64,000 nucleotides of DNA from an uncultured Bacilli bacterium (GTDB lineage: Bacteria > Bacillota_I > Bacilli_A > RF39 > UBA660): positions 51,830 through 115,829 of the forward strand of contig CAJTZY010000001.1 of NCBI GenBank assembly GCA_910584085.1, written 5' to 3'. The position numbers were made by a program, and so were the translations under genes. The notes under the pieces were generated by a model. That model did not search any database. It was not told the origin of the DNA and saw only the letters and a program-made list of their open reading frames with translations. Of the stretch, positions 1 to 64,000 are shown piece after piece (positions within the stretch are counted from its first letter, which is position 1; every line of letters begins with the position of its first letter).

Positions 1-42
1 AGCATTGGCTTTAAAAAAAAACAAATCTATTTAATTTATGAT

Positions 43-600
43 TTGATTCATAAAGGTATTGAGGAGCAAATATATACTAAAATTCATTTTCCATATCATA
101 ATATAGAGCATATTGAGAGGGTATTATGTTATTGTATTTGGATATTAAATATGAAAATTAGTAAAAGTGAGATTTTAAAAAATGTTGATATTTTGTTGTA
201 TGCTGCCTTATATCATGACTGTGGGAGAAGTTTAATTGTTTCTAATAAAAAACATGGAATTGTTGGAGCAAAAATTGCTAAAGAAAAATTAAAAAGAAAT
301 TTTAATAATAAAGATTTAAATTCAATAGAACTGCTAATTGAAACTCATGCTAAGCCAAATGATATTGTTGATTTTAAAAACTATAAATTTACTGAAAGTG
401 AAAAAGAAAATATTCAAATTTTATCAAATGTATTAAAAGATGCCGATGCATTAGATAGAAATAGGATTAAGGTATTTAAATTTGCTCAATGTAATCCTAA
501 TTATTTAAGGACTAATGAGGCAAAAGAAATATACCATATTAGTAATATATTTTTAAAAAAGTATGAAGAAGCAAAAAGTAAAACTAGAGGTATTGAGTAG
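43..600 (+). CDS. HD-domain metal-dependent phosphohydrolase (possibly 5' partial)
   Basis: Contains an HD motif (LYHDCGR) and a downstream DADALDR. The layout parallels the HD protein at 30953-31645 (HNIEHIERV vs HGMEHINRV). TTG at 43 is the first start, but the frame has no stop back to nt 1, so the start may lie outside the window. Confidence 0.7.
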   Translation: MIHKGIEEQIYTKIHFPYHNIEHIERVLCYCIWILNMKISKSEILKNVDILLYAALYHDCGRSLIVSNKKHGIVGAKIAKEKLKRNFNNKDLNSIELLIETHAKPNDIVDFKNYKFTESEKENIQILSNVLKDADALDRNRIKVFKFAQCNPNYLRTNEAKEIYHISNIFLKKYEEAKSKTRGIE

Positions 601-780
601 ATTTTGATGTTGAATGAATTGAATAATATTGTATAAATGTATTTAAATGCGTTATAATGTATTTATCAAATACAAATGAACTTATTTTTTTTGCTGATGA
701 GTGCAAAACTCCATCAGTAAACGCACCATAGGGAAATTAGTCGAACTAATCGACTTTAAATATAAAAAAGATTAATTTCA

Positions 781-967
781 AATATGGACTGCACCATATT
801 TAGGAAAAACTTCTATTCTTCGAACAAAAATATTTTTCGAAAAATATGATTATATTGTTATCTTAGAAAAAAGAAATAATTATTATCAATTAGTTACTGT
901 CTATGTAGTTGATAGGAAAGATAGACGAGAAGATTTATTAAAAGAATATATAAAATATAGTTCATAA
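781..967 (+). pseudogene. 3'-terminal remnant of an unidentified ORF
   Basis: The frame reads WTAPYLGKTSILRTKIFFEKYDYIVILEKRNNYYQLVTVYVVDRKDRREDLLKEYIKYSS*. An in-frame stop lies just upstream and there is no start or RBS. Family not recognised. Confidence 0.25.
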
Positions 968-1349
968 GACGGAAAAAGGATTGATCTAAAATCAACCCTT
1001 TTTCTGATGCTCCTTCTGATACTAGTCAGATGAGTAATTAGAATATATCATAAAACTATGATTTTTCCAAATATCTGACATTACTATTTTACGTCATAAT
1101 TTACATTATATGAATATAAATTTTATTGATTCCAAAAGAGTAACATACTACGCTATTGGCAGAGCCAACAACAGTGTGCAAAAGGAAAGCTCCCCCCTTT
1201 GAAATCCTAAAACATAATTAAGCAAGAAATATTATTCAATCAAAATTATGCTTTTTGAATTGCACTAAATCGCAATTATTTATTTTCAAAACTTCGTAAT
1301 GAAAATAAATATATAAAATTCTATCACTACTTTCATTGGAACTTCGTTT

Positions 1350-1650
1350 CAACAAAACGTGCCACAACTTTTATCTTCTTTTTGGTGAAGATTCATAATT
1401 ACGAATTTGATTCCATAAATCTTCTGAATTTTCATATTCCCAATCAGTCATATCTACAACTTCACAATCTGATGCTCTTAAAGTCTAGATTTGTGTGAGG
1501 TAAATCTACAAAAGCTGCTTCTTACATTTTTTTATCTATTTGCATTATTAGTTCATCATCTTTATTTTTTGGAACTGTTGGTTTTCTTGTTATAAATATT
1601 CTTTTACTTTCTGCATCTATCGTAAAAACTTGATAATCTTCATTCTTCAT
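1350..1650 (-). pseudogene. Small ORF broken by a stop and frameshifts
   Basis: The minus strand gives MKNEDYQVFTIDAESKRIFITRKPTVPKNKDDELIMQIDKKM*. It then continues in other frames (EAAFVDLPHTNLDFKSIRL*, ASDCEVVDMTDWEYENSEDLWNQIRNYESSPKEDKSCGTFC*). This reads like one ~110-aa gene that has decayed. Confidence 0.3.
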
Positions 1651-1813
1651 ATACAAACAACCCCCATATTCTTTAAATAAATCTTTAAATAAATATCATA
1701 AAATGAAAAAAACATTTGAAAAACTAAAAAAAATGTAGTATAATGGGTCATACAGTTGAAGATAAATGTACAAATAATATTTAAGTGACAACAAAATAGA
1801 AAACGAGGCAAAA

Positions 1814-2428
1814 ATGAATATTAATCCAAATAGTAAAAAAAACTTTAATGATGAAATAATTCTTAAATTTAATCCTATAATTATAACGGAATACTTAAAA
1901 TGGTTAAGTTATATTTCAGAAAAAGAGGTACAGCAAATTAATGAATTATCAGAAAAACCAATGTATGACTTAAGTAGTGCAGAAATAGAAAATTTAAAAA
2001 GATTTAACGAATCACTAAAACTTATACCGCTTTTAAAACAGTATTTATTAAATAATATTAGCAATAAAGATATGATAACTGTTCATAATTATATAATGGA
2101 ATATAATATAGAAGATATAATGAAATCCAAATTAGATGATAAAGAAATAAGTGAGGCAATGTTAATCATTGATGGTGTATTAAGAAAGCCACATAGTAAA
2201 TTAGTAAAATATGCTTTAAGTAATAGAGAAGAGGAAGTATATAACACATTATCTATGGTAGAAGCTTACGCACTATATTTTATAGATAAGATATATATGA
2301 ATTTAAGTGTTCAAAAAATAGAAAATTTAATTTTAAATAAATACCCTAATGCAATGGAACTTGAAGATTATAGAGCTAAAGAAGAAAAAAGGGTAAATAG
2401 AACACTTGAAATACTTAAAAAATTATAA
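1814..2428 (+). CDS. Hypothetical protein (204 aa)
   Basis: Long ORF in stop-rich AT DNA with an RBS-like acgagg upstream of the ATG. No recognisable motif. Confidence 0.7.
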   Translation: MNINPNSKKNFNDEIILKFNPIIITEYLKWLSYISEKEVQQINELSEKPMYDLSSAEIENLKRFNESLKLIPLLKQYLLNNISNKDMITVHNYIMEYNIEDIMKSKLDDKEISEAMLIIDGVLRKPHSKLVKYALSNREEEVYNTLSMVEAYALYFIDKIYMNLSVQKIENLILNKYPNAMELEDYRAKEEKRVNRTLEILKKL

Positions 2429-2541
2429 TTTAATGGATTAATAATCCTTTTTTTTGTAAACTTAAATTAATTAGTTATAAAAAGTATATCTTAAATATAA
2501 AAATATGCTATAATAGTATATATAATATAGGAGTGAAAAAT

Positions 2542-4308
2542 ATGAGCACATATGATAAATTTGAGTATGAAAATTTTAATGAAGAAACAAAGAGATATTT
2601 AAATAAGGTAATGGATATTTATTCATCAATAATGAATAAAGACATTATTTTAAAAGATTATAATAATTATGAACTTGTAGATTTAGAAAAAAAATTACTT
2701 TCAATTTATTTAGCAAGTTTTTTAGTGGAATGCAATTTAAAACATACACTAGAGGAATTTAATGAGATAAAAATTGATGATTTATTAACTTTTTTTGGGT
2801 TAAATAGAGAAGATATAAAAGAATTGGAAAAGGATGTATATAGGGGCTTTTATAATATATATTTTGACTGGGAATCAGTAAAAAGAATGGATAGTGAGTT
2901 AAGAGAAATTCTTTTAATCGACAGGCTAAACCTTTTCTTTTCCAATTATGATATTAATATAATCACTCCTGAAATAATCTTTTTATGTACAACAACATTA
3001 AATCCACTAAATGATTTTAATAAAGAAAAAAAATTATGTATTTTTAATTTTTCCCAGCATGAAAGTTTTAAAAGGGTTGAAGAATTTGCTTTAAAAACTG
3101 GTAGTTTAAAGAAAATTAATACAGAACATGAAAAAATTAGATTAATTTCCCCAAACGATATTTATAAAAACAAAAAAAATCCTTTAAAAGATTTACAATC
3201 TTTAACAATAAAAATATACAAAGACAATTTTAAGATTGAAGATGATGGTGAAAAAGAAGAAGGAATTTTTAAGAATGTTCATGAAAAAACAGAAGGCTCA
3301 CCAAATGTTGATGATGAAAAAATTTGGTCCTTACTTGATGATATACAAAAAAAGTTTATTGGACAAGAAACTGCTGCAGAATATTTATTTTACAATATAG
3401 TTAATAATCAACAATTAGCTTCAAGAGAAGACGTTAGTGATGGAGAACGTTCTATAATTTTTCTTGATGGACCAACAGGTACTGGAAAAACAGCCATTAC
3501 AAGAGAAATTACTAATAGATTAGGTATACCATTTACATCCTCAACAATTACTAATTACTCAAGTACGGGATATGTTGGCGGTGATATTACAGATACATTA
3601 AAGGATTTACTAAATAAATCGGGTGGCGATTTAAAAAAAGCTGAAAGAGGTATTATTGTATTTGATGAATTTGATAAAATTGCCTACAGTAGGAATAATG
3701 GACTTGAAATGAAGAGGGCTGTTCAACAACAATTACTTGACTTTATGGGTGGAGGAAAGTATAGAGTTTCCATGGGACCTTATGACCCTAATATTGAATT
3801 TGACACTTCTAAATTAACTTTTGTATGTTTAGGTGCTTTATCAGATTTAAGAGAGAAAAAAACAGAAAGAAAACAATCAATAGGATTTACAGATACATTA
3901 GATGATAGAAATTCTGATACATATAGCATAAATCCACAAGATTTAATTAATATTGGTCTTGAAAGAGAACTTGTTGGTAGATTTAATACATATCTTCATA
4001 CTGAAGAATATTCTAAGGAAGATTTATTAAGAATTTTAAAAGAATCAACTATAAGTCCAATGATTGGTTTTGAAAAATGGATAAATTCGAAAGGGAAAAA
4101 ACTTATAGTTGAGGATGGTGTCTATGAAATTATAGCTGAAACTGCTTATGACTTAAATACAGGTGCAAGAGCATTACAAACTATAATAAATAATATTAGA
4201 ACACCCTTTATAAAAGAAGTATTAAGAGGAAAAGAAGATATATTCTTAAGTGTAGATACCATTATTAACATAAAGCAAAATACATTAAATAGAAAGGCTA
4301 GAAGATAA
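2542..4308 (+). CDS. ClpX-like AAA+ unfoldase with a non-canonical ~300-aa N-terminal region
   Basis: The C-terminal half carries Walker A GPTGTGKT, pore-1 loop GYVG, Walker B IIVFDEFDKI, an IGF-type loop (KQSIGFTD), ELVGRF, and sensor-2 TGARAL. All are collinear with ClpX. No N-terminal C4 zinc finger is present. AGGAG at 2529-2533 favours the ATG at 2542 over the GTG at 2533. Confidence 0.85.
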   Translation: MSTYDKFEYENFNEETKRYLNKVMDIYSSIMNKDIILKDYNNYELVDLEKKLLSIYLASFLVECNLKHTLEEFNEIKIDDLLTFFGLNREDIKELEKDVYRGFYNIYFDWESVKRMDSELREILLIDRLNLFFSNYDINIITPEIIFLCTTTLNPLNDFNKEKKLCIFNFSQHESFKRVEEFALKTGSLKKINTEHEKIRLISPNDIYKNKKNPLKDLQSLTIKIYKDNFKIEDDGEKEEGIFKNVHEKTEGSPNVDDEKIWSLLDDIQKKFIGQETAAEYLFYNIVNNQQLASREDVSDGERSIIFLDGPTGTGKTAITREITNRLGIPFTSSTITNYSSTGYVGGDITDTLKDLLNKSGGDLKKAERGIIVFDEFDKIAYSRNNGLEMKRAVQQQLLDFMGGGKYRVSMGPYDPNIEFDTSKLTFVCLGALSDLREKKTERKQSIGFTDTLDDRNSDTYSINPQDLINIGLERELVGRFNTYLHTEEYSKEDLLRILKESTISPMIGFEKWINSKGKKLIVEDGVYEIIAETAYDLNTGARALQTIINNIRTPFIKEVLRGKEDIFLSVDTIINIKQNTLNRKARR

Positions 4309-4309
4309 T

Positions 4310-4645
4310 ATGAAATATGAATATAATGGCAATTTATTAGAAGATGAGAGAATAAATTTAGTAGCAAATGAAATTATAAGTGCCTATCCTCAAATAAGTT
4401 TTGATAATGCTAAAGAAGCAGCTATGCTTGAAGGAAAAATATCTACAGATAAAAATTTTGAAATGGAATTTAATAGATTATATAACATTATAACTATTAT
4501 GAAAAATGATAAAAATATTGTAAGAATTATATATAAAGATTTAGTTAACTTATTAGTGAGTAACAAAGAACATGAAAAAATTAGTTATTATTATGAAATC
4601 GCACTTAATATTTCTAATTTTTTAATGGATAGAGGAGATTTTTAA
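4310..4645 (+). CDS. Hypothetical small protein (111 aa), translationally coupled to the ClpX-like gene
   Basis: The ATG lies 1 nt after the upstream TAA (agataatATG). No recognisable motif. Confidence 0.65.
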   Translation: MKYEYNGNLLEDERINLVANEIISAYPQISFDNAKEAAMLEGKISTDKNFEMEFNRLYNIITIMKNDKNIVRIIYKDLVNLLVSNKEHEKISYYYEIALNISNFLMDRGDF

Positions 4646-4736
4646 TATCTTCTTTTTTATATACAAATATAATAATTTTGTGATTTTATTAAAGTAAGGT
4701 ATAATATAATAAATAATTTTAGTGAATGGGGTATTT

Positions 4737-5819
4737 ATGGATAATAAAGTAAATGAAATTATGAATATAATGGAAAATATAACTTATGGATTTAAAAATA
4801 AAAATGGGGATAATATATTAGATATAGATCCAGACTGGAATTTTGATGAATATTATCTTCAAACACCAGACGAACTTTTAAGGAAAAAATGTGGAGTTTG
4901 CTTTGATCAAGTTGAACTTGAAAGAAAATTGTTTAAAAACAAAAATATAGACTTTAAAACATATTTTATATGTACATATGATGGTGATATGTTACCATCG
5001 CATACATTTTTAGTATATCAAGATAAAGATAAATATTGTTGGTTTGAACACTCTTGGGGAAGATATAGAGGCATTCATAAATATAATACTAATTTGGAAT
5101 TATTATTAGATGTAAAAGATAAATTCAGGAGTGAACACACTTATGTAAGTGGAGAGGCATATACATTTATACATGAATATAGTAAACCAAAAAGTCACAT
5201 TTCATGTACAGAATTTTATAGATATATGGAAACCCAAAAATTAATTAAGTTAAATTCACCATTATACTTTTATCATTTAGTTAATAAAGATGCAAATATA
5301 AATCCTGGATTAATTAGTTTACAGTATATGTATAATAAAAAAATGTACGATTTATTTGATAAGAGTGTATTAAAATACAAAGAAAGAATTATAAACGATT
5401 GGAATATAAATAAGTATAAAGGTAAAGAAAGTTTATCTAGAGAAGATTATATAGATGCTTTAAATATTTTTAGAGGTCATCATGGCTCAAACTACATATA
5501 TTTCTTTAGATATCCACTATATAAAAAATTGGGTAGTAAAATAAATGAACTTTCAAAATATAAAGATATATATCGAATAAATATAAATGATGAAGAACTA
5601 CAAAAAAGGATTTTAGACATATTCTATGGCTTTGATATGAGTAATAGTGATAATAAAATGTTAGATAAAAAATATTATGAAAATGTAACAAAGAATGAAT
5701 ATTTTTCAAACTATGATGATAACGAAGAGATGAATTTTAGTAAACTTAATCATATTGCTATAAGTTTTAGTGGGTGTTATTGCCCAAAAAAATTCTTAGA
5801 AAAAGTAGATTTTGAATAA
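4737..5819 (+). CDS. Transglutaminase-like (papain-fold) cysteine peptidase domain protein with an unknown C-terminal half
   Basis: The N-terminal region has the order Cys (KCGVCFDQ), His (SHTFLVY), then FEHSW, which resembles the transglutaminase-core Cys-His-Asp/Glu arrangement. The ATG at 4737 follows GGGG; the GTG at 4722 is an alternative start. Confidence 0.5.
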   Translation: MDNKVNEIMNIMENITYGFKNKNGDNILDIDPDWNFDEYYLQTPDELLRKKCGVCFDQVELERKLFKNKNIDFKTYFICTYDGDMLPSHTFLVYQDKDKYCWFEHSWGRYRGIHKYNTNLELLLDVKDKFRSEHTYVSGEAYTFIHEYSKPKSHISCTEFYRYMETQKLIKLNSPLYFYHLVNKDANINPGLISLQYMYNKKMYDLFDKSVLKYKERIINDWNINKYKGKESLSREDYIDALNIFRGHHGSNYIYFFRYPLYKKLGSKINELSKYKDIYRININDEELQKRILDIFYGFDMSNSDNKMLDKKYYENVTKNEYFSNYDDNEEMNFSKLNHIAISFSGCYCPKKFLEKVDFE

Positions 5820-5885
5820 AAAATACTCTTTTTCTTTTAATTTACGTGAAATTAATGTATAATGAAAACAGGGGAGTGAGTTGTT

Positions 5886-6977
5886 GTGGAAAATAAATTG
5901 AAGTTAGTTGTACCAGATAATTTTATTGAATTTGGAGTAAAGGTAAATAATCATATCAATCTTATAAGAAATACTCATGAAAATTATATAGTAGATATGA
6001 ATTTAGTACGTTTTAATAATGGTGAAGGAAAATGTTCGTTTAAAGAATCAGTAAGAGATCAAGACGTATACATTATGACTGATATAGGTAATTATGATGT
6101 TACATATGAAGCACAAAGGGGAATACATCATATGATGCCAGATGAACATTATCAAGATTTAAAAAGAATTATAAGTGCGATGGGTGGACATGCTAGTAAG
6201 ATTACAGTAATTATGCCTCTTTTATATCAATCAAGGCAAGATAAAAGAAGCTCAAGAGAATCACTTGATTGTGCAATGGCACTTCAGGAACTTGAAAGAT
6301 TTAATATTAGTGAACTCGTTACATTTGATGCACATAATCCTATAGTTGCTAATGCTATACCTAATAAAATGTCATTTAGTAATGGATATGCAACAAGTGA
6401 TATGATACTTAGTTTGTTAGAAAATGAAAATATAGATATCGATAAACTATTTATTGTAAGTCCAGATGAGGGAGCACGTACAAGGGCTAAGTTTTTAGCA
6501 GATATACTAGGTGGAGTAAAATATGGTAACTTTGATAAAAGAAGAGACTATACAAAAATAGAAGATGGTAAAAATCCCATGGTTTACCATGAATTTATTG
6601 GTCCAGAAAATCTTAACGGTTTAGATATAATCTTAGTAGATGATATGATCGCATCAGGTACTTCATTAATCGATTCTGCAGTTCAAATTAAAAATAGAGG
6701 CGCAAATCACATTTACCTTATGACTACGTTTGCACTATTCACTAAGGGTATAGAAATATTTGATGATGCATATAGGAAGGGAATATTTGATAAGCTATAT
6801 TCAACTAATTTAACATATGTTCCAAATGAATATAAGGAAATGCCTTGGTATTTTAATGTAGACTGTTCACATAAAGTTGCTAAAATTATAAGTGACTTAA
6901 ATGAGGGAAAGTCTATAAGATCACTTTTAAATGGAAAAGAAGAAACTGCACAAAAAATAAAAACTTTAAAAATATAA
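5886..6977 (+). CDS. prs: Ribose-phosphate pyrophosphokinase (PRPP synthetase) family, long form
   Basis: Carries LLYQSRQDKR (Prs RQDR region), DAHN, VSPDEGA, DKRRD, and the PRPP-binding loop IILVDDMIASGTS. GTG start after GGGGAG. Paralogous to 23704-24804. Confidence 0.8.
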   Translation: MENKLKLVVPDNFIEFGVKVNNHINLIRNTHENYIVDMNLVRFNNGEGKCSFKESVRDQDVYIMTDIGNYDVTYEAQRGIHHMMPDEHYQDLKRIISAMGGHASKITVIMPLLYQSRQDKRSSRESLDCAMALQELERFNISELVTFDAHNPIVANAIPNKMSFSNGYATSDMILSLLENENIDIDKLFIVSPDEGARTRAKFLADILGGVKYGNFDKRRDYTKIEDGKNPMVYHEFIGPENLNGLDIILVDDMIASGTSLIDSAVQIKNRGANHIYLMTTFALFTKGIEIFDDAYRKGIFDKLYSTNLTYVPNEYKEMPWYFNVDCSHKVAKIISDLNEGKSIRSLLNGKEETAQKIKTLKI

Positions 6978-7009
6978 AGAACAATAATATATTTTTTGCA
7001 TAAAATGTA

Positions 7010-7038
7010 TTGAAAAATAAAATTAAATTTGTTATACT
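7010..7038 (+). promoter_or_regulatory. Sigma-A-type promoter for tRNA-Cys
   Basis: TTGAAA (7010-7015), 17-nt spacer, TATACT (7033-7038), about 19 nt upstream of the tRNA 5' end. Confidence 0.5.
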
Positions 7039-7056
7039 ATAAAAGTATTAACAAAT

Positions 7057-7130
7057 GGGTCTATAGCCAAGTGGTAAGGCGTGGGACTGCAACTCCCTGA
7101 TCGTTGGTTCAAATCCGACTAGGCCCTCCA
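7057..7130 (+). tRNA. tRNA-Cys (GCA)
   Basis: Hand-folded cloverleaf. Acceptor stem is GGGTCTA/TAGGCCC and the anticodon loop is CTGCAAC. The T arm is GTTGG-TTCAAAT-CCGAC. The CCA end is encoded. Confidence 0.9.
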
Positions 7131-7143
7131 TATTAAAAATATC

Positions 7144-7166
7144 CGAACTCTTGCAGTTCGTTTTTT
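7144..7166 (+). terminator. Intrinsic terminator after tRNA-Cys
   Basis: Hairpin cgaact-cttgc-agttcg followed by TTTTTT. Confidence 0.7.
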
Positions 7167-7412
7167 CTTTATAAGATAATAAGATTAAATTTTCTAAAAA
7201 TTACACCGACCGAAAAGTGACCAAAAATATTGATAATATTTTAATTCAAATTGGTAATAGTAAAAATACTTATTATGTGGTAAAATAGTTACAGAAATTG
7301 ATAAGGTTTATTAGCTTCTTGGTTTAGCGAAAAAAGTTTGAAATAGCTTAACTACTTACTCCAATAGACGAAAATTTTAAGTATTTATGAATTTATATAA
7401 GGAAAATATGAT

Positions 7413-7682
7413 ATGGACATGATAGATTATTTTGATATTGAGTATACAAAAGAAAAATTGAATAAGTGCTTAGAAAATGGAACAGAACCAGAATTATGTA
7501 TAAAAATTGAGGGAAACGATTATATGATTATACCGTTGAGAGACAAAATATCTTTTCAATGGATTGGTAAAACATCTGAATTTTTTTATAAAGATGTAGA
7601 TGAACTATTTTCTAATGAATTAATAAACGGAATTGTTTTAAATAGAGATTGGAATAAAGTTGAAGATATTTATTATTACTAA
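7413..7682 (+). CDS. Hypothetical small protein (89 aa)
   Basis: ORF preceded by aaggaaaa. No recognisable motif. Confidence 0.55.
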   Translation: MDMIDYFDIEYTKEKLNKCLENGTEPELCIKIEGNDYMIIPLRDKISFQWIGKTSEFFYKDVDELFSNELINGIVLNRDWNKVEDIYYY

Positions 7683-7791
7683 ATGAAAATGATATAAATT
7701 TTGAAAATTATTTGGTAATAACTCAATTAGACAGAAGAAACAAGATAGTTTGTCTTTAAAATTTAATGAGTAGTATGAAGGTGGAATAATA

Positions 7792-8163
7792 ATGAAGATA
7801 GATAATTTTTATTTTGTAGTAGATAATATAGAAAAATCCATAAAGTTTTATAGTCAACTTTTAAACGAAGAACCCTCAAATATCACAGAAAATAGATGGG
7901 CAGATTGGAATAATACTAATAATCAAATTTATTTTGGAATTATTAGTGTGGAAGCCGCAGAAAGTAAAAAAAGTATTGGAAATAATGGTGTACTAGGTTT
8001 ATACACAAATGATATAGAAAAATCACTTGAAAAATGCAAAAAATTAGGTGCGAAAATTTTATATGAGCCTGAGGCAATTCCTAATAGTGAAGATAATTAT
8101 AGATGTTTTGCAATTGAGGACTTAGATGGTAATAAAATTGAAATTGCACACTATGATAAATAA
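7792..8163 (+). CDS. VOC (glyoxalase/bleomycin-resistance) family protein
   Basis: N-terminus FYFVVDNIEKSIKFYSQLL and C-terminus FAIEDLDGNKIEIA are typical of paired beta-alpha-beta-beta-beta VOC modules. GGTGGA RBS. Confidence 0.7.
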   Translation: MKIDNFYFVVDNIEKSIKFYSQLLNEEPSNITENRWADWNNTNNQIYFGIISVEAAESKKSIGNNGVLGLYTNDIEKSLEKCKKLGAKILYEPEAIPNSEDNYRCFAIEDLDGNKIEIAHYDK

Positions 8164-8289
8164 AAAAGGTATTGAGAATGGATTTTTAAAAAGTTTTTTT
8201 AGGTGGAAAAATTAATGAAAGAATTAGAAATAATTAGTTTAGATTTTGAAAAAAACTTAAATTAAAATTAAAAAGTACAAATAAGTATT

Positions 8290-8315
8290 AAACATATATT
8301 CTTTATGTTTTTTTT
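8290..8315 (+). terminator. Intrinsic terminator or attenuator hairpin
   Basis: Hairpin aaacata-tattctt-tatgttt followed by a T-run. It lies between a 16-codon mini-ORF (8215-8265) and the ABC exporter genes. Confidence 0.55.
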
Positions 8316-8442
8316 GTGAAATTTATTGACAAAATTTAATAATAAATATACCATGGTATATAGTTTTGTAAAAAAATTCCAAAAATTCTTAAAAACAAAT
8401 AGAATAATATGGGCTAAAGAATATATTAATAGAGGTGATAAA

Positions 8443-10203
8443 ATGTTAAAAATGTTTAAAAATTTTACTAAGAAAGATTGGCTAATGGTAATAATAAGCT
8501 TTGGTTTAATAGTCTTTCAAGTCTGGTTAGATTTAAAATTGCCAGATTATATGAGTAATATAACAAGGCTTATACAAACTGACAATAGTATGATGATAGA
8601 GATCTTAAAACAAGGTGGATATATGCTTTTATGTGCCTTAGGAAGTTTAATTTCAGCTGTTATAGTTGGATACTTAACTTCAAATCTATCTGCAAACTTT
8701 TCTTTAAATTTAAGAAACAAAATATTTAAAAAAGTTAGTAAATTTGGTATGGAAGAAATTAAAAAATTTGAAACAAGTAGTTTGATAACACGTACCACAA
8801 ATGATGTTACTCAACTTGAAATGTTTATTGCTATGGGACTACAAATGCTTATAAAAGCTCCTATCATGGCCTTTTGGGCAGTAAGTAAAATACTTAACAA
8901 AAGTGTTGAATGGAGTCTTCTTACAGGTGCTGGAGTAGTAATATTACTACTTACAGTAGGAACTCTTCTTATAATAGTTTTTCCAAGATTTGAAAAAGTT
9001 CAAAAGTTAATAGATAAAGTAAATAGTGTTACAAGAGAAAACCTAACTGGTATTAGAGTAATAAGAGCTTTTAATGCAGAAAAATTTGAACAAGATAGAT
9101 TTGAAGATGTTAATAATAATTTAACAAATATGCAATTATTTAATCAAAAGTGTTTTTCAATATTAAATCCTATTATGAATTTAGTTATGCACTTTTTAAC
9201 ACTTGGAATATATTTTATAGGGGCTACACTTATAAATAAAGCAGGAATGTTTGACAAAATTACTTTATTTAGTAACATGGTAGTTTTTTCAAGTTATGGT
9301 ATGCAAGTAATAGCTGCTTTCTTAATGTTAGCTATGATATTTATGATACTACCAAGAGCGCAGGTTTCCGCACGTCGTATTAACGAAGTATTAGATAGTG
9401 ATATCGCCATTAAAGATGGAACTATGGATGGTGATACTAAAGAGATAGGAACAGTAGAATTTAAAAATGTATCATTTAAATATCCAGATGCAGATGAATA
9501 CTTACTTAAAAATATTTCATTTAAAGTAAATAAAGGAGAAACTATTGCATTTATAGGTTCAACTGGTAGTGGAAAAAGTACACTAATTAACTTAGTGCCT
9601 AGATTCTATGATGCAACAGATGGAGAAATACTTGTTGACGGAATAAATGTACGTGATTATAAAGAGGAATCACTACATAATAAAATAGGTTATGTACCTC
9701 AAAAGGCTGTTATGTTTACAGGTACCGTAAAATCTAATGTAGGTTATGGAGATAATGGAAAAGAAAAACCAAGTCTGAAAAAAATTAAAGAAGCTATAGA
9801 TATCGCACAAGGAACAGACTTTGTAACTAAAATGGAAGATACATATGACGCGCATATATCTCGTGGTGGGACTAACGTTTCAGGTGGACAAAAACAAAGA
9901 CTTGCAATTGCAAGGGCTATAGCAAGAAACCCAGAAATATATATATTTGATGATTCATTTTCAGCCCTTGATTATAAAACAGATTCAACACTTAGAAAAA
10001 GTTTAAAAAAATATACAAAAGATGCAACAAGCATGATAGTTGCGCAAAGAATAGGTACAATTATCTCTGCGGATAAAATCGTTGTGCTTGATAAGGGAGA
10101 ATGTGTAGGTATTGGTACACATAAGGAACTTTTAAAAAATTGTGAGGTTTATAAAGAAATAGCCTTATCACAATTATCAAAGGAGGAATTAGAAAATGCC
10201 TAG
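8443..10203 (+). CDS. ABC exporter, fused permease/ATPase half-transporter (subunit with a degenerate catalytic residue)
   Basis: Six-TM region, then Walker A GSTGSGKST, signature VSGGQKQR, and Walker B IYIFDDS (Asp where the catalytic Glu is expected). The ATG at 8443 follows GAGGTGA; the TTG at 8326 in the ORF track is probably upstream of the true start. Confidence 0.9.
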   Translation: MLKMFKNFTKKDWLMVIISFGLIVFQVWLDLKLPDYMSNITRLIQTDNSMMIEILKQGGYMLLCALGSLISAVIVGYLTSNLSANFSLNLRNKIFKKVSKFGMEEIKKFETSSLITRTTNDVTQLEMFIAMGLQMLIKAPIMAFWAVSKILNKSVEWSLLTGAGVVILLLTVGTLLIIVFPRFEKVQKLIDKVNSVTRENLTGIRVIRAFNAEKFEQDRFEDVNNNLTNMQLFNQKCFSILNPIMNLVMHFLTLGIYFIGATLINKAGMFDKITLFSNMVVFSSYGMQVIAAFLMLAMIFMILPRAQVSARRINEVLDSDIAIKDGTMDGDTKEIGTVEFKNVSFKYPDADEYLLKNISFKVNKGETIAFIGSTGSGKSTLINLVPRFYDATDGEILVDGINVRDYKEESLHNKIGYVPQKAVMFTGTVKSNVGYGDNGKEKPSLKKIKEAIDIAQGTDFVTKMEDTYDAHISRGGTNVSGGQKQRLAIARAIARNPEIYIFDDSFSALDYKTDSTLRKSLKKYTKDATSMIVAQRIGTIISADKIVVLDKGECVGIGTHKELLKNCEVYKEIALSQLSKEELENA

Positions 10204-12169
10204 ACCAATGAGAAGAGGAGGAATGCCAGAAAAATCAAAAGATTTTAAAGGATCTATAAAAAGACTATTTAATAGTTTAAATAAATGGCGTTATTTATTA
10301 GTATTATCCCTGATACTAGCTATGACAAGTGCTATTCTAGCGCTAGTTGCTCCAAATAAATTATCTGATTTAACCAATACAATAACAATGGGACTTAGTC
10401 CAAATATATCAGAAGATATCGTAAATGATATTATGAAAGATAGTAATATTAGCGATAGTGATAAATATGAGTTTAGTGAATTATTAAAAATGGCAGAAAA
10501 TACTGATGAAATAGATACTGATAAATTATTTACAAAATTAGATGAACTTCCAGAATCTATTAAAAAAATAGTTGAACCTTCCATAAATATGGCTAAAGTA
10601 AAATCAATCGCGCTAATACTTACAATTTTATATCTTATTAGTGCTTTGTTTAACTATGTTGAATCTATTTTAATGACAATAATTGCTAATAACTTTGCAA
10701 GAAAACTAAGAACAAATATTAGTGTAAAAATAAATAAATTACCACTTAAATATTTTGATACACATGAAACTGGAGATGTTTTATCACGTGTTACAAATGA
10801 TGTTGATACAATCGCGCAAAATATGAATCAAAGTTTAGCAACGCTCGTTACAAGTTTAACATTATTTATAGGTTCAATAATTATGATGTTTATAACTAAT
10901 TGGATTATGGCGATAACTGCAATCATATCTAGTTTAATAGGCTTTAGTTTAATGGGCGTAATTCTTGGTAAATCACAAAAATACTTTATTAAGAGACAAG
11001 AGGAGTTAGGAAATTTAAATGGATATATAGAAGAAATATATTCAGGGCATAACGTAGTTAAAGCATATAATGGAGAAAAGCAAGCGAATATTGAATTTAA
11101 TAATTTAAATGAAAAATTATATGAGTGTAATAGAAAAAGTCAATTTTTATCTGGAATTATGCAACCAATTATGATGTTTGTTGGAAATTTCGGTTATGTT
11201 GCAGTATGTGTAGTAGGAGCATTACTTACAGCAAATAACGTTATATCATTTGGTGTCATAGTAGCATTTATGATATATGTTAGACTATTTACAAATCCAC
11301 TTTCACAAATAGCCCAATCTATGACTTCACTTCAATCAACAGCAGCTGCATCAGAAAGGGTATTTGATTTCTTAGATGAAACTGAGATGTCTGATGAGAG
11401 TGAATTTACTAAAAAACTTGATAAGGAAAAAGTTAAGGGTGAAATAGAATTTAAAAATGTTAAATTTGGTTATGATGATAACAGAACTATAATTAAAGAC
11501 TTTAGTGTTAAAGTAAAACCTGGAGAAAAAATTGCTATAGTAGGACCTACTGGTGCAGGAAAAACAACTATGGTAAATTTACTTATGAAGTTTTACGAAA
11601 TAAATTCTGGTGATATATTGATTGATGGGGTATCAACTAAGGAATTAACAAGAGAAAATATTCATGACCTATTTGTTATGGTACTTCAAGATACATGGGT
11701 GTTTGAAGGAACAATACGCGATAATTTAAAATTTAATAAAAAAGATGTTACGGATGAGGAAATTATGCGAGCTTGTAAAACTGTAGGGGTAGATCATTTT
11801 ATTAAAACTTTACCAGGTGTATTAGATGCTAAAATAGGTGATAATGATAGTGTTAGTGGTGGACAAAAGCAATTACTTACAATCGCACGTGGCATGATTG
11901 AAAATGCACCATTTTTAATACTTGATGAGGCTACATCTAATGTAGATACTAGAACTGAGGAATTAGTTCAAAAAGCAATGGATAAGTTAACAAAAGGTAA
12001 AACCTCATTTATAATAGCCCATAGATTATCTACAATTAAAAATGCTGATTTAATTTTAGTTATGAAAGATGGTAATATAATTGAACAAGGTTCACATGAT
12101 GTATTACTTAAAAAGAATGGCTTTTATGCTGACTTATATAACTCACAATTTGATACAATTAGTGAGTAA
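10196..12169 (+). CDS. ABC exporter, fused permease/ATPase half-transporter (canonical subunit)
   Basis: Walker A GPTGAGKTT, signature VSGGQKQL, Walker B FLILDEATS. Overlaps the upstream gene by 8 nt, consistent with a heterodimer. Confidence 0.9.
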   Translation: MPRPMRRGGMPEKSKDFKGSIKRLFNSLNKWRYLLVLSLILAMTSAILALVAPNKLSDLTNTITMGLSPNISEDIVNDIMKDSNISDSDKYEFSELLKMAENTDEIDTDKLFTKLDELPESIKKIVEPSINMAKVKSIALILTILYLISALFNYVESILMTIIANNFARKLRTNISVKINKLPLKYFDTHETGDVLSRVTNDVDTIAQNMNQSLATLVTSLTLFIGSIIMMFITNWIMAITAIISSLIGFSLMGVILGKSQKYFIKRQEELGNLNGYIEEIYSGHNVVKAYNGEKQANIEFNNLNEKLYECNRKSQFLSGIMQPIMMFVGNFGYVAVCVVGALLTANNVISFGVIVAFMIYVRLFTNPLSQIAQSMTSLQSTAAASERVFDFLDETEMSDESEFTKKLDKEKVKGEIEFKNVKFGYDDNRTIIKDFSVKVKPGEKIAIVGPTGAGKTTMVNLLMKFYEINSGDILIDGVSTKELTRENIHDLFVMVLQDTWVFEGTIRDNLKFNKKDVTDEEIMRACKTVGVDHFIKTLPGVLDAKIGDNDSVSGGQKQLLTIARGMIENAPFLILDEATSNVDTRTEELVQKAMDKLTKGKTSFIIAHRLSTIKNADLILVMKDGNIIEQGSHDVLLKKNGFYADLYNSQFDTISE

Positions 12170-12174
12170 AGGTA

Positions 12175-12203
12175 TTTACAAAATAAAAAAAATAGTGTAT
12201 ATT
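12175..12203 (+). promoter_or_regulatory. Sigma-A-type promoter for tRNA-Gly
   Basis: TTTACA (12175-12180), 17-nt spacer, TATATT (12198-12203). Confidence 0.45.
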
Positions 12204-12222
12204 TGATATATCACTATTTAAT

Positions 12223-12296
12223 GCAGGTGTGGTTCAATGGTAGAATGCGGCCTTGCCAAGGCTGAGACGCGAGTCCGATTCTCGTCACTTGCTCCA
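12223..12296 (+). tRNA. tRNA-Gly (GCC)
   Basis: Hand-folded. Acceptor stem is GCAGGTG/CACTTGC and the anticodon stem-loop is CGGCC-TTGCCAA-GGCTG. The T arm is GCGAG-TCCGATT-CTCGT. The CCA end is encoded. Confidence 0.9.
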
Positions 12297-12375
12297 TATG
12301 TAAATTTAGACTGGGTATAAATGCCTAGTTTTTTGTATTATTTGAACTCGCGTCTTAGCTAATTTATTAAATTAC
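12297..12375 (+). repeat. tRNA-Gly 3' flank module (copy Y0)
   Basis: Homologous by eye to 30508-30590 and 27349-27407. Shared blocks include tata.atgccta, a T-run, and g.actc.cgtct.agc.a.tttatta. Confidence 0.7.
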
Positions 12376-12705
12376 AACAAATAAATTAAAAATCAATTAG
12401 TTTTAGATATAGTTGATAGAGATAAAACAATTGTTTTTATTGATTTAGCTGATAGAACTATTGCCGAATATCAGGGTATTCAGAAATTATCTGTTACCCT
12501 AAAAGAATTAGAAAGTGAATTTCTTAATAATCGTGATAGAATTAGATTACTATATAAAAAATAATTAAGAATTGACTTTGCTATTATGATTTGTAGATTT
12601 TTTAAATGAACAAATTTTTGGATGAAAAACGCAATTAATCAAATTACAAAAATGTAGAAAAATTTGAAAAAGACAATGCAATTTAATACAAGCATTGTCT
12701 TTCAA

Positions 12706-13383
12706 TTATGTATGTACCATTTCCGTATTTTCTTTGATTTCATTATCAATGATCCATTTAATATCCTCAATGGATTTATCAATGTTAAAACGCCCATTTC
12801 CAACAGGATAATAAACTGAATAAAATTTATATTTAGTGCCATTAATATCTTTTATAAAACACTTTTTTCTTACTTGTGAAACAGATATTTTTTCATCTAA
12901 TACAATAGAACTAACTTGATTACCAAATAGAACTATAACTTTAGGATTAACAATATTAAATTCTTGTTTTAAAAGATACAAGTACTCTTTGTAAACAAAA
13001 TCTGGTAATTCTCTAGCATCAACTTGAGTACACTTGCCGAGATTAGTTATAAAATATTTATGTTTTTTTACATCATCATAAACTTTATCAGCAAATGCTT
13101 CTGTCCACTCGCTACCTTTCATTGATTTTATATTAGAATATATTTCCTTGTCTAATAAATCTAATTCAATGAATAAATCCCAAATGTTTTTTGTACCAAT
13201 CCAAGGGGATTTTAATCCTCCCCAGTCCTTTGATGAGGCAATATTCCTTCCTGTTGGATTCATAAATACAAAACATATATCAGGATTATTATCACAACCA
13301 CCATTATAAATTGAATCTAATTCTTTAGCACCATATTTTTTTTGAAGTTTATCATATTCCTTTGTCAAATCTTTTAAATTCAT
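12706..13383 (-). CDS. Uracil-DNA glycosylase superfamily protein
   Basis: Motif-1-like FVFMNPTGRN (compare GMNPG/GINPG of the SMUG/MUG classes), ITNLGKC, and a C-terminal YYPVGNG at the motif-2 position. The exact family is uncertain. Confidence 0.55.
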   Translation of the reverse strand: MNLKDLTKEYDKLQKKYGAKELDSIYNGGCDNNPDICFVFMNPTGRNIASSKDWGGLKSPWIGTKNIWDLFIELDLLDKEIYSNIKSMKGSEWTEAFADKVYDDVKKHKYFITNLGKCTQVDARELPDFVYKEYLYLLKQEFNIVNPKVIVLFGNQVSSIVLDEKISVSQVRKKCFIKDINGTKYKFYSVYYPVGNGRFNIDKSIEDIKWIIDNEIKENTEMVHT

Positions 13384-13392
13384 TAAACCATC

Positions 13393-14028
13393 CTATTTTA
13401 CTAATTTTTTAGTTTGGTCTTGTTCTATTGTTGAAATAGTATTTAATATAAATTCAAAAATATCTTTTTGTTCAACATCCATAGTACTTTTTTCTTCCTC
13501 TTCAGTTAATTCCGATTTAAATTTATTTAATGATGAAATAATTTGAATTGAAGCAAGAGGATATCCTTCATCAATAATTTTACTTTGTTTATTTGTAAAA
13601 CAACGATTAGCTTTATATTCAAATGTATATGTATTATTTTGATTAACGATTGCGACGCCTTTTAAAAAATATCCTTTTAGTGTTCCATTTTCTCCGTATT
13701 TATTTACTAAATCAATATAATATTTAATCATTTCTATATCATTTAATCTTTTACCATTAATTCTTCTAACGTGAGTACCTGGTTGGATATTATCAGGAAC
13801 ACTTTCTAAAAATAATCCCTCATCTAATGCTATTGTTGGCATTCCACTCATTTTATGGTATGCACTTGCCTTAATAATCGCATTTTCTATTGGATTTTTA
13901 CCTGTTTCATTAACATCGTATTCAATATTTAAATCTTCCAGTGTTACTATTTCAATACCATGTTCTCTCAATTTGGTTCCATAATATCTAATTTTTGCTT
14001 TATTTGTTGTTGCTAATAAATACTTCAT
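13393..14028 (-). CDS. Ham1/RdgB-like non-canonical NTP pyrophosphatase family protein
   Basis: LLATTNKAKI (ATxNxxK), NETGKNPIENAIIKA (ETG...NA..KA), and ALDEGLF at the DDSGL position. GGAGG precedes the ATG at 14028, so the MINGGNK extension in the ORF track is unlikely. Confidence 0.6.
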   Translation of the reverse strand: MKYLLATTNKAKIRYYGTKLREHGIEIVTLEDLNIEYDVNETGKNPIENAIIKASAYHKMSGMPTIALDEGLFLESVPDNIQPGTHVRRINGKRLNDIEMIKYYIDLVNKYGENGTLKGYFLKGVAIVNQNNTYTFEYKANRCFTNKQSKIIDEGYPLASIQIISSLNKFKSELTEEEEKSTMDVEQKDIFEFILNTISTIEQDQTKKLVK

Positions 14029-14101
14029 TTTATTTCCTCCGTTTATCAAGTTTTGAATATAATAAAATTATACAATAAATAATAGAAATTTACCATACTC
14101 C

Positions 14102-14162
14102 CTGTGATTTTTCATTGAAAATTCAAAAAAATTATAGAGACATTTTCACTGAAAAATCACAG
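14102..14162. promoter_or_regulatory. 21-bp inverted repeat in a divergent promoter region
   Basis: ctgtgatttttcattgaaaat (14102-14122) pairs with attttcactgaaaaatcacag (14142-14162). There is one mismatch and a 19-nt spacer. It lies between the Ham1-like gene (-) and the DUF3800-like gene (+). Confidence 0.5.
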
Positions 14163-14239
14163 AAAAAGATGATATTGAGCATTAGATATTAACTAATTAA
14201 ATCAATTTTGTTATAATATATAAAAGGAAGTGATTCTAC

Positions 14240-14941
14240 ATGATTCAAATGAATGTTTATTTTGATGAAAGCTGTCATTTGTTAAAAGACAACTCAGATG
14301 TTTTAGGAATTGGATGTTTATATTGTCAATCAGAATTTAGAAAAGAAATTATGTACAATATACGAGCTATAAAAAGAAAATATGGGTTTAAAAGAGATCA
14401 TGAAATAAAATGGACTAGAGTTTCCATGAATAAAATAGGATTATATAAAGAACTAATAGACTATTTCTTTCAGGAACCAAAATTACATTTTAGAGGAATA
14501 ATAACTCTAAATAAAAATCAATTGGTTGTTTCTGGTGAAGATGAATATAGACAATGGTATGATAAAATGAATTATTATTTGTTTAATAAAATAATCAATC
14601 GTGGCTATTCATATAGGATTTTCTTAGATAAAAGAGATACAAAAGGAAAAGAAAATTTAGGAAAACTAAGAGAAGTAATCTGCAATAGTAAATATGACTT
14701 TAGTATGGATACAATAACTAGCATCGAAGATATCAATTCAAATAACAATGATTTAATTCAACTTACTGATTTAATAATTGGAGCATTAACTTATTACCAC
14801 AGGGGTTTAACAAGTAGTCCCGCGAAAATGGAAATAATAAAACATTTATCTTTAAAAACAAATGTTTCTGAAACATCAAACTGGAATGAAACAAAGTTCA
14901 ACCTATTAATATGGAGTCCAAATATAAATTATGGAAAATAA
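14240..14941 (+). CDS. DUF3800-like protein
   Basis: N-terminal VYFDESCH (the family's xYxDESG-type start) and C-terminal LIQLTDLIIGAL resemble DUF3800 as I remember it. AAGGAAG RBS. Confidence 0.55.
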   Translation: MIQMNVYFDESCHLLKDNSDVLGIGCLYCQSEFRKEIMYNIRAIKRKYGFKRDHEIKWTRVSMNKIGLYKELIDYFFQEPKLHFRGIITLNKNQLVVSGEDEYRQWYDKMNYYLFNKIINRGYSYRIFLDKRDTKGKENLGKLREVICNSKYDFSMDTITSIEDINSNNNDLIQLTDLIIGALTYYHRGLTSSPAKMEIIKHLSLKTNVSETSNWNETKFNLLIWSPNINYGK

Positions 14942-15569
14942 TAATTTTGACTATAATACTTTTGTAGATGAAACATATGAAAAATTTAAAGAATATTTTA
15001 CCAACAATAAAACTTTAAAATATAATAATGTAGAGTATCCAATTATAATAAATACTAATGATTTAGAATTTGATGATAAACCGAGAATATTTTGGCATAT
15101 TTGTTCTCTAGGTGAAGAAAACGGCATATACTTTGATTCTTATAAAAAGCGATTAAAATTCAGCGTTTTTCCTTGTATAAATCATATTTCTTCAGTTAAT
15201 TGTAAATTACAATGTAATTTAGAAGATGAAAACATTCAATTAAAGGACAACAGAGTTCCTTGCATATATAGAATGAGTAAAATTGATAATCTTAAAATAG
15301 CTATGGATTTATTTAATGAACAAAGCAATCAAATAAAATGGTGGACTAAAAAAGAAACTTCTAATAAAAGTAAGAAAAACAAAAAAATGCTTAAAATAAG
15401 ATATACAAAAGCTTTAGAAGATTATGTTATAATGTTTGAATTTAGATATACTGATGCTAGTAAAAATCAAATTAGTAAATTTCAGTTTGTTACTGCTTAT
15501 CAAATTTTTGATAATAATACAAAAAAAAGATTTGACAATGAATATATAGAATTCTCAAGTAAAACTTGA
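14931..15569 (+). CDS. Hypothetical protein (212 aa), overlapping partner of the DUF3800-like gene
   Basis: The start overlaps the upstream stop by 11 nt (ATGGAAAATAA). Has a Cys cluster (FPCINHISSVNCKLQC). No recognised family. Confidence 0.65.
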   Translation: MENNNFDYNTFVDETYEKFKEYFTNNKTLKYNNVEYPIIINTNDLEFDDKPRIFWHICSLGEENGIYFDSYKKRLKFSVFPCINHISSVNCKLQCNLEDENIQLKDNRVPCIYRMSKIDNLKIAMDLFNEQSNQIKWWTKKETSNKSKKNKKMLKIRYTKALEDYVIMFEFRYTDASKNQISKFQFVTAYQIFDNNTKKRFDNEYIEFSSKT

Positions 15570-15576
15570 GTTTTTT
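15554..15576 (+). terminator. Intrinsic terminator
   Basis: Hairpin ctcaag-taaaa-cttgag followed by TTTTTT, overlapping the stop codon of 14931-15569. Confidence 0.7.
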
Positions 15577-15822
15577 ACAACAAAAAAACCATCCCGCTAC
15601 CAGCAGGACGGACTTTCAAGCTGCGACTTTGGCAGTTGAACAACTAAATTGTAGCATATTTTATTGAATATGTCAAACCATGGAATACGCTACATTAAAT
15701 ATTATGCACATTACTTAAAAATAATATTAAATTGGTTAATATTTTTTATCATCTTTTATTATTGGTTAAATATTTATTTTTTTAATATTGAAATAATTTT
15801 CGACTAACAGTATAAAAAAATG

Positions 15823-15875
15823 TTGACATTTTTAAATTTTAATCATATAATGTAATAAGAAACTGACTAACAGTT
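15823..15875 (+). promoter_or_regulatory. Consensus sigma-A promoter plus likely TetR operator
   Basis: TTGACA (15823-15828), 17-nt spacer, TATAAT (15846-15851). The decamer gactaacagt occurs at 15802-15811 and 15865-15874. The second copy sits in ACTGactaaCAGT just downstream of the -10. Confidence 0.6.
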
Positions 15876-15894
15876 CAAATAAAGAAGGTGGATT

Positions 15895-16497
15895 ATGAAA
15901 AAGGAAATAAGAAAAAAAGAACTCATTAAAATAGCATATAACTTATTTATTACAAAGGGATATGAAAATACATCAGTGGATGAAATTATTGCTAAAGCAG
16001 GAATTGCTAAAGGAACTTATTATTATCACTTTGAAAGTAAGGAACAAATGCTAGAAGAAGTTATAAATATGATGATTGATGAAGGGGTAGAAAGAGCAAA
16101 GCAAGTAGTAAATTCTAATTTAAAATTAGAAGAAAAATTAGTATATACTATTCTTGCACTTCGTGTGACACCTGAAGAACAATCTATGCAAGATGCAATT
16201 CACACAAAAGAAAATATTATATTGCATAAAAAAATTAATGATAAAATTATTGATGTAGCTGTTCCTTTACTTTCTTCTATTGTAAGAGATGCACAAAAAG
16301 AAGGGCTATTTACAAGGAACGATAATATTGAAGAAAGAGTTAGAATGACTTTAATATTAAGTAATGAAATGTTTAATCATAGTGAAATAAATGAAGCAAA
16401 GATTTCCGTATTTATTGATACACTTGAGAATATTTATGGGGCAAAGACTGGGTCGCTTTCATTTATACAAAAATTAATTAAAGGAGAATTAGAATGA
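15895..16497 (+). CDS. TetR/AcrR family transcriptional regulator
   Basis: N-terminal HTH: LIKIAYNLFITKGYENTSVDEIIAKAGIAKGTYYYHFESKE. Confidence 0.85.
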   Translation: MKKEIRKKELIKIAYNLFITKGYENTSVDEIIAKAGIAKGTYYYHFESKEQMLEEVINMMIDEGVERAKQVVNSNLKLEEKLVYTILALRVTPEEQSMQDAIHTKENIILHKKINDKIIDVAVPLLSSIVRDAQKEGLFTRNDNIEERVRMTLILSNEMFNHSEINEAKISVFIDTLENIYGAKTGSLSFIQKLIKGELE

Positions 16498-17255
16498 AAA
16501 AAAATATTATGATAAGTGCTAAAAATTTAGTTAAAAGTTTTAATAGTGGAGATACTAAACAAACCATAATTAATAATTTAGATATAGATATATATGATGA
16601 AGATTTTACAATTATAATGGGTTCAAGTGGTGCCGGTAAATCTACTTTAATGTATCTTTTGTCTGGTATGGATAAGGCAAATTCTGGTAGTATAATATTC
16701 AAAGATAAAGATATTTGTAAAATGAATAATGATGAACTAGCAATATTTAGAAGAAGAAATTGTGGCTTTGTTTTTCAACAAATATACTTACTTGATAAAA
16801 TGAGTTTGATGGATAATGTACTAACATCTGGACTACTTGTAAATAACAATAAAAAAGAAATAGTAGGGAAAGCAAAAGAATTATTTGAAAGAGTCAATAT
16901 TCCGGAAATTACTTATAAAAAGAATATGAATCAGGTATCAGGTGGGGAATGCCAAAGAGCCGGAATTGTAAGAGCAGCAATAAATAATCCTAGCATAATA
17001 TTTGCGGATGAACCAACTGGAGCACTCAATAGTGAAAATTCGAATGCTGTACTTGATGTTTTAACTAATCTTAATAATAATGGTCAAAGTATTATTATGG
17101 TTACCCATGATAAAAAAAGTGCTTTAAGAGGAAATAGAATTATATATTTAAAGGATGGAAAAATATTTGGAGAACTTAAACTTGGTAAGTATGAAACAAA
17201 TGATAATACACGAAATGAAAAATTAGATAAGTTTTTAAAAGAAATGGGGTGGTAA
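16494..17255 (+). CDS. ABC transporter ATP-binding protein (MacB/LolD-like)
   Basis: Walker A GSSGAGKST, signature VSGGECQR, Walker B IIFADEPTGALN. Overlaps the TetR gene by 4 nt (ATGA). Confidence 0.9.
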   Translation: MKKNIMISAKNLVKSFNSGDTKQTIINNLDIDIYDEDFTIIMGSSGAGKSTLMYLLSGMDKANSGSIIFKDKDICKMNNDELAIFRRRNCGFVFQQIYLLDKMSLMDNVLTSGLLVNNNKKEIVGKAKELFERVNIPEITYKKNMNQVSGGECQRAGIVRAAINNPSIIFADEPTGALNSENSNAVLDVLTNLNNNGQSIIMVTHDKKSALRGNRIIYLKDGKIFGELKLGKYETNDNTRNEKLDKFLKEMGW

Positions 17256-17258
17256 CTT

Positions 17259-19568
17259 ATGAAAAAAGCAATTACCCTATCTAAATATTTCTTTAAAAAA
17301 AACATAAAAGATATTATTTCACTTGTAATAATAATACTACTTTCAACAATATTATTCTCTAGTGCTATTATTATAAATTTTAATGTTAGTAAAGACTATG
17401 ATAAAGAAGCAGATAAATTAAATACAGCAAATAGTTTTTTTACAATACCTAGTGTAGAATATACAGATAATATACTTAATGATATAAAAAATATTAAAGG
17501 AATTGAAAGTGTAGAAGTACAAGATGGAATAATGCTTACTATTCCAGTAAATATGGAAGGATCTATCCAGGAACAAAATCAAATATTTTATAATATAGAT
17601 AATGTTTCTAATATAAATAAAAAAGAAATAATAAAAGAAACTACCGATAACGTTAGGTATGGTATATATCTTTCAAATTATACATATATTCATTCAGGAT
17701 TAAACATAAAAGGTGAATATAAATTTAATATAGATAACATTGCCTATTCATTTAATATTAAAGGTGTAGTAAATGAAATGCAATATGGTAATTATACTTC
17801 ATCAGTAATAGGAGAATATTTGAGTAGTGATGCTTATAATTATTTACTCGAAAACAATAAAGAAAAATCTGTTACCATTATTTCTGTAAAATCAAAGAAT
17901 AGTTATTCATCTTATAATAATATATCTAAATATTTGAGTGGTAAAAATATCAATGTTTTAAGCAAAAATTATAAAGAGCAATCTAAAAACCAAAGACTTG
18001 CAATTTCAAATATATTAGTTTTAATACTTATGGTATTTGCAAGTTCAATACTTATTATAAGTTTATTTGTAAGTAAATTTAAAATAGAACAAACGGTAGA
18101 GGAAGAAACTTCTAATATGGGTGCCTTAAAAGCACTAGGATATACAAGTAAAGAAATAATTATGTCTTGTATACTTCCATATATAATAAGTGGATTATTA
18201 TTTACAATACTAGGAATAGTTGCTTCATATTTTGTCTTGCCAATTTTAAGTAAAGTGATAGAAATGCAATCAGGTTTCATTTGGAAAGTAAAAATAGATT
18301 TATCACTAAATATACTAGTATTACTTATCAATATGATTTTAATAACTACATTTACACTTGTTGCTTCCTTGAAAATAAAAAAACTAAATCCTATCAATGC
18401 AATTAGGGGAATAGCTCCTAAAGAAAATAATAAAAATCATTTTGAAATAGAAAAAGCAAAAGGAAATATTCACTTTATCTTGATGTTAAAAAACTTTATG
18501 AATACTAAAAAGCAAAATATATTACTTGGAATTATGTTATTTTTAATAACTATAATATCATCGTTTATAGGTATATTATTTTATAATGTAAATATGAATC
18601 CTATTAACTTTATAAATACTTTGGTAGAAGAGCATCCATCAGTAGTTATTTCATCTAATCTTGATTTAAGAAAGAAATTTGAAACACAAGAAAATGTTAA
18701 AAGTGTTATATATTATGATGAAAATGTTACTTTAAATTATAAAGATAACTCTTATAAAACTTTCGTAGCAGAAAATTTTAAAGATTTATCTAATGACTTA
18801 TGTTATAAAGGAAAAAATCCAATAAATAGTAATGAAGTAGCAATAGGGAGTAAACTAGAAGAAACTTATAATATAAATATTGGAGATTATATTACATTAA
18901 GTAAAAATGGAAAAGAAAATAAGTATAAAGTTGTAGGCTTTATTCAATCTGTCAATTATTCTGGAGAGGTAGTAGAAATGACTTTAGATGGATATAAAAT
19001 ACTAGATAATTCATATTTACCTACTACAATGTATATTTATTTAGATAATGAACAAAGATCAGAAGAATTTATAAATCAAGTTAAAAATGAATATGGTAGT
19101 GATATTATTTCTACAATGAACTACGCTGAATCAATGGAATCAGCTACAACAATGTATGTTTCTCTTGTAAGTATCATTTGTATTATAATTATTATAATTA
19201 CCTTATTACTTATTTACCTAATTTTATATATTGTAATTTCATCAATTATTATGAAAAGAAAACAAGAACTTGGAATATTTAAAGCAATAGGTTATGAAAA
19301 TAAAGAGTTAGTTAAACAATTAGTAGGTGGATTTTTACCTAGTACAATTATAGGATCAATGTTAGGTCTTATAGTTAGTAAGTTTTTTATGAGCGATGTT
19401 TATAACAAAATATTTATGTCAGTAGGGGCATATAAAGTAAGTTTTGAATATCCACTTATAATATTTATAAGTTTAGTGATTTTTCTAATACTTGCAACAA
19501 TTATTATTGCAACAATATTAGCGCATAAAATAAAAAGGATTTCAGTATATTCACTTATCAAAGATTAA
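17259..19568 (+). CDS. FtsX-family ABC transporter permease (769 aa)
   Basis: Two FtsX-type TM bundles separated by large extracytoplasmic regions. Immediately follows the ATPase gene. Confidence 0.8.
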   Translation: MKKAITLSKYFFKKNIKDIISLVIIILLSTILFSSAIIINFNVSKDYDKEADKLNTANSFFTIPSVEYTDNILNDIKNIKGIESVEVQDGIMLTIPVNMEGSIQEQNQIFYNIDNVSNINKKEIIKETTDNVRYGIYLSNYTYIHSGLNIKGEYKFNIDNIAYSFNIKGVVNEMQYGNYTSSVIGEYLSSDAYNYLLENNKEKSVTIISVKSKNSYSSYNNISKYLSGKNINVLSKNYKEQSKNQRLAISNILVLILMVFASSILIISLFVSKFKIEQTVEEETSNMGALKALGYTSKEIIMSCILPYIISGLLFTILGIVASYFVLPILSKVIEMQSGFIWKVKIDLSLNILVLLINMILITTFTLVASLKIKKLNPINAIRGIAPKENNKNHFEIEKAKGNIHFILMLKNFMNTKKQNILLGIMLFLITIISSFIGILFYNVNMNPINFINTLVEEHPSVVISSNLDLRKKFETQENVKSVIYYDENVTLNYKDNSYKTFVAENFKDLSNDLCYKGKNPINSNEVAIGSKLEETYNINIGDYITLSKNGKENKYKVVGFIQSVNYSGEVVEMTLDGYKILDNSYLPTTMYIYLDNEQRSEEFINQVKNEYGSDIISTMNYAESMESATTMYVSLVSIICIIIIIITLLLIYLILYIVISSIIMKRKQELGIFKAIGYENKELVKQLVGGFLPSTIIGSMLGLIVSKFFMSDVYNKIFMSVGAYKVSFEYPLIIFISLVIFLILATIIIATILAHKIKRISVYSLIKD

Positions 19569-19581
19569 GGGGAAAAGAAGA

Positions 19582-19839
19582 ATGAATAAAGAAAAATTTA
19601 TTAAGGAATTAGAGAATGTCACAGGCTTAGATAATAATAAGTGTACTATTATCAATAGCATATTAGAAGACCACTTTTTACTCGGAAAAGGTAACAAAGA
19701 AAAAATTATTAATGATATAATACTTAAGTTACAAATGGATAATGAACAAGCAGAAAAAATATATGAATCAGCAATGTCTATAATTGGAACTGGTATTAAA
19801 GATAAATTAAAACATCCATTTAAAAGTCAAGATAGTTAA
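19582..19839 (+). CDS. Hypothetical small protein (85 aa), HU-like N-terminus
   Basis: MNKEKFIKELENVTGLDNNKC resembles the N-terminal helices of HU-family proteins. Weak call. Confidence 0.4.
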   Translation: MNKEKFIKELENVTGLDNNKCTIINSILEDHFLLGKGNKEKIINDIILKLQMDNEQAEKIYESAMSIIGTGIKDKLKHPFKSQDS

Positions 19840-19910
19840 GTATCAAAGATAAAAAATAAACAAAATCTATTCATATATTCTAAAACGTGATAAACATCAA
19901 AAGAGAACAT

Positions 19911-19960
19911 GTATTCTTCATTATTGGAAAAGTTCGTAGATACATATGGCACTTGTTCCG
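19911..19960 (+). repeat. tRNA-Gly-end-like junction repeat (copy X2)
   Basis: gtattcttcattattggaaaagttcgtagatacatatggcacttgttccg aligns by eye with 30453-30505 (gtattctttcgttattggaaaagaattgtaaatatctacgccacttgctcca). Confidence 0.6.
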
Positions 19961-20190
19961 CTGGAAAATTTGTCTGAACTTTTGGACACTGATTATATAG
20001 AAAATCAATTGAAAAATTGATTTTTTTAAAGCATTCCAAAGAAATGATGGCGTTTATGATTAGGTTAATTATAAAGGATACCATTTGAAAGTTCTTTAAG
20101 GAAAAGATTAAAGTTTATCCGTCAACCTTGTAAAACCAAACACTTTGAGCATAGAAAAAGATGATTGTAATACCATCTTTTTAACCATGA

Positions 20191-22023
20191 TTATACTTGT
20201 TTTATTGAATTTTCATTATTATCTGTTGATTGAGATTCAAATTTATTTGCATAAAAATTGTCAATATTAATGTAAATTTGTTTAACTCTCTCAACTTGTT
20301 CAAAATATTCCAAAACCATAGCATCTTCTGGAGATTTATCAATTTTAGATACAACACCATTTCTTGAAAGATAATCAACTTTATTTACCGCATCTACTAA
20401 ATTTTCAAAATTATCCTCTCCAATGTATTTTATAAGTTCTTCTGGGTCTGCATTAATTTTAGCTTTAATAACTTGAGGTCTAAACTTTTGTATTAGTGGA
20501 TATAATAAATTTTTAGTAATTAATGCAGTATTACTATTACTTGCATCTAATGATGTAAATTCTTCTGATTCTATTAAGTAAATTCCCTTATTTTGAAGAA
20601 ATTTAATTGCTTCTATTGTAAATATATCATTTAATGTTTCATTAAATTTTTCATATTTACGATAAGCCTTGTCGTATGTATTTTTTATAGAATCGTCATT
20701 AACGAAATCATTCAATTGTTCAAAACCGCATCCATTCGGATTCTGATCTATAATGTGTCCATTTTCATGCATAAAGCTGTGAAATAAAAATCCACCATCA
20801 TTAATTCTAATTGTATAAAACATTACTGATACAAACTCATTATTATCATTAGTAGCCCCTTGCCCTAAGATGCCTACTATTTTATTTTTTATATTATTAT
20901 AAATTGTTTCAAAGTTATTTGAATTATTACTAAACATTCTTATTGTGTCTGTAAAATCCTTTCTAGTTGTATAATATTCTCTAAGTGCTTCTTCATATTT
21001 TCTTTTCCTAGTTGAAGAAATATAACTAATCAACTCTTCTGAGAGGATATATTTTCTAATAGAATCTTGATTAATAAAATTTAAATATTTAATAATATCT
21101 TCTTCAGACTCACATTTTAACATATTTTCATTTGGTATAGTAACACCTAAATTTTTCAAATAACTTGATTGCCTAAAAACTATCCAAGCTTTATCAAAAG
21201 ATTTAACTTCAGGAGACATTATTTTTTCCATTTGCTCTTGCTTAAAATATTCAAGCAAAGATGTGTATGAAATATCACTAGGTCCTAATATGGCATCTTG
21301 TTGTTCTTTTAATGTTTTAGAAGCAATGAGATTCTTTAAAAAAGATGGTAATTTAGAAAAAATATCCTCAAACATTTCATCTTTCTTTTTTTGTAAAATC
21401 CTTTCTTTTCTCTTTTTCTCATACTCAACGTACTTTTCATAAGGCAGTAACTGGCTTGACCAATCATTATATTCAGAAAGTAATCTTTCATAAACTGAAT
21501 TATACTGATTAATTTTTTTTAATAATTCTGAATATTCCTTTGTTTCAGTAAAAGCATTAAAATTATCTTCTGTTATCTGTTCATGTTCACTATCCAGAAG
21601 ATAATTAATTATTTTTATTTTATTTTTTAGTAAACTTTCTGAATCTGCATTATTATTATCTTTAAAAGCTCGAAGTGGGGCTAAATAGTCTGCACTTTTA
21701 GAAAATCCAATATATGGAGAATAAATATAATATTCTAAAATTTTTTCAATATCACTATCTAAAGATTCAGTATAATTGCTTTTTTTATATTTTTGAACAT
21801 CTATTCCAATTTCTTCTAAAAATTGAATAGCAAATTTACGGGTTGTACAACATTTTAAATAGTATATATAATTATCTAATCCCTCAATATCATGATAGGG
21901 GATAATAAGGGCGTTATTAATTTTTGAAGAAATAATTGAACGATATTCTTCACCATACACATAACTAAAAGCATCAATAACATATGGCAATAAGCTCTTT
22001 AAAATAATATTTAACTTATCCAT
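20191..22023 (-). CDS. HEXXH zinc-metallopeptidase-like protein (610 aa)
   Basis: Single HEXXH (FMHENGHIID), with a candidate third ligand Glu about 35 residues downstream (KFNETLND). The rest is unrecognised. Confidence 0.5.
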   Translation of the reverse strand: MDKLNIILKSLLPYVIDAFSYVYGEEYRSIISSKINNALIIPYHDIEGLDNYIYYLKCCTTRKFAIQFLEEIGIDVQKYKKSNYTESLDSDIEKILEYYIYSPYIGFSKSADYLAPLRAFKDNNNADSESLLKNKIKIINYLLDSEHEQITEDNFNAFTETKEYSELLKKINQYNSVYERLLSEYNDWSSQLLPYEKYVEYEKKRKERILQKKKDEMFEDIFSKLPSFLKNLIASKTLKEQQDAILGPSDISYTSLLEYFKQEQMEKIMSPEVKSFDKAWIVFRQSSYLKNLGVTIPNENMLKCESEEDIIKYLNFINQDSIRKYILSEELISYISSTRKRKYEEALREYYTTRKDFTDTIRMFSNNSNNFETIYNNIKNKIVGILGQGATNDNNEFVSVMFYTIRINDGGFLFHSFMHENGHIIDQNPNGCGFEQLNDFVNDDSIKNTYDKAYRKYEKFNETLNDIFTIEAIKFLQNKGIYLIESEEFTSLDASNSNTALITKNLLYPLIQKFRPQVIKAKINADPEELIKYIGEDNFENLVDAVNKVDYLSRNGVVSKIDKSPEDAMVLEYFEQVERVKQIYINIDNFYANKFESQSTDNNENSIKQV

Positions 22024-22357
22024 TTAAAACCTCATTTATTAATTTCTGATTAAGCCTTTCGAATGCTTCGAAATTACTAGGATAATTTGATTTACCATGG
22101 TATTCTTTTTTACTATCATCCACATAGGTAATAGACAAATTCCAATATTCTTCATCTATTGTTTTTGTATCAATATATTCCTTTTTCCAGTCATCTATTA
22201 TGCTAAAAAGAGATTCTAAATATTTGAAAACTACATTACTATCTATTGTTTTTGAAATGTCTTTGTATAAAATTTTGCTCTTATTACTAATATAAATATT
22301 TAAACTTTTGCCATTTTTTTCAAAAGTTATATTTTTAACACCCATCATAACCTTCAC
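22016..22357 (-). CDS. Hypothetical small protein (113 aa), coupled upstream partner of the HEXXH protein
   Basis: Its stop overlaps the start of 20191-22023 by 8 nt. No motif recognised. Confidence 0.6.
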   Translation of the reverse strand: MKVMMGVKNITFEKNGKSLNIYISNKSKILYKDISKTIDSNVVFKYLESLFSIIDDWKKEYIDTKTIDEEYWNLSITYVDDSKKEYHGKSNYPSNFEAFERLNQKLINEVLNG

Positions 22358-22415
22358 CTATAATTAATTATATCACAAAATTTACATTTTCCTAAACTTA
22401 TGTTAAAACATCAAA

Positions 22416-22463
22416 TCGTTGGTAGGTGAAAAAAGTTGTAGGTATCTACGCCATATGCTCCAT
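22416..22463 (+). repeat. tRNA-Gly-end-like junction repeat (copy X3)
   Basis: tcgttggtaggtgaaaaaagttgtaggtatctacgccatatgctccat aligns with the 30.5-kb copy. Followed by a terminator hairpin (aatcat..atgatt plus T-run). Confidence 0.6.
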
Positions 22464-22620
22464 TGAGGAATCTACCCGAAACTTTTTTGAGTTTAATATA
22501 GAAATCATTTGAAAGGATGATTTTTTTTGCTTAAAGAAAATGAGACGTTGAAAGTTAATCATTAACTCTCAACATCCCATTTACATAATAATATTGTTGA
22601 AATACACAAACAATAGTAAT

Positions 22621-23688
22621 TTATTTAGTATAAATTTTCTTTTTTACTTTTTCTTCTTCACTCTCACTTAATAGATAGCTATAGTCATAGTTACTTATTC
22701 TTTTTGCACCTCCTAGTTCTGGTAAATCAATTAAACACAACACTTTTGTAACATTTCCTCCTAGGCGTTCTATTAATTTGATGATTGCCTCCATTGTTCC
22801 ACCAGTTGCCATTAAATCATCAATTATTGCCACATTTTGACCAGGTTTTATAGCATCTTTATGAATTTCCAAAGTATCTGTTCCATATTCTAATTCATAT
22901 TCTTGCTGAATAGTTTCTGCTGGTAATTTATTTGGTTTTCTAACAGGAACATATCCTTTATTTAATTTATATGCAACAGGTGCAGCAAACATAATTCCTC
23001 TCGCTTCTGGACCAACAATAATATCTACATTTTGATCAATTTTACTTGCTAGAAAGTCAATTGCAAGATGATAAGCAAATGGATCCTTTAAAATAGTTGT
23101 AACATCTTTAAAGTTAATTCCAGGTTTTGGATAATCACTAATTCTTCTTAGAGTTAATGATAATTTAAGTTTTACGAGATATTCTTTCATTTTTTTATAT
23201 TCTTCATCATGTGGTAGTAATTGATTGCTATCCATTAGACGAAGCATTTCTTCTATACTTACCCAACAGGTATAAGAAACTTCTTCTTTTTGAAGAATTA
23301 TCTCTTCTTTATTTATATTTTGCCTTGCTATAAATACATCGACCAATTCATTACTATCAATATCAGCATATTTTAACCTCTCCTGAATAGTTGTAAAGTA
23401 TTCTACACTTTCTGAATCTAAATCAACTCCTAACTCTTCTTTGGTTTCTCGAAATAAAGCATCTATAGAATTTTCTTTCGTACTTACATGCCCTCCAACA
23501 GAAACATCCCATGTGTTAGGATATAATTTTTTATTTCCACATCGATATTGAAGTAGAATTTCTCCATCATCATTAATAATCCACAAATGGACTGATCTAT
23601 GTAGTCTCCCTTCTTTATGGGCTACATCCTTATCAATAACCCCAATTATTTCTCCTTTATCATTTAATTCATCAATTATTTCTTTCAT
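22621..23688 (-). CDS. Nudix hydrolase / adenine phosphoribosyltransferase fusion protein
   Basis: The N-terminal half has a full Nudix box: GGHVSTKENSIDALFRETKEELGV (Gx5Ex7REUxEExGU). The C-terminal half is collinear with Apt: DYPKPGINFKDVTTIL, IVGPEARG, and the PRPP loop VAIIDDLMATGGT. Confidence 0.85.
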   Translation of the reverse strand: MKEIIDELNDKGEIIGVIDKDVAHKEGRLHRSVHLWIINDDGEILLQYRCGNKKLYPNTWDVSVGGHVSTKENSIDALFRETKEELGVDLDSESVEYFTTIQERLKYADIDSNELVDVFIARQNINKEEIILQKEEVSYTCWVSIEEMLRLMDSNQLLPHDEEYKKMKEYLVKLKLSLTLRRISDYPKPGINFKDVTTILKDPFAYHLAIDFLASKIDQNVDIIVGPEARGIMFAAPVAYKLNKGYVPVRKPNKLPAETIQQEYELEYGTDTLEIHKDAIKPGQNVAIIDDLMATGGTMEAIIKLIERLGGNVTKVLCLIDLPELGGAKRISNYDYSYLLSESEEEKVKKKIYTK

Positions 23689-23703
23689 ATTATTTTATCC
23701 TTC

Positions 23704-24804
23704 CTATTTCTTAATTAATTTTTTTACTTCATTTTTTTCATAATCATCAACTTGTCTTAATGATTGTTCATTGGAAATGGCATTAATCACGTTTGCAAAG
23801 TATTTTGATAAATCAACTTCGTGATACCAATTTTCTTTCTTTATATCCTCTAGAACGTAGGTAACATTCGTTGTATATAAAGTATTAAAAATACCAAGTT
23901 TGTTAGCCTCTTTAAATCTTTTTATACTTTCTTCTCCATCTGTAAATAATGGGAATGTTACCATAATATCAATTTTTTTTGCACCTTTCTTTTTTAATTT
24001 TGATGCAACATCTAAGACAGATTCTCCACTAGCAATCATATCATCAACAATAATTATATGTTTACCAGCTACATCCTCTCCTAAGTACTTGTGTTCAACT
24101 AAAGGATTCTTTCCATTTATCACTTTGGAATAATCTCTTCTTTTATGAAACATTCCAACATTGACTCCTAAGATACTTGCAAATGGAATTGCTCGAGAAA
24201 TAGCTCCCTGGTCTGGTGCGATAACAATAGTTTTATCTCTTTGAAATTCTTCACTCAACAAAAATTCTTTTAAGAGAATGTAAGTAGGTAATAGATTATT
24301 AAAAGTTGTTTTTCTTAAGACATTATTGCACACAACAGGATTATGCGCATCTAAAGTAATGATTCCATCTACATTTTTAGTTTCTAAGTCAATCAATCCT
24401 TCCTTGCAATCAAGAGACTCATCCACACCATTTGGCTTCTTATCTTGTCGTGATTCATATAGTAGTGGAGTTACAACATGAATGGACTTTGCTCTGCCAT
24501 CTATTGCAGAAATAATTCTTTTAATATCTTGAAAGTGATCATCTGGACTTTTCATATAGATTCTTCCTCGAGAATAATAGCAAGACTCTTCTCCGTAGTT
24601 TCCTACATCTGATAAAATAAAGATTCTCTTTTCCATAACATCACCATGCAATGTTGCTTTTCCCTCAGCATTTGAAAATCGGTCTAAGTGTATATCAATA
24701 CTTTTATCATACGGATTACCTCGAATGACTTTTAAATGTTCATTTACAAGTTTTCCAAACTTTTGTATATTTGGCATAATAATAAGTTTTGGCTCTTTAC
24801 TCAT
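23704..24804 (-). CDS. Ribose-phosphate pyrophosphokinase-like protein (second, cassette-borne paralog)
   Basis: Carries LLYESRQDKK, DAHN, APDQGA, HKRRD, and IIIVDDMIASGES. GGGAGGAG precedes the ATG at 24804 (MSKEPK...). Lies 15 nt upstream of the Nudix-Apt gene on the same strand. Confidence 0.8.
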   Translation of the reverse strand: MSKEPKLIIMPNIQKFGKLVNEHLKVIRGNPYDKSIDIHLDRFSNAEGKATLHGDVMEKRIFILSDVGNYGEESCYYSRGRIYMKSPDDHFQDIKRIISAIDGRAKSIHVVTPLLYESRQDKKPNGVDESLDCKEGLIDLETKNVDGIITLDAHNPVVCNNVLRKTTFNNLLPTYILLKEFLLSEEFQRDKTIVIAPDQGAISRAIPFASILGVNVGMFHKRRDYSKVINGKNPLVEHKYLGEDVAGKHIIIVDDMIASGESVLDVASKLKKKGAKKIDIMVTFPLFTDGEESIKRFKEANKLGIFNTLYTTNVTYVLEDIKKENWYHEVDLSKYFANVINAISNEQSLRQVDDYEKNEVKKLIKK

Positions 24805-24935
24805 ATCTTTCTCCTCCCTCAACAACACCATTATATATTAATTTTTTTAAATTTTTTCAAAAAGTATATTAACTAATAGTAGAATTTTCTTGTAATTTTT
24901 GTATGTTTTTGATATAGTAATTTTGAGGTGTTAGT

Positions 24936-26204
24936 ATGAATCATTATGAACTTGGAAATCATATATATAATCTTAGAGTTGCAAGAGGACTTACGCAAAG
25001 AGATATTGCTGAAAAACTATCTATTTCCGATAAAGCTATTTCAAAATGGGAGAACGGAACTTCTCAACCAACGGTTTACAATCTTCAGAAATTAGCAGAT
25101 ATATTTGATATAACTTTGGAAGAATTATTGAAAGTTTCAAAAGAAAATCAAGAGAAGCAAATTACAAAAATTGTAATTACAGGAGGAATATTATCTGGGA
25201 AAAGCACCTGCTGTCATGAAGTAAAGGATCATTTTGAAAAAATCGGTTATAAAGTTGTTATTGTTCCTTCTATGGAATCTATATTAGAAGAGAATGGATT
25301 TATAGATTTTAATAATTATGAAGAACTACTAAAAAGTCGACTAGAGTTTGAGAAAACATTTAATAATTTAATACAAGCTATGGATGCAAATAAAATATTG
25401 GTGCTATATGATGGTGCTAGTCTAGATATTAGAAGCATGTGTACAAAAAGAGAATTCACAACCATTTGCAATACACTATCTATATCTTCAGAAGAGGTTA
25501 GAAATTCATATGATGCAGTATTTCACTTAAAAAGTATCGCAAAATGGGATAACACACTTTTTGATAAATTAAATGATAATAATAAAATAGATTCTTCTCT
25601 AGCAATTACCATAGATGATAAAATTATTGATACTTGGATTGCTCATGCTAATTATAGAATGATTGACTGTTGTATTTCTATAGAAAATAAAGCAAAGAAA
25701 CTGATTCATGAGATTGCAAAATTTTTAAATGAAGATGAAAGGTTTTATATTGAAAAAAAATATTTAATTCATATTCCAGATATATCTTATTTGGATAAAC
25801 TAGGTGGTTGTAGCAAAGTAAAAATGACCTTAACGTATTTAAATAAATCTTCCGAACAGTGTGATATAAAGCTTCTTCTACGAGATGAAGATGGTAAAAA
25901 ATTCTATCAAAAAATCATTAAAGGCAATAATAAAAAAAGTACAATTTCATTAAGTGCAGAGGAATATATCGATGAACTGGATAATAAGATGCTTGATAGA
26001 AACCCAATTGTTAAGTACCGATACAGTTTTATATATCATTCAGTTTACTATAAAATCGATATCTTCGAAGACAAAGCTTTTTCTATTTTAGAAGTGGATT
26101 TATTAAGTAGTCATGAAACCATACAGTTCCCATCGTTTATTGAAGTATTAAAAGATGTAAGTGAGGATCCAAATTATAAAAATTATAATCTTAGTAAAAA
26201 GTAA
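24936..26204 (+). CDS. Three-domain protein: XRE-type HTH, P-loop NTPase/kinase-like domain, CYTH (triphosphate tunnel) domain
   Basis: HTH: LRVARGLTQRDIAEKLSISDKAISKWENG. Walker A: ITGGILSGKST. The C-terminal ~150 aa has the CYTH pattern (YIEKKYLI start, alternating charged strands, ILEVDL, then FPSFIEVLKDVSEDPNYKNYNL). Confidence 0.7.
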   Translation: MNHYELGNHIYNLRVARGLTQRDIAEKLSISDKAISKWENGTSQPTVYNLQKLADIFDITLEELLKVSKENQEKQITKIVITGGILSGKSTCCHEVKDHFEKIGYKVVIVPSMESILEENGFIDFNNYEELLKSRLEFEKTFNNLIQAMDANKILVLYDGASLDIRSMCTKREFTTICNTLSISSEEVRNSYDAVFHLKSIAKWDNTLFDKLNDNNKIDSSLAITIDDKIIDTWIAHANYRMIDCCISIENKAKKLIHEIAKFLNEDERFYIEKKYLIHIPDISYLDKLGGCSKVKMTLTYLNKSSEQCDIKLLLRDEDGKKFYQKIIKGNNKKSTISLSAEEYIDELDNKMLDRNPIVKYRYSFIYHSVYYKIDIFEDKAFSILEVDLLSSHETIQFPSFIEVLKDVSEDPNYKNYNLSKK

Positions 26205-26371
26205 ATAGAATTACAGTTTATATTTTATCAAAAAATGAAAATAAGCAAGTAACATTGCTTATTTTTGGTCTCAGACATGTTATATTATACATGAAGATTA
26301 TATATTCACTAGTTTTGACAATCAATTTAGAACATGTTCTATTAACTTAGTAAATAGATGATATATATATT

Positions 26372-26455
26372 GTCTTCGTATAGAGAAAAGTTGTGTCATC
26401 ACTCTAATATCGCTACATTCAAAAAATCGATTTTTTTGATGCTTTTATTTAACAA
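26372..26455 (+). repeat. Diverged junction repeat (copy X4 plus flank)
   Basis: gtcttcgtatagagaaaagttgt...taatatcgctacattc parallels the X unit with a ~10-nt insertion. The following gatgcttttattta matches 27385-27398. Confidence 0.45.
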
Positions 26456-26602
26456 TTGTATTTTTAACATTTAGAATAATATTTTCTGCATTCATACAAA
26501 TAATCTTATGTACTATATAATATAAATTTTTATATTAAATCTATTTTAGTTACTCTTTTATATCTATGAAAATATTAAATTAGTTCAAGTAAAAAAATGC
26601 TT

Positions 26603-27277
26603 TTAAGCACTTCTTACTTTTTTTAATTTTTTAATACTAGTATATTGCTCATATATATTATCTAGTTCCATTGGATTTTTTACAAATATTTCCCCTGCAT
26701 ATGGTTTAACAAAGTCACCTTTAATTTTTAATTTATCCACTGATATTTGTCCGTTAAATAATCTTATTAATAATATATTTGTTAAACTAGATAAATTTAT
26801 ATATTCGTCAAAACCAACTTTCAATAAAATTGCATTTTTATATAATGTTCTTAGTGTTGTTTGTTCTTCGAATGATGCAAACCAATCGTAATTTAATTTA
26901 TATTTATAAACACAAATATCACCTATAAATAAATCATTTATATCTAAATAATCTAGATTAATGACCTGATTCTTTTTGCCTTTATAGTAAGTATATTGTT
27001 TAGTGAATCCGGAAAAAATATCAAATTGTTCTGAACAAGAATCAGAATAGCTACTACTATCATTGTTATTATTAGAATTAATATTATCGTGATTTTGTTT
27101 TTTATCTTTCATTATGTGTTTATATGCTTCAATTATTTTTTTCATTTTTTCTTCATTATTAATGCCAGGATTTAAATCTGGATGATATTTAAATACCAAT
27201 TTTCTATATGCTTTCTTTATTTCCTCTACTGAGGCATTACTTGATACTCCTAAAATATCATAATAATTTTCTGTCAT
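26603..27277 (-). CDS. J-domain (DnaJ N-terminal domain) protein with an unknown C-terminal domain
   Basis: [33 protein letters not shown] includes the HPD tripeptide. This is followed by an N/S-rich linker and ~140 aa of unrecognised sequence. No Gly/Phe region or zinc-finger region of full DnaJ. Confidence 0.8.
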
Positions 27278-27348
27278 AGCAGTTCCCCTTTCTTAATGGC
27301 GTCTATAATAATACTTTTTTTATCATTTGTCAAATTCTAAAACTTAAT

Positions 27349-27407
27349 TATACATGCCTAACTAAGCACAAACTCAGTTTTTATATGCTTTTATTTACGT
27401 CTCATCA
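27349..27407 (+). repeat. tRNA-Gly 3' flank module (copy Y1)
   Basis: tatacatgcctaactaagcacaaactcagtttttatatgcttttatttacgtctcatca aligns with 30510-30570 and with 12316-12360. Confidence 0.6.
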
Positions 27408-27441
27408 TACTTTTTATTTTCAGAATTTAATTTATTTTTTT

Positions 27442-28329
27442 TCAATTTTTATTTTTTAATATATAATTAATAAATTCATTACAACTATTGCTCAATATAT
27501 TATTTTTTAATGTAATAATACCATATGATATTCTAGGAGTTTTAGGAATTGTTTCAATAATAAATAGTTCTTTATTTTTTAATTCCTTTTCCACATATAA
27601 TTTAGTTACATATCCTATACCATAACCAATTTTTGTAAAATCAATAAGTAATGATGAACTTCCAATATTTAATTTAGAGTCGACTTCCAAATTATTTTCT
27701 TTAAATAATTTTTTCACACTAAAATAGGAATTAGAAGGCTCTTTCTGAAGTAATATTGGATGTTTTACTAAATCAATTAATTTCATAGGTTGTTTTAAAT
27801 TGTTATATAGTTCTTTATTAGCCACAAATTCATAAGAAGTATCTCCAATTTTGATAAAATTTAAATCACTTTCTAAATTATCTGGCAATTTACAAATTAT
27901 TAAATCAAGTAATCCATTTTGTAATAATTTAATATTATCTTTAGTTGTATCAGTATTAATTTCTATTTTTATATTAGGATATTTTTTATAGAAAGTATTT
28001 ATATAATCCATTAATAATCTTACTAAAGTAGTACTTATGCCAATTCTTATTGTTCCACAATAATTATCTTTATAATTTTTTATTTCATTTTCGACATTAT
28101 CTAATATCGTTAATGCATTTTTAATCTCTAAAAATATTTTTTGACCTATTGGTGTTAGAACAACACCTTTTCTTGTTCTACTAAATAATATAACACCTAA
28201 TGAATCTTCTAAATTTTTTATATGCTTTGTTATAGCAGGCTGCGATATATTTAATTCTTCACTAGCTTTTGTTATATTTTGATTAATTGCTACAATATAA
28301 AATATCCTATATAATTCAATGTTTACCAT
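27442..28329 (-). CDS. LysR-family transcriptional regulator
   Basis: N-terminal wHTH: ELYRIFYIVAINQNITKASEELNISQPAITKHIKNLEDSLG. Typical length of 295 aa. Confidence 0.9.
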   Translation of the reverse strand: MVNIELYRIFYIVAINQNITKASEELNISQPAITKHIKNLEDSLGVILFSRTRKGVVLTPIGQKIFLEIKNALTILDNVENEIKNYKDNYCGTIRIGISTTLVRLLMDYINTFYKKYPNIKIEINTDTTKDNIKLLQNGLLDLIICKLPDNLESDLNFIKIGDTSYEFVANKELYNNLKQPMKLIDLVKHPILLQKEPSNSYFSVKKLFKENNLEVDSKLNIGSSSLLIDFTKIGYGIGYVTKLYVEKELKNKELFIIETIPKTPRISYGIITLKNNILSNSCNEFINYILKNKN

Positions 28330-28352
28330 AACATCACCAATTAAATTATATC

Positions 28353-28367
28353 ATAACTTAAAGTTAT
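28353..28367. promoter_or_regulatory. Candidate LysR box (T-N11-A type dyad)
   Basis: ATAAC-ttaaa-GTTAT, a perfect dyad in the divergent intergenic region. Confidence 0.45.
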
Positions 28368-28441
28368 TGCCTATATATAATATTTGTATTTTACATTATA
28401 TAAAAAAATAGTGTATAATGCAATTAGAAAGAGGTGAAAAT

Positions 28442-29464
28442 ATGACAAGACAAGAAATTAGAGAAATTGTAATGAGCGGTAATACGGGAGAATATTCACA
28501 TGTGATAATATGCTGTGATACTTTCGATTATGAGGATTATCCAGTGTATGTTAAATATGAAGAAGATATTAAAAAAGTGGTAGCAGATTATAATGATCAT
28601 AATAAAATGAGTAGCGTTATGGAGGTATATAACTATAATTTAGAATTAGAAAAGCAATTAAATGAAAGAAGAGCTTATCATATAGAACCATTAAATAAAT
28701 ATAAAAAAACTGTTAAAAACAATGAAGAAAAAATGCCAGAGAAAGTGGAAACAGCGAGTTCCCAATATGATAATAATATAAGTGAAAACTTGAAAAAGGC
28801 AATTGATTATGCAGTAAGAATGCATAAAGGACAAACAAGACTAAATGGTGAACCATATATAAAACACCCTCTACACGTTGTTCAAAATGTCTTAAAATAT
28901 AAAAAATCAAAGAATATTGAGGCATTATTAATAAGTGCATGTCTACATGACACAATAGAAGATACTGAAGCTACTTACTATGATATATCTCAAAATTTTG
29001 GATCACAAGTAGCTAGCTTAGTTTTAGAATTAACTACTGATGAAGATATGAAAAATGCACTTGGGAAGCAACAATATTTATCAATAAAAATGAAGAATAT
29101 GAGCAGTTGGGCTCTTGTAATTAAATTATGTGATAGACTCGATAATGTGAATGACCTATTAGATTGTAAAGATGAAAAATTTAAAAACAAATATGTAACT
29201 GAAACAATAGAAATTATGGATTATCTCTTAAAAAACGCAAAATTATCAAATACTCATATAACAATCATAGAACAAATATTATGCTTATTAATTCAATTAA
29301 GTAAAGATGATAATGAAAAGACAACAAAATTAACTGAAATCATTGATAGATACTCAAAATTAAAAATAAGTTTGCATAATCAAGATGAAATATTTTCAAG
29401 ATTAATGAAAATTACTAATTATATGGATGATAATGGTAATATGTGTAAAAAATTAATTTTATAA
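28442..29464 (+). CDS. RelA/SpoT-type HD hydrolase domain protein (small alarmone hydrolase-like) with extra N- and C-terminal regions
   Basis: AIDYAVRMHKGQTRLNGEPYIKHPLHV and ACLHDTIEDT match the (p)ppGpp-hydrolase HD domain. The first ~120 aa are unrecognised. The ATG at 28442 follows AGAGGTGA. Confidence 0.75.
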   Translation: MTRQEIREIVMSGNTGEYSHVIICCDTFDYEDYPVYVKYEEDIKKVVADYNDHNKMSSVMEVYNYNLELEKQLNERRAYHIEPLNKYKKTVKNNEEKMPEKVETASSQYDNNISENLKKAIDYAVRMHKGQTRLNGEPYIKHPLHVVQNVLKYKKSKNIEALLISACLHDTIEDTEATYYDISQNFGSQVASLVLELTTDEDMKNALGKQQYLSIKMKNMSSWALVIKLCDRLDNVNDLLDCKDEKFKNKYVTETIEIMDYLLKNAKLSNTHITIIEQILCLLIQLSKDDNEKTTKLTEIIDRYSKLKISLHNQDEIFSRLMKITNYMDDNGNMCKKLIL

Positions 29465-29662
29465 TTACATTTTTCGAATAATTATACTAGAATAGAATAA
29501 AAAATTATATATAATGTTTATGAAAAAAACTTATTAGTCCGTAAGATGTTGCTTAATTGCTCCATGTAAAAGATAAAAATGATTATGATAGATAATTTCA
29601 CAAAATATATGATTTTATTCTAAAATACGATACTATATTAAAAACAAGGGAGGTTTATAAAA

Positions 29663-30388
29663 ATGACAAGTGAAATTGCAAAAAAATATGAATACTATAA
29701 AAAATATGGAAATATTATTATGGACTATGATGAAATATTAATATTTTATCCAGATTATTTCAAAACGAAAAATGAATTAGAACAATTAAAATTTATTTCT
29801 AAAGAAGAGGCAGATGAATATTTTGAAAGTCATTATAAAAGTTCAATATTATATGAAAAATTAACTGCTCTAGCAATGGCTGAAGATGAAATATATAATT
29901 TTATGAAACATAATATGGAATTTAAATATTCACAATTCAGTTTATTATTCAAAGAATCAGTTTCTTCCGTTATTCAACTTTGTGAATTAATTGATTATAT
30001 AGGTCATTATCCAACAACATGGCCTGTACCAAAAGAAGAAGAAAAAAATCCAAAATTGGAAGGGTTACTTGAACAATATGATATTATCGTTAGATATTAT
30101 TTATATGATGAGCTTGATAAAATGCAAATTACTTCAGATGATGTTGTTAGAATAATTGAAACCTTAAAGTGTAGATTAGCATACGTTAATTCAGTATTAA
30201 AAATAACTTACAATAATGAATGGTTATTAACTAGAAAAACATCTGAAGAAGAAAATGTAGAACTTATTAATCAAGCATTTGAAGATATTAAATGGTTTCC
30301 TTTATCTAATTATCAAACTGAAAATAAATCCAAACGTGAAGAGGGAAAAATGTATTTAAGACTTCAACATAGGAATAATATTATTTAG
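29663..30388 (+). CDS. Hypothetical protein (241 aa)
   Basis: ORF with GGGAGG RBS. No motif recognised. Confidence 0.65.
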   Translation: MTSEIAKKYEYYKKYGNIIMDYDEILIFYPDYFKTKNELEQLKFISKEEADEYFESHYKSSILYEKLTALAMAEDEIYNFMKHNMEFKYSQFSLLFKESVSSVIQLCELIDYIGHYPTTWPVPKEEEKNPKLEGLLEQYDIIVRYYLYDELDKMQITSDDVVRIIETLKCRLAYVNSVLKITYNNEWLLTRKTSEEENVELINQAFEDIKWFPLSNYQTENKSKREEGKMYLRLQHRNNII

Positions 30389-30452
30389 TAAAAGATAAGA
30401 AAACTATTTTAATTTGAATATGTTATATATATTTATAAACAGAAGATTATAT

Positions 30453-30590
30453 GTATTCTTTCGTTATTGGAAAAGAATTGTAAATATCTACGCCACTTGC
30501 TCCATATATGTATTTAACTAAGTCGAAATACTTAGTTTTTATATGCATTTTTGGACTCACGTCTCAGCCAGTTTATTACTTTAGAATTTA
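30453..30590 (+). repeat. Best-conserved duplicate of the tRNA-Gly 3' end plus flank (copies X6 + Y2)
   Basis: 30494-30507 (cacttgctccatat) is identical to 12286-12299, which is the tRNA acceptor 3' strand, CCA and 3 nt beyond. It is followed by terminator hairpin aactaagt-cgaaat-acttagtt plus a T-run, then a flank homologous to 12297-12375. Confidence 0.75.
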
Positions 30591-30597
30591 TGCCAAA

Positions 30598-30846
30598 CGA
30601 AAAGTGAACAGAAGTGTTGATAATATTTTTTATAGACTTGGATATGTAGAAACATTTGTAACAGGTATTGGAAGAATTATGGATAGTTATGAACAATACA
30701 GCAAAAAACCAAATTTTGATTTGATAGAAACCACATTTTCTATTACATTGCCTAATAACTATAAAGCTAACATTGTTACTCCTAGTTTATCTCAAGAAGA
30801 TATAATTATTAATTATTTGAAAGAATATAATAAAATAAATAGATGA
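30598..30846 (+). pseudogene. C-terminal fragment of an AlbA_2/ATPase-like putative DNA-binding protein (often annotated RecG-like)
   Basis: RLGYVETFVTGIGRIMDSY...TFSITLPN resembles the C-terminal part of that family as I remember it. The first 30 codons of ORF 30508-30846 run through the repeat and terminator and are not credible. Confidence 0.4.
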
Positions 30847-30952
30847 TAACTTAGGATAAAAAATAAATTATGAAGATTTATCAAATTTTTTAGTAGTGAA
30901 TACTTATATGATGCAGAAAGTATTTACCATGATTAATGGCATTTCATTTATT

Positions 30953-31645
30953 TTAACTATTTAAATAATCATTTAAATAGTCTGTCCATTCACTAGCATT
31001 TTCCTCATCAAATAAGTGATATAAAAAATCTACAATGATTTGATGTCTATTCTTTGATTCCTCTTTTCCTGCCTCTGTTAACATTAAATCTTTCAATTTT
31101 AATATTTTTTCAAATATATGGCATACACTGCTATCAGCGCACTTTCTTGTATATTTTTCTGCAGTCATATCTTCAATTGGAAATATATCTTTGTTGAAAA
31201 AAGGTCTTCCATTTTTCATACTATAAGTATAAACTCTCAAAATTCCATTAGCACCGAGTGCATCGCACATATCAGCATCAGATACTATTTTACCTTCAAG
31301 AGTTGTTGGACAGCAACCTTTTAATCTTTTACTATAACCAATATTATTAAGAGCAAGACATACTTGATCTTGTATATTTTTATCTACATTACAATCATTC
31401 ATAATCTTTTTAGCATTCGTTAAATTTTCAGCACTATCTATTCCAAATAATTTATAATCATCTACATCATGAAGTAATGCAATTAAAGAAACAATATCCT
31501 TATTTCCATTTTCTTTGTCAGCAAATTTTAAAGATAACTCCAAAACCCTATTTATGTGTTCCATTCCATGACCAGAATTATCTTCACTTAATAATTCACT
31601 TACCTGTGTCTTTACTTTTTCTATCATTATTTTTGTTTTTTCCAT
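30953..31645 (-). CDS. HD-domain phosphohydrolase
   Basis: HGMEHINRV, LLHDVDDYK, and SDADMCDALG. Confidence 0.8.
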   Translation of the reverse strand: MEKTKIMIEKVKTQVSELLSEDNSGHGMEHINRVLELSLKFADKENGNKDIVSLIALLHDVDDYKLFGIDSAENLTNAKKIMNDCNVDKNIQDQVCLALNNIGYSKRLKGCCPTTLEGKIVSDADMCDALGANGILRVYTYSMKNGRPFFNKDIFPIEDMTAEKYTRKCADSSVCHIFEKILKLKDLMLTEAGKEESKNRHQIIVDFLYHLFDEENASEWTDYLNDYLNS

Positions 31646-31773
31646 TTATCTCACCTTAATTATATTATACAATAAATAATAAAATTTTAATATATTGTTA
31701 TTGAATTTTAACAGTAATTCATATATAATATAAATATTCTAAAAAGGAATAGGTTTGTAAAATATAACCGTTT

Positions 31774-31791
31774 ATTGATAAATTTATCAAT
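31774..31791. promoter_or_regulatory. 18-bp perfect palindrome (candidate operator)
   Basis: ATTGATAAATTTATCAAT, between the divergent HD (-) and HAD (+) genes. Confidence 0.35.
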
Positions 31792-31843
31792 ATTACCTGA
31801 AATTTAACATATCAAAATTACAACTATATAAAGGAGGATATTT

Positions 31844-32602
31844 ATGAATTCAAATGATAAAGACATAATTAATATTTTTGATTTTGATGGAACATTAACT
31901 ACAGAAACTTGGCCCAAGTTTTGGGTATGGGTTAAAAAATTTGGATATAGTGGTGAAAGAAGAAATAATGAATTAGAAACTGCACTTTCCCATTATAGAA
32001 ATACGCATAGTGGAAACAAAGTTGAAACATTTTTTGGATTCTTTAATGATTTACTAATTAGTAGTAATAAAACAATTACTCAAGACGAACTTATGGAAGG
32101 AGAAAAATATATCCAATATAGCTTAGGTCTAAAAGAATTTTTATCTAAAACAGATGCCAAAAATTATATTGTTTCAGGTGGTCTAAAAGAATTTTTACAA
32201 AATCTTAAAATAGCCGTAAATTTTTGCGAGGTCTATGGTACTTCTGTAAACATTAATAAGAATGGGGAAGTATCTAGTATAGATGAAATAATGACAGATG
32301 ATAAAAAAATATTAGCAATCTGTGATATATTAAAGAGACATAATAGGAAAGAAAAAGACTGCAGTAATGTATATTATATAGGTGATGGATATAGCGATGC
32401 ACCAGCAATGAAATTTGTGCATGATAATGGTGGAAAGTCAATTTTTGTAGTTCAGCCTAATCAAAATGATGAATTTCAAGAAGAAAACAAGAAAATTTAT
32501 GAAAGATTGAATTATGAAGGGGTAGTTGATTTTTATTGTATGGCGGATTATAGTGATGGAAGCACTCTTTCAAAGGTACTAGAAAGAAAATTAAAAATAT
32601 AG
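31844..32602 (+). CDS. HAD-superfamily hydrolase
   Basis: Motif I IFDFDGTLT and motif IV-like IGDGYSDAPAM. Confidence 0.75.
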   Translation: MNSNDKDIINIFDFDGTLTTETWPKFWVWVKKFGYSGERRNNELETALSHYRNTHSGNKVETFFGFFNDLLISSNKTITQDELMEGEKYIQYSLGLKEFLSKTDAKNYIVSGGLKEFLQNLKIAVNFCEVYGTSVNINKNGEVSSIDEIMTDDKKILAICDILKRHNRKEKDCSNVYYIGDGYSDAPAMKFVHDNGGKSIFVVQPNQNDEFQEENKKIYERLNYEGVVDFYCMADYSDGSTLSKVLERKLKI

Positions 32603-32618
32603 TAATGAGGAAAAGATT

Positions 32619-33065
32619 ATGATTGAAGAAGTATCTTATGATAATAATTATTTTTTAGAACTATGTAAAAAACTAGAAAAGGAACATATTGATGTAATAG
32701 CAGAACAAAGATCTCCAGGTGGCAATTGTTTAAAAAATTTAAATAAATATATCCATGTATTGTTATATTTTGATGATGGCAAAGCAATAGGATCTTTAGC
32801 CATTTCAAAACCTGTTAATAATATAGTTGAAATAGGAAGAGTATATGTTTTACCAGAGTATAGAAATAAAAAAATAGCAAGAAATTTATTTGAAGAAGCC
32901 TTTATAATTATTAAACAAGAAGGAAATAAATCTGCAATATTAAACTCATATAAAAGATTTGAAGCTGCAGTACATTTATATAAAAAATTAGGATTTCAAA
33001 TTGTTGATACGTTTGATGATTTAAAAAATTCCCCATATTCAATTTGTATGAAAAAAGATTTTTAA
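32619..33065 (+). CDS. GNAT-family N-acetyltransferase
   Basis: RVYVLPEYRNKKIARNLFEEA (motif A-like) and LYKKLGF. Confidence 0.75.
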   Translation: MIEEVSYDNNYFLELCKKLEKEHIDVIAEQRSPGGNCLKNLNKYIHVLLYFDDGKAIGSLAISKPVNNIVEIGRVYVLPEYRNKKIARNLFEEAFIIIKQEGNKSAILNSYKRFEAAVHLYKKLGFQIVDTFDDLKNSPYSICMKKDF

Positions 33066-33093
33066 AAATACAGATGTTTTGTAATATTTATTT

Positions 33094-33118
33094 AGTCGAA
33101 CTTTTTAGTTCGATTTTT
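33094..33118 (+). terminator. Intrinsic terminator
   Basis: Hairpin tcgaac-ttttta-gttcga followed by TTTTT. Confidence 0.65.
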
Positions 33119-33243
33119 CAATTTAAAATAATGTATTGATAAATTTTTTCATATATATAAATATTTGATAATAAAAATGAGTATAGAATAATAAAAAAAT
33201 CAAACAAAAATGTTTGATTTAATCGTTTTATTGATGTATATAA

Positions 33244-34137
33244 TTATTTATTTTTCTTTAATTTATTTTGCAAAATATAAATTGCTAACAAAACTACAAT
33301 AGATATAATCATAATTAAATACATATTTGTCTGTGAAACATTATTTCCAAAAAATGATAAATTACAATCTATCCCATCCTTAATTCCCTTAATTGATTCA
33401 GGAGGAACATTGTAACTTGAAAGTTTATTTAATGCAGCACTTAAAGCATGATTTTTAATTAATGATGTTCCATACGTACCTGGCAAAAATAATAATACTC
33501 TTTGAAGTCCAATCCCAAAAGAAGAAATTGGCATATATGCTCCACATATAAATCCATATCCAGCACTTACTATAGTACCAACTGCAGAAACTTGACCTTG
33601 TGATTTAAGATTAAAATTAACTATAGATGATAAAGCACATCCAAATAATGTTAATATGATTATATCAATTAGTAATAACAATATATCACTTATTGTATAG
33701 AACCAACCCTGAGTATAAGTATAAATTAAGCATAAAACTAAAGCTACAATATTGACAATAATAGTTGAAATAAATGAAGCAATAAAATAAGATAAACTAA
33801 CAATACCCTTATTTATAGGAGATACATTAATATCCTTAGCCGCCCCAGAAACCTTATCTGAAACCATTAACAAATTTGAGGTAAATGCAACTGTTATACA
33901 ACTAACTGCTAAAAGTGAGGATAGTATTTGACCACATACTAGTGCATTAATTATTTTATTTGATACATTTATCCCTTCTGGTATTGTTGATGTAAAAGTA
34001 TCTTTAAATATACCTCCCAAAAAAGAAGCATATAAAACTAATAAAATTGCTGGAGTAATTAATGAAGTAAAAAACATTGCTTTATCACTAAAGTATAATT
34101 TAATATTTCTCTTTGTTAAACTTAAAAATTTATTCAT
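33244..34137 (-). CDS. ABC-2 type transporter permease
   Basis: A ~297-aa polytopic membrane protein immediately downstream of, and overlapping, the ATPase gene. Confidence 0.75.
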   Translation of the reverse strand: MNKFLSLTKRNIKLYFSDKAMFFTSLITPAILLVLYASFLGGIFKDTFTSTIPEGINVSNKIINALVCGQILSSLLAVSCITVAFTSNLLMVSDKVSGAAKDINVSPINKGIVSLSYFIASFISTIIVNIVALVLCLIYTYTQGWFYTISDILLLLIDIIILTLFGCALSSIVNFNLKSQGQVSAVGTIVSAGYGFICGAYMPISSFGIGLQRVLLFLPGTYGTSLIKNHALSAALNKLSSYNVPPESIKGIKDGIDCNLSFFGNNVSQTNMYLIMIISIVVLLAIYILQNKLKKNK

Positions 34138-35042
34138 TATTTTCCCTCCAATTCATATCCAGTAGCAGAAAGGAAAACATCATCCATTCGTCCCTTAATT
34201 ATTTCATAGTCTTTAAATATATTTTTATTTTTAATTATTAAATTGGTTGCCTGTTTGGTATTATCAATTTCTATTTTATAAGCATCTCTAACTTTCTTAT
34301 ATGGTAAATTTAACTTTTTTATTTCTTCTTCTGTTATATTATAAATAATAATTGTATCTGAAGCATATTTATTTTTTAATTCTAATGATGTGCCTTCAGC
34401 AATTATTTTTCCTTTATCTAGAATAGTAATGTAATCAGCATCAGCGGCTTCCTCCATATAATGAGTTGTTAAAAATACAGTCATTTTATAATCTTTTCTT
34501 AATTTTCTAATTATATTCCATATTTTCTTTCTTGTTCCAGGATCTAAACCCGTTGTTGGTTCATCCAATATTAATATTTGTGGATTATGAATAATTGATC
34601 TAGCAATATCAACTCTTCTTTTTTGACCACCAGACAATTTAGATATTGGCTTATTCTTTATTTCTTTTAAATCAAATAACTGTTCTAATTCATTATACCT
34701 TTTATCAAATTTGTCTAGAGTAATTCCATATAATCCAGCTCTAAACTTTATATTGTCATAAACTGATAGGGATTTATCTAAGACTGATTCTTGGAACACA
34801 ACCCCAATTTGATTTTTAATATATTCAGAATCTTTTGCAACATCTTTACCACATACAAATATTTTACCAGAATCTATTTTTAAATTTCCACATATCATTG
34901 AAATTGTTGTACTTTTACCAGCTCCATTAATTCCTAAAAATGCAAACAATTCTCCATTTTTTACCTTTAGGCTTAATTTATTAACAGCCTTAACATTTCC
35001 AAATGATTTACATAAATTTTCTATTTTAATAATTTCTTCCAT
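34137..35042 (-). CDS. ABC transporter ATP-binding protein (DrrA/ABC-2 type)
   Basis: Walker A GINGAGKST, signature LSGGQKRR, Walker B ILILDEPTTGLD. Confidence 0.9.
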   Translation of the reverse strand: MEEIIKIENLCKSFGNVKAVNKLSLKVKNGELFAFLGINGAGKSTTISMICGNLKIDSGKIFVCGKDVAKDSEYIKNQIGVVFQESVLDKSLSVYDNIKFRAGLYGITLDKFDKRYNELEQLFDLKEIKNKPISKLSGGQKRRVDIARSIIHNPQILILDEPTTGLDPGTRKKIWNIIRKLRKDYKMTVFLTTHYMEEAADADYITILDKGKIIAEGTSLELKNKYASDTIIIYNITEEEIKKLNLPYKKVRDAYKIEIDNTKQATNLIIKNKNIFKDYEIIKGRMDDVFLSATGYELEGK

Positions 35043-35176
35043 AAATAACTCCTTTGTTTTGTTAATTATATCATAATAAATTAAAATTTAATAATAGATT
35101 ATACTAAATTTGATGATAAAAGAAATTATGTGATAAATACCCACATTGTCAAATTATGTGTTAAAATAATATACAG

Positions 35177-35980
35177 GTGATTCTCTTGAATATTTATAAA
35201 AGTTTAAATGAAATAACTAAATATATAGATGATAATTTAGAAGAAAAAATAGATTATAATGTTTTAGCAAAATTTTTGGGTGTGAATGCTTATACCATGC
35301 AGAGATTATTTACTATGATTGCGGGTATTTCATTATCTGAATACATTAGAAAAAGGAGATTATCTAACGCTGGATATGATTTATATGAAGGAAATTTTAA
35401 AATAATAGATATTGCACTTAAATATCAATATGATAGTCCTACATCATTTTCTCGTACCTTTGAAAAATTTCACGGTGTTAAACCCAGTTTAGTAAATAAA
35501 AAAACAAAACTTAAAAATTTTCCTAGAATAATATTTAATGAAGAAATTACTATTACAACTGAACTTGATTATGAAATAATAACTTTAGATAATATGGATT
35601 TATACGGAATAAGTATTTCTGTTAACAATAAAATAATAGGTGAAAAAGCCCCAATATTTTTTAAAAAAATAGAAAATAAATATAGAGATAAATATGGAGA
35701 AGTTAAGTATGGAATGATTACATATGATGTAGTTAGAGAGGAGAGTCAAAAATATTATTGCCTATATGACAAAGTTATTAAAGAATTTGAACATATTAAA
35801 ATACCACAAAGTAAATGGTTAAAATTTGTAATTAATTCACAAAAATCAGATGAAATACAAGATATGTCACATAAATTTTATAAAGAATTTTTACCGTCTT
35901 GTAAATATAATTTAAAAGAATTACCAGAACTGGAGTATTACCACGATAATATAACTGAATTTTTAATAGCTATATATTAA
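35177..35980 (+). CDS. AraC-family regulator with a GyrI-like effector-binding domain
   Basis: HTH region: LAKFLGVNAYTMQRLFTMIAGISLSEYIRKRRL...SPTSFSRTFEKFHGVKPS. The C-terminal ~150 aa is consistent with a GyrI-like fold. The start is uncertain (GTG 35177 or TTG 35186). Confidence 0.75.
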   Translation: MILLNIYKSLNEITKYIDDNLEEKIDYNVLAKFLGVNAYTMQRLFTMIAGISLSEYIRKRRLSNAGYDLYEGNFKIIDIALKYQYDSPTSFSRTFEKFHGVKPSLVNKKTKLKNFPRIIFNEEITITTELDYEIITLDNMDLYGISISVNNKIIGEKAPIFFKKIENKYRDKYGEVKYGMITYDVVREESQKYYCLYDKVIKEFEHIKIPQSKWLKFVINSQKSDEIQDMSHKFYKEFLPSCKYNLKELPELEYYHDNITEFLIAIY

Positions 35981-36857
35981 TTCTTTTATTCAAAATATTG
36001 ATAAATTTAGATACTGTAAAACTTGGTATAAAATTGCTTTTAATAGCATATCCAAGTTTTCTTTTTGGTATTTTTATGTTCGTTTTTATTTCAAATAAAG
36101 ATTTATTTAACCTATCTTCTATAAATTCTTGTGTCAAAAGTGCAATTCCAAAGTCATTTTCAGCGAGTTTCACTAATAAACCATGACTTGCAACTTCCAT
36201 TTTTGGATTACATGTCAGATTATTATCCTTTAAAAAAGTGTTAAAATTAACCCTTGTAATTGATGGAACTTTTTGCAGTAATATATCTTCATTTAACAAA
36301 GTTTCAACATTATTACAAACTTTATTTTTATATTTTTTACCTCCCACAAAAATATCATTTAAATTTGTTATAACTTTATAATTTATATCATTTATACTAT
36401 AATCTGGAACAGCTGTTATTATAATATCTAATGTTCCATTTCTCAAATTATTGATTAAAGATTCAGTTAAATTATTAGTAATATTAATAACTATATTTGG
36501 ATACTTACTATGAAATTCTTTTAAATATGGCATTAAATAATATTCTGAAATAGTTGTTGTAGACCCAATATTTATGACACCTTCATCTAAATTTTTTAAT
36601 GATGTAAATTTGTTAGTTCCATTAATAAAATAATTCATACCTTCTTTAATAAATTCAAATAATTCTTTTCCTTCATTTGTTAAAACAACCCCTTTTGGAG
36701 TTCTAATAAATAAGGTGCCACCTAGTTCATTTTCTAAAGTTTTAATAGACTGAGTAACAGCAGGCTGACTAATCATTAATTTTTCTGCGCCTTTTGAAAT
36801 ACTTTTTTGATTTGCGACTTCATAAAACACTTTGTATAGTTCAAAATTAATATTCAT
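35970..36857 (-). CDS. LysR-family transcriptional regulator
   Basis: MNINFELYKVFYEVANQKSISKGAEKLMISQPAVTQSIKTLENELG. GAGGAGGA precedes the ATG at 36857. The 409-aa ORF in the track is an unsupported 5' extension. Confidence 0.9.
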   Translation of the reverse strand: MNINFELYKVFYEVANQKSISKGAEKLMISQPAVTQSIKTLENELGGTLFIRTPKGVVLTNEGKELFEFIKEGMNYFINGTNKFTSLKNLDEGVINIGSTTTISEYYLMPYLKEFHSKYPNIVINITNNLTESLINNLRNGTLDIIITAVPDYSINDINYKVITNLNDIFVGGKKYKNKVCNNVETLLNEDILLQKVPSITRVNFNTFLKDNNLTCNPKMEVASHGLLVKLAENDFGIALLTQEFIEDRLNKSLFEIKTNIKIPKRKLGYAIKSNFIPSFTVSKFINILNKRINI

Positions 36858-36874
36858 GTTTTCCTCCTCTTGAC

Positions 36875-36889
36875 ATAAGTATAACTTAT
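36875..36889. promoter_or_regulatory. Candidate LysR box
   Basis: ATAAG-tataa-CTTAT dyad (it also contains the palindrome GTATAAcTTATAC) in the LysR/36964 divergent region. Confidence 0.45.
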
Positions 36890-36963
36890 ACTGCACATAA
36901 GAAATATATATTTGAATTATACCATACTTTATAATATAATACAAATCGAAAGAAGGAGATATT

Positions 36964-38112
36964 ATGAAAAAAGAAACAATCATGAAAATAATCAAATTCA
37001 AAATTGAAGAAGAAAAAACACCAAATGAAGATGAATTAATTGAATCTTTAAATGAAGGTTTTTCTGAACTATATGCTAATGATGTAGATAATATAAAAAT
37101 TGAACAAATTGAAATATTAATTAAAAAATGCTTAGAATTAAAATCAAAATTAAAAAAACAACAACATAGTGGGAAAGAAATATATAAACATTTTTGCAAA
37201 TCTAATAGTTGTAATCATCAAGTAAGGCAATTAAAAACAAAAATTGATGAAGATGATTGGTTTCCAACAAAATATTTAGAATATGACTGTGTATTTTGCG
37301 GACACTCCATTTCTGCAAATAAATCTAATCAAGATTGGTTTTATGAACGCTATTATAATAATTGTGTTTTTATTGAAGATGAAAATATTGATGTTTATAA
37401 ACTTATATTAAAAATATTAAAAGATAAAAAAGATAGTGATAATATTGATTTTGTGGAAGAATTTAAAAAATTAAATCTCGATTCTAGTATATGTACAATA
37501 ATTGATAAAATAAAACAAAACAATATTATGATAATAGATAGTATAGATAAAGATATTGATGATACATTAATTTTACTTGATTATCTTTCAAAAATTGATG
37601 GAATTAGAGTTCGACTTTTCTCAAGAAAAATTTATAGGCAAGATCATACTATATTCAAGATAGGATATTCATTTCCTAAAAAAATGAAACTTAATGATCA
37701 ATATTGTATTGTAGATGAATTAGAGAAAGATGAACAAAATCATATTCCATATAAACTAATCATTAATTTAGCAGATATGGAAGAGTATGAAGTAGAAAGA
37801 ATAATCCCGGCGTGTCTTTTGCCACACAATTGTAAAGACAACAACACTTATAAAATTGAAAAACCTGATTTTGAAAAAATAAAAGAAATGTTTCCAAATA
37901 GTATTATGATAAATATAAAGGAAGTAAATAAAGAAACAATAAAATCACTATTAACGACTATTAATGAACTCACAAACTGTTCATTAAATCAAGATGAAGA
38001 GTATGATAGTGTTAGTAGTAAAGTAAAAAAATTAACATATGATGATAGAAAAAAATGGGAAGAACACCTGAAAGAACTAGAAGAATATGGAAAAAATAAA
38101 AGTTCAAAATAA
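36964..38112 (+). CDS. Hypothetical protein (382 aa) with a zinc-ribbon-like Cys/His cluster
   Basis: AAGGAG RBS. Contains CKSNSCNH...(27 aa)...CVFCGH. The N- and C-termini are Lys/Glu-rich. No family recognised. Confidence 0.7.
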   Translation: MKKETIMKIIKFKIEEEKTPNEDELIESLNEGFSELYANDVDNIKIEQIEILIKKCLELKSKLKKQQHSGKEIYKHFCKSNSCNHQVRQLKTKIDEDDWFPTKYLEYDCVFCGHSISANKSNQDWFYERYYNNCVFIEDENIDVYKLILKILKDKKDSDNIDFVEEFKKLNLDSSICTIIDKIKQNNIMIIDSIDKDIDDTLILLDYLSKIDGIRVRLFSRKIYRQDHTIFKIGYSFPKKMKLNDQYCIVDELEKDEQNHIPYKLIINLADMEEYEVERIIPACLLPHNCKDNNTYKIEKPDFEKIKEMFPNSIMINIKEVNKETIKSLLTTINELTNCSLNQDEEYDSVSSKVKKLTYDDRKKWEEHLKELEEYGKNKSSK

Positions 38113-38187
38113 ACTGATAAAATTGATTATTAAAAAGTCAGTTTTTTTTGATTTTTATTTGATATATTTAATTAGAGGTGAAGACTT

Positions 38188-40038
38188 ATGTGGTTTACAT
38201 CCGAAATTTATTTAACTAAAAAGTATGTAACAAGAGACGAATGGTTACGCTTAATTAATATAATATCAAATTATAACGGAATTTTTAAAAATTGGAAGAT
38301 AATAATTACTAATGATAAAAATCAAATAAGATATTTTGTCAAATCTCGATGTAATCTTCCCACAACAATAAATAATTTAAATTCTCTTCTAATGAAACCA
38401 GTAAAAGATATATTAGAACCAAACTGCAATTATATAGGTTTATTTTTTCCAAAAATTGGTAGTAACATAATAGATTTAATAAATTATAATGAGATTAAAA
38501 ACAAAGGAAGATTAGTATACTTAGAAATAAATTTTTTTAAACTATATAAAGATAAAGTTAAATCAAAAGTTAAGTTTTATTTAAATCAAAATGGAATAAT
38601 AAAAAAATATAAAATTCCATTTGCGATACCTATTAATATATTATCTATAGATTTTGAAGGAAATAAAAGGTACTTTTATAAAAATGTTCCAAAATATTTA
38701 GAAATAAACAAAATACTTCATTTATTAAATACTGATACAAATAATGCATTACTTTCTATAGATACTTTTCCATATTTACAAGGAAATTTTTATCTGAATC
38801 AGAATAATTTTAATTTTGATAAACATTCTATAATATTTGGTTCCTCTGGAAGTGGCAAATCTAAACTTATAAGTTTGCTGATAAGTAATATTAACAAAAA
38901 TGAAATGATGAAAGAAAAATACAAAGTAGTTGTCATTGATCCACATGCATCACTTGAAAATGATATTGGTGGTATAGGCAAGGTTATAGATTTTCAAAAT
39001 AATTTAGATAATATTGATCTATTTATAAATAATATTGATGATATAATTGCAAATACTGAAACCCTATTAGATTTATTAAAACTGCTAATTAAAGACCAAT
39101 ATAATCCAAAACTAGAAAGAGTTTTAAGATATTCTATAAATCTATTATTAACAAATGAATCATTTAATTTTAAAAATTTAAAAAAGGTTATTTTGGATTT
39201 AGAGTATAGAAGCGAATTAATAAAAAAATTAAAATATAAACTATGTGTAAATGTTATTGAATTTTTCCTGTCAGATTTTAACGATTTAAAAACTAAATCA
39301 TATATGGAAGCAATATCTCCTATTATAAGTTTTATAGATGAAATGGAGATGTTACCTATATTTAATTTAGAAAACACAAATGAAAATTTGAAAACAACAA
39401 TACAAGAAAATTTTCTTACATTATTTTCACTTAATAGGACAAAGTTTGGAGATAAAGTAGCTAAAACGATATCAGGATTAATAATGCAACAATTATTAAA
39501 TATAATTGAGAGAAGGGAAATTAATAAACACATAATATTTATAATAGATGAAGTTGCAGTTATCGAAAATCCCATTTTAGCAAAATTTTTATCAGAAGCA
39601 AGAAAGTACAACTTATCTTTAATTTTAGCTGGGCAATATTTTAGTCAAATATCAGATGAACTTAAAAATTCAATATTTGCAAATGTCATTAATTATTTTA
39701 TATTTAGAGTATCAAAATTGGATGCGTCAATATTAGTTGATAATTTTAATATGAAAATACCTTTAGATGATTCAAGGGATAAAAAAGTAAAATTACTAAC
39801 AGAACTTAACAATAGAGAATGCATTGTAAGAATAGACTCTAATGGAATATTGCTCCCAGCTTTTAAAGCAAATACATTAGACTATACAAGCATTCCTAGA
39901 ATAAAAAGAACAATGATAAATAATAATACAGAAAATTTAAATAACAAAAAAAATTATAAACATAGTTTTAGTTTAAATACAAATGTGAGCTTAAGGGATA
40001 TTTTAATATCTAATTCTACAAATAAGAAAGGTGAGTGA
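38188..40038 (+). CDS. FtsK/HerA-superfamily P-loop ATPase (616 aa)
   Basis: Walker A IIFGSSGSGKSK, followed by VVVIDPHASLEN (compare the DPHGEY of HerA/DUF87). Walker B is IIFIIDEVA. The SEARKYNLSLILAGQYFSQI block matches the ARK/GRK..G....tQ block of HerA/TraD-like ATPases. The ~215-aa N-terminal region is unrecognised and has no TM helix. Confidence 0.75.
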   Translation: MWFTSEIYLTKKYVTRDEWLRLINIISNYNGIFKNWKIIITNDKNQIRYFVKSRCNLPTTINNLNSLLMKPVKDILEPNCNYIGLFFPKIGSNIIDLINYNEIKNKGRLVYLEINFFKLYKDKVKSKVKFYLNQNGIIKKYKIPFAIPINILSIDFEGNKRYFYKNVPKYLEINKILHLLNTDTNNALLSIDTFPYLQGNFYLNQNNFNFDKHSIIFGSSGSGKSKLISLLISNINKNEMMKEKYKVVVIDPHASLENDIGGIGKVIDFQNNLDNIDLFINNIDDIIANTETLLDLLKLLIKDQYNPKLERVLRYSINLLLTNESFNFKNLKKVILDLEYRSELIKKLKYKLCVNVIEFFLSDFNDLKTKSYMEAISPIISFIDEMEMLPIFNLENTNENLKTTIQENFLTLFSLNRTKFGDKVAKTISGLIMQQLLNIIERREINKHIIFIIDEVAVIENPILAKFLSEARKYNLSLILAGQYFSQISDELKNSIFANVINYFIFRVSKLDASILVDNFNMKIPLDDSRDKKVKLLTELNNRECIVRIDSNGILLPAFKANTLDYTSIPRIKRTMINNNTENLNNKKNYKHSFSLNTNVSLRDILISNSTNKKGE

Positions 40039-40042
40039 AAGA

Positions 40043-40741
40043 ATGAATGAAAATAAGGCACTAGAAATAATTAATAAAATATTTAAAGTAGTATTTAATC
40101 GTGATAATAATTATACATTAGAGGAGTTGCTAGAAAAATTTGCATTTGATATTAAATTACCAAAACAAGTAAATGATTTTACTACAAATGAGGTAACATG
40201 GGCTGATTCTATCAATAGTGGTAAATTTATTACTAATAAAAATATGGAAAAAAGAGACACTACTATTGGATGGATGCTTGAAAAGCAGGAAATAAATAAT
40301 TTACAAGAATTAATTGATATATGGAATACAATTAATTTAACTACAACTGAAAGAGTATACGATTCCATTAATGTAGTTAAAAGTGATACTATATATAGAT
40401 GTGAAAATGTTTATAGAAGTACTGACTCAAGAGATTCAAAAAATATAATTTATTGTGACTCTTGTGGAAATAGTGAATTTTTACTTGCGTCACAAAGATC
40501 TAATACTTGTAATTTTTGCATAAGATGTGATGATTCAAAAAATTGTAGCAATAGTTATAATGTTATATGTTCTAACAAAGTAATTAATTCTCTATTTATT
40601 CAGGATTGTTTTGATTTATATGAGTGCATATTTTGCTCCCATATAGCATCTAAAAAATTTTGTATAGCAAACATGCAATTTGATGAACAAGAATACTATG
40701 AAATCAAAGAAGCTATTATTGAGTGGATACTAAATTTTTGA
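40043..40741 (+). CDS. Cys-rich repeat protein (about 232 aa)
   Basis: The C-terminal 120 aa has Cys-containing units with ~13-residue spacing: CDSCGNS, CNFCIRCDDSKNCSNS, VICSN, QDCFDLYECIFCSH, KKFCIANMQFDEQEY. The start is 4 nt after the ATPase stop (ATG 40043); the GTG at 40031 would overlap it. Confidence 0.7.
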   Translation: MNENKALEIINKIFKVVFNRDNNYTLEELLEKFAFDIKLPKQVNDFTTNEVTWADSINSGKFITNKNMEKRDTTIGWMLEKQEINNLQELIDIWNTINLTTTERVYDSINVVKSDTIYRCENVYRSTDSRDSKNIIYCDSCGNSEFLLASQRSNTCNFCIRCDDSKNCSNSYNVICSNKVINSLFIQDCFDLYECIFCSHIASKKFCIANMQFDEQEYYEIKEAIIEWILNF

Positions 40742-40796
40742 TAGAAAAAAATACTAGTATGAATATAATACATTATTTCTATTGCCAGTTAATCAA

Positions 40797-40825
40797 TTGA
40801 CAATTTAACTATTTTTTAATATAAT
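40797..40825 (+). promoter_or_regulatory. Perfect-consensus sigma-A promoter
   Basis: TTGACA (40797-40802), 17-nt spacer, TATAAT (40820-40825), upstream of 40852. Confidence 0.65.
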
Positions 40826-40851
40826 TAAATTAGTATTAAGGAGGATAATTA

Positions 40852-42531
40852 ATGAAAAAAAACAAAAAAATAATTTTAATTGCAGTTATCAGTTTGATAG
40901 TTATATTACTTATAGTTGCAGCTTTATTTCTTCTAGGAAATAAAAAAGAATCATCAAAAAATGATGGGGAAGGTAACGTATTTAAGCGTATATATGCAAT
41001 GGATGGTGACATTTATTTTTCAGATGCAAATGGAAATATAACTATATTTAAAGATTTTGATAGAATAGGTAAATTCAATAATGATTTAGCAGTTGCTTCT
41101 AAACTTGTTGACGGTGAGAGAAAATATACAATAATAAATAAGAGTGGAAAAGAAATTGTAAAATTAGGAGAATATGATTCTATAGATGAGATAGATGGAA
41201 TAAACTATTTCAAAGTAGAAAAAGATAACGTATATGGTATTATTGATGATAAAGGGAAAATAATATTACCAATAGAATATGAGAAAATAAGTGTTTTTGA
41301 TGATGTATTTATATTTGAGGTAAGAAAAGATGGAAAATATTATTTACTATCACAAAATGGAAATACAATATACGAGTCAGAACAAACTAGTACAATAACA
41401 TCATATTACAAAAGATTTGATGAAAATTATGATTATCTAGTTAAAATAGGTGAAAAATATTATAATGCTAAAACTGGAGAACAAGTATTCAGTGATAGGA
41501 ATAGTATAAATTTTGAGTATAATGTATTATATGAAAACAAAAAAATTAGCTTATATGATAAAAATTTAAAATTAAAAACTGAAATACCAGATCAAAATGT
41601 AATTAATATGAAGGTTTATAAAACAAAATCAAATCATATTGTAATAATGGAAACAATACAAAATGGTGATAGTTCATATTATAAATATAGAATATATGAT
41701 GAAAATTTAGATTTAAAAAAGGAATTAACATCAACTACTGTAAAAAGCCTTTCATTTAGTCAACTGGGAGATGATTATTTCTTCATAGTTGAAAAAGAGC
41801 CTAATGGAACAAAGGATTCAAAATATACATTAACCTTATTTGATAAAAATTTAAAAGAATCAAAAAGGGAAAGTTCTCGTAGTATAAATGCTATGGTTAC
41901 TTCTAAAGGAGAGGTTGCTTTTATAGAATGTGATTATAGCAAAGATATAGTATCAATATATGATATAAATGGCAAAGAATTAGTAAGTATAAAGGATAGT
42001 AAAATAGAAACAAATTACAAAACAGGTGATTATATTGCATTAACCTTAACTAAAAATTCGCCAAGAACATATAATATCTACAATATAAAGGGGGAACTAG
42101 TTTCAAAAAATGTATCATATAAAGATCCACTTAGTGATAATATAATAAGTTTAAGAAGAGATAGTGGAGATAATTCAGTTATATTTGAAACTGGAGAGGA
42201 AATAACAAACAAAGATTATTACTTTACTATACATGGTGAAAGTATAATTGGAAACAATTCTAAAGAAAAGCAGGTTAAAATATACGATAAGGTAGGTAAA
42301 TTAAAAGCTGAATATTCAAATATCAACCAAATTACTAATTGTAGGGAAAAATATATACTACTAAGAGGAGATAATAAATATACTGTTTATAGTACAATAA
42401 GTAATAAACAAGTATTTGAATTTGATATAAGCTCATATAAAGATCAATATAGTGCCCAAGGTGTATATGTTATTGAACTTGAAGATGCTTTCTATACTTT
42501 TGAAGGTAAAAAAATAATAGATAAAAAATAA
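40852..42531 (+). CDS. Membrane-anchored WG-repeat (KWG-like) protein
   Basis: N-terminal TM helix (IILIAVISLIVILLIVAALFLL). Recurrent units of the type YGIIDDKGKIILPIEYEKI. Paralogous to 60797-62452. Confidence 0.7.
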   Translation: MKKNKKIILIAVISLIVILLIVAALFLLGNKKESSKNDGEGNVFKRIYAMDGDIYFSDANGNITIFKDFDRIGKFNNDLAVASKLVDGERKYTIINKSGKEIVKLGEYDSIDEIDGINYFKVEKDNVYGIIDDKGKIILPIEYEKISVFDDVFIFEVRKDGKYYLLSQNGNTIYESEQTSTITSYYKRFDENYDYLVKIGEKYYNAKTGEQVFSDRNSINFEYNVLYENKKISLYDKNLKLKTEIPDQNVINMKVYKTKSNHIVIMETIQNGDSSYYKYRIYDENLDLKKELTSTTVKSLSFSQLGDDYFFIVEKEPNGTKDSKYTLTLFDKNLKESKRESSRSINAMVTSKGEVAFIECDYSKDIVSIYDINGKELVSIKDSKIETNYKTGDYIALTLTKNSPRTYNIYNIKGELVSKNVSYKDPLSDNIISLRRDSGDNSVIFETGEEITNKDYYFTIHGESIIGNNSKEKQVKIYDKVGKLKAEYSNINQITNCREKYILLRGDNKYTVYSTISNKQVFEFDISSYKDQYSAQGVYVIELEDAFYTFEGKKIIDKK

Positions 42532-42784
42532 ATTAGGTTATTAAATTAATCTAATTTTTTTATAAACTTGCAAATTTCTTTTACACCTGATAAGTTTATT
42601 CATCATTACCTATAAATGTTAAATCACTATTACCAATATATAACTAACATTTTAATATTTATAGTTAAACTTAATAAAATTATTGTTTTATAAAAAAATT
42701 TGACATAATTAATTTAGAAATGTTTAGCTTAGGTACTATTTATTTTAATATTAAAAAAAACATTATTACAATGGTAATTAATGT

Positions 42785-43243
42785 TTAAATAGATTTATTT
42801 TTACAACTAGAAACATTCTCACATCCAGCATTTATATTATAATATAGAAAATTAGTTAATTCACAAATAGTGTATGATAAATTAAACTTTTCAACAATAT
42901 AACTATAATCATCACTTAAAAAATAATCAACAATATCTTTTCCTGTTAAATTATTTTCAGTAAAGCTAGCTTCAAACCACAATTCTAAATTTCTTTTATT
43001 TTTAGAAATTTTTAAATATTTAGTATAAGCAGAATCAAAGCTTTTTACTCCAAAATTTAATGCTATATCAAGTGTATTATCATAATTAAACTCAATAAAA
43101 TTTAAAAAACAATCAAAACCAATATCATAATATTTCTTTTCTTTTATACCATAAATTCTACTTTTCATTTCTTTTACAGCAGTCCTTTTTCCTGCATCAG
43201 TTAAATAATAAATTTTATTTTTAAAATATCCTAATTCTTCCAT
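42785..43243 (-). CDS. Hypothetical protein (about 152 aa)
   Basis: ORF with GGGGG upstream of the ATG at 43243. No motif recognised. Confidence 0.55.
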   Translation of the reverse strand: MEELGYFKNKIYYLTDAGKRTAVKEMKSRIYGIKEKKYYDIGFDCFLNFIEFNYDNTLDIALNFGVKSFDSAYTKYLKISKNKRNLELWFEASFTENNLTGKDIVDYFLSDDYSYIVEKFNLSYTICELTNFLYYNINAGCENVSSCKNKSI

Positions 43244-43552
43244 AAATACCCCCAAATAGATAATATTTTAACACAAAATAAAAATTATGCAACTTTTTCT
43301 TTTCTTTTTTTACAAAAAAAGTACAGTTTTTTGTACTTTTATTAGTTTTTCATAAATTTTTCCACTTTTTCATTAAAAATAGTAATATCTAAATAATCAC
43401 TCTTATTTGTATCAATGACTCCTATATTGTGGTTATCATTAAGTATATTTACATAATCATCTACTTTTTTCTACTATCGAACTTATCTATACTATAATCA
43501 TAATTAGGGAAATCATTTACAGTAAATTTATTTAGTTTTAACTCTTGTGTTT

Positions 43553-44092
43553 TCACTCATTCGTTTCATAATAATATGATGTTTCTATCCCTTTAAAAAA
43601 GCTCTCTAAACTTAAATCATTTGTTAAATTATTTTCAATTAAAGTTTTAATTTCTAATGTATTAATAGGACTTCTCTCCATAGCTTGTAAATAGAGTTTT
43701 TTATCTATATTTTCCCAATTCACAATTCTATTTAAATTCTTTTTTAATATTAAATCTAACCAAATTCTAGTACTACGACCATTTCCCTCTAAAAATGGGT
43801 GAGCAATATTCATTTCAACATACTTATCGATAATTTCATCTAAATTTGTTTCCTTCATAGTTTCAATTTTCTTTAACATTTCTTCTAAATATAAAGAGTT
43901 TCCAAATCTAAAATTACCTTTAGAGATGTTTTCTTTTCTAATAGTACCTGCAAAATCATATAAATCATCAAATAAATATTTATGAATTTGCTGTAATCCA
44001 TTTGTAGTACCAATTTCAACATTATTAACTTCACCACTTAAAAACAATTTTTTTGCATTTTCTAAACTTTTTTTATCTATTTCATTCATCAT
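43553..44092 (-). CDS. Fic/DOC-family protein
   Basis: Canonical Fic motif [12 protein letters not shown] (HxFx[D/E]GNGRxxR). Confidence 0.85.
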
Positions 44093-44292
44093 GTCTACTC
44101 CTTTTCATTTATAATCAAAATAGTTCTTATATGCTTATATTTTACCATAAAATAGTTTAACTTTATACCGCTTATTTCACTTTTTAATTTTATTTTCTAC
44201 TTCTTCTTTTGTCAGATAATTAATGTATCTAATTTTACCACTTTTATCATCTATTTTCCCATAAATATTCCAATCTAAAAACTTAACATAAA

Positions 44293-45038
44293 TTAATTCT
44301 TATTGATAGCATTTATAAATTCTGTAATGTATTTACTATTAGAATTCTTTTTATTAAAAGCTATTCCAATTTGTCTTGATGGTATCTGATAGTCTAGTTT
44401 TAATTCAAACAGTTCCCCTTTCTTGAAGATGACACATCAGATTGTAAAACGAGTGGAAGAGCAGTTAATTCTATAATACTAATTTTTTTCCCTTTTAGAT
44501 CATTATAGAAATTTGCATTTGCTACAAATACATCTTGTGTAGTTTCAATAATCTTATAATCTAAATTTTCATCTATTTGCACAGGCATATTAAATAATAC
44601 CAAATCTAATATATTATCACGCAATTTATTTAAAAGTTCAGATGTTATTCCCCTAATTATTTCTATTTTTATATTTGGATATTTCTCTTTAAATTTTTTA
44701 AATCCCTCCAAAGCATTATGCTTTAGTAAAGTATTGCCTCCACCAATTCTTATTGTTTTTATTTCTTTAGAATCGAATTCATCTAATAATCGTTTACAAT
44801 TATTTAAACATTCTATACTATTTTTTATATTTTGAAACAAATATTCTCCAGCACTAGTTAATTCCATACCTCTAGATGTCCTATAAAATAAAGTCATATT
44901 TAATTCGCTTTCCAATTTTTTTATCGTTTGAGTTATAGCAGGCTGTGAAATAAGCAATATTTCAGATGCTTTGGTAATATTTTTAGCTTTTGCAACATAA
45001 TAAAAGACTTTGTATAACTCAAAATTTATATTTTCCAT
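44293..45038 (-). pseudogene. LysR-family regulator, disrupted (frameshift plus internal deletion)
   Basis: The intact N-terminus is MENINFELYKVFYYVAKAKNITKASEILLISQPAITQTIKKLE. The frame ends at ...SSRKGNCLN*. The expected C-terminus (KGELFELKLDYQIPSRQIGIAFNKKNSNSKYITEFINAINKN*) continues in another frame. About 45 aa are missing relative to the paralogs. Confidence 0.7.
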
Positions 45039-45093
45039 GATATAATCACCTCTTATATCAGATATCAAATACTCGTATTTCAATTATATCGCT

Positions 45094-45106
45094 TTATAAC
45101 TTATAA
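45094..45106. promoter_or_regulatory. Candidate LysR box
   Basis: TTATAAcTTATAA, a perfect palindrome sharing the ATAAC/TTAT core with the boxes at 28353 and 36875. Confidence 0.35.
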
Positions 45107-45119
45107 TGCAACTAGAGGA

Positions 45120-45519
<400 letters not shown>

Positions 45520-46117
45520 GCATTCTATCTGAACCACCGTTTTTATGTTCTATCATTAATTTTAAACACTCTAAAGCGTGAGTTATCTCATTATGGTCAT
45601 AATAGTCCCTTTCTTCAGTATCAATTTTTGGTTTATTTTCAATATACAAAGCTGGATTATATTTAGTCCACTTTTTAAAATAATTATTGACTATTTACAA
45701 TTATTATTAAATTATATATTTGGTATTTATGAATATTAAAAATTTTAATTATTGGGCTAAAACCAATATTGCTGATGGAAATGGATTTATTGTGTTAAAA
45801 TAATTCATGTGATAAAACTTTTTTCGACAATTAGATTTTATCACATATGGCGTTAGAAATTAAAAATTTTAACATTTTTTAATTTCTAAAGATAAAAAAA
45901 GAAGTTGCATGAAATTATTTCATTTCATTACAACTCCAAAATTAAAAATAAATTTTAAAGTTTACGATATTACAGTAATGGTTTCATATTTAATTAAGCA
46001 TAAATTAATTTTGATAATACAATTTTATACAATCAAATTATATAACTTTTATTTCTCATATTTATAATATATTTTAAAAATATATATTCAAGTAACACAT
46101 ATATACTTAAAGTGTTT

Positions 46118-47668
46118 TTAATGTTTTCTATTATATATTTTTACTTCTTTATTTACTTGTTCAGCAAAAATTTTATCACTGTTATCTTCACACTTCATAT
46201 TTATAATATCAACAAGTCCGAAAATAGTACCAGTTTCTTCATCATATTGAACTTTCCCATTCTCATGTCTAACCAATTCTTCAAATGTTTTGTTTTTTTG
46301 TTTAAAAGCATTTAATAATTGAGCAATAACATATTCTTGATTATATGATAAGTTGTTTTTTTGTGAAAATATTAATTTTCTTAAAATTAAATCCATTTGT
46401 TTAAATTCTTTATCTCGAAGATCAATGGCAATTATACGCATATCAGCCTTTGAAAATTCAGTAGTGTAATTGGATGGAATAGATTGGGTTCTATAATAAA
46501 ACGCATTATATCTCACAACATAGGTGTCCGGTCCCGTTTGACGACAATGTTTTAAATAAGCTCCATCTACTTTAACTTCTCTTCTAGCATCAATTACTTC
46601 TGGAATATTATCAATAATAGTTTGTTTTATATCAATTAGTTGTTTTATTTTTTCATAATTATTAGGCAATAAGTATATATCTTTTATATCTTCCATATAT
46701 TTAAAGAAATAGTACTCTAATTTTTTTAAAAAGTAATAATTTGCCTTATCAAATTGTATATTATAATAGTATCTTCCTGGATCACCAGCGTTATGATTAT
46801 CAATATGATATCCCGAATAATACGTACTATATAGAAGAAAAAAAGCTATTTCTTTTTCATGTATCTCATTCCAATCATAATCATATTCAACTTTACCAGA
46901 AAGATAATGATCAAGTTTAAGTAGCTCGTTTCTATATTCAGTGTGTCGTTCTTCAACGATTTTTTTCATTTCACGCATGTCAGATTCAGGAATTCCATCA
47001 ATTTCACCTCTTATGTATTTTAACACATTTTGTTGTGCACCGTATACTGGATATTTCAGAGATAAGTCTGATTCAACAATTTTTTTATAAAAATCTAAAT
47101 TAAAATATATTGAAGAAGATGGTTTAATAAATTCTAACACCAATTTCCTATATTCTATATTTACATCTTTAAATAATTCTACATATTTTTCTATTAATTT
47201 TATATCACTGGTATATGTTAATAAAATAATTATGTCATATACAATATCATCATTTTTATGACTACTAATAATAGAATATATACTTTCATCAAATATTAAT
47301 GGATTTTTCGCTAATCTAAAAAACTCATAATACTCTAACTTAATTTTACTAATTTGTTGAGCAATGCATTCAAGTTGTTTAATAATTTTTTCTCTAAAAG
47401 CAGGGATTTCACCATTTTTGAATTTAATAAAGAATCCAATATTATTTATATCATTACTATCAATTTCAAATCTGGTACAATCAGATACATTTCTAATTAT
47501 ATCACTAAAATTTAATAATATAATTACTTTTTGATTTATAGTTAAATTATTTTTTAATGCATATATTAAAATTTTTTTCAATTTATATGTGACACTTGTA
47601 TCATAATACCCACTATATAAAAAATCATAAAAATACTTATTAAATTCTTGTTCTGTCATATCTGTCAT
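46118..47668 (-). CDS. Hypothetical protein (516 aa)
   Basis: Long uninterrupted ORF. No motif recognised. Confidence 0.7.
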   Translation of the reverse strand: MTDMTEQEFNKYFYDFLYSGYYDTSVTYKLKKILIYALKNNLTINQKVIILLNFSDIIRNVSDCTRFEIDSNDINNIGFFIKFKNGEIPAFREKIIKQLECIAQQISKIKLEYYEFFRLAKNPLIFDESIYSIISSHKNDDIVYDIIILLTYTSDIKLIEKYVELFKDVNIEYRKLVLEFIKPSSSIYFNLDFYKKIVESDLSLKYPVYGAQQNVLKYIRGEIDGIPESDMREMKKIVEERHTEYRNELLKLDHYLSGKVEYDYDWNEIHEKEIAFFLLYSTYYSGYHIDNHNAGDPGRYYYNIQFDKANYYFLKKLEYYFFKYMEDIKDIYLLPNNYEKIKQLIDIKQTIIDNIPEVIDARREVKVDGAYLKHCRQTGPDTYVVRYNAFYYRTQSIPSNYTTEFSKADMRIIAIDLRDKEFKQMDLILRKLIFSQKNNLSYNQEYVIAQLLNAFKQKNKTFEELVRHENGKVQYDEETGTIFGLVDIINMKCEDNSDKIFAEQVNKEVKIYNRKH

Positions 47669-47812
47669 AATTTTTACCCCCCTTCAACAGTTGGCATGTA
47701 TTCTAGCAACTTTTTCTATAGTTGTCAATAATTTTTGTTGAATTTGCAGAATATTCTTTTCTTTTTTTACAATTATGGTGTATAATACCAAGAGAAAGTG
47801 TTGTGTTTATAA

Positions 47813-49654
47813 ATGAATATATTAGATATGATAAAAAATCCAGATGATATAAAGTTACTATCAATACCTGAATTAGAAAAGTTGTCAGAGGAAATTAGAA
47901 AATTTCTCATAAATAATATATCTAAAACAGGCGGACACTTAGCTTCAAATTTAGGATTAGTTGAACTTACTATTACCCTTTTAAAAAACTTTGATTTCAC
48001 TAAAGATAAAATAATTTTTGATGTAGGTCATCAAAGCTATGTTTATAAAATACTTACAGATAGAAAAGATAAATTTTCAACGCTTAGAAAATATAAAGGT
48101 ATCAGTGGATTTCCTAAAAGGAATGAAAGTAAATATGATTACTTTGATACAGGGCATAGTAGTAATTCTATATCTGCTAGTTTAGGTATGGCAAGAGCAA
48201 GAGACTTAAAAAAAGAAAATTATGATATTATATCTGTTATAGGAGATGGGGCATTCACTGGTGGAATGGTATATGAAGCATTAAATGATGTAGGATTCAA
48301 CAATAGTAAAATGTTTATAATTTTAAATGATAATCAAATGAGTATTTCATTAAATGTTGGAGGAGTATCTAAGTGTCTGAATAAAATTAGACTAAATACT
48401 TCATATAATAGATTGAAAGAAAAAGTGCACCATAGATTAGATAAAAGTACAAAAATTGTAAACCTAGCAAAAAAAGTAAAAAATAGTATAAAAAGTTTAT
48501 TTTTTAATCAAATGTTTTTTGAAAGTTTAGGAGTTAAATACATAGGTCCAATAGATGGACATAATATAAAGGAATTAGATAGAACAATTAAAAAAATAAA
48601 AAAATTAAATGAACCAGTGGTTTTACATGTTACAACAACTAAAGGATTAGGTTATTTACCAGCTTTAATAAATCCAGATAGATTTCATGCAATAGGGGCA
48701 TTTGATATAGAAACAGGAAACCCAATTAACAAATCAGGAATAACATACTCACATGCCTTTGGTAAAAGTTTAGTTAAGTTAGCGAGCAAGGATAAAAATA
48801 TAGTAGCAATTACAGCTGCAATGACAGAAGGAACAGGATTAAAGGAGTTTTCAGAACTCTATCCTGATAGAATATTTGATGTAGGAATAACAGAGGGCCA
48901 TGCAGTAACACTTGCAAGTGGAATGGCGATTAGTGGTTTAAAACCTATATTTGCGGTATACTCTACATTTTTACAAAGAGGATTTGATCAAATACTTATG
49001 GATGTTTGTATGCAAAACTCTCCAGTTATCTTTGCAATTGATAGAGCAGGTTTAGTTGGAAGTGATGGGAAAACTCATCAAGGTGTATTTGATATATCAT
49101 ATTTAAATATGATGCCAAACATAGAAATTTTGTCTCCAAAGTCAACAAGCGAAATGGAGCCCATTTTAAAATATGCATTAAAACAAAATAAACCAGTAGC
49201 GATTAGATATCCTAGAGGATGTAATACACTAAATTTAAATAAAATAAAAACTATAAAAACAGGAAAATGGGAAAAAATTAACAGTGGAGAAAAAGTAGTA
49301 ATACTTGCAGTTGGACGTATGGTAGAATATGCAATTAAAGCAAAAGAACTATTAAAAGAAAAATATAATCCAGTTATAATAAGTTCCTTATTTATTAAAC
49401 CATTAGATAATGAATATTTAAATAAAATTATAAAAAATAAATATAATGTATTAACACTCGAAGATAATAATATAATTGGCGGATTTGGACAGCAAGTATT
49501 ATACAATCTTAATAAATTAGGATTTAAAAATAAAATAAAAATAATGGGTTATGAAGATAAATTTATAGATCATGGTAATATTGACGAATTATTAAGTGAA
49601 GAAGAAATGAATATAAAAGATATAGCAGATGAAATAAAGAAATTATATAAATAA
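47813..49654 (+). CDS. dxs: 1-deoxy-D-xylulose-5-phosphate synthase
   Basis: GGHLASNLGLVELT, FDVGHQSY, GHSSNSIS, GDGAFTGGM, and full-length collinearity with DXS. Confidence 0.95.
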   Translation: MNILDMIKNPDDIKLLSIPELEKLSEEIRKFLINNISKTGGHLASNLGLVELTITLLKNFDFTKDKIIFDVGHQSYVYKILTDRKDKFSTLRKYKGISGFPKRNESKYDYFDTGHSSNSISASLGMARARDLKKENYDIISVIGDGAFTGGMVYEALNDVGFNNSKMFIILNDNQMSISLNVGGVSKCLNKIRLNTSYNRLKEKVHHRLDKSTKIVNLAKKVKNSIKSLFFNQMFFESLGVKYIGPIDGHNIKELDRTIKKIKKLNEPVVLHVTTTKGLGYLPALINPDRFHAIGAFDIETGNPINKSGITYSHAFGKSLVKLASKDKNIVAITAAMTEGTGLKEFSELYPDRIFDVGITEGHAVTLASGMAISGLKPIFAVYSTFLQRGFDQILMDVCMQNSPVIFAIDRAGLVGSDGKTHQGVFDISYLNMMPNIEILSPKSTSEMEPILKYALKQNKPVAIRYPRGCNTLNLNKIKTIKTGKWEKINSGEKVVILAVGRMVEYAIKAKELLKEKYNPVIISSLFIKPLDNEYLNKIIKNKYNVLTLEDNNIIGGFGQQVLYNLNKLGFKNKIKIMGYEDKFIDHGNIDELLSEEEMNIKDIADEIKKLYK

Positions 49655-49759
49655 ACTTACACAAAATGTATCAAAAATAAGGTTGTTTTTTTAATATAAA
49701 TATGATAAAATGTTTCTTGTTTCGTGCTTAAACGCACACCTAGAATGGAGATGTAGATA

Positions 49760-51169
49760 ATGAAAAAAACTAAAATAATTTGTAGTATAGGACCTGCAAG
49801 TAGAAAGTATGACGTAATGAAATCAATGGTAGAAAATGGTATGAATGTTGCCCGTATTAATTTTTCTCATGCAGATGAAACTGAAAAAAAGGAAACAGTA
49901 GAACTAGTCCATAGAATTAATAAAGAATTAAAAACTAATATAGGTATATTATATGATACTAAAGGACCAGATTTTAGAACAGGCGTTGTAAAAGATGATG
50001 AAATAGTTTTAAAAGAGGGAAAAACTATAAGAATAGTTAAAGATGATATAGTTGGAACTGAAGAGGCTATTACAGTAAATTATAAAAATGCATTAGATCA
50101 AATAAATATAGATGATATTGTATTACTTGAAGATGGACTTATGAAACTATTAGTTACTGATAAAGATAAAATGGGAATTACTTGTAGTATAGTAGTAGGT
50201 GGAAATCTTGGAAGTAGAAAAGGTGTTAACGTACCTGGTGTAAATTTAAATATGCCTTTTATAAGTAATCAAGATAGAGAAGATATTATATATGCTTGCA
50301 ATCATGATGGAGATTTTCTCGCACTTTCATTTGTTTCAAGTAAAGAAGATATACTAGCAGTAAAAGAGATACTAAAAGAAGAAAATAGTGAGATGCAAAT
50401 AATATCAAAGGTTGAAAGTAATACTGCTCTTGAAAATTTAGATGAAATTATTGAATATAGTGATGGTATTATGGTAGCCCGTGGAGATCTAGGCGTAGAA
50501 GTTCCTATGAAAGAATTACCTATAATACAAAAGCAAATGATAGAAAAATGTAGAAAGGCAGGAAAATTCTGTATAGTTGCAACTGAAATGTTAGCGTCTA
50601 TGTATAAAAATGCTAGACCAACACGTGCAGAAGTTACAGACATCGCAAATGCAGTATTAGATGGAACAGATGCAGTAATGCTTAGTGGAGAAACTACTAT
50701 GGGTAAATATCCAATAGATGCAGTAAAATATATGGCTGAAATAGTAGAGAATACTGAAAAATATTTAGATTATGAAAAAATAGTTAAACCTGAATATGAG
50801 GCAGATATAACGGATACTATTGCTAGAAGTGTAGTAGATGCTTCAAATATGTTAGATGTTAAAGTAATACTTGCTGCAACCTTATCTGGATTTACAGCAA
50901 AGAAAATAAGTAATTTAAGACCAAAAACAATAATACTAGCAGAATGCCCAACAGAAAAAGTAGCTCATTCATTATCACTCAGATTTGGTGTTTATACAAC
51001 ATTACTTCCTGTATATGAAAGTACAGATGAGTTAATAGATGAGGCTATTATAAAAGCTAAAGAAATTATGAATTTGAAGGAAAATGATTTAATTGTTATT
51101 ACAGGGGGATTCCCTAATAATACTACTGTTAAGACTACTAACTTTCTTAAAATAGAAACTATAAAATAA
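49760..51169 (+). CDS. pyk: Pyruvate kinase
   Basis: KTKIICSIGPAS, NVARINFSH, TKGPDFRTG, MVARGDLGVE, and VMLSGETTMGKYP. Confidence 0.95.
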   Translation: MKKTKIICSIGPASRKYDVMKSMVENGMNVARINFSHADETEKKETVELVHRINKELKTNIGILYDTKGPDFRTGVVKDDEIVLKEGKTIRIVKDDIVGTEEAITVNYKNALDQINIDDIVLLEDGLMKLLVTDKDKMGITCSIVVGGNLGSRKGVNVPGVNLNMPFISNQDREDIIYACNHDGDFLALSFVSSKEDILAVKEILKEENSEMQIISKVESNTALENLDEIIEYSDGIMVARGDLGVEVPMKELPIIQKQMIEKCRKAGKFCIVATEMLASMYKNARPTRAEVTDIANAVLDGTDAVMLSGETTMGKYPIDAVKYMAEIVENTEKYLDYEKIVKPEYEADITDTIARSVVDASNMLDVKVILAATLSGFTAKKISNLRPKTIILAECPTEKVAHSLSLRFGVYTTLLPVYESTDELIDEAIIKAKEIMNLKENDLIVITGGFPNNTTVKTTNFLKIETIK

Positions 51170-51192
51170 GATATCACGTTGATATCTTTTTT
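51169..51192 (+). terminator. Intrinsic terminator after pyk
   Basis: Hairpin agatatca-cgt-tgatatct followed by a T-run. Confidence 0.7.
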
Positions 51193-51349
51193 CTAAATAT
51201 ACAAAAATTAAAAAAATGAATAGTAAAAATAACAGAAATTATAAAAAATAGTAACAGAAATTAAAATACTGTAAAAATAGATGTACAAAAAATGAAAAAG
51301 GTGATTTGAATATAAAATAGTAATATGTTATAACCTTGTTGGTGATTAC

Positions 51350-52243
51350 ATGAACTATTTAAAAAATATAAAAGAATTAATAGAAAATGATATAGTATTA
51401 AGAAAGAAAAATAGAATATATGAAGAAAATCATAGATTAAATACATATTTTGAAATAGGAAGACTTATAGTAGATGCGCAGGGTGGAGAGAGTCATGCAA
51501 GATATGGGAACAATTTAATAAATAATTGGAGTGATATACTAACTAAAGAATATGGAAAAGGATATGACTCATCAAATTTAAGAAGAATGAGGCAACTTTA
51601 CTTAACCTTTCAAAAATGTGCTACAGTGTGGCACAAATTGACCTGGAGTCATTTAAAAAGTGTTTTAAGTTTAAACCCTATTTCGAAAAGAAATTATTAT
51701 ATTAATTTATGCATAAAACAAAATTTAAGTGTAAGAGATTTAAAAGAAAAAATAAAAAATGGTGAATATGAAAGATTAGAGTATAAAGAAAATATAGAGC
51801 TTATAGATGAAAAACAAGAATTAACAATAAAAGATATGATAAAAAAACCAATACTTATTAAAACTGATAAAAGGGTTGATAAGCTAAGTGAAAAGGCTTT
51901 AAAACAGTTTATCTTAGAAAAAATAGAAGAATTTTTAATGGAACTTGGTGTAGGTTTTACATATGTAGATAGTGAGTATAAATTAGTAAACTATAGATGT
52001 GACCTATTATTTTTTAATACGGAATTAACTTGTTATACAGTTATAGAATTAAAGATAAGAAAGTTAAAACCAACGGATATTGGGCAAATCAAATATTATA
52101 TGAACTATATAGATAAAAATATGAAAAAGGATTATATGAATAAGACAATAGGTATTATATTATGCAGGGAAGATAATGAAATAGTGGTGAAATATGTAAC
52201 GGATGAGCGAATACTTATGACAACCTATAATTTGATTAAATAA
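51350..52243 (+). CDS. DUF1016/YhcG-like PDDEXK nuclease-domain protein
   Basis: C-terminal CDLLFFNTELTCYTVIELKIRKL (D...ExK) with GQIKYYMNYID. The N-terminal region is typical of the YhcG family as I remember it. Confidence 0.6.
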   Translation: MNYLKNIKELIENDIVLRKKNRIYEENHRLNTYFEIGRLIVDAQGGESHARYGNNLINNWSDILTKEYGKGYDSSNLRRMRQLYLTFQKCATVWHKLTWSHLKSVLSLNPISKRNYYINLCIKQNLSVRDLKEKIKNGEYERLEYKENIELIDEKQELTIKDMIKKPILIKTDKRVDKLSEKALKQFILEKIEEFLMELGVGFTYVDSEYKLVNYRCDLLFFNTELTCYTVIELKIRKLKPTDIGQIKYYMNYIDKNMKKDYMNKTIGIILCREDNEIVVKYVTDERILMTTYNLIK

Positions 52244-52288
52244 AGTTCTATCCTTTAAAATTCATCATATACTTTAATAGGTGATACC

Positions 52289-52831
52289 ATGAAAAAAAAT
52301 AATATTGGGACAATCTTTTTTACAAAACTACTTCTTTCAATTGTACTAACTTTAATAATCTTAATATTAATGAAATCTAGTAGTAGTTTTAAAAACACAT
52401 TTTATAAACAAGTTTATAATAATAACATATCATTTACACGTTTAAAAGAACTTTACAATAAATACATAGGTGATTCTAATATACTTGACAAAGTAGTGAA
52501 AACAGAAACAGTATTCAATGAAAAATTAACATATAAAAAACAAGAGAAATATTTAGATGGTGTTAAATTAGAAGTAGGTAGTAATTATTTAGTTCCAATA
52601 GAAGAAAGTGGTATTGTAGTATTCATAGGCGAAAAAGAAGGATATGGAAACACAGTAATAATACAAAGAGTAGATGGAGTAGATGAATGGTATGGAAATA
52701 TTCAAAATGTAAATGTAAAGCTTTATGATTATGTAAAGAAGAATACTTTATTAGGCGAATCAAATAATAATTTATATCTAGTATATAAAAAAGATGGAAA
52801 TATATTAAATTATGAAGACTATCTTAAGTAA
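52289..52831 (+). CDS. Membrane-anchored M23/LytM-like protein (SpoIVFA-like position)
   Basis: N-terminal TM helix and a degenerate LytM-like C-terminus (GIVVFIGEKEGYGNTVIIQRVDG...Y). It lies directly upstream of the M50 protease gene, as spoIVFA does in Bacillus. Confidence 0.5.
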   Translation: MKKNNIGTIFFTKLLLSIVLTLIILILMKSSSSFKNTFYKQVYNNNISFTRLKELYNKYIGDSNILDKVVKTETVFNEKLTYKKQEKYLDGVKLEVGSNYLVPIEESGIVVFIGEKEGYGNTVIIQRVDGVDEWYGNIQNVNVKLYDYVKKNTLLGESNNNLYLVYKKDGNILNYEDYLK

Positions 52832-53561
52832 AATGTATTATCACCCATTATTTTTAGTAACAATTTTAATATTTACATTAATGGGTGAATTTAGATTTAT
52901 AAGCTATTTTATGCTTATAATTTCTGTACATGAATTAGGGCATATATTAGTAGCCATATATTTTAAATGGAATATAGATAAAATAATATTATTACCGTTT
53001 GGCGCACTTACAAAATTTAATGAATTAATAAATAAACCATTAATAGAAGAATTTTTCATTGCTATAGCTGGAGTGATATTTCAAACATTATTTTTTATCT
53101 CAACAAAAAATAAAATAGATTATAAATATTTTAGTACAATAAACTATTTTATATTAATATTTAATTTAATACCGATATATCCCCTGGATGGTTCAAAAAT
53201 ACTAAATATACTATTTAATAAAATAACAACATTTAAAAATAGTATCTTACTTACTACAATAATTTCATATATATCAATAATATTTTTTGCAATTACATTT
53301 TTTAGGATAAATAAACTAATAATATTAGTTCTTATATTTTTAACTTTAGAGGTAAATAAATTATATAAAGAAAGAGAGTATATATTCAATAAATTTTTAC
53401 TTGAAAGATATCTAGGAGAATTTAAGTTTAAACACAAAAAAACAATAGATAATGTGAATTTAATGAAAAAGGATTATAGACACCTTTTTTATATTGATAA
53501 CAAATATATAACAGAAAGTTACTTTTTATCAAAAATGTTTGACATTAAGAGCAATTTGTGA
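52812..53561 (+). CDS. spoIVFB: M50 site-2 metalloprotease (SpoIVFB-like)
   Basis: HELGH in a TM helix and the NLIPIYPLDG motif. Position upstream of rplU matches the Bacillus spoIVFA-spoIVFB-rplU order. No C-terminal CBS domain is evident. Confidence 0.75.
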   Translation: MKTILSKMYYHPLFLVTILIFTLMGEFRFISYFMLIISVHELGHILVAIYFKWNIDKIILLPFGALTKFNELINKPLIEEFFIAIAGVIFQTLFFISTKNKIDYKYFSTINYFILIFNLIPIYPLDGSKILNILFNKITTFKNSILLTTIISYISIIFFAITFFRINKLIILVLIFLTLEVNKLYKEREYIFNKFLLERYLGEFKFKHKKTIDNVNLMKKDYRHLFYIDNKYITESYFLSKMFDIKSNL

Positions 53562-53567
53562 TATTAT
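53539..53567 (+). promoter_or_regulatory. Sigma-A promoter of the rplU operon
   Basis: TTGACA (53539-53544), 17-nt spacer, TATTAT (53562-53567). Confidence 0.6.
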
Positions 53568-53574
53568 TTTAAAC

Positions 53575-53650
53575 GTGTAGGGCCTCACTCTACAACCACT
53601 CAGAAAAGGTTTTAAAGTTTAACTACCTTAATGGTGAGTCTTAGATTATA
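53575..53650 (+). ncRNA. L21-leader-like structured 5' UTR
   Basis: A relatively GC-rich segment (gtagggcctcactctacaaccactcag...ccttaatggtgagtc) with cctcac/gtgagt pairing, between the promoter and the rplU RBS. Firmicutes rplU operons carry a ribosomal-protein leader here. Confidence 0.45.
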
Positions 53651-53663
53651 AAGGAGGTAAAAA

Positions 53664-53966
53664 ATGAAAGCAGTTATAGAAACTGGTGGAAAACAATACT
53701 ATGTTGAAGAAGGTACAGTTCTTTATATTGAAAAATTAGATGCAGAAGCTGGAGATAAAATTAAATTTGATAAAGTTTTAATGGCTAATGGAACTTGTGG
53801 AATGCCTACTTTAGCAGGAGCAAGCGTTGAAGGTGAAGTTGTTAAAAACGGTAAAGGTAAAAAAATTATAGTTTATAAATATAACCAAAAGAAAAATTAT
53901 CGTAGAAAACAAGGACACCGTCAACCATATACTAAAGTCGAAATCAAAAAAATCGTGGTTAAATAA
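53664..53966 (+). CDS. rplU: 50S ribosomal protein L21
   Basis: [17 protein letters not shown]...[11 protein letters not shown]. Confidence 0.95.
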
Positions 53967-53969
53967 TTT

Positions 53970-54272
53970 ATGATAACTATAGAAGTTAAAAATAACACAG
54001 ATCATATTAATTATATAAAAATAAAAGGACATGCAGGGTATGCTGAAAAAGGATACGATATTGTATGTTCATCAGTATCATCTATTGCAATAACAACGGT
54101 TAATGCTATTATAAAAATAGATGAGAGTGCAATTACATATAGTGAGGAAGATGGATTGCTTGAGATAAATATATTAAGGTATGATAAAATAGTAAATATA
54201 TTAGTAGAAAATATGATAAGTATGTTTGAAAGTTTAGAAAAAGATTATAAAGATTATATTAAAATTAGATAG
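53970..54272 (+). CDS. prp: Ribosomal-processing cysteine protease Prp
   Basis: [18 protein letters not shown] (His/Cys dyad region). Located between rplU and rpmA. Confidence 0.85.
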
Positions 54273-54286
54273 GAGGTGCTCATCAC

Positions 54287-54574
54287 ATGAAATTGATGAC
54301 ATTAAATATCCAATTATTCGCACATAAAAAAGGTCAAGGATCTACAAAAAATGGTAGAGATTCTGCTGGTAGAAGATTAGGTGCTAAGGCTTCTGATGGT
54401 GAATATGTAACTGGTGGATCTATTATATATAGACAAAGAGGGACTAGAATTTATCCAGGAGTAAATACTGGTATCGGAACTGACGACACTGTTTATGCTA
54501 AAATAAGCGGATATGTAAAATATGAACGTTTAGGAAAAGATAGAAAACAAGTTAGTGTTTATGAAACTATATAG
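54287..54574 (+). CDS. rpmA: 50S ribosomal protein L27 (with a Prp-cleaved N-terminal extension)
   Basis: [26 protein letters not shown]. The extension ends at the F/A cleavage-type site. Confidence 0.95.
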
Positions 54575-54648
54575 AGGAATTCCTCTATTTTTAATTTGCA
54601 ATTTTTTTTAAAAGTGTTATAATAGGTTTCAAGTTTAGGGGGAATCTT

Positions 54649-55458
54649 ATGTACTTATATGAAAATAGAAATAACAAAATTTATGTTTTTGAATTAGAAC
54701 CGGATTATATAAAATTGATGAATTATAGAATTCATGAAATGAAACAATATAACGATAACGTACTATTTGTAGCAGAAGCAGACGCACATACGCCAAATAA
54801 AATATTAGAAAGCGATATAAATGAAGTAAATGTAAATGATTTAAATATTCAAAATTCTCCATTTATACCATTTACAGGGGGCTTGGTTGCTTATAATAAT
54901 AGATTTCATTCATTTAGATATGATTGTGAAAATAAAGAAGTCATGAGTGCATACTATAATGGTCTTTATAGTAATAAAAAGGTAATTAAAGTTTATAAAG
55001 AAAATCTTGTTGCTGAACCACCAGAAGAGGCAAAAAGCATATTAGAACAATATGATATTAATTTTAGAGGAATTGGTATGGAGGGAACTATAAAAAATGA
55101 ACCAATTATTCCTACATATAAGAGAGTAAAACAAGTTATAAAATATTTGATTATAACGGATAAATATGAATTGCAAAGTTTATCAAAACATACTGCTATG
55201 AGAAATATAATAGCAGTTCCAAAATCATTATATTTATTACAAATGTTAGAACAGGGAAATATTAATCCTATTTCAGATGAAAATTTAGAAGAACAATTAA
55301 GACTATTTAATTTAAATTTATATCCTGCAAGAATTATTCCATATGAATATTTAGAGGGCGCAATTAAATGTGGTTTAATTGATGATTCAATGGAACAAGT
55401 GCAAGATAAAATTGAAGATAGTCAAAAAATATTAAAAAAAATAAGAAATATAATATAG
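54649..55458 (+). CDS. Hypothetical protein (269 aa)
   Basis: ORF with GGGGGA RBS. No motif recognised. Confidence 0.6.
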   Translation: MYLYENRNNKIYVFELEPDYIKLMNYRIHEMKQYNDNVLFVAEADAHTPNKILESDINEVNVNDLNIQNSPFIPFTGGLVAYNNRFHSFRYDCENKEVMSAYYNGLYSNKKVIKVYKENLVAEPPEEAKSILEQYDINFRGIGMEGTIKNEPIIPTYKRVKQVIKYLIITDKYELQSLSKHTAMRNIIAVPKSLYLLQMLEQGNINPISDENLEEQLRLFNLNLYPARIIPYEYLEGAIKCGLIDDSMEQVQDKIEDSQKILKKIRNII

Positions 55459-55535
55459 AAATAAGAGTCAAAATGGCTTTTATTTTTTTTGTAGATAAAT
55501 GCAAAATAATTTGATATACTAGTAATGGTGATAAT

Positions 55536-56288
55536 ATGATCGCACTTATAACAGGCGCAAGTAGTGGAATAGGACGTGATATGGCCTATGTATTAAGTAA
55601 TAAAGGATATGATTTAATCTTAGTTGCTAGAGATAAAGAAAAACTAAGTAAATTAAAAGAAAAACTTAAAACTCATGTAGATATAATTTCTATGGATTTA
55701 GAAAGTATTCAAAACTGTAGAGAATTATATAAAAAAGTAAGTGATAAAAACATTGATATACTTATAAACAATGCTGGATTCGGGCTTATTGGGATGTTTA
55801 ATAAAACGGATTTAAATAGAGAACTTTCTATGATAAATTTAAATATTACAGCAGTCCATATTTTAACTAAATTATTTCTATCAGACTTTATAAAAAAAGA
55901 TAAGGGATATATATTAAATGTAGCAAGTTCTGCATCATTCCAGCCAGGACCACTTATGGCTACATATTATTCAACTAAATCATATATATATAATTTAACA
56001 CTCGCAATATATGAAGAATTGAGACATATAAATAGTCATGTCCATATAAGTTGCTTATGTCCAGGACCAGTTGATACAAATTTTAATCAAGTGGCAAATT
56101 GTGAATTTAAAATAAAATCACTAAGTAGTGAGTATGTTGCAAAATATGCAATAGGTAAAATGTTTAAAAATAAATTATTAATTATTCCAGGATTTAAAAT
56201 AAAATTATTATATATATTTGGAAGACTAGTACCAAATAAATTAAAGTTAAAAATAACATACAATATACAATATAGAAAAACTAAATAA
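55536..56288 (+). CDS. Short-chain dehydrogenase/reductase (SDR)
   Basis: TGASSGIG, NNAG, and the catalytic YxxxK (YYSTKSY). Confidence 0.9.
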   Translation: MIALITGASSGIGRDMAYVLSNKGYDLILVARDKEKLSKLKEKLKTHVDIISMDLESIQNCRELYKKVSDKNIDILINNAGFGLIGMFNKTDLNRELSMINLNITAVHILTKLFLSDFIKKDKGYILNVASSASFQPGPLMATYYSTKSYIYNLTLAIYEELRHINSHVHISCLCPGPVDTNFNQVANCEFKIKSLSSEYVAKYAIGKMFKNKLLIIPGFKIKLLYIFGRLVPNKLKLKITYNIQYRKTK

Positions 56289-56340
56289 TGATTGAACTAT
56301 TTAAAAAAAAATGATAATATATATATTAGAGAGTGATTAT

Positions 56341-56727
56341 ATGAAACGAGGATTTACATTAATAGAACTATTAGGTGTTATGATAATACTAGCTCTTTTA
56401 GTTATTTTTACTTTTCCTAATATAGTTAATTTTATAAAATCATCAAGTGAAAAAAATGATAATATGAATCTAAACTTGATATATAATGCAGCAGATTTAT
56501 ACATTAAAGAAAATAAAAATAATTTTCCTAAAGTTAATGGAAATAGTTATTGTATCACACTTGAGGACTTGGTGGATAGTGGAAATTTAAAAACACCAAT
56601 AGTACTTTCAGATAGTAATGATGATATAACAAGTTTAAAGAGCGTTCAAGTAATTTATCAGGATAAATTTACTTATGAATTAAAAGATAGTGATAAATGT
56701 GTAGAAAATAAAAATAATTTAGATTAA
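56341..56727 (+). CDS. Prepilin-type N-terminal cleavage/methylation domain protein (type IV pilin or ComGC-like pseudopilin)
   Basis: MKRG/FTLIELLGVMIILALL has the class III signal with the conserved Glu at +5. The ATG at 56341 is preferred over 56311. Confidence 0.8.
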   Translation: MKRGFTLIELLGVMIILALLVIFTFPNIVNFIKSSSEKNDNMNLNLIYNAADLYIKENKNNFPKVNGNSYCITLEDLVDSGNLKTPIVLSDSNDDITSLKSVQVIYQDKFTYELKDSDKCVENKNNLD

Positions 56728-56740
56728 TTTCGGAGGGTTT

Positions 56741-57445
56741 ATGAAAGGTAAGTTAATAGTAATAGAGGGTACAGACTGTAGTGGTAAAGAAACACAAACA
56801 AAATTATTGGTAGAAAGATTAGAGCATGAGAATATAAAATGTGTAAGATTCAGTTTTCCAAACTATGATAGTCCTACAGGAAAAATAGTTGGCGGTCCTT
56901 ATTTAGGTAAAGAATATATATGTGATGGTTGGTTTAGTGAAGGTGCAGTTAATGTAGATCCAAAAGTTTCATCCCTTTACTATGCAGCAGATAGAAAATA
57001 CAATATATCTAAAATAGAAGAATTAATTAATAGTGGTATAAATGTAATATTAGATAGATATATATATTCTAATTTAGCTCATCAAGGTGGTAAAATTAAA
57101 AATGAAAAAGAAAGACTTGATATGTATAAATGGTTAGAAAAGTTAGAATTTGATTTATTAGAACTTCCGCATGCTGATATTAAAATTTTTCTTCATATAC
57201 CATATTCTGTTTCATTAGAATTAAAAAGTAACAGATTAGAAGGATTAGATGAACATGAAAAATCAAAAGAACATTTACTAATGGCTGAGGAAGCATATAA
57301 AGAGATTGCTTCACTTTATGATTTTAAAACAATAGAATGTAGTCATAATGAAAAACCAAAATCAATAGCTGATATAAATAATGAATTGTATGAATTTATA
57401 TATAATAAACTAACAACTAAAAGTAATAGTTATGTACTAAAATAG
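56741..57445 (+). CDS. tmk: Thymidylate (dTMP) kinase
   Basis: GKLIVIEGTDCSGKETQ P-loop, DRY motif (LDRYIYS), and a lid region. Confidence 0.85.
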   Translation: MKGKLIVIEGTDCSGKETQTKLLVERLEHENIKCVRFSFPNYDSPTGKIVGGPYLGKEYICDGWFSEGAVNVDPKVSSLYYAADRKYNISKIEELINSGINVILDRYIYSNLAHQGGKIKNEKERLDMYKWLEKLEFDLLELPHADIKIFLHIPYSVSLELKSNRLEGLDEHEKSKEHLLMAEEAYKEIASLYDFKTIECSHNEKPKSIADINNELYEFIYNKLTTKSNSYVLK

Positions 57446-57640
57446 ACTGAGTCTATTTTTTTTTGATTATGATAAAATTTTGCTATAAATTTTTCTTATA
57501 TATATATCAAAATAGTAAAAAATATGTTAAAATTAGTATAGTATGATATGGAAGATTTTGTGAAATTTAGTAATAGTTTTCATAATAGATAATTTAGAAT
57601 TAAAAAGTATATTTTAGGTATTAGATAAGGAGAAAGAATT

Positions 57641-60600
57641 ATGAAAGAACAAATAAATAATATAGTATATAATAAAAGTAAATTAATAAGAATTTTAATA
57701 TTTACATTAATATTTATAATTGGTTTTACAGGAATGTCCGTGAGTGATGTTAACGCATGTACAGGTGTTGATTGTAGTTCAGGTGGTGTAGGTGATGATA
57801 AAAAACCAACACCGCCACCAGATTCCAATCCAGGTACTGGGACGACTTGCTGTGAAAGTACTTGTATAGATGGAAAACTAGTGATTACTTATGATGGTGG
57901 ATGTTGCTCTTCTAGTGATAGTTACTCTAGTAGGCATGAATCTGGTTCTTTTACTAGGAGTGGATATCGTTTTACTGTTCAATGTAAAAATAAAAATAGT
58001 AAAGTAAATGGACGTCAAAAAACTGTAATGAATGAAGATTTTTATTATAATGATCCTTATCGTTTAGCTAGTATGTCATGGAATAATATTAGATTTTATT
58101 ACATAAATGATCAAGTAGTCCGTTATTTGCTTGGTGTAGGAAATGATGAAGAACTTAATGATTATATAGATTGTGCAATTTTAGCCGAACCTAGATTTAC
58201 GTTAAAATTACCATATAATGAGACAACAACACACAAAGTTTGTGGCGAAGATGACCATGAAAGAACATATGTTGATCTTGATGGAACATCAACAAAAGAA
58301 CCTAAATATGATAATACTAAATATTCTATAAAAGAATTTTTTCCATATGTTGATGCCTATGCAACCTTATATGCTAAGTATGGATATAGTGATGATGGTG
58401 TTGTACATTCTAGTGCTTGGAATTCAAACATCATATATAGTAACTATCTTGATTATGGGACTTCGCCAATTTATGATAAAAATAGTGTAGTAAATGAAAA
58501 TAAAATGAGAATATATAATTATTTGACTACTACTTTGACATATGGTACTTCTAATAAAGAGTGTTATAATTTGACTAAGGAACCACCTAAAGAATGTTTT
58601 GATAAAAATTATAAGATCACTAATTGGTTATCTACAGATTACTATCATGGTTGGATTTTACTTAAAGATATTATTAACACTGAGAGAATAATTATACAAA
58701 AAGAATCTGTATATCCTGATTCCCTACCTTCAACCTCTTCAGGTTCACTTCCAAAGCAAAGTTTGAGTGGCGCACAATTTATTTTAAAGAAAAAAATAAA
58801 AGATGGCGTATATGAAGAAGTAAAAGTTGATGAAGATAATGATTGGGTGGAAAAAGCTGATGATGGTAATTGGTATAAAATTGGAAAAAATAAAGAGAAG
58901 GCTAATGGAAAAGTTAGTACATATACAGTAACAACTGATGGTTCTGGACTCGCTTCATTTATAATTAGGGAAATAGGTACATATAAGGTTGAAGAAACAG
59001 TGCCATTAAAGGATCATATTATAACCGATGCTGAAAAGAACAAACTGAAAAATCGTGAGTTTATAATTGATAAACTTGTTATTACAAATAAGCATAAAGT
59101 AACTGTAACAAATACTTATGGTAAAAAAACGGTTATAGAGAAAAGAGATAAGGATACAAAACAACTAATTGAGACGGGTAAAGCTACATTTGATATTTAT
59201 AGTGATTCTAACTGTAGTAATTATATGAGTAGTGTATCAACAAATAAAGGGAAAGCAGAAATAATAATTCCTCCTGCCGGAACTATTTATATAAAAGAAA
59301 GAGTTGCTCCTACGGGATATAAAGTTAATGATACATGTATAAAAGCTAATTCAGAAACAACTGTTGTATATGACGAAAGTGATTGTATGCAAATATGTAA
59401 TTCAGTAGTTAATGGAACAATGGATGATAGAATATGGGCGTATAGATTTTTTAGTAACTCAATTTCAACAGCAAAAAATTATAATAAATTTTTAGATTTA
59501 AATAATAAAGATTGTACAGATATATGTAAAGGTCCTAAAAACTGTGGTACTTCAACAAACAATGTACAAACTAATTGTCTTAGTGGAACATATGACTATA
59601 ATAAAGTTTCAGGATTTTCACCAACTGATTTATCTTGTTATAATACTGTTTATACGACAAGTTCAGGAGCTACAGCGTACTGTTTAGTAGCATTTAAACT
59701 TGATAATAATTTAGGCGCTTCAACTTGGAATGTAAAATCAGGTATGATGCCAATACAAAAACTAAATATAAGTGATGCGGTTGCTACTACTGGGACATTA
59801 ACTAGAATGTGTTATAAGTATTCAACTTCTTCTAATGAGATGAGTGGTGAAAAACCAACTTATTATGATTCAAATAGGGGTGAATTAAAGGATAACTATA
59901 GTGATTATATTGATACTATTATCTTTGATGGAAAACAGTTACAATTAGCTGATGACGTTAATGAGACTATGAGTAATACAAGTACTTGGTACTCATATAA
60001 GGGCATAGCGAAGTATAATTTAAATCCACTATATGCTAAAATAGGTGAAGGAAAAATTAGTTATACTAAACAGGATCAATATAAATTTATTGGATATGGT
60101 GTAGTAAGTAAATTTGGGGCTAAAACACAATATACAATACCATTTACTGTAAATTTCAAAGGTAATTTCCCTGTAAAAGTAAGTAATGAACAAAAAACTT
60201 CAAATAAATGTACAGTAAAACCTACTCAACAAGTTGTAATAGATACAGATAAATTACAAATGGAATTTAGAATTATCGATACAAGTAATCCATTCCCAGG
60301 AAAAACGGGAGTAGGTAGAAAAATAGGTTTAAATTGGCAATCTAAGGTTAATTTAGACTTAGATAATGATGGAGTTCAAAATACAAATGACGATATTAAT
60401 GTGTTAAAAGAGAAGATTGAAAGTGGTGGAATAAAGAGTGTAGAAGATTTCAAATATGATGTATATCCTGATGGTAAACTTGATGATAAGGATGTACAAT
60501 ATATGGAATGGGTAAAAAATGACTGGAAGAACAGTGAATATTATAAAGATGATAGTTATGATAAAACCCTTATGGCGTTTGTTATGAGTACAACTAATAA

Positions 60601-60781
60601 TAGTTATAATAAAAGTAAAAAGGAACCAAAATATACATTTAAATTAACTCCAGATATAATAGAAAAAATTAGAAAATATAATGAAGGTAAAACATATGAT
60701 GATTTTAATTTAAAATGTGATGAAGATGGTAATTGTAAAAATAGTGTTTTCTTTAATACTGTAGGATTAAAACTTAATTAG
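57641..60781 (+). CDS. Large secreted Cys-rich protein with Cna-B/SpaA-type Ig-like domains and a dockerin-like Ca-binding repeat pair
   Basis: Signal peptide: ...GFTGMSVSDVNA/C. Two prealbumin-like domain signatures: LSGAQFILKKK...YKVEETVPLKDH and ATFDIYSD...IYIKERVAPTGYKV. The C-terminal NLDLDNDGVQNTNDDINVL and YDVYPDGKLDDKDVQYM resemble the two dockerin EF-hand-like segments. No LPXTG motif. Confidence 0.7.
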   Translation: MKEQINNIVYNKSKLIRILIFTLIFIIGFTGMSVSDVNACTGVDCSSGGVGDDKKPTPPPDSNPGTGTTCCESTCIDGKLVITYDGGCCSSSDSYSSRHESGSFTRSGYRFTVQCKNKNSKVNGRQKTVMNEDFYYNDPYRLASMSWNNIRFYYINDQVVRYLLGVGNDEELNDYIDCAILAEPRFTLKLPYNETTTHKVCGEDDHERTYVDLDGTSTKEPKYDNTKYSIKEFFPYVDAYATLYAKYGYSDDGVVHSSAWNSNIIYSNYLDYGTSPIYDKNSVVNENKMRIYNYLTTTLTYGTSNKECYNLTKEPPKECFDKNYKITNWLSTDYYHGWILLKDIINTERIIIQKESVYPDSLPSTSSGSLPKQSLSGAQFILKKKIKDGVYEEVKVDEDNDWVEKADDGNWYKIGKNKEKANGKVSTYTVTTDGSGLASFIIREIGTYKVEETVPLKDHIITDAEKNKLKNREFIIDKLVITNKHKVTVTNTYGKKTVIEKRDKDTKQLIETGKATFDIYSDSNCSNYMSSVSTNKGKAEIIIPPAGTIYIKERVAPTGYKVNDTCIKANSETTVVYDESDCMQICNSVVNGTMDDRIWAYRFFSNSISTAKNYNKFLDLNNKDCTDICKGPKNCGTSTNNVQTNCLSGTYDYNKVSGFSPTDLSCYNTVYTTSSGATAYCLVAFKLDNNLGASTWNVKSGMMPIQKLNISDAVATTGTLTRMCYKYSTSSNEMSGEKPTYYDSNRGELKDNYSDYIDTIIFDGKQLQLADDVNETMSNTSTWYSYKGIAKYNLNPLYAKIGEGKISYTKQDQYKFIGYGVVSKFGAKTQYTIPFTVNFKGNFPVKVSNEQKTSNKCTVKPTQQVVIDTDKLQMEFRIIDTSNPFPGKTGVGRKIGLNWQSKVNLDLDNDGVQNTNDDINVLKEKIESGGIKSVEDFKYDVYPDGKLDDKDVQYMEWVKNDWKNSEYYKDDSYDKTLMAFVMSTTNNSYNKSKKEPKYTFKLTPDIIEKIRKYNEGKTYDDFNLKCDEDGNCKNSVFFNTVGLKLN

Positions 60782-60796
60782 ATTGGAGGAATTTCT

Positions 60797-62452
60797 ATGA
60801 ATAATAATATGAATGATTTGGTATCAACAGGTGATACCCCTAAGACTTTCAATAATGAAAAAAAGTTGGGATTTAAACTTCTGATAAGTATTTTAATTAT
60901 TTTAACTCTAGTTATTTTAGGAATACTATTAATAAATGGTTCAAATAATAATGACATAGATACTAATATTGACACTGCTTTTTTTATAAAAGGTGATAAT
61001 AGTGAGCATGCGCTATTTAATATAAATGGTGAAAGGTTAACAGATTTTATTTATAAAAAAGTTTGGGATTTTTATCAGGGATCAGCTCTCGTTTTAGACA
61101 ATAATAATAAATATGGTATTATTTCTACTACAGGAGAAATTTTAGTGGATTTTGAAAATTATGACACAGTAGAGGATAGTGATTCATTTTTTACAGCAAA
61201 AAAATCTAATCAACAATATATATTAAATAGACAAGGTAAAGTAGTACTTGATTTAAAAAATAAAAGTATGGATGATGTAAATATATCCGGTAGTCATATT
61301 ATATTAGATTTAGGTAAACAAGTTCAAATTATAAATAATGATGGTAAAGTTATATTGGGAATTTCAAAGAAATCGAGTAATGAAAAAGTTGAGACTAAAG
61401 TTTATGAATATAAAGATGGAGACATTGAATTTAGCTATTTAACAATTTTTTACAATAATAAGAATTATGTTTTGATAGATAAAAATCAAAATACTAAGCT
61501 TATAGGTAATTTTGATGGTAAGGAATATTGCATTAAGGTAAGTACAGATGATGGAAATAAAGTTATTATGGCTGAATGTGAAAATGCCACTAGTAATTTT
61601 AAAGGAATATACAATAATAAAATATATAATGTTGATGAAAACTGTATTGCTTTTTCAAAAATTAATCATAATGATTTAACATGTATAGGTAATGATGGAC
61701 ATGAATACTTATTAAATGATAATTATAATATAGGCATGGATCTATCTAAATCAGTATATAAAAATAAAAATGCGTATGCGGTTAGGAATGAAAAAGGTGG
61801 AGTAGATTTTCATTATAATGGAAAAGTAAAAACAGTAAATGATATTAGCCTTCTGTTCCCAAGAGAAATACGAGTTAATTCCTATGATGATGTTTACAAA
61901 AGTTTTGAACAAGACTTAGAAAATAACTATAAAATATCAATTATTGATAAAGAAAATAATACTAATAAAATGGTACTATATAATTTAAAGGGAGAACGAT
62001 TAAAAAGTTTATATTCAAACGATAAAAATGGTAATTATATAGTTGTAGAGAATAATCTTTATTATTTATACAATGAAGAAAATCAAAAAATAACAGATGG
62101 CTATTATACAATATTATTTGAATCTAGTTTTTACAAAGCAACAAAGAGAACAAATGGATTAAATTATAAATATGGTGTTCTTGATAAGGATGGAAAACTT
62201 ATTGTCCCTTGTGAATATAGCTCAATAAATATTTCTAAAAAATCAAACATTAATATTGCAACTTTAATAAATGAGGATATAATAACATTATATAATTTAA
62301 ATGAAAATAAAAAAATAATAACAATAGATATAAAAGATTATATTAGTTTTGATATTGCTAATGATAAATATATTTCATTAACAGATAACAACAGAAAAAC
62401 AAAATATTACTCTTATTTAACAGGTAATTTATTTTATGAGACGCAAGGGTAA
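60797..62452 (+). CDS. Membrane-anchored WG-repeat (KWG-like) protein
   Basis: TM helix LLISILIILTLVILGILLI. Repeats of the type YGIISTTGEILVDFENYD and YGVLDKDGKLIVPCEYSSI. Confidence 0.7.
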   Translation: MNNNMNDLVSTGDTPKTFNNEKKLGFKLLISILIILTLVILGILLINGSNNNDIDTNIDTAFFIKGDNSEHALFNINGERLTDFIYKKVWDFYQGSALVLDNNNKYGIISTTGEILVDFENYDTVEDSDSFFTAKKSNQQYILNRQGKVVLDLKNKSMDDVNISGSHIILDLGKQVQIINNDGKVILGISKKSSNEKVETKVYEYKDGDIEFSYLTIFYNNKNYVLIDKNQNTKLIGNFDGKEYCIKVSTDDGNKVIMAECENATSNFKGIYNNKIYNVDENCIAFSKINHNDLTCIGNDGHEYLLNDNYNIGMDLSKSVYKNKNAYAVRNEKGGVDFHYNGKVKTVNDISLLFPREIRVNSYDDVYKSFEQDLENNYKISIIDKENNTNKMVLYNLKGERLKSLYSNDKNGNYIVVENNLYYLYNEENQKITDGYYTILFESSFYKATKRTNGLNYKYGVLDKDGKLIVPCEYSSINISKKSNINIATLINEDIITLYNLNENKKIITIDIKDYISFDIANDKYISLTDNNRKTKYYSYLTGNLFYETQG

Positions 62453-62621
62453 AATTAACTAGAATATCAACTTTCTATTGTATGTAGTATTATTATCAAA
62501 TAAAAAAATGAAAAGTAAAACTTTCATTTTTTTCATTTTTAAGCGTATTTTTATAAAGAATGTATAAGTTGAAAAAAATAATAAAATATGTTACAATTAT
62601 TTAGTTAAGAAGGTGTTAAAT

Positions 62622-64000
62622 ATGATTCAAACCTTAAAGAAGTGTTTAATTAGATTTAAAAAATATTTGAAGACTAATATATTAGTGGTAACTTTTATAA
62701 TAACATCATTAATAAATGGATATTTAATTAGATTTTTTACGGTAGCAAACTATTTCGCTATTAAACCTATTTTAGCTGATATAGTAGTATTGCTTATAAT
62801 AACCGCATTTGGTTACTTTTTTAAACCAAAAAATCAATTTAAATACTTTTTTACGTGGAGTATAATATTATCCGCTATCTGCATAATAAATACAATATAT
62901 TATAGTAATTATATATCTTATGCATCAGTTTCACTCATTAAAACAGCAACAGAACTTGGATCATATAAGGGTGCAGTTGAAAGTGTATTTGAACCAAAAG
63001 ATTTAGTATATTTATGGCAATTGTTTACACTTATATTTGTTCACATACAATTAAAAAGAAAAAAATATTATGATAAAGTAAGACAAGTGGAAAATGGAAA
63101 AGTTAGATTTTTAAACACTGTAGTGTTTTCTTTAATCACACTTGGATTTTTTATTTCAATGTTAACATCTACTGATATAGGTAGATTAAATAAACAATGG
63201 AATAGAAACTATATAGTTATGGAATTTGGCATATACACATATCAAATAAATGATATATTTACATCAGTAAAGACATCAGTAAATGAAATGTTTGGATATG
63301 ATGAGGCATATAAAACGTTTAGAGAATATTATGAAAGTGAAGATGTAAAAGTAGAACATCAAAATAATGATTATACAAATCTTTTTAAAGGAAAAAATGT
63401 TATAGCAATTCATGGAGAAAGCTTACAATCATTTACAATGAATTTAAAATTTAATGGAGAAGAATTAACCCCTAATTTAAATAAATTAGCGCATGAGGGA
63501 ATTAATTTTTCTAACTTTTATGCACAGGAAAGTGTAGGAAATAGTAGTGATAGTGAGTTTACTTCTTTAACTTCACAACTTCCATCAAGTAGCGGCACAG
63601 TATTCATGAATTATTTTAATAGAGATTATGAAACTATATTAAAACTATTAAAAAATGAGAATTATCACACATTTAGTATGCATGGAAACAATGGAAGTGC
63701 TTGGAACAGAAATATAACTTATAACTATTTAGGCTATGATGAATTCTATTATCACACTAAAGATTATGTTATAGATGAAGAAATTGGATTTGGATTATCT
63801 GATAAATCATTTTTTAGACAATCTATAGAAAAAATCAAAGACATAGATTCAAAATATAGCAATTGGTATGGAACACTTATAATGCTTTCAAATCATACTC
63901 CATTTGAAATAGGCGATAATACTGATTATTCTGTAGATTATATACATGAAGAAATTAATCCGGAAACCGAAGAAGTAGAAAAAGTAGTGGAAGAATGGCT
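62622..64000 (+). CDS. LTA synthase (LtaS) / sulfatase-family membrane protein, 3' partial
   Basis: N-terminal multi-TM region followed by a sulfatase-type domain (VIAIHGESLQSF, ESVGNSSDSEFT, LSNHTPF). Not in the ORF track because the frame runs off the window end. Confidence 0.8.
   Translation, partial: MIQTLKKCLIRFKKYLKTNILVVTFIITSLINGYLIRFFTVANYFAIKPILADIVVLLIITAFGYFFKPKNQFKYFFTWSIILSAICIINTIYYSNYISYASVSLIKTATELGSYKGAVESVFEPKDLVYLWQLFTLIFVHIQLKRKKYYDKVRQVENGKVRFLNTVVFSLITLGFFISMLTSTDIGRLNKQWNRNYIVMEFGIYTYQINDIFTSVKTSVNEMFGYDEAYKTFREYYESEDVKVEHQNNDYTNLFKGKNVIAIHGESLQSFTMNLKFNGEELTPNLNKLAHEGINFSNFYAQESVGNSSDSEFTSLTSQLPSSSGTVFMNYFNRDYETILKLLKNENYHTFSMHGNNGSAWNRNITYNYLGYDEFYYHTKDYVIDEEIGFGLSDKSFFRQSIEKIKDIDSKYSNWYGTLIMLSNHTPFEIGDNTDYSVDYIHEEINPETEEVEKVVEEW

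Follow-up and report, generated by a model that had tools for sequence, protein, structure and literature searches.

The question raised by this locus is what a ClpX-type motor does once the parts with which ClpX selects its substrates have been exchanged for others. ClpX is among the most uniform of the AAA+ unfoldases, and it normally relies on a handful of adaptors, together with its zinc-binding domain and RKH loops, to choose substrates. In the window (the whole 64-kb stretch of DNA that was analysed) lies an ATPase gene in which both recognition elements are replaced and the ClpP-docking loop is kept, and to which a dedicated partner gene has been added. We tentatively read the two as encoding an accessory unfoldase of the ClpX family together with a small cognate partner, exchanged as a two-gene cassette, in which ClpP docking would be combined with private recognition and the partner would serve as adaptor or regulator. 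The ClpX-type motor is known; the N-terminal domain and the partner are new, and the cassette itself is uncharacterised.

The ATPase gene occupies positions 2542-4308 of the plus strand, on which all the features of the cassette lie. Its most likely start is ATG 2542, with GGAG at 2530-2533, and the product is a ClpX-family AAA+ protein of 588 aa, present in exactly this form in a public collection. A sequence-only reading had placed this gene together with 111-aa, 204-aa and transglutaminase-like open reading frames, and all four were recovered in place. Direct reading of positions 2506-2541 points to a putative promoter and ribosome-binding site of the cassette's own, comprising the -10 candidate TGcTATAAT (2506-2514) and the GGAG just mentioned; in DNA as AT-rich as this, scanning for the promoter consensus gives no useful information. 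In relatives, the conserved unit extends about 90 nt upstream, over a stretch that contains TGGTATAAT and GGAGG.

The ClpX-type AAA+ large and small domains correspond to residues 262-588 (3325-4308), as delimited with NCBIfam models, the ClpX chains of the PDB and 120 relatives. E. coli ClpX structures align with residues 265-551 (HMMER, E=3e-36) motif by motif: Walker A GPTGTGKT (residues 310-317; 3469-3492), the pore-1 loop GYVG (residues 343-346; 3568-3579; GYVG in E. coli), Walker B with DEFD (residues 375-378; Walker B at 3658-3675), the IGF loop SIGF (residues 446-449; 3877-3888; GIGF in E. coli), the arginine-finger region ELVGRF (residues 476-481; 3967-3984) and sensor-2 TGARAL (residues 540-545; 4159-4176). 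These are the six motifs named in the sequence-only reading, and its assignments, including those of SIGF and the pore loop, hold in position and on proper alignment. The six are invariant or almost so among the 120 relatives, with GYVG kept in 116 of them; G448 and F449 of the IGF loop are invariant in the family, and [ILM]GF is retained even in distant members (50% clustering). At the level of sequence, the motor possesses every element for ATP binding and hydrolysis and for the grip and translocation of a polypeptide.

ClpX docks on ClpP through its IGF loops and recognises substrates through the zinc domain and the RKH loops (PMC9035409). Docking of the present ATPase on ClpP is plausible because its IGF(G) loop is invariant in the family. 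Both of the ClpX-specific recognition elements are lost, as judged by alignment. PDB ClpX alignments begin only at query residue ~263-272, leaving the C4 zinc-binding domain (ZBD) uncovered, and at the RKH-loop position (3772-3801) MGPYDPNIEF stands against GGRKHPQQEF in E. coli, so that the RKH loop is absent; relatives show a variable G-x-x-x-F/D stretch at this site. The absence of the RKH loop had been missed earlier. The NCBIfam ClpX equivalog models match residues ~262-577 only, with 165.4 bits for PRK05342 (cut-off 359) and 146.7 bits for TIGR00382 (cut-off 370.75).

In place of the C4 zinc-binding domain, the protein begins with a new, predicted all-helical N-terminal domain (residues 1-195; 2542-3126), modelled by AF2 with a pLDDT of ~85-98 at residues 10-110 and 130-195. 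It is followed by a variable, low-confidence linker (residues 196-261; 3127-3324; pLDDT ~33-66) whose length varies across the family. The replacement of the C4 domain had thus been seen correctly, but its size had been put at ~300 aa instead of the actual ~261 aa of helical domain and linker. The region called unrecognised has, on structure prediction, a confident helical fold without known relative, and the alignment of relatives indicates a private, family-wide domain standing in for the zinc domain. Its family alignment contains no Cys motif and no conserved Cys. Searches of Pfam, PHROG and PDB sequences with residues 1-195 gave zero matches, and Foldseek against the PDB gave no significant one, the best and sole suggestion being the Hsp104 N-domain (E=2.9, not significant; TMq 0.31, TMt 0.47). 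The N-domain evolves faster than the motor by aligned identity: the mean to relatives is 35% for the N-domain, 72% for the motor and 17% for the linker.

A profile search with the N-domain finds only 104 matches among 1.84 billion representative proteins, and its carriers are restricted to the ClpX-like family and a set of ClpC/ClpB-D1-type ATPases. In some of these proteins it is fused straight ahead of the ClpC/ClpB-type D1 module, that is, at the position of Clp_N, and this placement before D1-type motors fits the role of a recognition module. The domain also resembles Clp_N of ClpA, ClpB, ClpC and Hsp104 in being all-helical and ~150-195 aa long. However, it gives no match in a Pfam search for Clp_N, the hhalign probability against the B. 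subtilis ClpC N-domain is 0.1, and no internal repeat, as in the double-repeat Clp_N fold, can be detected in it.

The small partner (4310-4645) begins 1 nt past the TAA stop of the ATPase, as had been noted, and comprises 111 aa here and ~117 aa in relatives. None of its 347 homologues carries a Pfam domain. AF2 predicts a five-helix bundle (mean pLDDT 88.9), for which searches of the PDB and BFVD returned no match and no similarity to known adaptors. The most conserved segment is the low-pLDDT N-terminus, a flexible peptide that is invariant in the family alignment (M-x-[YF]-EYNGNLLE). The usual C-terminal tail, FP[YF]L-x-[ED]-[FY], is missing from the window copy owing to a stop codon: a TAA stands at the position of its Pro, followed in frame by Y-L. 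In 42 of 48 genome loci the partner is the next gene after the ATPase. Where the gene ends could be resolved, 1-9 nt separate the two or they overlap by 1 nt, and stop and start codons so arranged are consistent with translational coupling. The ATPase can exist without it, since six loci lack the partner, four of which carry an unrelated 148-aa gene instead.

The partner is the sole co-conserved neighbour of the ATPase, and the other flanking genes are unrelated. The real unit is two genes, not the block of four first proposed: the 204-aa frame, the transglutaminase-like protein, the PRPP synthase and the HD protein are missing from every other locus. Copies of the ~2.1-kb unit (upstream region and both genes) that lie in unrelated flanks share 92-94% identity, and homology between them stops at the stop codon of the partner. 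Duplications and clean deletions occur within populations: L034 and L040 hold tandem duplicates, and L071 and L073 are deletion variants that have lost the ATPase and kept the small gene intact. Several MAGs carry the pair on mobilisable islands that also contain a serine recombinase, a Mob_Pre relaxase, HTH regulators or ISL3, and one such island is 97-99% identical in L007, L008 and L014, from three different species-representative genomes. The best explanation of these observations is that positions 2506-4645 of the window form a self-contained, horizontally exchanged two-gene cassette. Its hosts are uncultured gut Bacilli MAGs only: a scan of 185,579 species genomes turned up 49 loci of the family, and the phage, plasmid and IMG/VR collections contained none. 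These Bacilli are poorly known gut lineages with reduced genomes.

In the mechanism that we favour, a hexamer of the ClpX-like ATPase would dock on host ClpP, none being encoded nearby, and would degrade or remodel a dedicated set of substrates chosen by the new N-domain. The small partner may act as a private adaptor or gatekeeper of the ATPase, by analogy with ClpS-ClpA, SspB-ClpX and MecA-ClpC, probably tethering itself through the invariant N-terminal peptide and/or the conserved C-terminal tail. Of the idea put forward earlier, a dedicated unfoldase with private substrate recognition, a ClpX-family unfoldase with a private N-domain is supported, and retention of IGF(G) makes its ClpP docking plausible. 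Counting against the adaptor role are the window copy of the partner without its tail, the six loci with a motor and no partner, and a partner fold unlike those of known adaptors. Counting against the ClpP connection, neither the 64-kb window nor the surroundings of any of the ~60 loci contain a clpP gene, and conservation of the IGF loop speaks for docking in an indirect way.

Known systems delimit this proposal. Like canonical ClpX (ClpXP, with adaptors such as SspB), the ATPase has a single-ring architecture and carries an accessory domain at its N-terminus; identity is ~30-35% over the AAA+ large and small domains, and aligned counterparts exist for Walker A and B, GYVG pore-1, the IGF(G) loop, the Arg finger and sensor-2. 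Unlike it, the cassette ATPase has neither a C4 zinc-binding domain nor an RKH loop, has a shorter pore-2 region, stays below half of the NCBIfam equivalog cut-offs, carries a ~195-aa helical N-domain of unassigned fold plus a linker, has a dedicated partner gene directly downstream, and is encoded at an accessory mobile locus instead of tig-clpP-clpX-lon. ClpS-ClpA, and also MecA-ClpC, offer the parallel of a small (~100-120 aa) dedicated protein encoded beside its unfoldase and co-inherited with it (in 42/48 loci here). The N-terminal extension of ClpS engages the ClpA pore, and the cassette partner likewise has a flexible, highly conserved N-terminal extension. However, the partner is an all-helical bundle instead of the ClpS alpha/beta fold, without detectable similarity to ClpS or MecA, it is encoded downstream and not upstream, and its motor is ClpX-type and not a two-ring class I Clp.

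ClpK/ClpG, of the transmissible locus of stress tolerance in Enterobacteria and Pseudomonas, is an accessory Clp ATPase with a distinctive N-terminal extension that has spread horizontally on genomic islands beside the housekeeping set. The cassette ATPase shares this accessory, horizontally spread character and a distinctive N-terminal extension, but ClpK and ClpG are ClpB-like disaggregases with two rings, are not known to have an IGF loop and belong to a large heat-resistance locus of many genes in Proteobacteria, whereas the present motor is of the single-ring ClpX type, has the IGF loop and comes with a single partner. HslU, CLPX and Mcx1 belong to the same AAA+ clade (E ~1e-16 against HslU and ~1e-19 against mitochondrial CLPX) and illustrate that the ClpX/HslU motor tolerates replaced or inserted accessory domains. 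None of them has the new N-domain, and HslU differs further in its I-domain insertion and in docking HslV by its C-terminus, not by an IGF loop.

Two unannotated protein families are defined here, the partner and the N-domain, the latter shared by ClpX-type and ClpC/ClpB-D1-type motors. The ATPase and partner genes travel together from one genomic context to another in uncultured gut Bacilli. This may represent a new way to steer regulated protein degradation. If coupled to ClpP, it would be a natural case of a host protease retargeted by a portable specificity module, with a bearing on the evolution of regulated proteolysis, on the manipulation of host proteostasis by accessory cassettes and mobile elements, and on the engineering of degradation systems.

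Other roles were considered. An unlikely one is anti-phage defence or abortive infection, in which a phage protein would be sensed by the variable N-domain and an essential protein of host or phage then destroyed by the motor, acting alone or with ClpP; the partner would be inhibitor or trigger. A discrete cassette exchanged between unrelated contexts, a patchy and narrow distribution (49 loci in 185,579 species genomes), the tandem duplicates of L034 and L040 and an N-domain evolving much faster than its motor all suit this idea, as do some defence-like or mobile-element neighbours (Fic/SoFic, AbiD, PDC-S01/S05, LeoA, an Apyc1-like protein, Bro-N, serine recombinases, Mob_Pre). However, of the 150 non-redundant neighbours some match defence models (AbiD, PDC-S01, PDC-S05, SoFic, LeoA and others), the majority are housekeeping or miscellaneous genes, and no defence gene turns up repeatedly. 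PADLOC-DB v2 gives the ATPase only weak, partial, generic AAA matches in the P-loop region (IetA, E=2e-7 over ~95 residues; TRIP13; mad8) and gives nothing for the partner, the 204-aa frame or the transglutaminase-like protein. A nuclease, an NADase and a membrane effector are all absent, and a literature search found no ClpX-like protein tied to anti-phage defence. The toxin or defence module once suggested for this block finds no direct support, and the neighbours compared form no consistent defence setting.

It also seems rather improbable that the pair is mobile-element cargo reprogramming host proteolysis, either by degrading a host protein that serves in repression, restriction or defence, or by remodelling recombinase or relaxase complexes. 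There is precedent in the remodelling of the MuA transpososome by ClpX and in the ClpXP-mediated alleviation of restriction in E. coli, and the mobilisable islands in several MAGs, with the near-identical one of L007, L008 and L014, speak for it. Yet at many loci no hallmark of a mobile element is present within 8 kb and the pair is surrounded by core genes (such as S1, Spo0A, PGK/TIM, SecA and tRNA arrays), and the phage, plasmid and IMG/VR collections lack the family. Similarly doubtful is a new kind of mobile immunity or counter-immunity device built on the ClpX motor, whose fast-evolving N-domain would recognise an invader or host-defence protein and whose partner would gate the pore by its invariant N-terminal peptide; once triggered, the motor would hijack host ClpP via the IGF loops and so eliminate one particular target. 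The sensor would have been shuffled onto ClpX-type and ClpC-D1-type motors.

A toxin-antitoxin-like addiction module, with a toxic ATPase and a small antitoxin or the reverse, is quite improbable. Such a module would account for two genes in an arrangement consistent with translational coupling that move between contexts, and the loss of the ATPase beside an intact small gene in L071 and L073 is expected if the ATPase is the toxin. These same variants, however, rule out a small-protein toxin dependent on the ATPase, the six ATPase loci without partner argue against the ATPase as a toxin needing this antitoxin, and neither sizes nor folds resemble those of any known TA pair, with TA and PADLOC families unmatched. 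The coupled small protein of the sequence-only reading is a genuine conserved partner, with no direct evidence for the antitoxin role.

That the ATPase is simply the housekeeping ClpX of its lineage, diverged in reduced genomes, is very improbable: it would fit the same N-domain in all relatives, hosts among poorly known reduced-genome gut Bacilli and a 64-kb window in which no canonical clpX was found, but the locus is not conserved, near-identical pairs sit in unrelated flanks, tandem duplicates and clean deletions occur within populations, carriers number only ~50 species representatives, scores fall far under the ClpX equivalog cut-offs and the RKH loop used for ssrA-tag recognition is absent, in agreement with the earlier view that this is not the housekeeping clpX.

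Some neighbours of the cassette deserve a brief description. The transglutaminase-like protein (4737-5819) has the putative Cys/His/Glu core attributed to it, with Cys55, His89 and Glu104 invariant in 20 homologues, and comprises 360 aa from ATG 4737, not 361. Pfam DUF553 (PF04473) scores 20.3 bits on it, just under the cut-off of 20.5, and is found on about a third of its homologues among the matches listed. The decayed region described at 600-1800 is borne out by frame-broken fragments, with no open reading frame above 54 aa in 601-1813, and the tRNA-Cys expected beyond the block lies at 7057-7130.

The ClpX-like ATPase (588 aa) is encoded on the forward strand by an ORF called from 2533 or 2542 to 4308. 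Its most likely start is the ATG at 2542, which is preceded by GGAG at 2530-2533, and an identical 588-aa sequence is an entry of the public protein collection. Pfam assigns AAA, AAA_2 and ClpB_D2-small domains to the protein. The top NCBIfam matches are ClpX equivalogs, far under the cut-off (165 vs 359 bits) and restricted to residues of about 262-577, and in a phmmer search of the PDB the best matches are ClpX chains (E=3e-36, residues 265-551), ahead of mitochondrial CLPX and HslU. In the phmmer alignment with E. coli ClpX, the Walker A sequence GPTGTGKT corresponds to GPTGSGKT, the Walker B DEFDK to DEIDK, the arginine finger region ELVGRF to EFIGRL and the sensor-2 TGARAL to TGARGL. The pore loop is GYVG in both proteins and SIGF aligns with the ClpP-docking GIGF, upholding the identification of these two loops in the sequence-only reading. 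In 120 relatives, hardly any variation occurs in Walker A, GYVG, Walker B, [ILM]GF or GAR[SAG]L, and the IGF is kept even among distant representatives of the family. At the level of sequence, the full motif set for a translocating ClpX-type motor is thus shown to be present.

The IGF loops of ClpX dock onto hydrophobic sites of ClpP, while its zinc-binding domain and RKH loops take part in substrate recognition (PMC9035409). At the RKH-loop site the ATPase has MGPYDPNIEF where E. coli ClpX has GGRKHPQQEF, so the RKH is absent, and its N-terminal domain contains no conserved cysteines. Given the conserved motifs, the loss of the zinc domain and RKH, and the known roles of these loops, the engine and the ClpP-docking motif have been retained and both of the ClpX-specific recognition devices are gone. 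The motif alignment and the N-domain searches therefore confirm the earlier observation of a ClpX-like ATPase with a replaced head.

In the AF2 prediction, residues 1-195 fold into a compact domain made up entirely of helices (pLDDT about 85-98), which is connected to the motor by a linker of low prediction confidence (residues 196-261). This N-domain has no match to a known family in Pfam, PHROGs or a PDB profile search, and no significant Foldseek match to a known fold in the PDB. Profile similarity to the ClpC N-domain was not found by hhalign, nor was any relation to the small partner protein, and a test for an internal repeat was negative. The N-domain evolves much faster than the motor, with a mean identity to relatives of 35% vs 72%.

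Among 1.84 billion representative proteins, a profile search detects the N-domain in only 104, most of which show the N-domain plus ClpX-like architecture or are fragments. In about 20 of the matches (497-564 aa), the N-domain precedes a ClpA/B/C-type D1 module instead of the ClpX motor. This arrangement was confirmed in P0293, where PDB matches start at chain residue about 150-180, right after Clp_N. The presence of the N-domain ahead of both ClpX-type and D1-type motors makes it a portable head, occupying the Clp N-domain position in two motor types. Proteins combining the N-domain with a single D1 AAA+ module include P0284, P0293, P0297, P0299, P0304, P0310, P0316, P0324, P0326 and P0334-P0341 (loci L076-L078). 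The genomic contexts of the D1-type genes come from short contigs only; two are informative, showing housekeeping surroundings (rplS-lepB upstream; tsaE downstream) and no small partner beside the gene. The D1-type proteins may be a core Clp-like family of these Bacilli that has gone unannotated. Two further architectures were observed: P0250 (768 aa) carries the N-domain twice in tandem ahead of a ClpX-like motor, and P0261 (696 aa) carries it before a long short-repeat array (LPENIGG...L.GLT.AEGL), without an ATPase.

For the small partner (111 aa; 4310-4645, forward strand), 347 homologues were found, about 117 aa long and all lacking a Pfam domain. Its best-conserved segment is the N-terminus, M-x-[YF]-EYNGNLLE-[ED]-[DE]-R-I, and its relatives have in common a C-terminal tail, FP[YF]L-x-[ED]-[FY]. 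Five helices form a bundle in the AF2 model (pLDDT 88.9), in which the N-terminal peptide is predicted with low confidence. Foldseek found no known fold for it in the PDB or BFVD, and Pfam, NCBIfam, PADLOC and PHROGs returned no known family. In the window copy (4640-4660), a TAA stands in place of the tail's proline codon and is followed by in-frame Tyr-Leu codons; the closest relative, P0125 (89% identical), ends at the same point. The loss of the tail looks like a lineage-specific nonsense truncation common to both copies. The N-domain and the partner represent two unannotated domain families.

A scan of one genome per species (185,579 species) yielded 51 loci, 49 of them in the ClpX-like family and all of these hosted by MAGs of uncultured gut Bacilli, 'Tenericutes' or Erysipelotrichaceae. 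The partner lies immediately downstream of the ATPase in 42 of 48 family loci. Where gene ends are resolved, the two genes are separated by 1-9 nt or overlap by 1 nt. The partner is co-inherited with the ATPase, and the placing of stop and start codons is compatible with translational coupling. Clustering of 809 neighbouring ORFs identified the ATPase and the partner as the only families conserved around the loci. Tblastn against 57 loci found no match in other loci for the 204-aa ORF (1814-2428), the transglutaminase-like protein (360 aa; called from 4722 or 4737 to 5819), the PRPP synthase (5886-6977) or the HD-domain protein (43-600), all on the forward strand. These two analyses rule out the four-gene module, comprising the 204-aa ORF, the pair and the transglutaminase-like protein, that had been proposed. 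Both an Aphodocola locus and the window have a PRPP synthase, an HD protein and tRNA-Cys/Gly nearby, which suggests loose synteny in that lineage.

The 360-aa protein is not linked to the pair. It belongs to a strongly conserved family (54-78% identity) from the same gut Bacilli MAGs, with no functional name on any member. PF04473 occurs in about one third of the homologues listed for it, and its C55, H89 and E104 are invariant, so the name 'transglutaminase-like' given in the first reading is reasonable; its C-terminal half (residues about 175-360) is equally conserved and has no Pfam match. The 204-aa ORF has no homologue beyond its own sequence cluster and no match in family databases. In a related subclade (L039, L042, L047 and L049), a 148-aa gene that is not a detectable homologue of the partner occupies its place. 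Directly upstream of the ClpX-like gene in these loci is a gene for a Ser-rich, membrane-anchored protein of ~590 aa, whose core (GSCDNYSAMF...GGGHTTVNIKINGKWYNFDP) is of the classic transglutaminase-like kind, and ABC transporter genes lie downstream. The likeness of this protein to the neighbour in the window is probably a coincidence.

The pair behaves, as judged from comparison of its loci, as a discrete mobile unit. Three loci (L007, L001 and L013) are 92-94% identical at the nucleotide level across exactly 2.1 kb, from about 90 nt 5' of the start codon to the partner's stop codon, with unrelated flanks. In L005, L007, L008 and L014 the pair lies within an island carrying a serine recombinase and a Mob_Pre relaxase, which is 97-99% identical between the last three, from three different species-representative genomes. 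Other settings include the vicinity of metal-resistance genes, ISL3 and a recombinase, core genes, and a tRNA array. In this array (L072:560-4058), the cassette and a 164-aa unknown gene lie between tRNA-Val and tRNA-Thr on one side and tRNA-Tyr, tRNA-Gln and tRNA-Lys on the other, suggesting insertion into a tRNA cluster. Tandem duplicates of the pair occur in L034 and L040. Furthermore, L071:6877-7357 and L073:221-701, from two samples, show a clean 1.5-kb deletion of the ClpX-like gene relative to L072:885-2910, and their flanks match those of the full version at 99.8% identity. The deletion joins ATPase codon 44 to the partner's start region through a short sequence common to that region and ATPase codons of about 41-44, leaving the partner intact and overlapped at its start by a 44-aa stub ending in ...NYEF. 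No meaningful terminal repeats of transposon-like ends were found, only a terminator hairpin. A phage or plasmid origin has no support: tblastn of INPHARED and PLSDB gave only canonical ClpX at ~30% identity, and the scan found nothing of the family in IMG/VR.

As a working mechanism, the ATPase hexamer would dock on host ClpP and handle a dedicated substrate set picked by the N-domain, with the partner acting as an adaptor or gatekeeper tethered via its conserved termini; ClpS-ClpA, SspB-ClpX and MecA-ClpC offer the nearest parallels. Neither the 64-kb window nor any locus carrying the pair has a clpP, which was seen only where it adjoins a canonical clpX, at an unrelated locus of Calditrichota; the window also contains no canonical clpX. 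Of the earlier interpretation, the part on a dedicated unfoldase and its conserved partner is supported, but co-occurrence and PADLOC do not support a four-gene defence or toxin module. An anti-phage role for the pair itself fits in part, in view of its mobility, patchy occurrence and variable head, although no defence model matches and the neighbourhood is not consistent; literature searches found nothing relevant on ClpX-like defence systems or ClpX paralogs. The takeover of host proteolysis by a mobile element fits some of the contexts only. A toxin-antitoxin module is weakened by loci lacking the partner and by atypical components, and the deletion variants rule out a partner whose toxicity depends on the ATPase. 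Finally, a role as the housekeeping ClpX of this lineage is contradicted by the variable loci, duplicates, deletions and narrow distribution.

The region around the pair has ~21-30% G+C throughout, with no compositional break in the G+C profile. A promoter and terminator scan was uninformative in such AT-rich DNA (54 promoter-like sites vs 48 expected), and the sole Rfam match in window 1-8000 is tRNA-Cys (7057-7130, forward strand). The stretch 601-1813 is gene-poor, with no ORF of more than 54 aa and with fragments in broken frames on both strands, which look like relics of decayed genes. A C-terminal fragment on the forward strand (about 780-967) ends in ...YYQLVTVYVVDRKDRREDLLKEYIKYSS before a stop codon, and pieces on the reverse strand (about 1370-1656) include MKNEDYQVFTIDAESKRIFITRKPTVPKNKDDELIMQIDKKM and ...DMTDWEYENSEDLWNQIRNYESSPKRR, each also followed by a stop. 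A second PRPP synthase paralogue is located at 23716-24789 on the reverse strand, with 42% identity to the 5886-6977 copy. Past tRNA-Cys, an 89-aa ORF (7413-7682) shows a weak match (E=7e-4) to phrog_3711, a phage family of unassigned function.

Follow-up and report, generated by a model that had tools for sequence, protein, structure and literature searches.

The window considered here, a 64-kb stretch of DNA to whose positions all coordinates refer, carries a tRNA-Gly(GCC) gene (12223-12296, + strand; ARAGORN; Rfam tRNA, 60.4 bits) followed by a series of gene groups, and the question that it raises is how these groups came to lie side by side there. A first-pass annotation had proposed either repeated insertion at the tRNA-Gly attB, with accretion and decay, or a genome-wide intergenic repeat. 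Comparison with a second strain and with intact relatives supports the former, and the locus most likely consists of three or more decayed integrative mobilizable elements (IMEs) that accumulated in tandem at the 3' end of tRNA-Gly(GCC). It is an ordinary, if neat, stack of IME remnants from a widespread family. The annotation was right that the window lacks mobility enzymes: a scan of the ORFs from 2.5 to 52 kb detected no domain of an integrase or transposase, tblastn across the whole window recovered no recombinase, and neither an excisionase nor a complete relaxase is present in the window. Its phrase "no recombinase in sight" holds for the window but not for the family, which has a large serine recombinase.

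Junction sequences downstream of tRNA-Gly

The tRNA-Gly(GCC) gene is a live integration target (B half-site). It has the same sequence as tRNA-Gly in the sister species L002, and the core GCTCCA is at its 3' end. The window contains exactly two copies of the 14-nt sequence CACTTGCTCCA, at 12286-12299 and 30494-30507, as had been noticed earlier. A profile of the right-end module described below, built from 24 non-window metagenome copies only, matched the window exactly three times, always on the + strand and downstream of tRNA-Gly. Unit A (19858-19959; E 5.5e-8), the right-end module of the first remnant E1, is nearly full length, decayed, and has the 3' end ...CACTTGTTCC. Unit B (22424-22463; E 8.8e-6) comprises the conserved 3' core, a palindrome GTAGGTATCTAC followed by CGCCATATGCTCCA, and is 76.6% identical to unit C over 47 nt (blastn). 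Unit C (30429-30507; E 5.5e-19 for 30429-30505) is the best-preserved module of the window, terminates in CACTTGCTCCAT and matches attR of prophage L082 at 84% over 82 nt.

Three of the seven repeat copies claimed earlier thus correspond to units A, B and C, and the others are background, chance-level or marginal. Of the ~50-nt unit, the copies given as 19911-19960 and 22416-22463 overlap units A and B. An empirical Smith-Waterman scan over the entire window had a mean score of 17.7. The third copy, at 26372-26420, scored 38 and is indistinguishable from chance because the best unrelated match scored 40, and the supposed weaker copies at 15655-15697 and 29531-29572 scored 14 and 18, which is background. 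Neither the module and flank profiles nor the Smith-Waterman scan gave a significant site at 26372, 27349 or 29531, inside the E3 cargo. Three, perhaps four, junctions are supported and not seven, so the earlier list of modules was over-split. A hairpin follows the real copies by eye, in line with the terminators reported after most copies, although a simple terminator scanner lists only 12308-12331.

The units had been described as decayed copies of the tRNA; they are instead element-borne right-end modules. They share with tRNA-Gly only about the last 11 nt (CACYYGCTCCA), and Rfam found no tRNA signal in them even at E values up to 10. That shared motif, the hairpin that the units carry at the T-arm position and the ~75% identity between the flanks F1 and F3 (see below) could be taken to mean that tandem duplication of tRNA-Gly and its flank left pseudogenes between which unrelated genes were later inserted. 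Such an origin is scarcely credible and can be regarded as refuted: the non-tRNA part of the module is ~95% conserved across dozens of unrelated contexts and hosts, which indicates that it travels with elements and does not stem from local duplication.

Right-end modules and the IME family

A pattern scan of metagenomes yielded 39 loci, all with the right-end module; the cargo before it and the flank behind it change independently. At least 18 loci have a Mob_Pre relaxase 5' of the module and, upstream of the relaxase, a large serine recombinase. The module, which terminates mobile elements of gut metagenomes on the right and belongs above all to an abundant family of IMEs, is ~115 nt long, contains a conserved TGnTATATT and ends in ~33 nt made up of a palindrome GTAGATAWCTAC and then CGNCACYYGCTCCA; its core imitates the tRNA hairpin (T-arm position) and acceptor end. 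Intact IMEs have the order P', 93-aa ORF, large serine recombinase (~640 aa), Mob_Pre relaxase (~460 aa), variable cargo (often anti-phage systems) and right-end module. Their left end, P', starts right after the GCTCCA of the tRNA and bears a terminator, and the P' sequence GTGACGTTTCTGTTCGAAC begins immediately 3' of GCTCCA in three different tRNA-Gly genes. Locus L120 contains an entire element of 8.3 kb and reads tRNA-Gly, F2 flank, 94-aa ORF, recombinase, Mob, ABC cargo and module. When 16 IME loci were obtained via the recombinase protein alone, tRNA-Gly preceded the 93-aa ORF and recombinase by 140-640 nt in 10 (nine TCC, one GCC), and a diverged module followed the cargo in 13. Tandem IME-IME arrays are common, with examples in L147, L156, L158, L161, L111 and L132/L144. 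Very small recombinase-less cassettes bounded by tRNA|P' and module are represented by one of 1.9 kb in L009 and by the N cassette in L032.

These distributions bear on the genome-wide repeat of the earlier annotation, that is, a dispersed REP/MITE-type or terminator-bearing intergenic sequence that resembles the tRNA end by chance. The copies are indeed intergenic, share one orientation and are each followed by a hairpin with a T-run. However, every module with readable surroundings is the right end of an element beside a tRNA-Gly-type flank, no further copy exists in the 64-kb window, and among 80 loci from 80 related gut Bacilli genomes the module was found only in L009, L032 and L064. This explanation is therefore largely refuted and very improbable.

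The elements might also have been tRNA-Gly-specific prophages, possibly with tyrosine integrases, whose decay left the cassettes behind as morons. In L082 the module ends a siphovirus prophage, after tail, endolysin and HTH regulator genes, and over 159 nt the L082/L122 module shares 90.6% identity with that of UBA7476. Against this, the module was found on only one viral contig among 2.9 million, a Mob_Pre relaxase precedes most metagenome copies, the window between 12 and 31 kb showed no remnants of genes for phage structure or lysis, the sole backbone remnant there is Mob-like, and the L082 phage integrase could itself be a serine recombinase. We consider a prophage origin distinctly unlikely.

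Remnant elements and their strain polymorphism

Directly 3' of the tRNA lies flank F1 (12297-12383, +), which contains a terminator-like hairpin (12308-12331). At about 12346-12359 it repeats tRNA positions 39-52 in inverted form, a match reached in none of 300 shuffles. F1 is homologous to flank F3 (30508-30593, +; 12283-12377 against 30491-30586, 75.5% over 98 nt, E 3e-11; profile E 1e-11 for 30509-30593). F3 has a hairpin with a T-run and, at 30553-30569, repeats tRNA positions 38-54 in inverted form. The earlier report of post-tRNA homology thus stands for 30508-30590, whereas 27349-27407 is only marginal (blastn E 0.003) and was not matched by the flank profile. We infer that F1 is the left end (P') of E1, because its layout resembles proven P' ends and because a relaxase fragment comes next. 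This fragment (12385-12552, +), found by tblastn with the L120 relaxase directly 3' of F1, represents the C-terminal region of a Mob_Pre (MobV-type) pseudogene without start codon; the match is single and weak (56 aa at 32% identity; composition-corrected E 6e-5). F3, which is 97% identical in UBA7476, may be the P' end of an even older remnant, or it may be the original flank of the chromosome. Neither F1 nor F3 was found beside a recombinase at any locus. A second flank type, F2, is the P' end of recombinase-bearing IMEs in L147, L151, L157 and L120. A profile made from non-window tRNA-Gly flanks and unit flanks only had its two best window matches directly 3' of units B and A, at 22464-22528 (E 7e-4, the best) and 19971-20027 (E 1e-3). 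These + strand sequences with hairpin and T-run, 19960-20030 and 22464-22528, are read from their similarity to F2 as the putative left ends (P') of remnants E2 and E3, respectively. What had been called a copied terminator flank of the tRNA matches, after two units, the P' of an element, which we take to be the next, older one; it does not derive from the flank of this tRNA.

The cargo of E1 (12706-19839; Pfam, PADLOC and the UBA7476 comparison) comprises UDG-like and Ham1-like genes, a DUF3800 pair corresponding to the PADLOC candidate defence system PDC-M04 A and B (E 1.4e-67 and 9e-34), TetR, an ABC ATPase, an FtsX permease and an 85-aa ORF. E2 (20191-22357, - strand; ORF list) holds ORFs of 610 and 113 aa that matched no Pfam family. 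E3 (22621-30388; Pfam) carries Nudix-PRTase, Prs-like, HTH+AAA_28, J-domain, LysR, HD hydrolase and 241-aa ORF genes and is possibly more than one remnant. Abutting the last junction is a truncated C-terminal fragment of a HATPase_c_4 gene (30594-30846, +; PF13749, E 1e-4), the match falling on a 112-aa ORF at 30508-30846.

UBA7476, a strain of the window's species (about 98% identity), differs in cassette content, and its breakpoints with the window coincide with unit cores. In this strain an additional 4.6-kb cassette separates the tRNA from a module|F1 junction. It shares the E1 region at 98.9%, as far as window position 15749 where that contig ends; elsewhere the homology stops exactly at 19959, and 10.5 kb of the window (19960-30469) is replaced by 290 nt, so that the E2 and E3 cargo regions are missing. 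Between tRNA positions 16 and 62, the tRNA body of UBA7476 belongs to another type than that of the window, which a crossover at GCTCCA does not explain. Moreover, since the tRNA-proximal remnant E1 is common to both strains and a difference sits mid-array, insertion at the tRNA alone cannot yield the pattern.

This internal difference could point to a still-active, integron-like platform, in which the units are recombination sites and recombinase-less cassettes are excised, reshuffled and inserted in trans by the large serine recombinase of an intact IME or prophage elsewhere in the genome. Besides cassette differences with breaks at unit cores, one of them internal to the array, between strains so similar, the tiny cassettes of L009 and L032 are compatible with such traffic, and P resembles the B half-site and P' resembles B', so that internal junctions could still be substrates. 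Yet homologous recombination between strains explains the mid-array difference equally well, unit A (core ...GTTCC) is decayed, only the 3' part of unit B remains, and unit C folds unlike intact modules (z -0.7 vs -2.7 to -4.4). As a rule, large serine recombinases need a directionality factor before they recombine hybrid sites of the attL or attR type. Although CIMEs are an accepted concept (PMC5704250), we hold continued movement in trans at this locus to be rather unlikely.

Probable accretion of decayed elements, and related systems

Under tandem accretion, the recombinase would join the module|P' of a circular element to tRNA|flank, with the crossover in or at GCTCCA. The tRNA would be kept intact, and the module would land at the far side, against the former neighbour of the tRNA. 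Each newcomer would displace older elements outward, so that an internal junction would consist of the module of the newer element and the left end of the older. Recombinase and relaxase genes would then have been deleted except for one relaxase fragment, cargo and junction scars staying behind. The remnants in this way resemble cis-mobilizable elements (CIMEs). Because the window lacks a recombinase, an excisionase and a complete relaxase, its link to the IME family runs through ~40-100 nt of junction homology and the weakly matching Mob fragment. A serine recombinase was probably the responsible enzyme. The likely order of arrival follows the outward displacement; contrary to simple ageing, unit C, expected to be the oldest, is the best preserved, and the units may come from different subfamilies, which would account for this.

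Both the accretion model and a serine-recombinase precedent have been published (PMC5704250; PMC3146451). In the streptococcal ICE/IME/CIME systems (S. agalactiae tRNA-Lys; S. thermophilus CIMEs), which likewise form tandem arrays, an element that has integrated site-specifically decays, loses its integrase and transfer genes and persists as an att-flanked remnant, and the next element then enters the att site with the gene end (PMC5704250); these systems use tyrosine integrases, unlike the family described here. The ssrA-specific islands of Dehalococcoides (McMurdie et al., 2011; PMC3146451) also stand in tandem downstream of a tRNA-like gene, each bounded by the gene 3' end or a short direct repeat of it, with a serine recombinase integrase (DsiB, CcrB-like) adjoining attL and a conserved element-derived motif, unalignable with the target gene, just upstream of the repeat; some lack the integration module and were interpreted as cis-mobilizable remnants. 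There, however, the islands enter the ssrA (tmRNA) gene, by inference in its T-loop, and not at or after the GCTCCA of tRNA-Gly, the integration module consists of six reverse-strand genes without a Mob_Pre relaxase, and the host phylum differs. The Prochlorococcus tycheposons are cargo elements at tRNA genes in which newcomers displace older ones into an island strewn with partial tRNAs and degraded elements, and a minority have large serine recombinases (bioRxiv 10.1101/2020.12.28.424599). They differ in that most use tyrosine recombinases, replication modules take the place of a relaxase, the hosts are unrelated, and the scars are genuine partial tRNAs, where the window has an element-borne mimic.

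The clostridial IMEs Tn4451/Tn4453 match the family in combining one large serine recombinase (TnpX), a MobV relaxase (TnpZ) and cargo, and in recombining via a very short core, 2 bp in Tn4451 (PMC5704250). Tn4451 has low target specificity (PMC5704250), whereas the IMEs described here are specific for tRNA-Gly ends, and while most IMEs with site-specific serine recombinases insert inside genes and disrupt them (PMC5704250), this family keeps the tRNA intact. A right-end module of ~115 nt is not known from Tn4451. Its circular joint, according to Lyras and Rood in 2000, reportedly forms the tnpX promoter.

Remnant elements behind tRNA-Gly

The locus downstream of the tRNA-Gly(GCC) gene (12223-12296) is an object of a known kind, a tandem accretion at a tRNA gene of site-specific mobilizable elements that have since decayed, and its sequence points to at least three such elements having accumulated there and been stripped of their mobility genes. 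Repeated site-specific insertion at this gene had been proposed in the first-pass annotation, and the proposal proves right in substance from the comparison of strains, the recognition of the repeated module as an element end, and the tRNA-Gly-linked integrative mobilizable elements (IMEs) that carry it. In the window, CACTTGCTCCA occurs exactly only at 12286 and 30494, and the tRNA end with its flank (12283-12377) aligns by blastn with 30491-30586 at 75.5% over 98 nt (E 3e-11). The G+C content of the window is ~25%, and three independent tests were used against circularity and AT-composition artefacts. Firstly, a module profile built only from 24 distinct metagenome copies and then searched against the window gave three significant matches and no others, namely unit C (30429-30505, E 5.5e-19), unit A (19858-19959, E 5.5e-8) and unit B (22424-22463, E 8.8e-6). 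Secondly, in an empirical Smith-Waterman scan of the consensus against all 6,392 scanning windows on both strands, the sites at 30452, 19911 and 22416 scored 104, 58 and 46. Thirdly, a flank profile whose source sequences all came from outside the window had its top two matches at 22464-22528 and 19971-20027, each exactly after a unit. The three units and the flank pair F1 (12297-12383) and F3 (30508-30593) therefore stand among the copies claimed at first, but those at 15655 and 29531 are chance resemblances (scores of 14 and 18 against a mean of 17.7), the one at 26372 is undecidable (38 against 40 for the best unrelated locus in the window), and the flank copy at 27349 is marginal (blastn E 0.003, missed by the flank profile). 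The other early suggestion, that of an intergenic repeat dispersed throughout the genome, is excluded on available sequence, as the module is carried by only L009, L032 and L064 among 80 loci of related genomes.

Read outward from tRNA-Gly, the array would begin with a remnant element, E1, composed of F1, a Mob fragment (12385-12552; 56 aa, E 6e-5), a cargo of UDG-like and Ham1-like genes, a pair assigned to the candidate defence system PDC-M04, TetR-ABC-FtsX genes and an 85-aa ORF, and unit A. The second, E2, would consist of an F2-type flank (19960-20030), 610-aa and 113-aa ORFs, and unit B, and the third, E3, of another F2-type flank (22464-22528), a cargo of Nudix-PRTase, Prs-like, HTH-AAA_28, J-domain, LysR, HD hydrolase and 241-aa ORF genes, and unit C; the array would then close with F3, followed by a truncated HATPase_c_4 gene. 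The DUF3800 protein and the next 212-aa ORF (14240-15569) match both parts of PDC-M04 in PADLOC (E 1.4e-67 and 9e-34). The cluster at 22621-26204, with its Nudix-PRTase fusion, Prs-like pyrophosphokinase (weak PRTase-CE, PRTase_III-A and ShosT matches) and HTH plus AAA_28 (NadR-like) protein, may serve the salvage of nucleotides or NAD, or else defence. An exact look-up of two window cargo proteins for other contexts found neither on record.

The absence of a recombinase gene noted at first was borne out, since no Resolvase, integrase or transposase domain was detected among the ORFs scanned from 2.5 to 52 kb, and tblastn of three recombinases over the whole window returned no remnant below E 0.3. 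The window cassettes are CIME-like remnants flanked by att-type junctions of the element family (units A, B and C, with F2-type left ends after A and B), and may be mobilized in trans. Units A and B are degraded, and although cassette differences between strains fall at the cores, homologous recombination could explain these too.

The relatives of the window are uncultured gut Bacilli, many deposited as 'Tenericutes', and a contig of the metagenome-assembled genome GCA_949841305.1 is identical to it. What the units are was first hinted at by comparison with 'Bacillales bacterium UBA7476' (locus L032), a strain of the same species with 97-99% nucleotide identity. Between its tRNA-Gly and a unit, UBA7476 has an extra 4.6 kb encoding a nitroreductase, a PdaC-like deacetylase and a 609-aa ORF, and this unit stands exactly at the position of the window's tRNA, ahead of the same flank F1 (98.9% identical). 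Farther on, 290 nt of UBA7476 take the place of window 19960-30469; the homology stops at the ...GTTCC in unit A and a second time in or at unit C. The cassette differences fall at unit cores. The tRNA-proximal remnant is common to both strains and the middle of the array differs, a pattern that insertion at the tRNA alone does not account for.

Three further features of UBA7476 deserve mention. Its gene order looks circularly permuted because of a scaffold join, and we regard the permutation as a gap artefact: a perfect palindrome flanks the run of N at L032 7808-7833. The 609-aa ORF, which has no Pfam match and is possibly an insertion sequence, lies in the right-end arm of that cassette between the two copies of a perfect 147-nt direct duplication (L032 14309-14455 and 16510-16656), which may be real or an assembly artefact. 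Lastly, the body of its tRNA-Gly(GCC) (L032 12028-12102) is of a different type at tRNA positions 16-62 (window equivalent 12238-12284), the window type being common to the sister species L002, and the DNA on either side matches the window at 98-99.9% identity. A crossover at GCTCCA fails to account for the exchanged body, and the replacing body was absent from the viral contigs and fetched loci searched.

A family of putative mobilizable elements at tRNA-Gly genes

At least 18 module loci have a Mob_Pre relaxase gene upstream of the module and a large serine recombinase gene upstream of the relaxase, as detected by tblastn and Pfam. The recombinases, of 644 aa and 587 aa, have Resolvase, Recombinase and Zn_ribbon_recom domains, in agreement with precomputed Pfam matches in L147-L162, and the Mob_Pre gene (E 2.9e-12) adjoins the recombinase gene in all complete copies. 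Complete elements measure 7.8-8.3 kb. No gene resembling VirB4 or TraG occurs in them, and no oriT was found in the family. In L120, a complete element of 8.3 kb reads tRNA-Gly(CCC), F2, a 94-aa ORF, recombinase, Mob, ABC-type cargo and module. A recombinase gene follows the junction of module and flank in L111, L132/L144 and L134, which are tandem arrays, and each flank family pairs with one recombinase lineage.

The element boundaries read tRNA-Gly...GCTCCA followed by the left end, P', and module...GCTCCA followed by the flank. An identical left end, GTGACGTTTCTGTTCGAAC, begins directly after the GCTCCA of three different tRNA-Gly genes. From these junctions, F2 is the left end P' and the crossover would take place in or at GCTCCA. 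The same element has differing right-hand neighbours in L147 and L148, and likewise among L108, L110, L141 and L032, an indirect sign of mobility. Having their own recombinase, a relaxase without a type IV secretion system, and attL/attR sites with a short tRNA-Gly core, the elements are best classed as putative IMEs. The P' ends also carry an inverted internal tRNA-Gly segment spanning the anticodon arm/loop to the T-arm (window 12346-12359 and 30553-30569; +73 to +100 in L147, ~9438-9463, and L156, ~935-962), with a score reached by 0 of 300 shuffles. Since the TCC-type copy is also found behind a GCC tRNA in L151, the segment is borne by the element.

Starting from the recombinase instead of the module gave the same picture. 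The relatives returned by a protein search at E <= 1e-50 numbered at least 7,991, hundreds of them with 83-92% identity, and 16 loci were fetched for two recombinase proteins (L147-L162). As far as the contigs reach, all 16 have the layout of 93-aa ORF, recombinase, Mob_Pre and cargo; tRNA-Gly lies 140-640 nt upstream in 10, a diverged module follows the cargo in 13, and two IMEs often stand in tandem. Among the cargo are genes of the CBASS type (a DncV-like nucleotidyltransferase with SAVED and NUDIX; a CD-NTase with Cap15) as well as AAA_14/DUF4143, Mbeg1-like and NADAR/HD genes. Together, these loci suggest an abundant, tRNA-Gly-specific element family that uses serine recombinases and carries defence genes. 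A shallow search of the literature on elements with serine recombinases, whether at tRNA-Gly or in bacteria of the RF39 type, turned up analogues but no description of this family.

In our view the decayed locus is of less interest than this family. The comparison uncovers very abundant small elements in gut metagenomes that insert precisely at tRNA-Gly gene ends, with three anticodon types and various hosts among their targets, and ferry CBASS and other defence genes. A serine recombinase with a conserved, undisrupted tRNA-end target may interest those who mine this class of enzyme for genome engineering. For the window, what appeared to be a cassette array lacking a recombinase becomes a readable history, the cargo left behind including the candidate defence pair PDC-M04.

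The right-end module

A single pattern scan of metagenomes yielded 39 loci, all 39 of them true module copies. The block is ~115 nt long and ~95% conserved, and because the upstream cargo and the downstream flank vary independently of one another, its boundary must lie right at GCTCCA. A core of ~33 nt, AAAGAGTTGTAGATATCTACGACACTCGCTCCA, is kept across subfamilies, a size that would suit one half-site of a serine-recombinase attP. Subfamilies whose first-hairpin sequences differ completely likewise retain a TGnTATATT motif and two hairpins. The motif resembles an extended -10 element and lies ~65-70 nt upstream of the junction in all intact modules (L108 ~4640-4660); the corresponding region of the window (30429-30450) is degraded. 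A TTTCCA-16-TATAAT match lies inside the module on the opposite strand; neither it nor TGnTATATT can be judged at 25% G+C, where promoter-like matches (198 against 162 expected) are too common to mean anything alone.

That the unit might be a tRNA pseudogene or a structured RNA is not supported. In folding, intact modules surpass their shuffles (z -2.7 to -4.4), as palindromic DNA sites would also do, and unit C of the window does not (z -0.7). Rfam gave no tRNA match to the units up to E 10, and RNAalifold found 0 compensatory pairs in the main family (-8.9 kcal/mol). A decayed tRNA with an internal deletion was rejected for want of an Rfam match and because the same sequence is conserved in unrelated contexts, and a structured RNA for want of covariation within the main family. 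A small ORF, MYSFVIGKEL*, was also considered; two copies differ synonymously, but compared with these the 19911-type copies carry a frameshift, and its coding is thus not conserved. An integron or CALIN attC array was dismissed as well, there being no attC-like architecture: the units share the tRNA 3' end, the window cassettes are multi-gene and on both strands, and the associated recombinase is serine-type and not IntI.

Since a -10-like element, two hairpins, a tRNA-like GCTCCA end and a terminator are kept across subfamilies, the module could encode an RNA or promoter. It is conceivable, though we think it improbable, that the module is more than an att half-site, namely a small RNA mimicking a tRNA end or a promoter acting across the junction, which with the inverted tRNA-Gly segment of P' might regulate recombination or tRNA-Gly processing, and that module cassettes lacking a recombinase are still shuffled in trans. 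If this were true, such shuffling would make tRNA-Gly an integron-like platform for defence genes in gut Bacilli. In L143 (1-200), an intact module of 32% G+C abuts DNA of 57% G+C; either this metagenome contig is chimeric or the integration took place in a host of a very different kind.

Related species, precedents and neighbouring genes

In the related species L002, L006 and L009, the genuine tRNA-Gly genes have F2 behind them, those of L003 and L014 are followed by the left end that belongs to another recombinase lineage, and a Mob fragment lies 2 kb downstream of tRNA-Gly in L006; therefore the site appears to hold such elements, or what is left of them, in these species as well. The smallest unit of the cis-mobilizable (CIME-like) type that we have seen is a 1.9-kb mini-cassette in L009 (12095-13990), bounded by the junction of tRNA-Gly with F2 and by a module, which encodes a 362-aa HTH protein and a 134-aa ORF and has no recombinase or relaxase. 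A first, looser pattern scan of viral contigs gave one true module copy, in L082, and 25 chance matches. This copy, 90.6% identical over 159 nt to the UBA7476 unit and its upstream arm, is at the right end of a siphovirus prophage, behind head, tail, tape-measure, endolysin and HTH genes. An origin of the units from prophages only is less likely, however, as the module is overwhelmingly Mob-linked and the sole backbone relic in the window is Mob-like.

The array follows the pattern of accretion and decay that has been reported of IMEs and CIMEs (PMC5704250). A precedent for this pattern with a serine recombinase at a tRNA-like gene is found in the ssrA islands of Dehalococcoides (PMC3146451), and in tycheposons newcomers push older elements outward at tRNA genes (bioRxiv 10.1101/2020.12.28.424599), as would have occurred here.

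Past the last unit, accessory-looking genes run on from 30594 to 47700, up to dxs at 47813, and include HD, HAD and GNAT genes, an ABC-2 transporter, AraC/GyrI and LysR regulators, a WG-repeat protein and a truncated LysR gene, with a HerA/DUF87- and TraG-like ATPase at 38188-40038 and Fic at 43553-44092. Upstream of the rplU cluster there is an ordinary L21 ribosomal-protein leader (53584-53651; Rfam RF00559, 53 bits). The window LysR gene at 35970-37199 has a homologue in L004 that is only 4.4 kb from tRNA-Gly.

Follow-up and report, generated by a model that had tools for sequence, protein, structure and literature searches.

The 64,000-nucleotide stretch of DNA analysed here (the window) carries a three-gene block encoding a second ribose-phosphate diphosphokinase (Prs2), a rare fusion of a Nudix hydrolase with an adenine phosphoribosyltransferase (Nudix-Apt), and a divergently transcribed HTH / P-loop / CYTH protein. 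We give roughly even odds to the view that the block is a self-regulated operon for salvaging adenine to AMP, with a PRPP supply of its own, and that it is an accessory, island-borne unit which moves horizontally. The genes and domains of the block are real: all three ORFs were recovered where an earlier, sequence-only reading had placed them, and their profile matches bear out the composition it described (Table 1). The analysis established the domain identities, the catalytic motifs, the co-inheritance of the genes, the discrete ends of the module and a shared cis element.

Table 1. Positions of the block and associated features in the window.
Feature	Position	Strand	Description	Evidence
prs1	5886..6977	+	other PRK06827-type Prs, presumably resident, 363 aa	402 bits
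tRNA-Gly(GCC) gene	12223..12296	+	repeats resemble its 3' end	ARAGORN and Rfam
Repeat, copy L	22427..22474	+	tRNA-Gly-3'-end-like; ~60 nt beyond the left module end	L vs T score 25
Conserved three-gene module	22531..26334		extent, 3.8 kb	blastn; end alignments
Intrinsic terminator	22539..22581	-	3' of nudix-apt; 20-bp stem and T run; left end of the conserved module	terminator scan and module boundary
nudix-apt	22621..23688	-	Nudix-Apt fusion, 355 aa	Pfam, NCBIfam, AF2 model
prs2	23704..24804	-	second ribose-phosphate diphosphokinase, PRK06827 subfamily, 366 aa	NF005299; alignment to E. coli Prs
Cis element	24868..24886	-	AATTCTACTATTAGTTAAT, conserved, in divergent promoter region; candidate operator of the HTH regulator	motif comparison across loci
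Regulator gene	24936..26204	+	422 aa	Pfam HTH_3, AAA_28; family profile; Foldseek
Probable terminator	26240..26266	+	3' of regulator gene; hairpin and T-run, AATAAGCA-loop-TGCTTATTTTT	read directly from sequence
Repeat, copy T	30469..30516	+	tRNA-Gly-3'-end-like	score 20 vs tRNA-Gly 3' end and downstream

A discrete module in a variable region

The host is an uncultured Bacilli/Firmicutes gut bacterium of roughly 25% GC, and the cassette lies in a tRNA-Gly-linked variable region. The module recurs in at least five other metagenomic contexts at 85-97% DNA identity, and the flanks are all unrelated. It is 97.3% identical to the copy in locus L022 and 85-88% identical to those of five other loci over 22588-26205. 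The sharp ends of homology, the different flanks and the association with tRNA-Gly uphold the earlier description of a variable, cassette-borne unit, as opposed to a core operon fixed at one locus in all relatives. Candidate defence genes also surround the block, and a purely metabolic reading leaves them unexplained.

The cassette lies downstream of tRNA-Gly in two lineages; in loci L001-4 it lies 1.1 kb past the 3' end of a tRNA-Gly(TCC) gene. The tRNA-Gly(GCC) gene of the window is the likely integration target of an island array. Between copies L and T lie 8 kb of DNA, with a J-domain protein, a LysR regulator, an HD_4 hydrolase and a 241-aa ORF in addition to the cassette. The two copies are identical at 36 of 47 positions, with an alignment score of 25 against a null mean of 7.6. 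The score of copy T against the tRNA-Gly 3' end and downstream region was reached by 0 of 2000 random segments, and the two have the exact 14-mer CACTTGCTCCATAT in common. The repeats previously proposed to bound the cassette fared unequally: the left copy is real, and its partner is copy T. The proposed right copy, at 26372-26455, scores 15 against copy L, and scores of 15-17 are ordinary background in this AT-rich DNA. An automated repeat search of the window reported neither of the two copies proposed earlier.

Within the module, 15 nt (23689-23703) separate the prs2 stop from the nudix-apt start, one terminator is common to both genes, and the divergent promoter region between prs2 and the regulator gene is highly conserved. 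The hairpin 3' of the regulator gene falls under the GC criterion of the terminator scan and is kept in L022. The window clade and L039 have the regulator gene divergent from prs–nudix-apt, L038 pairs the regulator with nudix-apt without prs, and L005-7 carry prs–nudix-apt without the regulator. Nudix-Apt is the hub of this gene association; four sub-clades keep it together with Prs, the regulator or both.

The PRPP synthetase

Judged by its sequence, Prs2 is an ordinary member of the PRK06827 subfamily. Its ORF runs on to 24831, but the ATG at 24804 is the likely start, because GGAGG precedes it and the database protein P0241 (366 aa, 100% identical) agrees. Prs2 scores 367.8 bits against NF005299/PRK06827 (cut-off 327), and in alignment to E. 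coli Prs it retains the RQDK region, the KRR loop, the His and the DDMIASGES loop. With prs1 also present in the window, this confirms the earlier identification of a second paralog with intact RQDK and PRPP-loop motifs.

Prs1 and Prs2 are 42-43% identical, and standalone bacterial PRK06827 proteins are 46-60% identical to Prs2. Foreign Prs proteins, at 55-60%, are nearer to Prs2 than the resident Prs1 at 42%, which points to acquisition and not local duplication. The only true phage-genome hits among the matches listed were annotated phage prsA genes, at ~22% identity. Set against the values for standalone bacterial proteins, this indicates that Prs2 is not Adps-like, the alternative to a housekeeping placement that was raised earlier. 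The variable loop position in Prs2 is not diagnostic, and its R5P-loop variant is inside normal family variation. There is no solved structure for a PRK06827-type Prs.

The Nudix-Apt fusion

The fusion joins a YfcD/DR0079/IDI-like Nudix hydrolase (residues ~1-160) through a linker helix to a canonical adenine phosphoribosyltransferase (~175-340). Pfam detects NUDIX (E 6.5e-17) and Pribosyltran (E 6.9e-18) in the 355-aa protein. The C-terminal half passes both NCBIfam Apt equivalogs, TIGR01090 (205.7 bits, cut-off 185.85) and NF002636 (209.2 bits, cut-off 125), so that the full Apt fused to a Nudix domain just downstream of prs2 stands as first described. In the AF2 model (pLDDT 87.5, pTM 0.83), the Apt half matches E. 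coli APRT 2DY0 (52% identity, rmsd 1.3 Å). The motifs EARG, VRKPxKLP, YxLEYG and DDLMATGGT are invariant in 25 homologues, and by sequence the domain appears to be a canonical, ordinary housekeeping-type enzyme.

The Nudix box is complete, as previously noted (G66-x5-E72-x7-R80-E81-x2-E84-E85-x-G87-V88), and invariant in 25/25 fusion homologues spanning both fusion clades (58-97% identity). The closest solved structures of this half are IDI (1NFS), YfcD, DR0079 and NudI, of which 1NFS and DR0079 are nearest to the AF2 model, and the domain lacks the proline ~16 residues past the box. Together these features place the domain, as far as sequence and fold indicate, in the IDI/YfcD/DR0079 branch and not in the ADP-ribose pyrophosphatase branch on which the sequence-only reading had drawn. 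The closest relatives with a known activity use pyrimidine (d)NDP/(d)NTP or prenyl diphosphates as substrates (PMC5389931), which have no obvious use in adenine salvage.

The putative divergent regulator and a shared cis element

The divergent protein comprises an XRE-type HTH (residues 1-66), a nucleotide/nucleoside-kinase-like P-loop domain (~75-265; Walker A GGILSGKST) and a degenerate CYTH/TTM domain (~270-422), in agreement with the composition first proposed. Pfam matches HTH_3 (E 1.6e-16) and, marginally, AAA_28 (28.3 bits vs 27); it does not detect CYTH in the 422-aa protein itself. The CYTH assignment is made because the regulator-family profile matches the NE1496 triphosphatase (2FBL/3TYP, E about 1e-6, positions 276-428), Pfam CYTH is found in 7/33 homologues, and the AF2 model (pLDDT 87.5) gives a TM of 0.69 to NE1496. 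Foldseek matches include NE1496, the AtTTM1 kinase-TTM tandem 7Z67 and thymidylate/deoxynucleoside kinases.

In the window clade the CYTH signature reads YIEKK in place of EIERK, and the first Glu of ExExK, one tunnel Arg, both central-strand Glu and the Glu of ExD are lost. Since several catalytic residues are missing, the domain is better explained as a sensor than as a cyclase, and the cyclase or phosphatase function envisaged earlier is unlikely in this clade. Distant homologues sit in unrelated housekeeping contexts, so the regulator may control more than the cassette operon.

The core of the cis element, TCTACYNYTRGTT, has a single occurrence in the window (0.08 expected). All cassette loci carry it in the same place in the promoter, as do L038, L039 and L005-7, the last being regulator-less prs–nudix-apt operons. 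In L011-14 it lies some 65-75 bp upstream of the distant HTH-AAA_28-CYTH genes. Chance would give about 6e-5 matches per 100-bp window. The core is absent near the regulator homologues of L008-10, and no further sites with up to 3 mismatches stood above chance in the window. The sharing of TCTACYNYTRGTT by the cassette, the regulator-less operons and distant regulator promoters suggests a single autoregulated regulon. The element has no clear palindrome and overlaps promoter hexamers, so part of its conservation may be promoter conservation.

Comparison with known systems

The analogy to nadV-prs-nadM(Nudix) clusters drawn in the sequence-only reading is grounded in the literature. In that NAD salvage route, Nudix converts ADPR to Rib-P, PRPP is formed, and a phosphoribosyltransferase (PRTase) rebuilds the nucleotide; prs-nadV operons carry extra prs paralogues (Rodionov et al. 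2008, PMC2330246). Like the cassette as interpreted here, these NrtR-regulon clusters co-transcribe a dedicated second prs with a salvage phosphoribosyltransferase, link a Nudix hydrolase to the pair and encode a nucleotide-sensing regulator next door (PMC2330246). The components differ: NadV/Nampt takes the place of a type I adenine PRTase, the Nudix domain is fused to NMNAT whereas that of the cassette is PRTase-fused and of the IDI/YfcD/DR0079 branch, the regulator is NrtR and not XRE-HTH/kinase-like/CYTH, and the product is NMN or NAD, whereas that of the cassette would be AMP.

Phage NAD reconstitution pathway 1 (Adps + Namat) also sets a Prs-family diphosphokinase before a PRTase-family transferase in one operon (bioRxiv 10.1101/2024.02.11.579819, PMC12774641) and has an accessory, mobile distribution. 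Its partner enzyme is of the Nampt family, in contrast to Apt. The cassette further differs in its normal PRK06827-type Prs2, only about 22% identical to annotated phage prsA, in not being found in phages or viral contigs, and in having its own regulator and Nudix domain. The ShosT toxin of ShosTA likewise unites a pyrophosphate-bond hydrolase and an APRT-like PRTase in one polypeptide. However, its hydrolase is a HAD-type inorganic pyrophosphatase and its divergent PRTase bound none of the tested purines (PMC11961720), whereas the cassette has a Nudix domain and an apparently bona fide Apt. The PADLOC match to ShosT is generic (E 6e-5 over about 45 residues), and no ShosA partner was found at the cassette.

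The regulator shares the kinase-like and CYTH/TTM tandem fold of Arabidopsis TTM1/TTM2 (PDB 7Z67, Foldseek E 4e-7; PMC9582702). Unlike these it adds the N-terminal HTH and lacks the plant coiled-coil and membrane anchor, and unlike both these and NE1496, an inorganic triphosphatase, its clade has a partly degenerate tunnel. NadR (HTH + NMNAT + AAA_28 ribosylnicotinamide kinase) is similarly a transcription factor with a nucleotide-metabolising AAA_28-type P-loop effector that controls a salvage pathway; the regulator, in contrast, has CYTH in place of NMNAT, matches AAA_28 marginally, and has a P-loop domain structurally closest to thymidylate and deoxynucleoside kinases.

Alternative explanations and proposed model

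The Nudix half might instead serve Apt as a regulatory or ligand-sensing domain, in the manner of NrtR, or be an unrelated house-cleaning activity that became fused. With 5,539 representatives at E<=1e-10, its subfamily is a large one; it is mostly standalone and fuses promiscuously (GNAT, MGMT DNA-binding, YcxB, Cu-oxidase_4), and Nudix domains without enzyme activity are known (PMC5389931). The invariance of the catalytic box in both fusion clades nevertheless argues for retained hydrolysis, and together with the retention of the fusion alongside its partners it leaves this explanation unlikely. We rate as equally improbable a catalytically active, bifunctional regulator, in which a kinase is joined to a CYTH triphosphatase or class IV cyclase to make or destroy a signal or metabolite and the HTH is secondary, as in NadR. 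NadR is a precedent for such a hybrid (PMC2330246), AtTTM1/2 have the same kinase-TTM tandem (PMC9582702), the regulator retains Walker A and conserved Asp/Arg residues, and distant homologues keep a complete CYTH signature (EIERK, RIRQR, ExE, EID, EIE). Against this reading, the window clade has lost the tunnel residues listed above, and the window protein itself lacks a Pfam CYTH match.

A role in immune conflict seems slightly less probable still: an adenylate or NAD-derived pool rebuilt after nucleosidase/NADase effectors (adenine and ribose phosphates or ADPR to AMP), or a defence system that itself manipulates nucleotides and is triggered through the HTH/CYTH sensor. Phage reconstitution by a Prs-like enzyme and a PRTase is a precedent (NARP1; bioRxiv 10.1101/2024.02.11.579819), and the accessory nature and variable flanks of the cassette also fit. 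Between tRNA-Gly and about 47 kb, the window holds PDC-M04A/B (1.4e-67, 9e-34), a HerA/mad8-like ATPase and PDC-S04 Fic (6.9e-85), and other cassette contexts hold a Schlafen/AlbA_2 ATPase, Fic, RmuC and IS110; yet the PDC families are candidates, and nearness to them is weak evidence. The nearest standalone Nudix homologues follow an ADPR-sensing NrtR-type regulator, but the Nudix domain of the cassette is not of the ADPRase type. On one contig of the IMG/VR viral collection, a regulator-less kinase-CYTH homologue has an ADP-ribosylglycohydrolase as its neighbour, but this 467-kb record may not be phage, and the neighbour is missing from a second such contig. Neither IMG/VR viral contigs nor phage records yielded a copy of the cassette and PADLOC returned generic domains without a specific match. 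Prs2 is not Adps-like, Apt is of the housekeeping type, and the L005-type pair has an ordinary chromosomal context and a Prs close to standalone Prs. No firm tie to phage immunity emerged, and a role in immunity or counter-immunity is a speculative, unsupported possibility.

For the salvage operon that we favour, we infer every enzymatic step, ligand and sign of regulation. Prs2 would convert ribose-5-phosphate and ATP to PRPP, and the Apt half of the fusion would combine PRPP with adenine to give AMP and PPi, the Prs-to-Apt logic of the first reading that holds here. The fused Nudix half is predicted to be an active pyrophosphohydrolase, which most plausibly either supplies the pathway with ribose-5-P or AMP split from a nucleoside-diphosphate-X compound, or trims adenine nucleotides to AMP. 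The divergent protein would be the operon's own autoregulated transcription factor, binding the TCTAC-N4-TRGTT element in the shared promoter region, with its P-loop and partly degenerate triphosphate-tunnel domains acting as putative nucleotide or polyphosphate sensors and not as enzymes. The rebuilding of AMP from adenine is, in our assessment, the most likely role of the three-gene block.

Gene organization of the cassette

The cassette carries two divergent transcription units in DNA of low GC content (~25% across the window). On one strand, a second PRPP synthetase gene (prs2) is followed by a gene encoding a fusion of a Nudix domain with an adenine phosphoribosyltransferase (Apt); on the other, a single gene encodes a protein with HTH, kinase-like and CYTH domains, here called the regulator. 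The sequence-only reading had assigned the two enzymes as Prs and Nudix-Apt, and both Pfam and NCBIfam confirmed these assignments. No Rfam match to a riboswitch or other RNA element was found in the cassette. The prs2 leader would be only ~25 nt long if transcription starts from the TTGAAA-17-TATATAAT promoter, an assignment made by eye.

Features of the cassette and candidate defence genes in the same window
Feature	Position	Strand	Remarks
prs2	23704-24831 (ORF); probable start ATG 24804	-	GGAGG precedes the ATG; 366-aa database protein P0241 is 100% identical
nudix-apt fusion gene, 355 aa	22621-23688	-	15 nt downstream of prs2
Intrinsic terminator at the end of nudix-apt	22581-22539	-	20-bp stem
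Regulator gene, 422 aa	24936-26204	+	104-131 bp from prs2, depending on the prs2 start
Hairpin and T-run, 3' of the regulator gene	26240-26266	+	
PDC-M04A/B (PADLOC candidate)	14240-15569	+	DUF3800 protein of 233 aa and 212-aa protein; E 1.4e-67 and 9e-34
HerA/DUF87-like ATPase, 616 aa	38188-40038	+	PADLOC mad8 E 3.6e-16; HerA E 8.5e-11
PDC-S04 Fic (PADLOC candidate), 179 aa	43553-44092	-	E 6.9e-85

The Nudix-Apt fusion

The Apt half scores above the NCBIfam equivalog cut-offs (TIGR01090, 205.7 bits versus 185.85; NF002636, 209.2 versus 125; NF002634, 207 versus 170), and the motifs of the PRPP, PPi and flexible loops (DDLMATGGT, GPEARG, VRKPxKLP and YxLEYGxD) are invariant among 25 homologues. 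In an AlphaFold model of the fusion protein (pLDDT 87.5, pTM 0.83), the Apt half matches the APRTs of E. coli and Yersinia with TM scores of 0.89-0.93 and deviations of 1.3-1.6 Å, at ~52% identity. By every sequence and fold criterion, the Apt half is a bona fide adenine phosphoribosyltransferase.

The Nudix box is complete and invariant among the fusion homologues. In profile and single-sequence PDB searches, the closest solved structures were type 1 IDI (profile E ~4e-16), YfcD, DR0079 and NudI, of which DR0079 is a pyrimidine NDP/NTP hydrolase (PMC5389931). A type 1 IDI function was rejected: the catalytic Cys (E. coli C67; aligned position VSVGGH) is absent and NF002995 gives 78.1 bits versus a cut-off of 127, so that, with its full hydrolase Nudix box, the Nudix half is predicted to be a hydrolase and not an isomerase. 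Membership in the ADP-ribose (ADPR) pyrophosphatase subfamily was rejected as well. The signature of that subfamily, said to have been described by Dunn et al. in 1999, is reportedly a Nudix box with a proline ~15-16 residues downstream; the protein sequence contains no Pro in residues 89-125 of the Nudix half, and IDI, YfcD, DR0079 and NudI rank first. Characterised ADPRases were not retrieved in the PDB searches, the sole generic match being an "ADPR pyrophosphatase MutT" at E 7e-4. Given the intact box, we consider it improbable that the Nudix half is non-catalytic or unrelated to the pathway.

The Nudix subfamily is large, with 5,539 50%-cluster representatives at E ≤ 1e-10. Most are standalone proteins of 175-185 aa, with occasional fusions to GNAT, MGMT DNA-binding, YcxB and Cu-oxidase_4/YfiH-like domains. 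The fusion to Apt is rare: among 5.8 billion proteins it accounts for ~40 clusters at 90% identity, which form two groups (82-97% and 58-65% identity) beyond which only standalone Apt was found. Among GTDB species representatives, three uncultured Firmicutes/Clostridium/Bacilli MAGs carry a fusion-type Nudix domain (79-84% identity) and two MAGs a standalone one (42-43%), and two distant matches (35%) come from other phyla. No Nudix-Apt fusion is described in the literature searched. In locus L019, from an uncultured Firmicutes MAG (1267-2546), a standalone Nudix homologue (42-43%) overlaps the stop codon of an NrtR-type regulator gene (Nudix + NrtR_WHD); locus L018 (1927-3221) has the same two-ORF layout, the NrtR-type domain assignment coming from L019.

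Prs2 is an intact, probably acquired PRPP synthetase

On NF005299/PRK06827, Prs2 reaches 367.8 bits against a cut-off of 327, and alignments show that the catalytic set is kept: RQDK, His, the KRR flexible loop and the DD ribose loop. The PDB alignment, independently of the E. coli Prs reference used in two other alignments, shows the same residues. The sole unusual residue is a Glu in the R5P loop (DDMIASGES), which was rejected as a mark of altered substrate since this position varies freely (G/S/T/Q/E/Y/K/A/N).

The other copy in the window, the presumably resident prs1 (5886-6977, plus strand), encodes a member of the same subfamily (402 bits) that is only 42-43% identical to Prs2. Prs2 is 59% identical to the Prs preceding Nudix-Apt in loci of the L005 type, and 55-58% identical to standalone Prs proteins such as the database entry P0313, which has no Nudix-Apt nearby. 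Being closer to foreign Prs proteins than to prs1, Prs2 therefore looks acquired and not duplicated in place.

The hypothesis that Prs2 resembles Adps, the ADPR diphosphokinase of phage NARP1, did not hold in a comparison made through annotated phage prsA genes. Prs2 was ~22% identical to the prsA product of an Acinetobacter phage (E 5e-6), prsA providing the only true phage-genome hits among the matches listed. The partner of Prs2 is an Apt and not a member of the Namat/Nampt family, the loop is variable and no viral contig matched. A phage origin was likewise rejected: INPHARED gave nothing beyond ~40%-identical matches to Prs2, on short, unannotated "Bacteriophage sp." faecal contigs, and IMG/VR gave none.

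A predicted regulator with a TTM-type domain

In Pfam, the regulator matches HTH_3 (E 1.6e-16) and, marginally, AAA_28; CYTH was not detected by Pfam in the window protein. Pfam does find CYTH in 7 of 33 regulator homologues, and a 33-sequence profile of the family matches the NE1496 inorganic triphosphatase over positions 276-428 (E ~1e-6). The AlphaFold model (pLDDT 87.5) matches NE1496 in Foldseek (E 1.8e-8, TM 0.69), as well as the tandem kinase-TTM protein TTM1 of Arabidopsis (7Z67) and, through the middle domain, thymidylate and deoxynucleoside kinases. Judged from the model and the family profile, a TTM beta-barrel fold is present.

Distant homologues (38-40% identity) carry the full CYTH signature. 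The window clade departs from it, with YIEKK instead of EIERK, K-x-L instead of R-x-R, S/T instead of the central E-x-E, YKID instead of FE(I/L)D and EVD instead of EVE, and keeps neither the catalytic ExExK nor the full set of acidic and basic tunnel residues. We infer that the tunnel would bind a ligand rather than catalyse. The Walker A motif (GGILSGKST) is intact; an enzymatically active regulator nevertheless seems unlikely.

The protein shares its HTH and AAA_28 domains with the NadR type. Unlike NadR, it lacks an NMN adenylyltransferase domain and has CYTH as its C-terminal domain. The family is wider than the cassette, with homologues of 38-53% identity encoded among unrelated housekeeping genes, and the literature searched describes no HTH-kinase-CYTH regulator. 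Kinase-like-CYTH tandems without HTH, with a complete EIERK signature, occur on two IMG/VR contigs of 467 and 394 kb (L040, 7989-9933; L041, 7995-9065); a gene of the ADP-ribosylglycohydrolase family follows the homologue in the former but not in the latter.

A conserved element in the divergent promoter region

The divergent promoter region between prs2 and the regulator gene is strongly conserved. It contains a core element, TCTACYNYTRGTT (24871-24883, minus strand), which is found a single time in the window, where 0.08 occurrences are expected. All cassette loci carry the element at the corresponding position, as do L038 and L039, and it also lies upstream of prs-nudix-apt in L005-7, where no regulator gene is adjacent. 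In L011/12 and L013/14, it furthermore precedes the genes of distant regulator homologues by 65-75 bp, with no Prs or Nudix-Apt nearby. These loci (L011-14) were left out when the pattern was defined, and the chance of a match in a given 100-bp window is ~6e-5.

We read the core element as the predicted operator of the regulator, which would imply autoregulation together with control of prs-nudix-apt. As -35-like and -10-like hexamers adjoin the element or share bases with it, part of the conservation may be promoter conservation. Within the window, no further operator sites were found above chance, and the core (TCTAC) element is absent from L008-10, which carry a different palindrome with 13-bp arms. 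In L008 (7918-7950), this near-perfect palindrome, AAAGTTATATTAA-T-TTAATATAACTTT, precedes the gene of a regulator homologue of 44% identity and may act as another operator or as a terminator.

Linkage and mobility

The gene association centres on Nudix-Apt. The regulator gene diverges from prs-nudix-apt in the window clade (L001-4, L015-17, L022 and L023) and in L039, L038 has the regulator gene divergent from Nudix-Apt without Prs, and L005-7 have Prs and Nudix-Apt without an adjacent HTH gene. On the opposite strand after prs-nudix-apt, L005 carries a run of genes (11088-14304, minus strand) that is conserved in L005-7 and may be another nucleotide-metabolism cluster: a 309-aa ORF, a thymidylate-kinase-like gene, an HD gene, a 138-aa ORF and a short gene resembling inorganic pyrophosphatase.

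The cassette is inherited as a block and shares its promoter element across loci, and it is mobile. In blastn, DNA identity to L022 is 97.3% across exactly 22531-26334, and five other loci are 85-88% identical across 22588-26205, with no similarity outside in either case. Two unknown ORFs flank the cassette on one side in the window and a J-domain protein on the other; elsewhere the flanks are a Schlafen/AlbA_2 ATPase (L022), DUF7694, IS110 and a 243-aa ORF (L001-4), or radical-SAM, 531-aa and APH genes (L023). None of the flanking proteins of the other cassette loci is present in the window. The two ORFs directly to the left (20191-22357, minus strand; 610 and 113 aa) overlap, belong to no family and are absent from all related loci examined. 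The J-domain protein (26603-27277, minus strand; 224 aa) continues into a low-complexity N/S-rich linker and a C-terminal domain of no assigned family, without the DnaJ zinc-finger and C-terminal domains.

tRNA-Gly-end-like repeats had been proposed on both sides of the cassette. The left copy stands: after an initial repeat search that gave nothing usable, local alignment with nulls paired 22427-22474 with a copy at 30469-30516 (score 25). The proposed right copy at ~26.4 kb does not (score 15, equal to background). The copy at 30469-30516 matches the 3' end of tRNA-Gly(GCC), whose gene lies at 12223-12296, and the DNA downstream of it, with an exact core of 14 nt and a score of 20 that none of 2000 random segments reached. 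In L001-4, 1.1 kb separates the cassette from the 3' end of an upstream tRNA-Gly(TCC) gene. From the repeats and this position, the cassette therefore appears to be cargo of tRNA-Gly-linked variable regions; the region lies downstream of the tRNA gene and holds direct repeats of its 3' end, as a tRNA-targeted island does. A scan of ORFs of 90 aa or more from 12.7 to 47.7 kb, covering all but a few short ones such as 45120-45416, showed no integrase or recombinase, and an IS110 transposase is near the cassette only in L001. When the neighbouring ABC permease was used to probe a metagenome collection for an empty site, only relatives of 37-78% identity were retrieved, and synteny ends directly after the 85-aa gene.

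The 8-kb segment bracketed by the two repeats also contains a 348-aa protein (28418-29464, plus strand) with only a RelA/SpoT-type HD_4 domain behind a 120-residue N-terminal extension, resembling a small alarmone hydrolase. Right after the right-hand repeat starts a 112-aa ORF (30508-30846, plus strand), a fragment-like HATPase_c_4 (Schlafen/AlbA_2-type) sequence of the type that flanks the cassette in L022; tblastn showed no direct homology between the two. Farther away in the window lies a 591-aa ClpX-like AAA+ protein (2533-4308, plus strand; 165 bits versus the ClpX cut-off of 359) with an N-terminal extension of ~260 residues.

Proposed function and its rivals

By sequence, the cassette combines an intact Prs with a canonical Apt fused to an intact Nudix domain, alongside a predicted dedicated HTH sensor protein. 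Prs2 would supply PRPP, from which Apt would form AMP with adenine; the Nudix half may supply or trim a pyrophosphate-linked metabolite for the same pathway, and the regulator would gate expression in response to a nucleotide or polyphosphate ligand. This design parallels that of the nadV-prs-nadM(Nudix) operons, in which an additional prs paralogue serves a single salvage PRTase and the ribose-5-P released by Nudix is reused (PMC2330246). By this analogy, the logic of the cassette is a variant of known salvage operons. Weak hints of an ADPR/NAD connection come from AAA_28, the NadR kinase family, from the standalone Nudix homologues closest in sequence, which in two MAGs are translationally coupled to an NrtR-type regulator, and from the ADP-ribosylglycohydrolase gene that a kinase-CYTH homologue precedes on the 467-kb IMG/VR contig but not on the second one. 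An enzymatically active regulator, or a Nudix half that is non-catalytic or unrelated, would be a variant of this salvage reading and not an exclusive alternative.

An immune or counter-immune role for the cassette would fit its variable context and its candidate defence neighbours. Among these, the PDC-M04A and PDC-M04B genes are adjacent to each other just downstream of tRNA-Gly. However, the cassette was found neither in phage records nor on IMG/VR viral contigs, and PADLOC 2.0 gave its proteins no specific match, only generic PRTase, Nudix and HTH domain-level matches (E 1e-4 to 1e-14). Moreover, Apt and Prs2 are ordinary, and the L005-type pair sits in an ordinary chromosomal setting; such a role is thus quite unlikely. 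A particular form of it, which we regard as very unlikely, is that the cassette is a host-side means of reconstituting the adenylate pool after the action of nucleosidase/NADase-type immune effectors of the same island. The regulator would then sense a triphosphorylated ribose or nucleotide breakdown product and de-repress Prs2 and Nudix-Apt, which would rebuild AMP from released adenine and ribose phosphates or ADPR. If so, cells could come out of an arrest like that of abortive infection, or withstand such toxins when competitors deliver them.

Among the neighbours, the 616-aa ATPase forms an operon-like trio (36964-40741, plus strand) with a 382-aa protein of no family match and a 236-aa ORF, which could be a HerA-based defence system; a Fic protein is also found near the cassette in L001. 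The many candidate defence genes of the tRNA-Gly island in which it lies may make the cassette a reasonable, if weak, candidate for studies of nucleotide-pool warfare.

If the cassette is a salvage operon, the design of a dedicated Prs, a salvage PRTase and a Nudix enzyme, known for NAD, would reach adenine nucleotides as well. The Nudix-Apt fusion and the HTH-kinase-like-CYTH proteins are two families that can now be tested. The former is a rare physical link that could reveal the substrate of the large YfcD/DR0079-like Nudix branch; the latter, if our reading is right, would provide a CYTH-containing transcription factor whose operator and target operon are both predicted. A complete salvage step, comprising precursor supply, transferase, accessory hydrolase and sensor-regulator, would then move among gut Firmicutes as one block.
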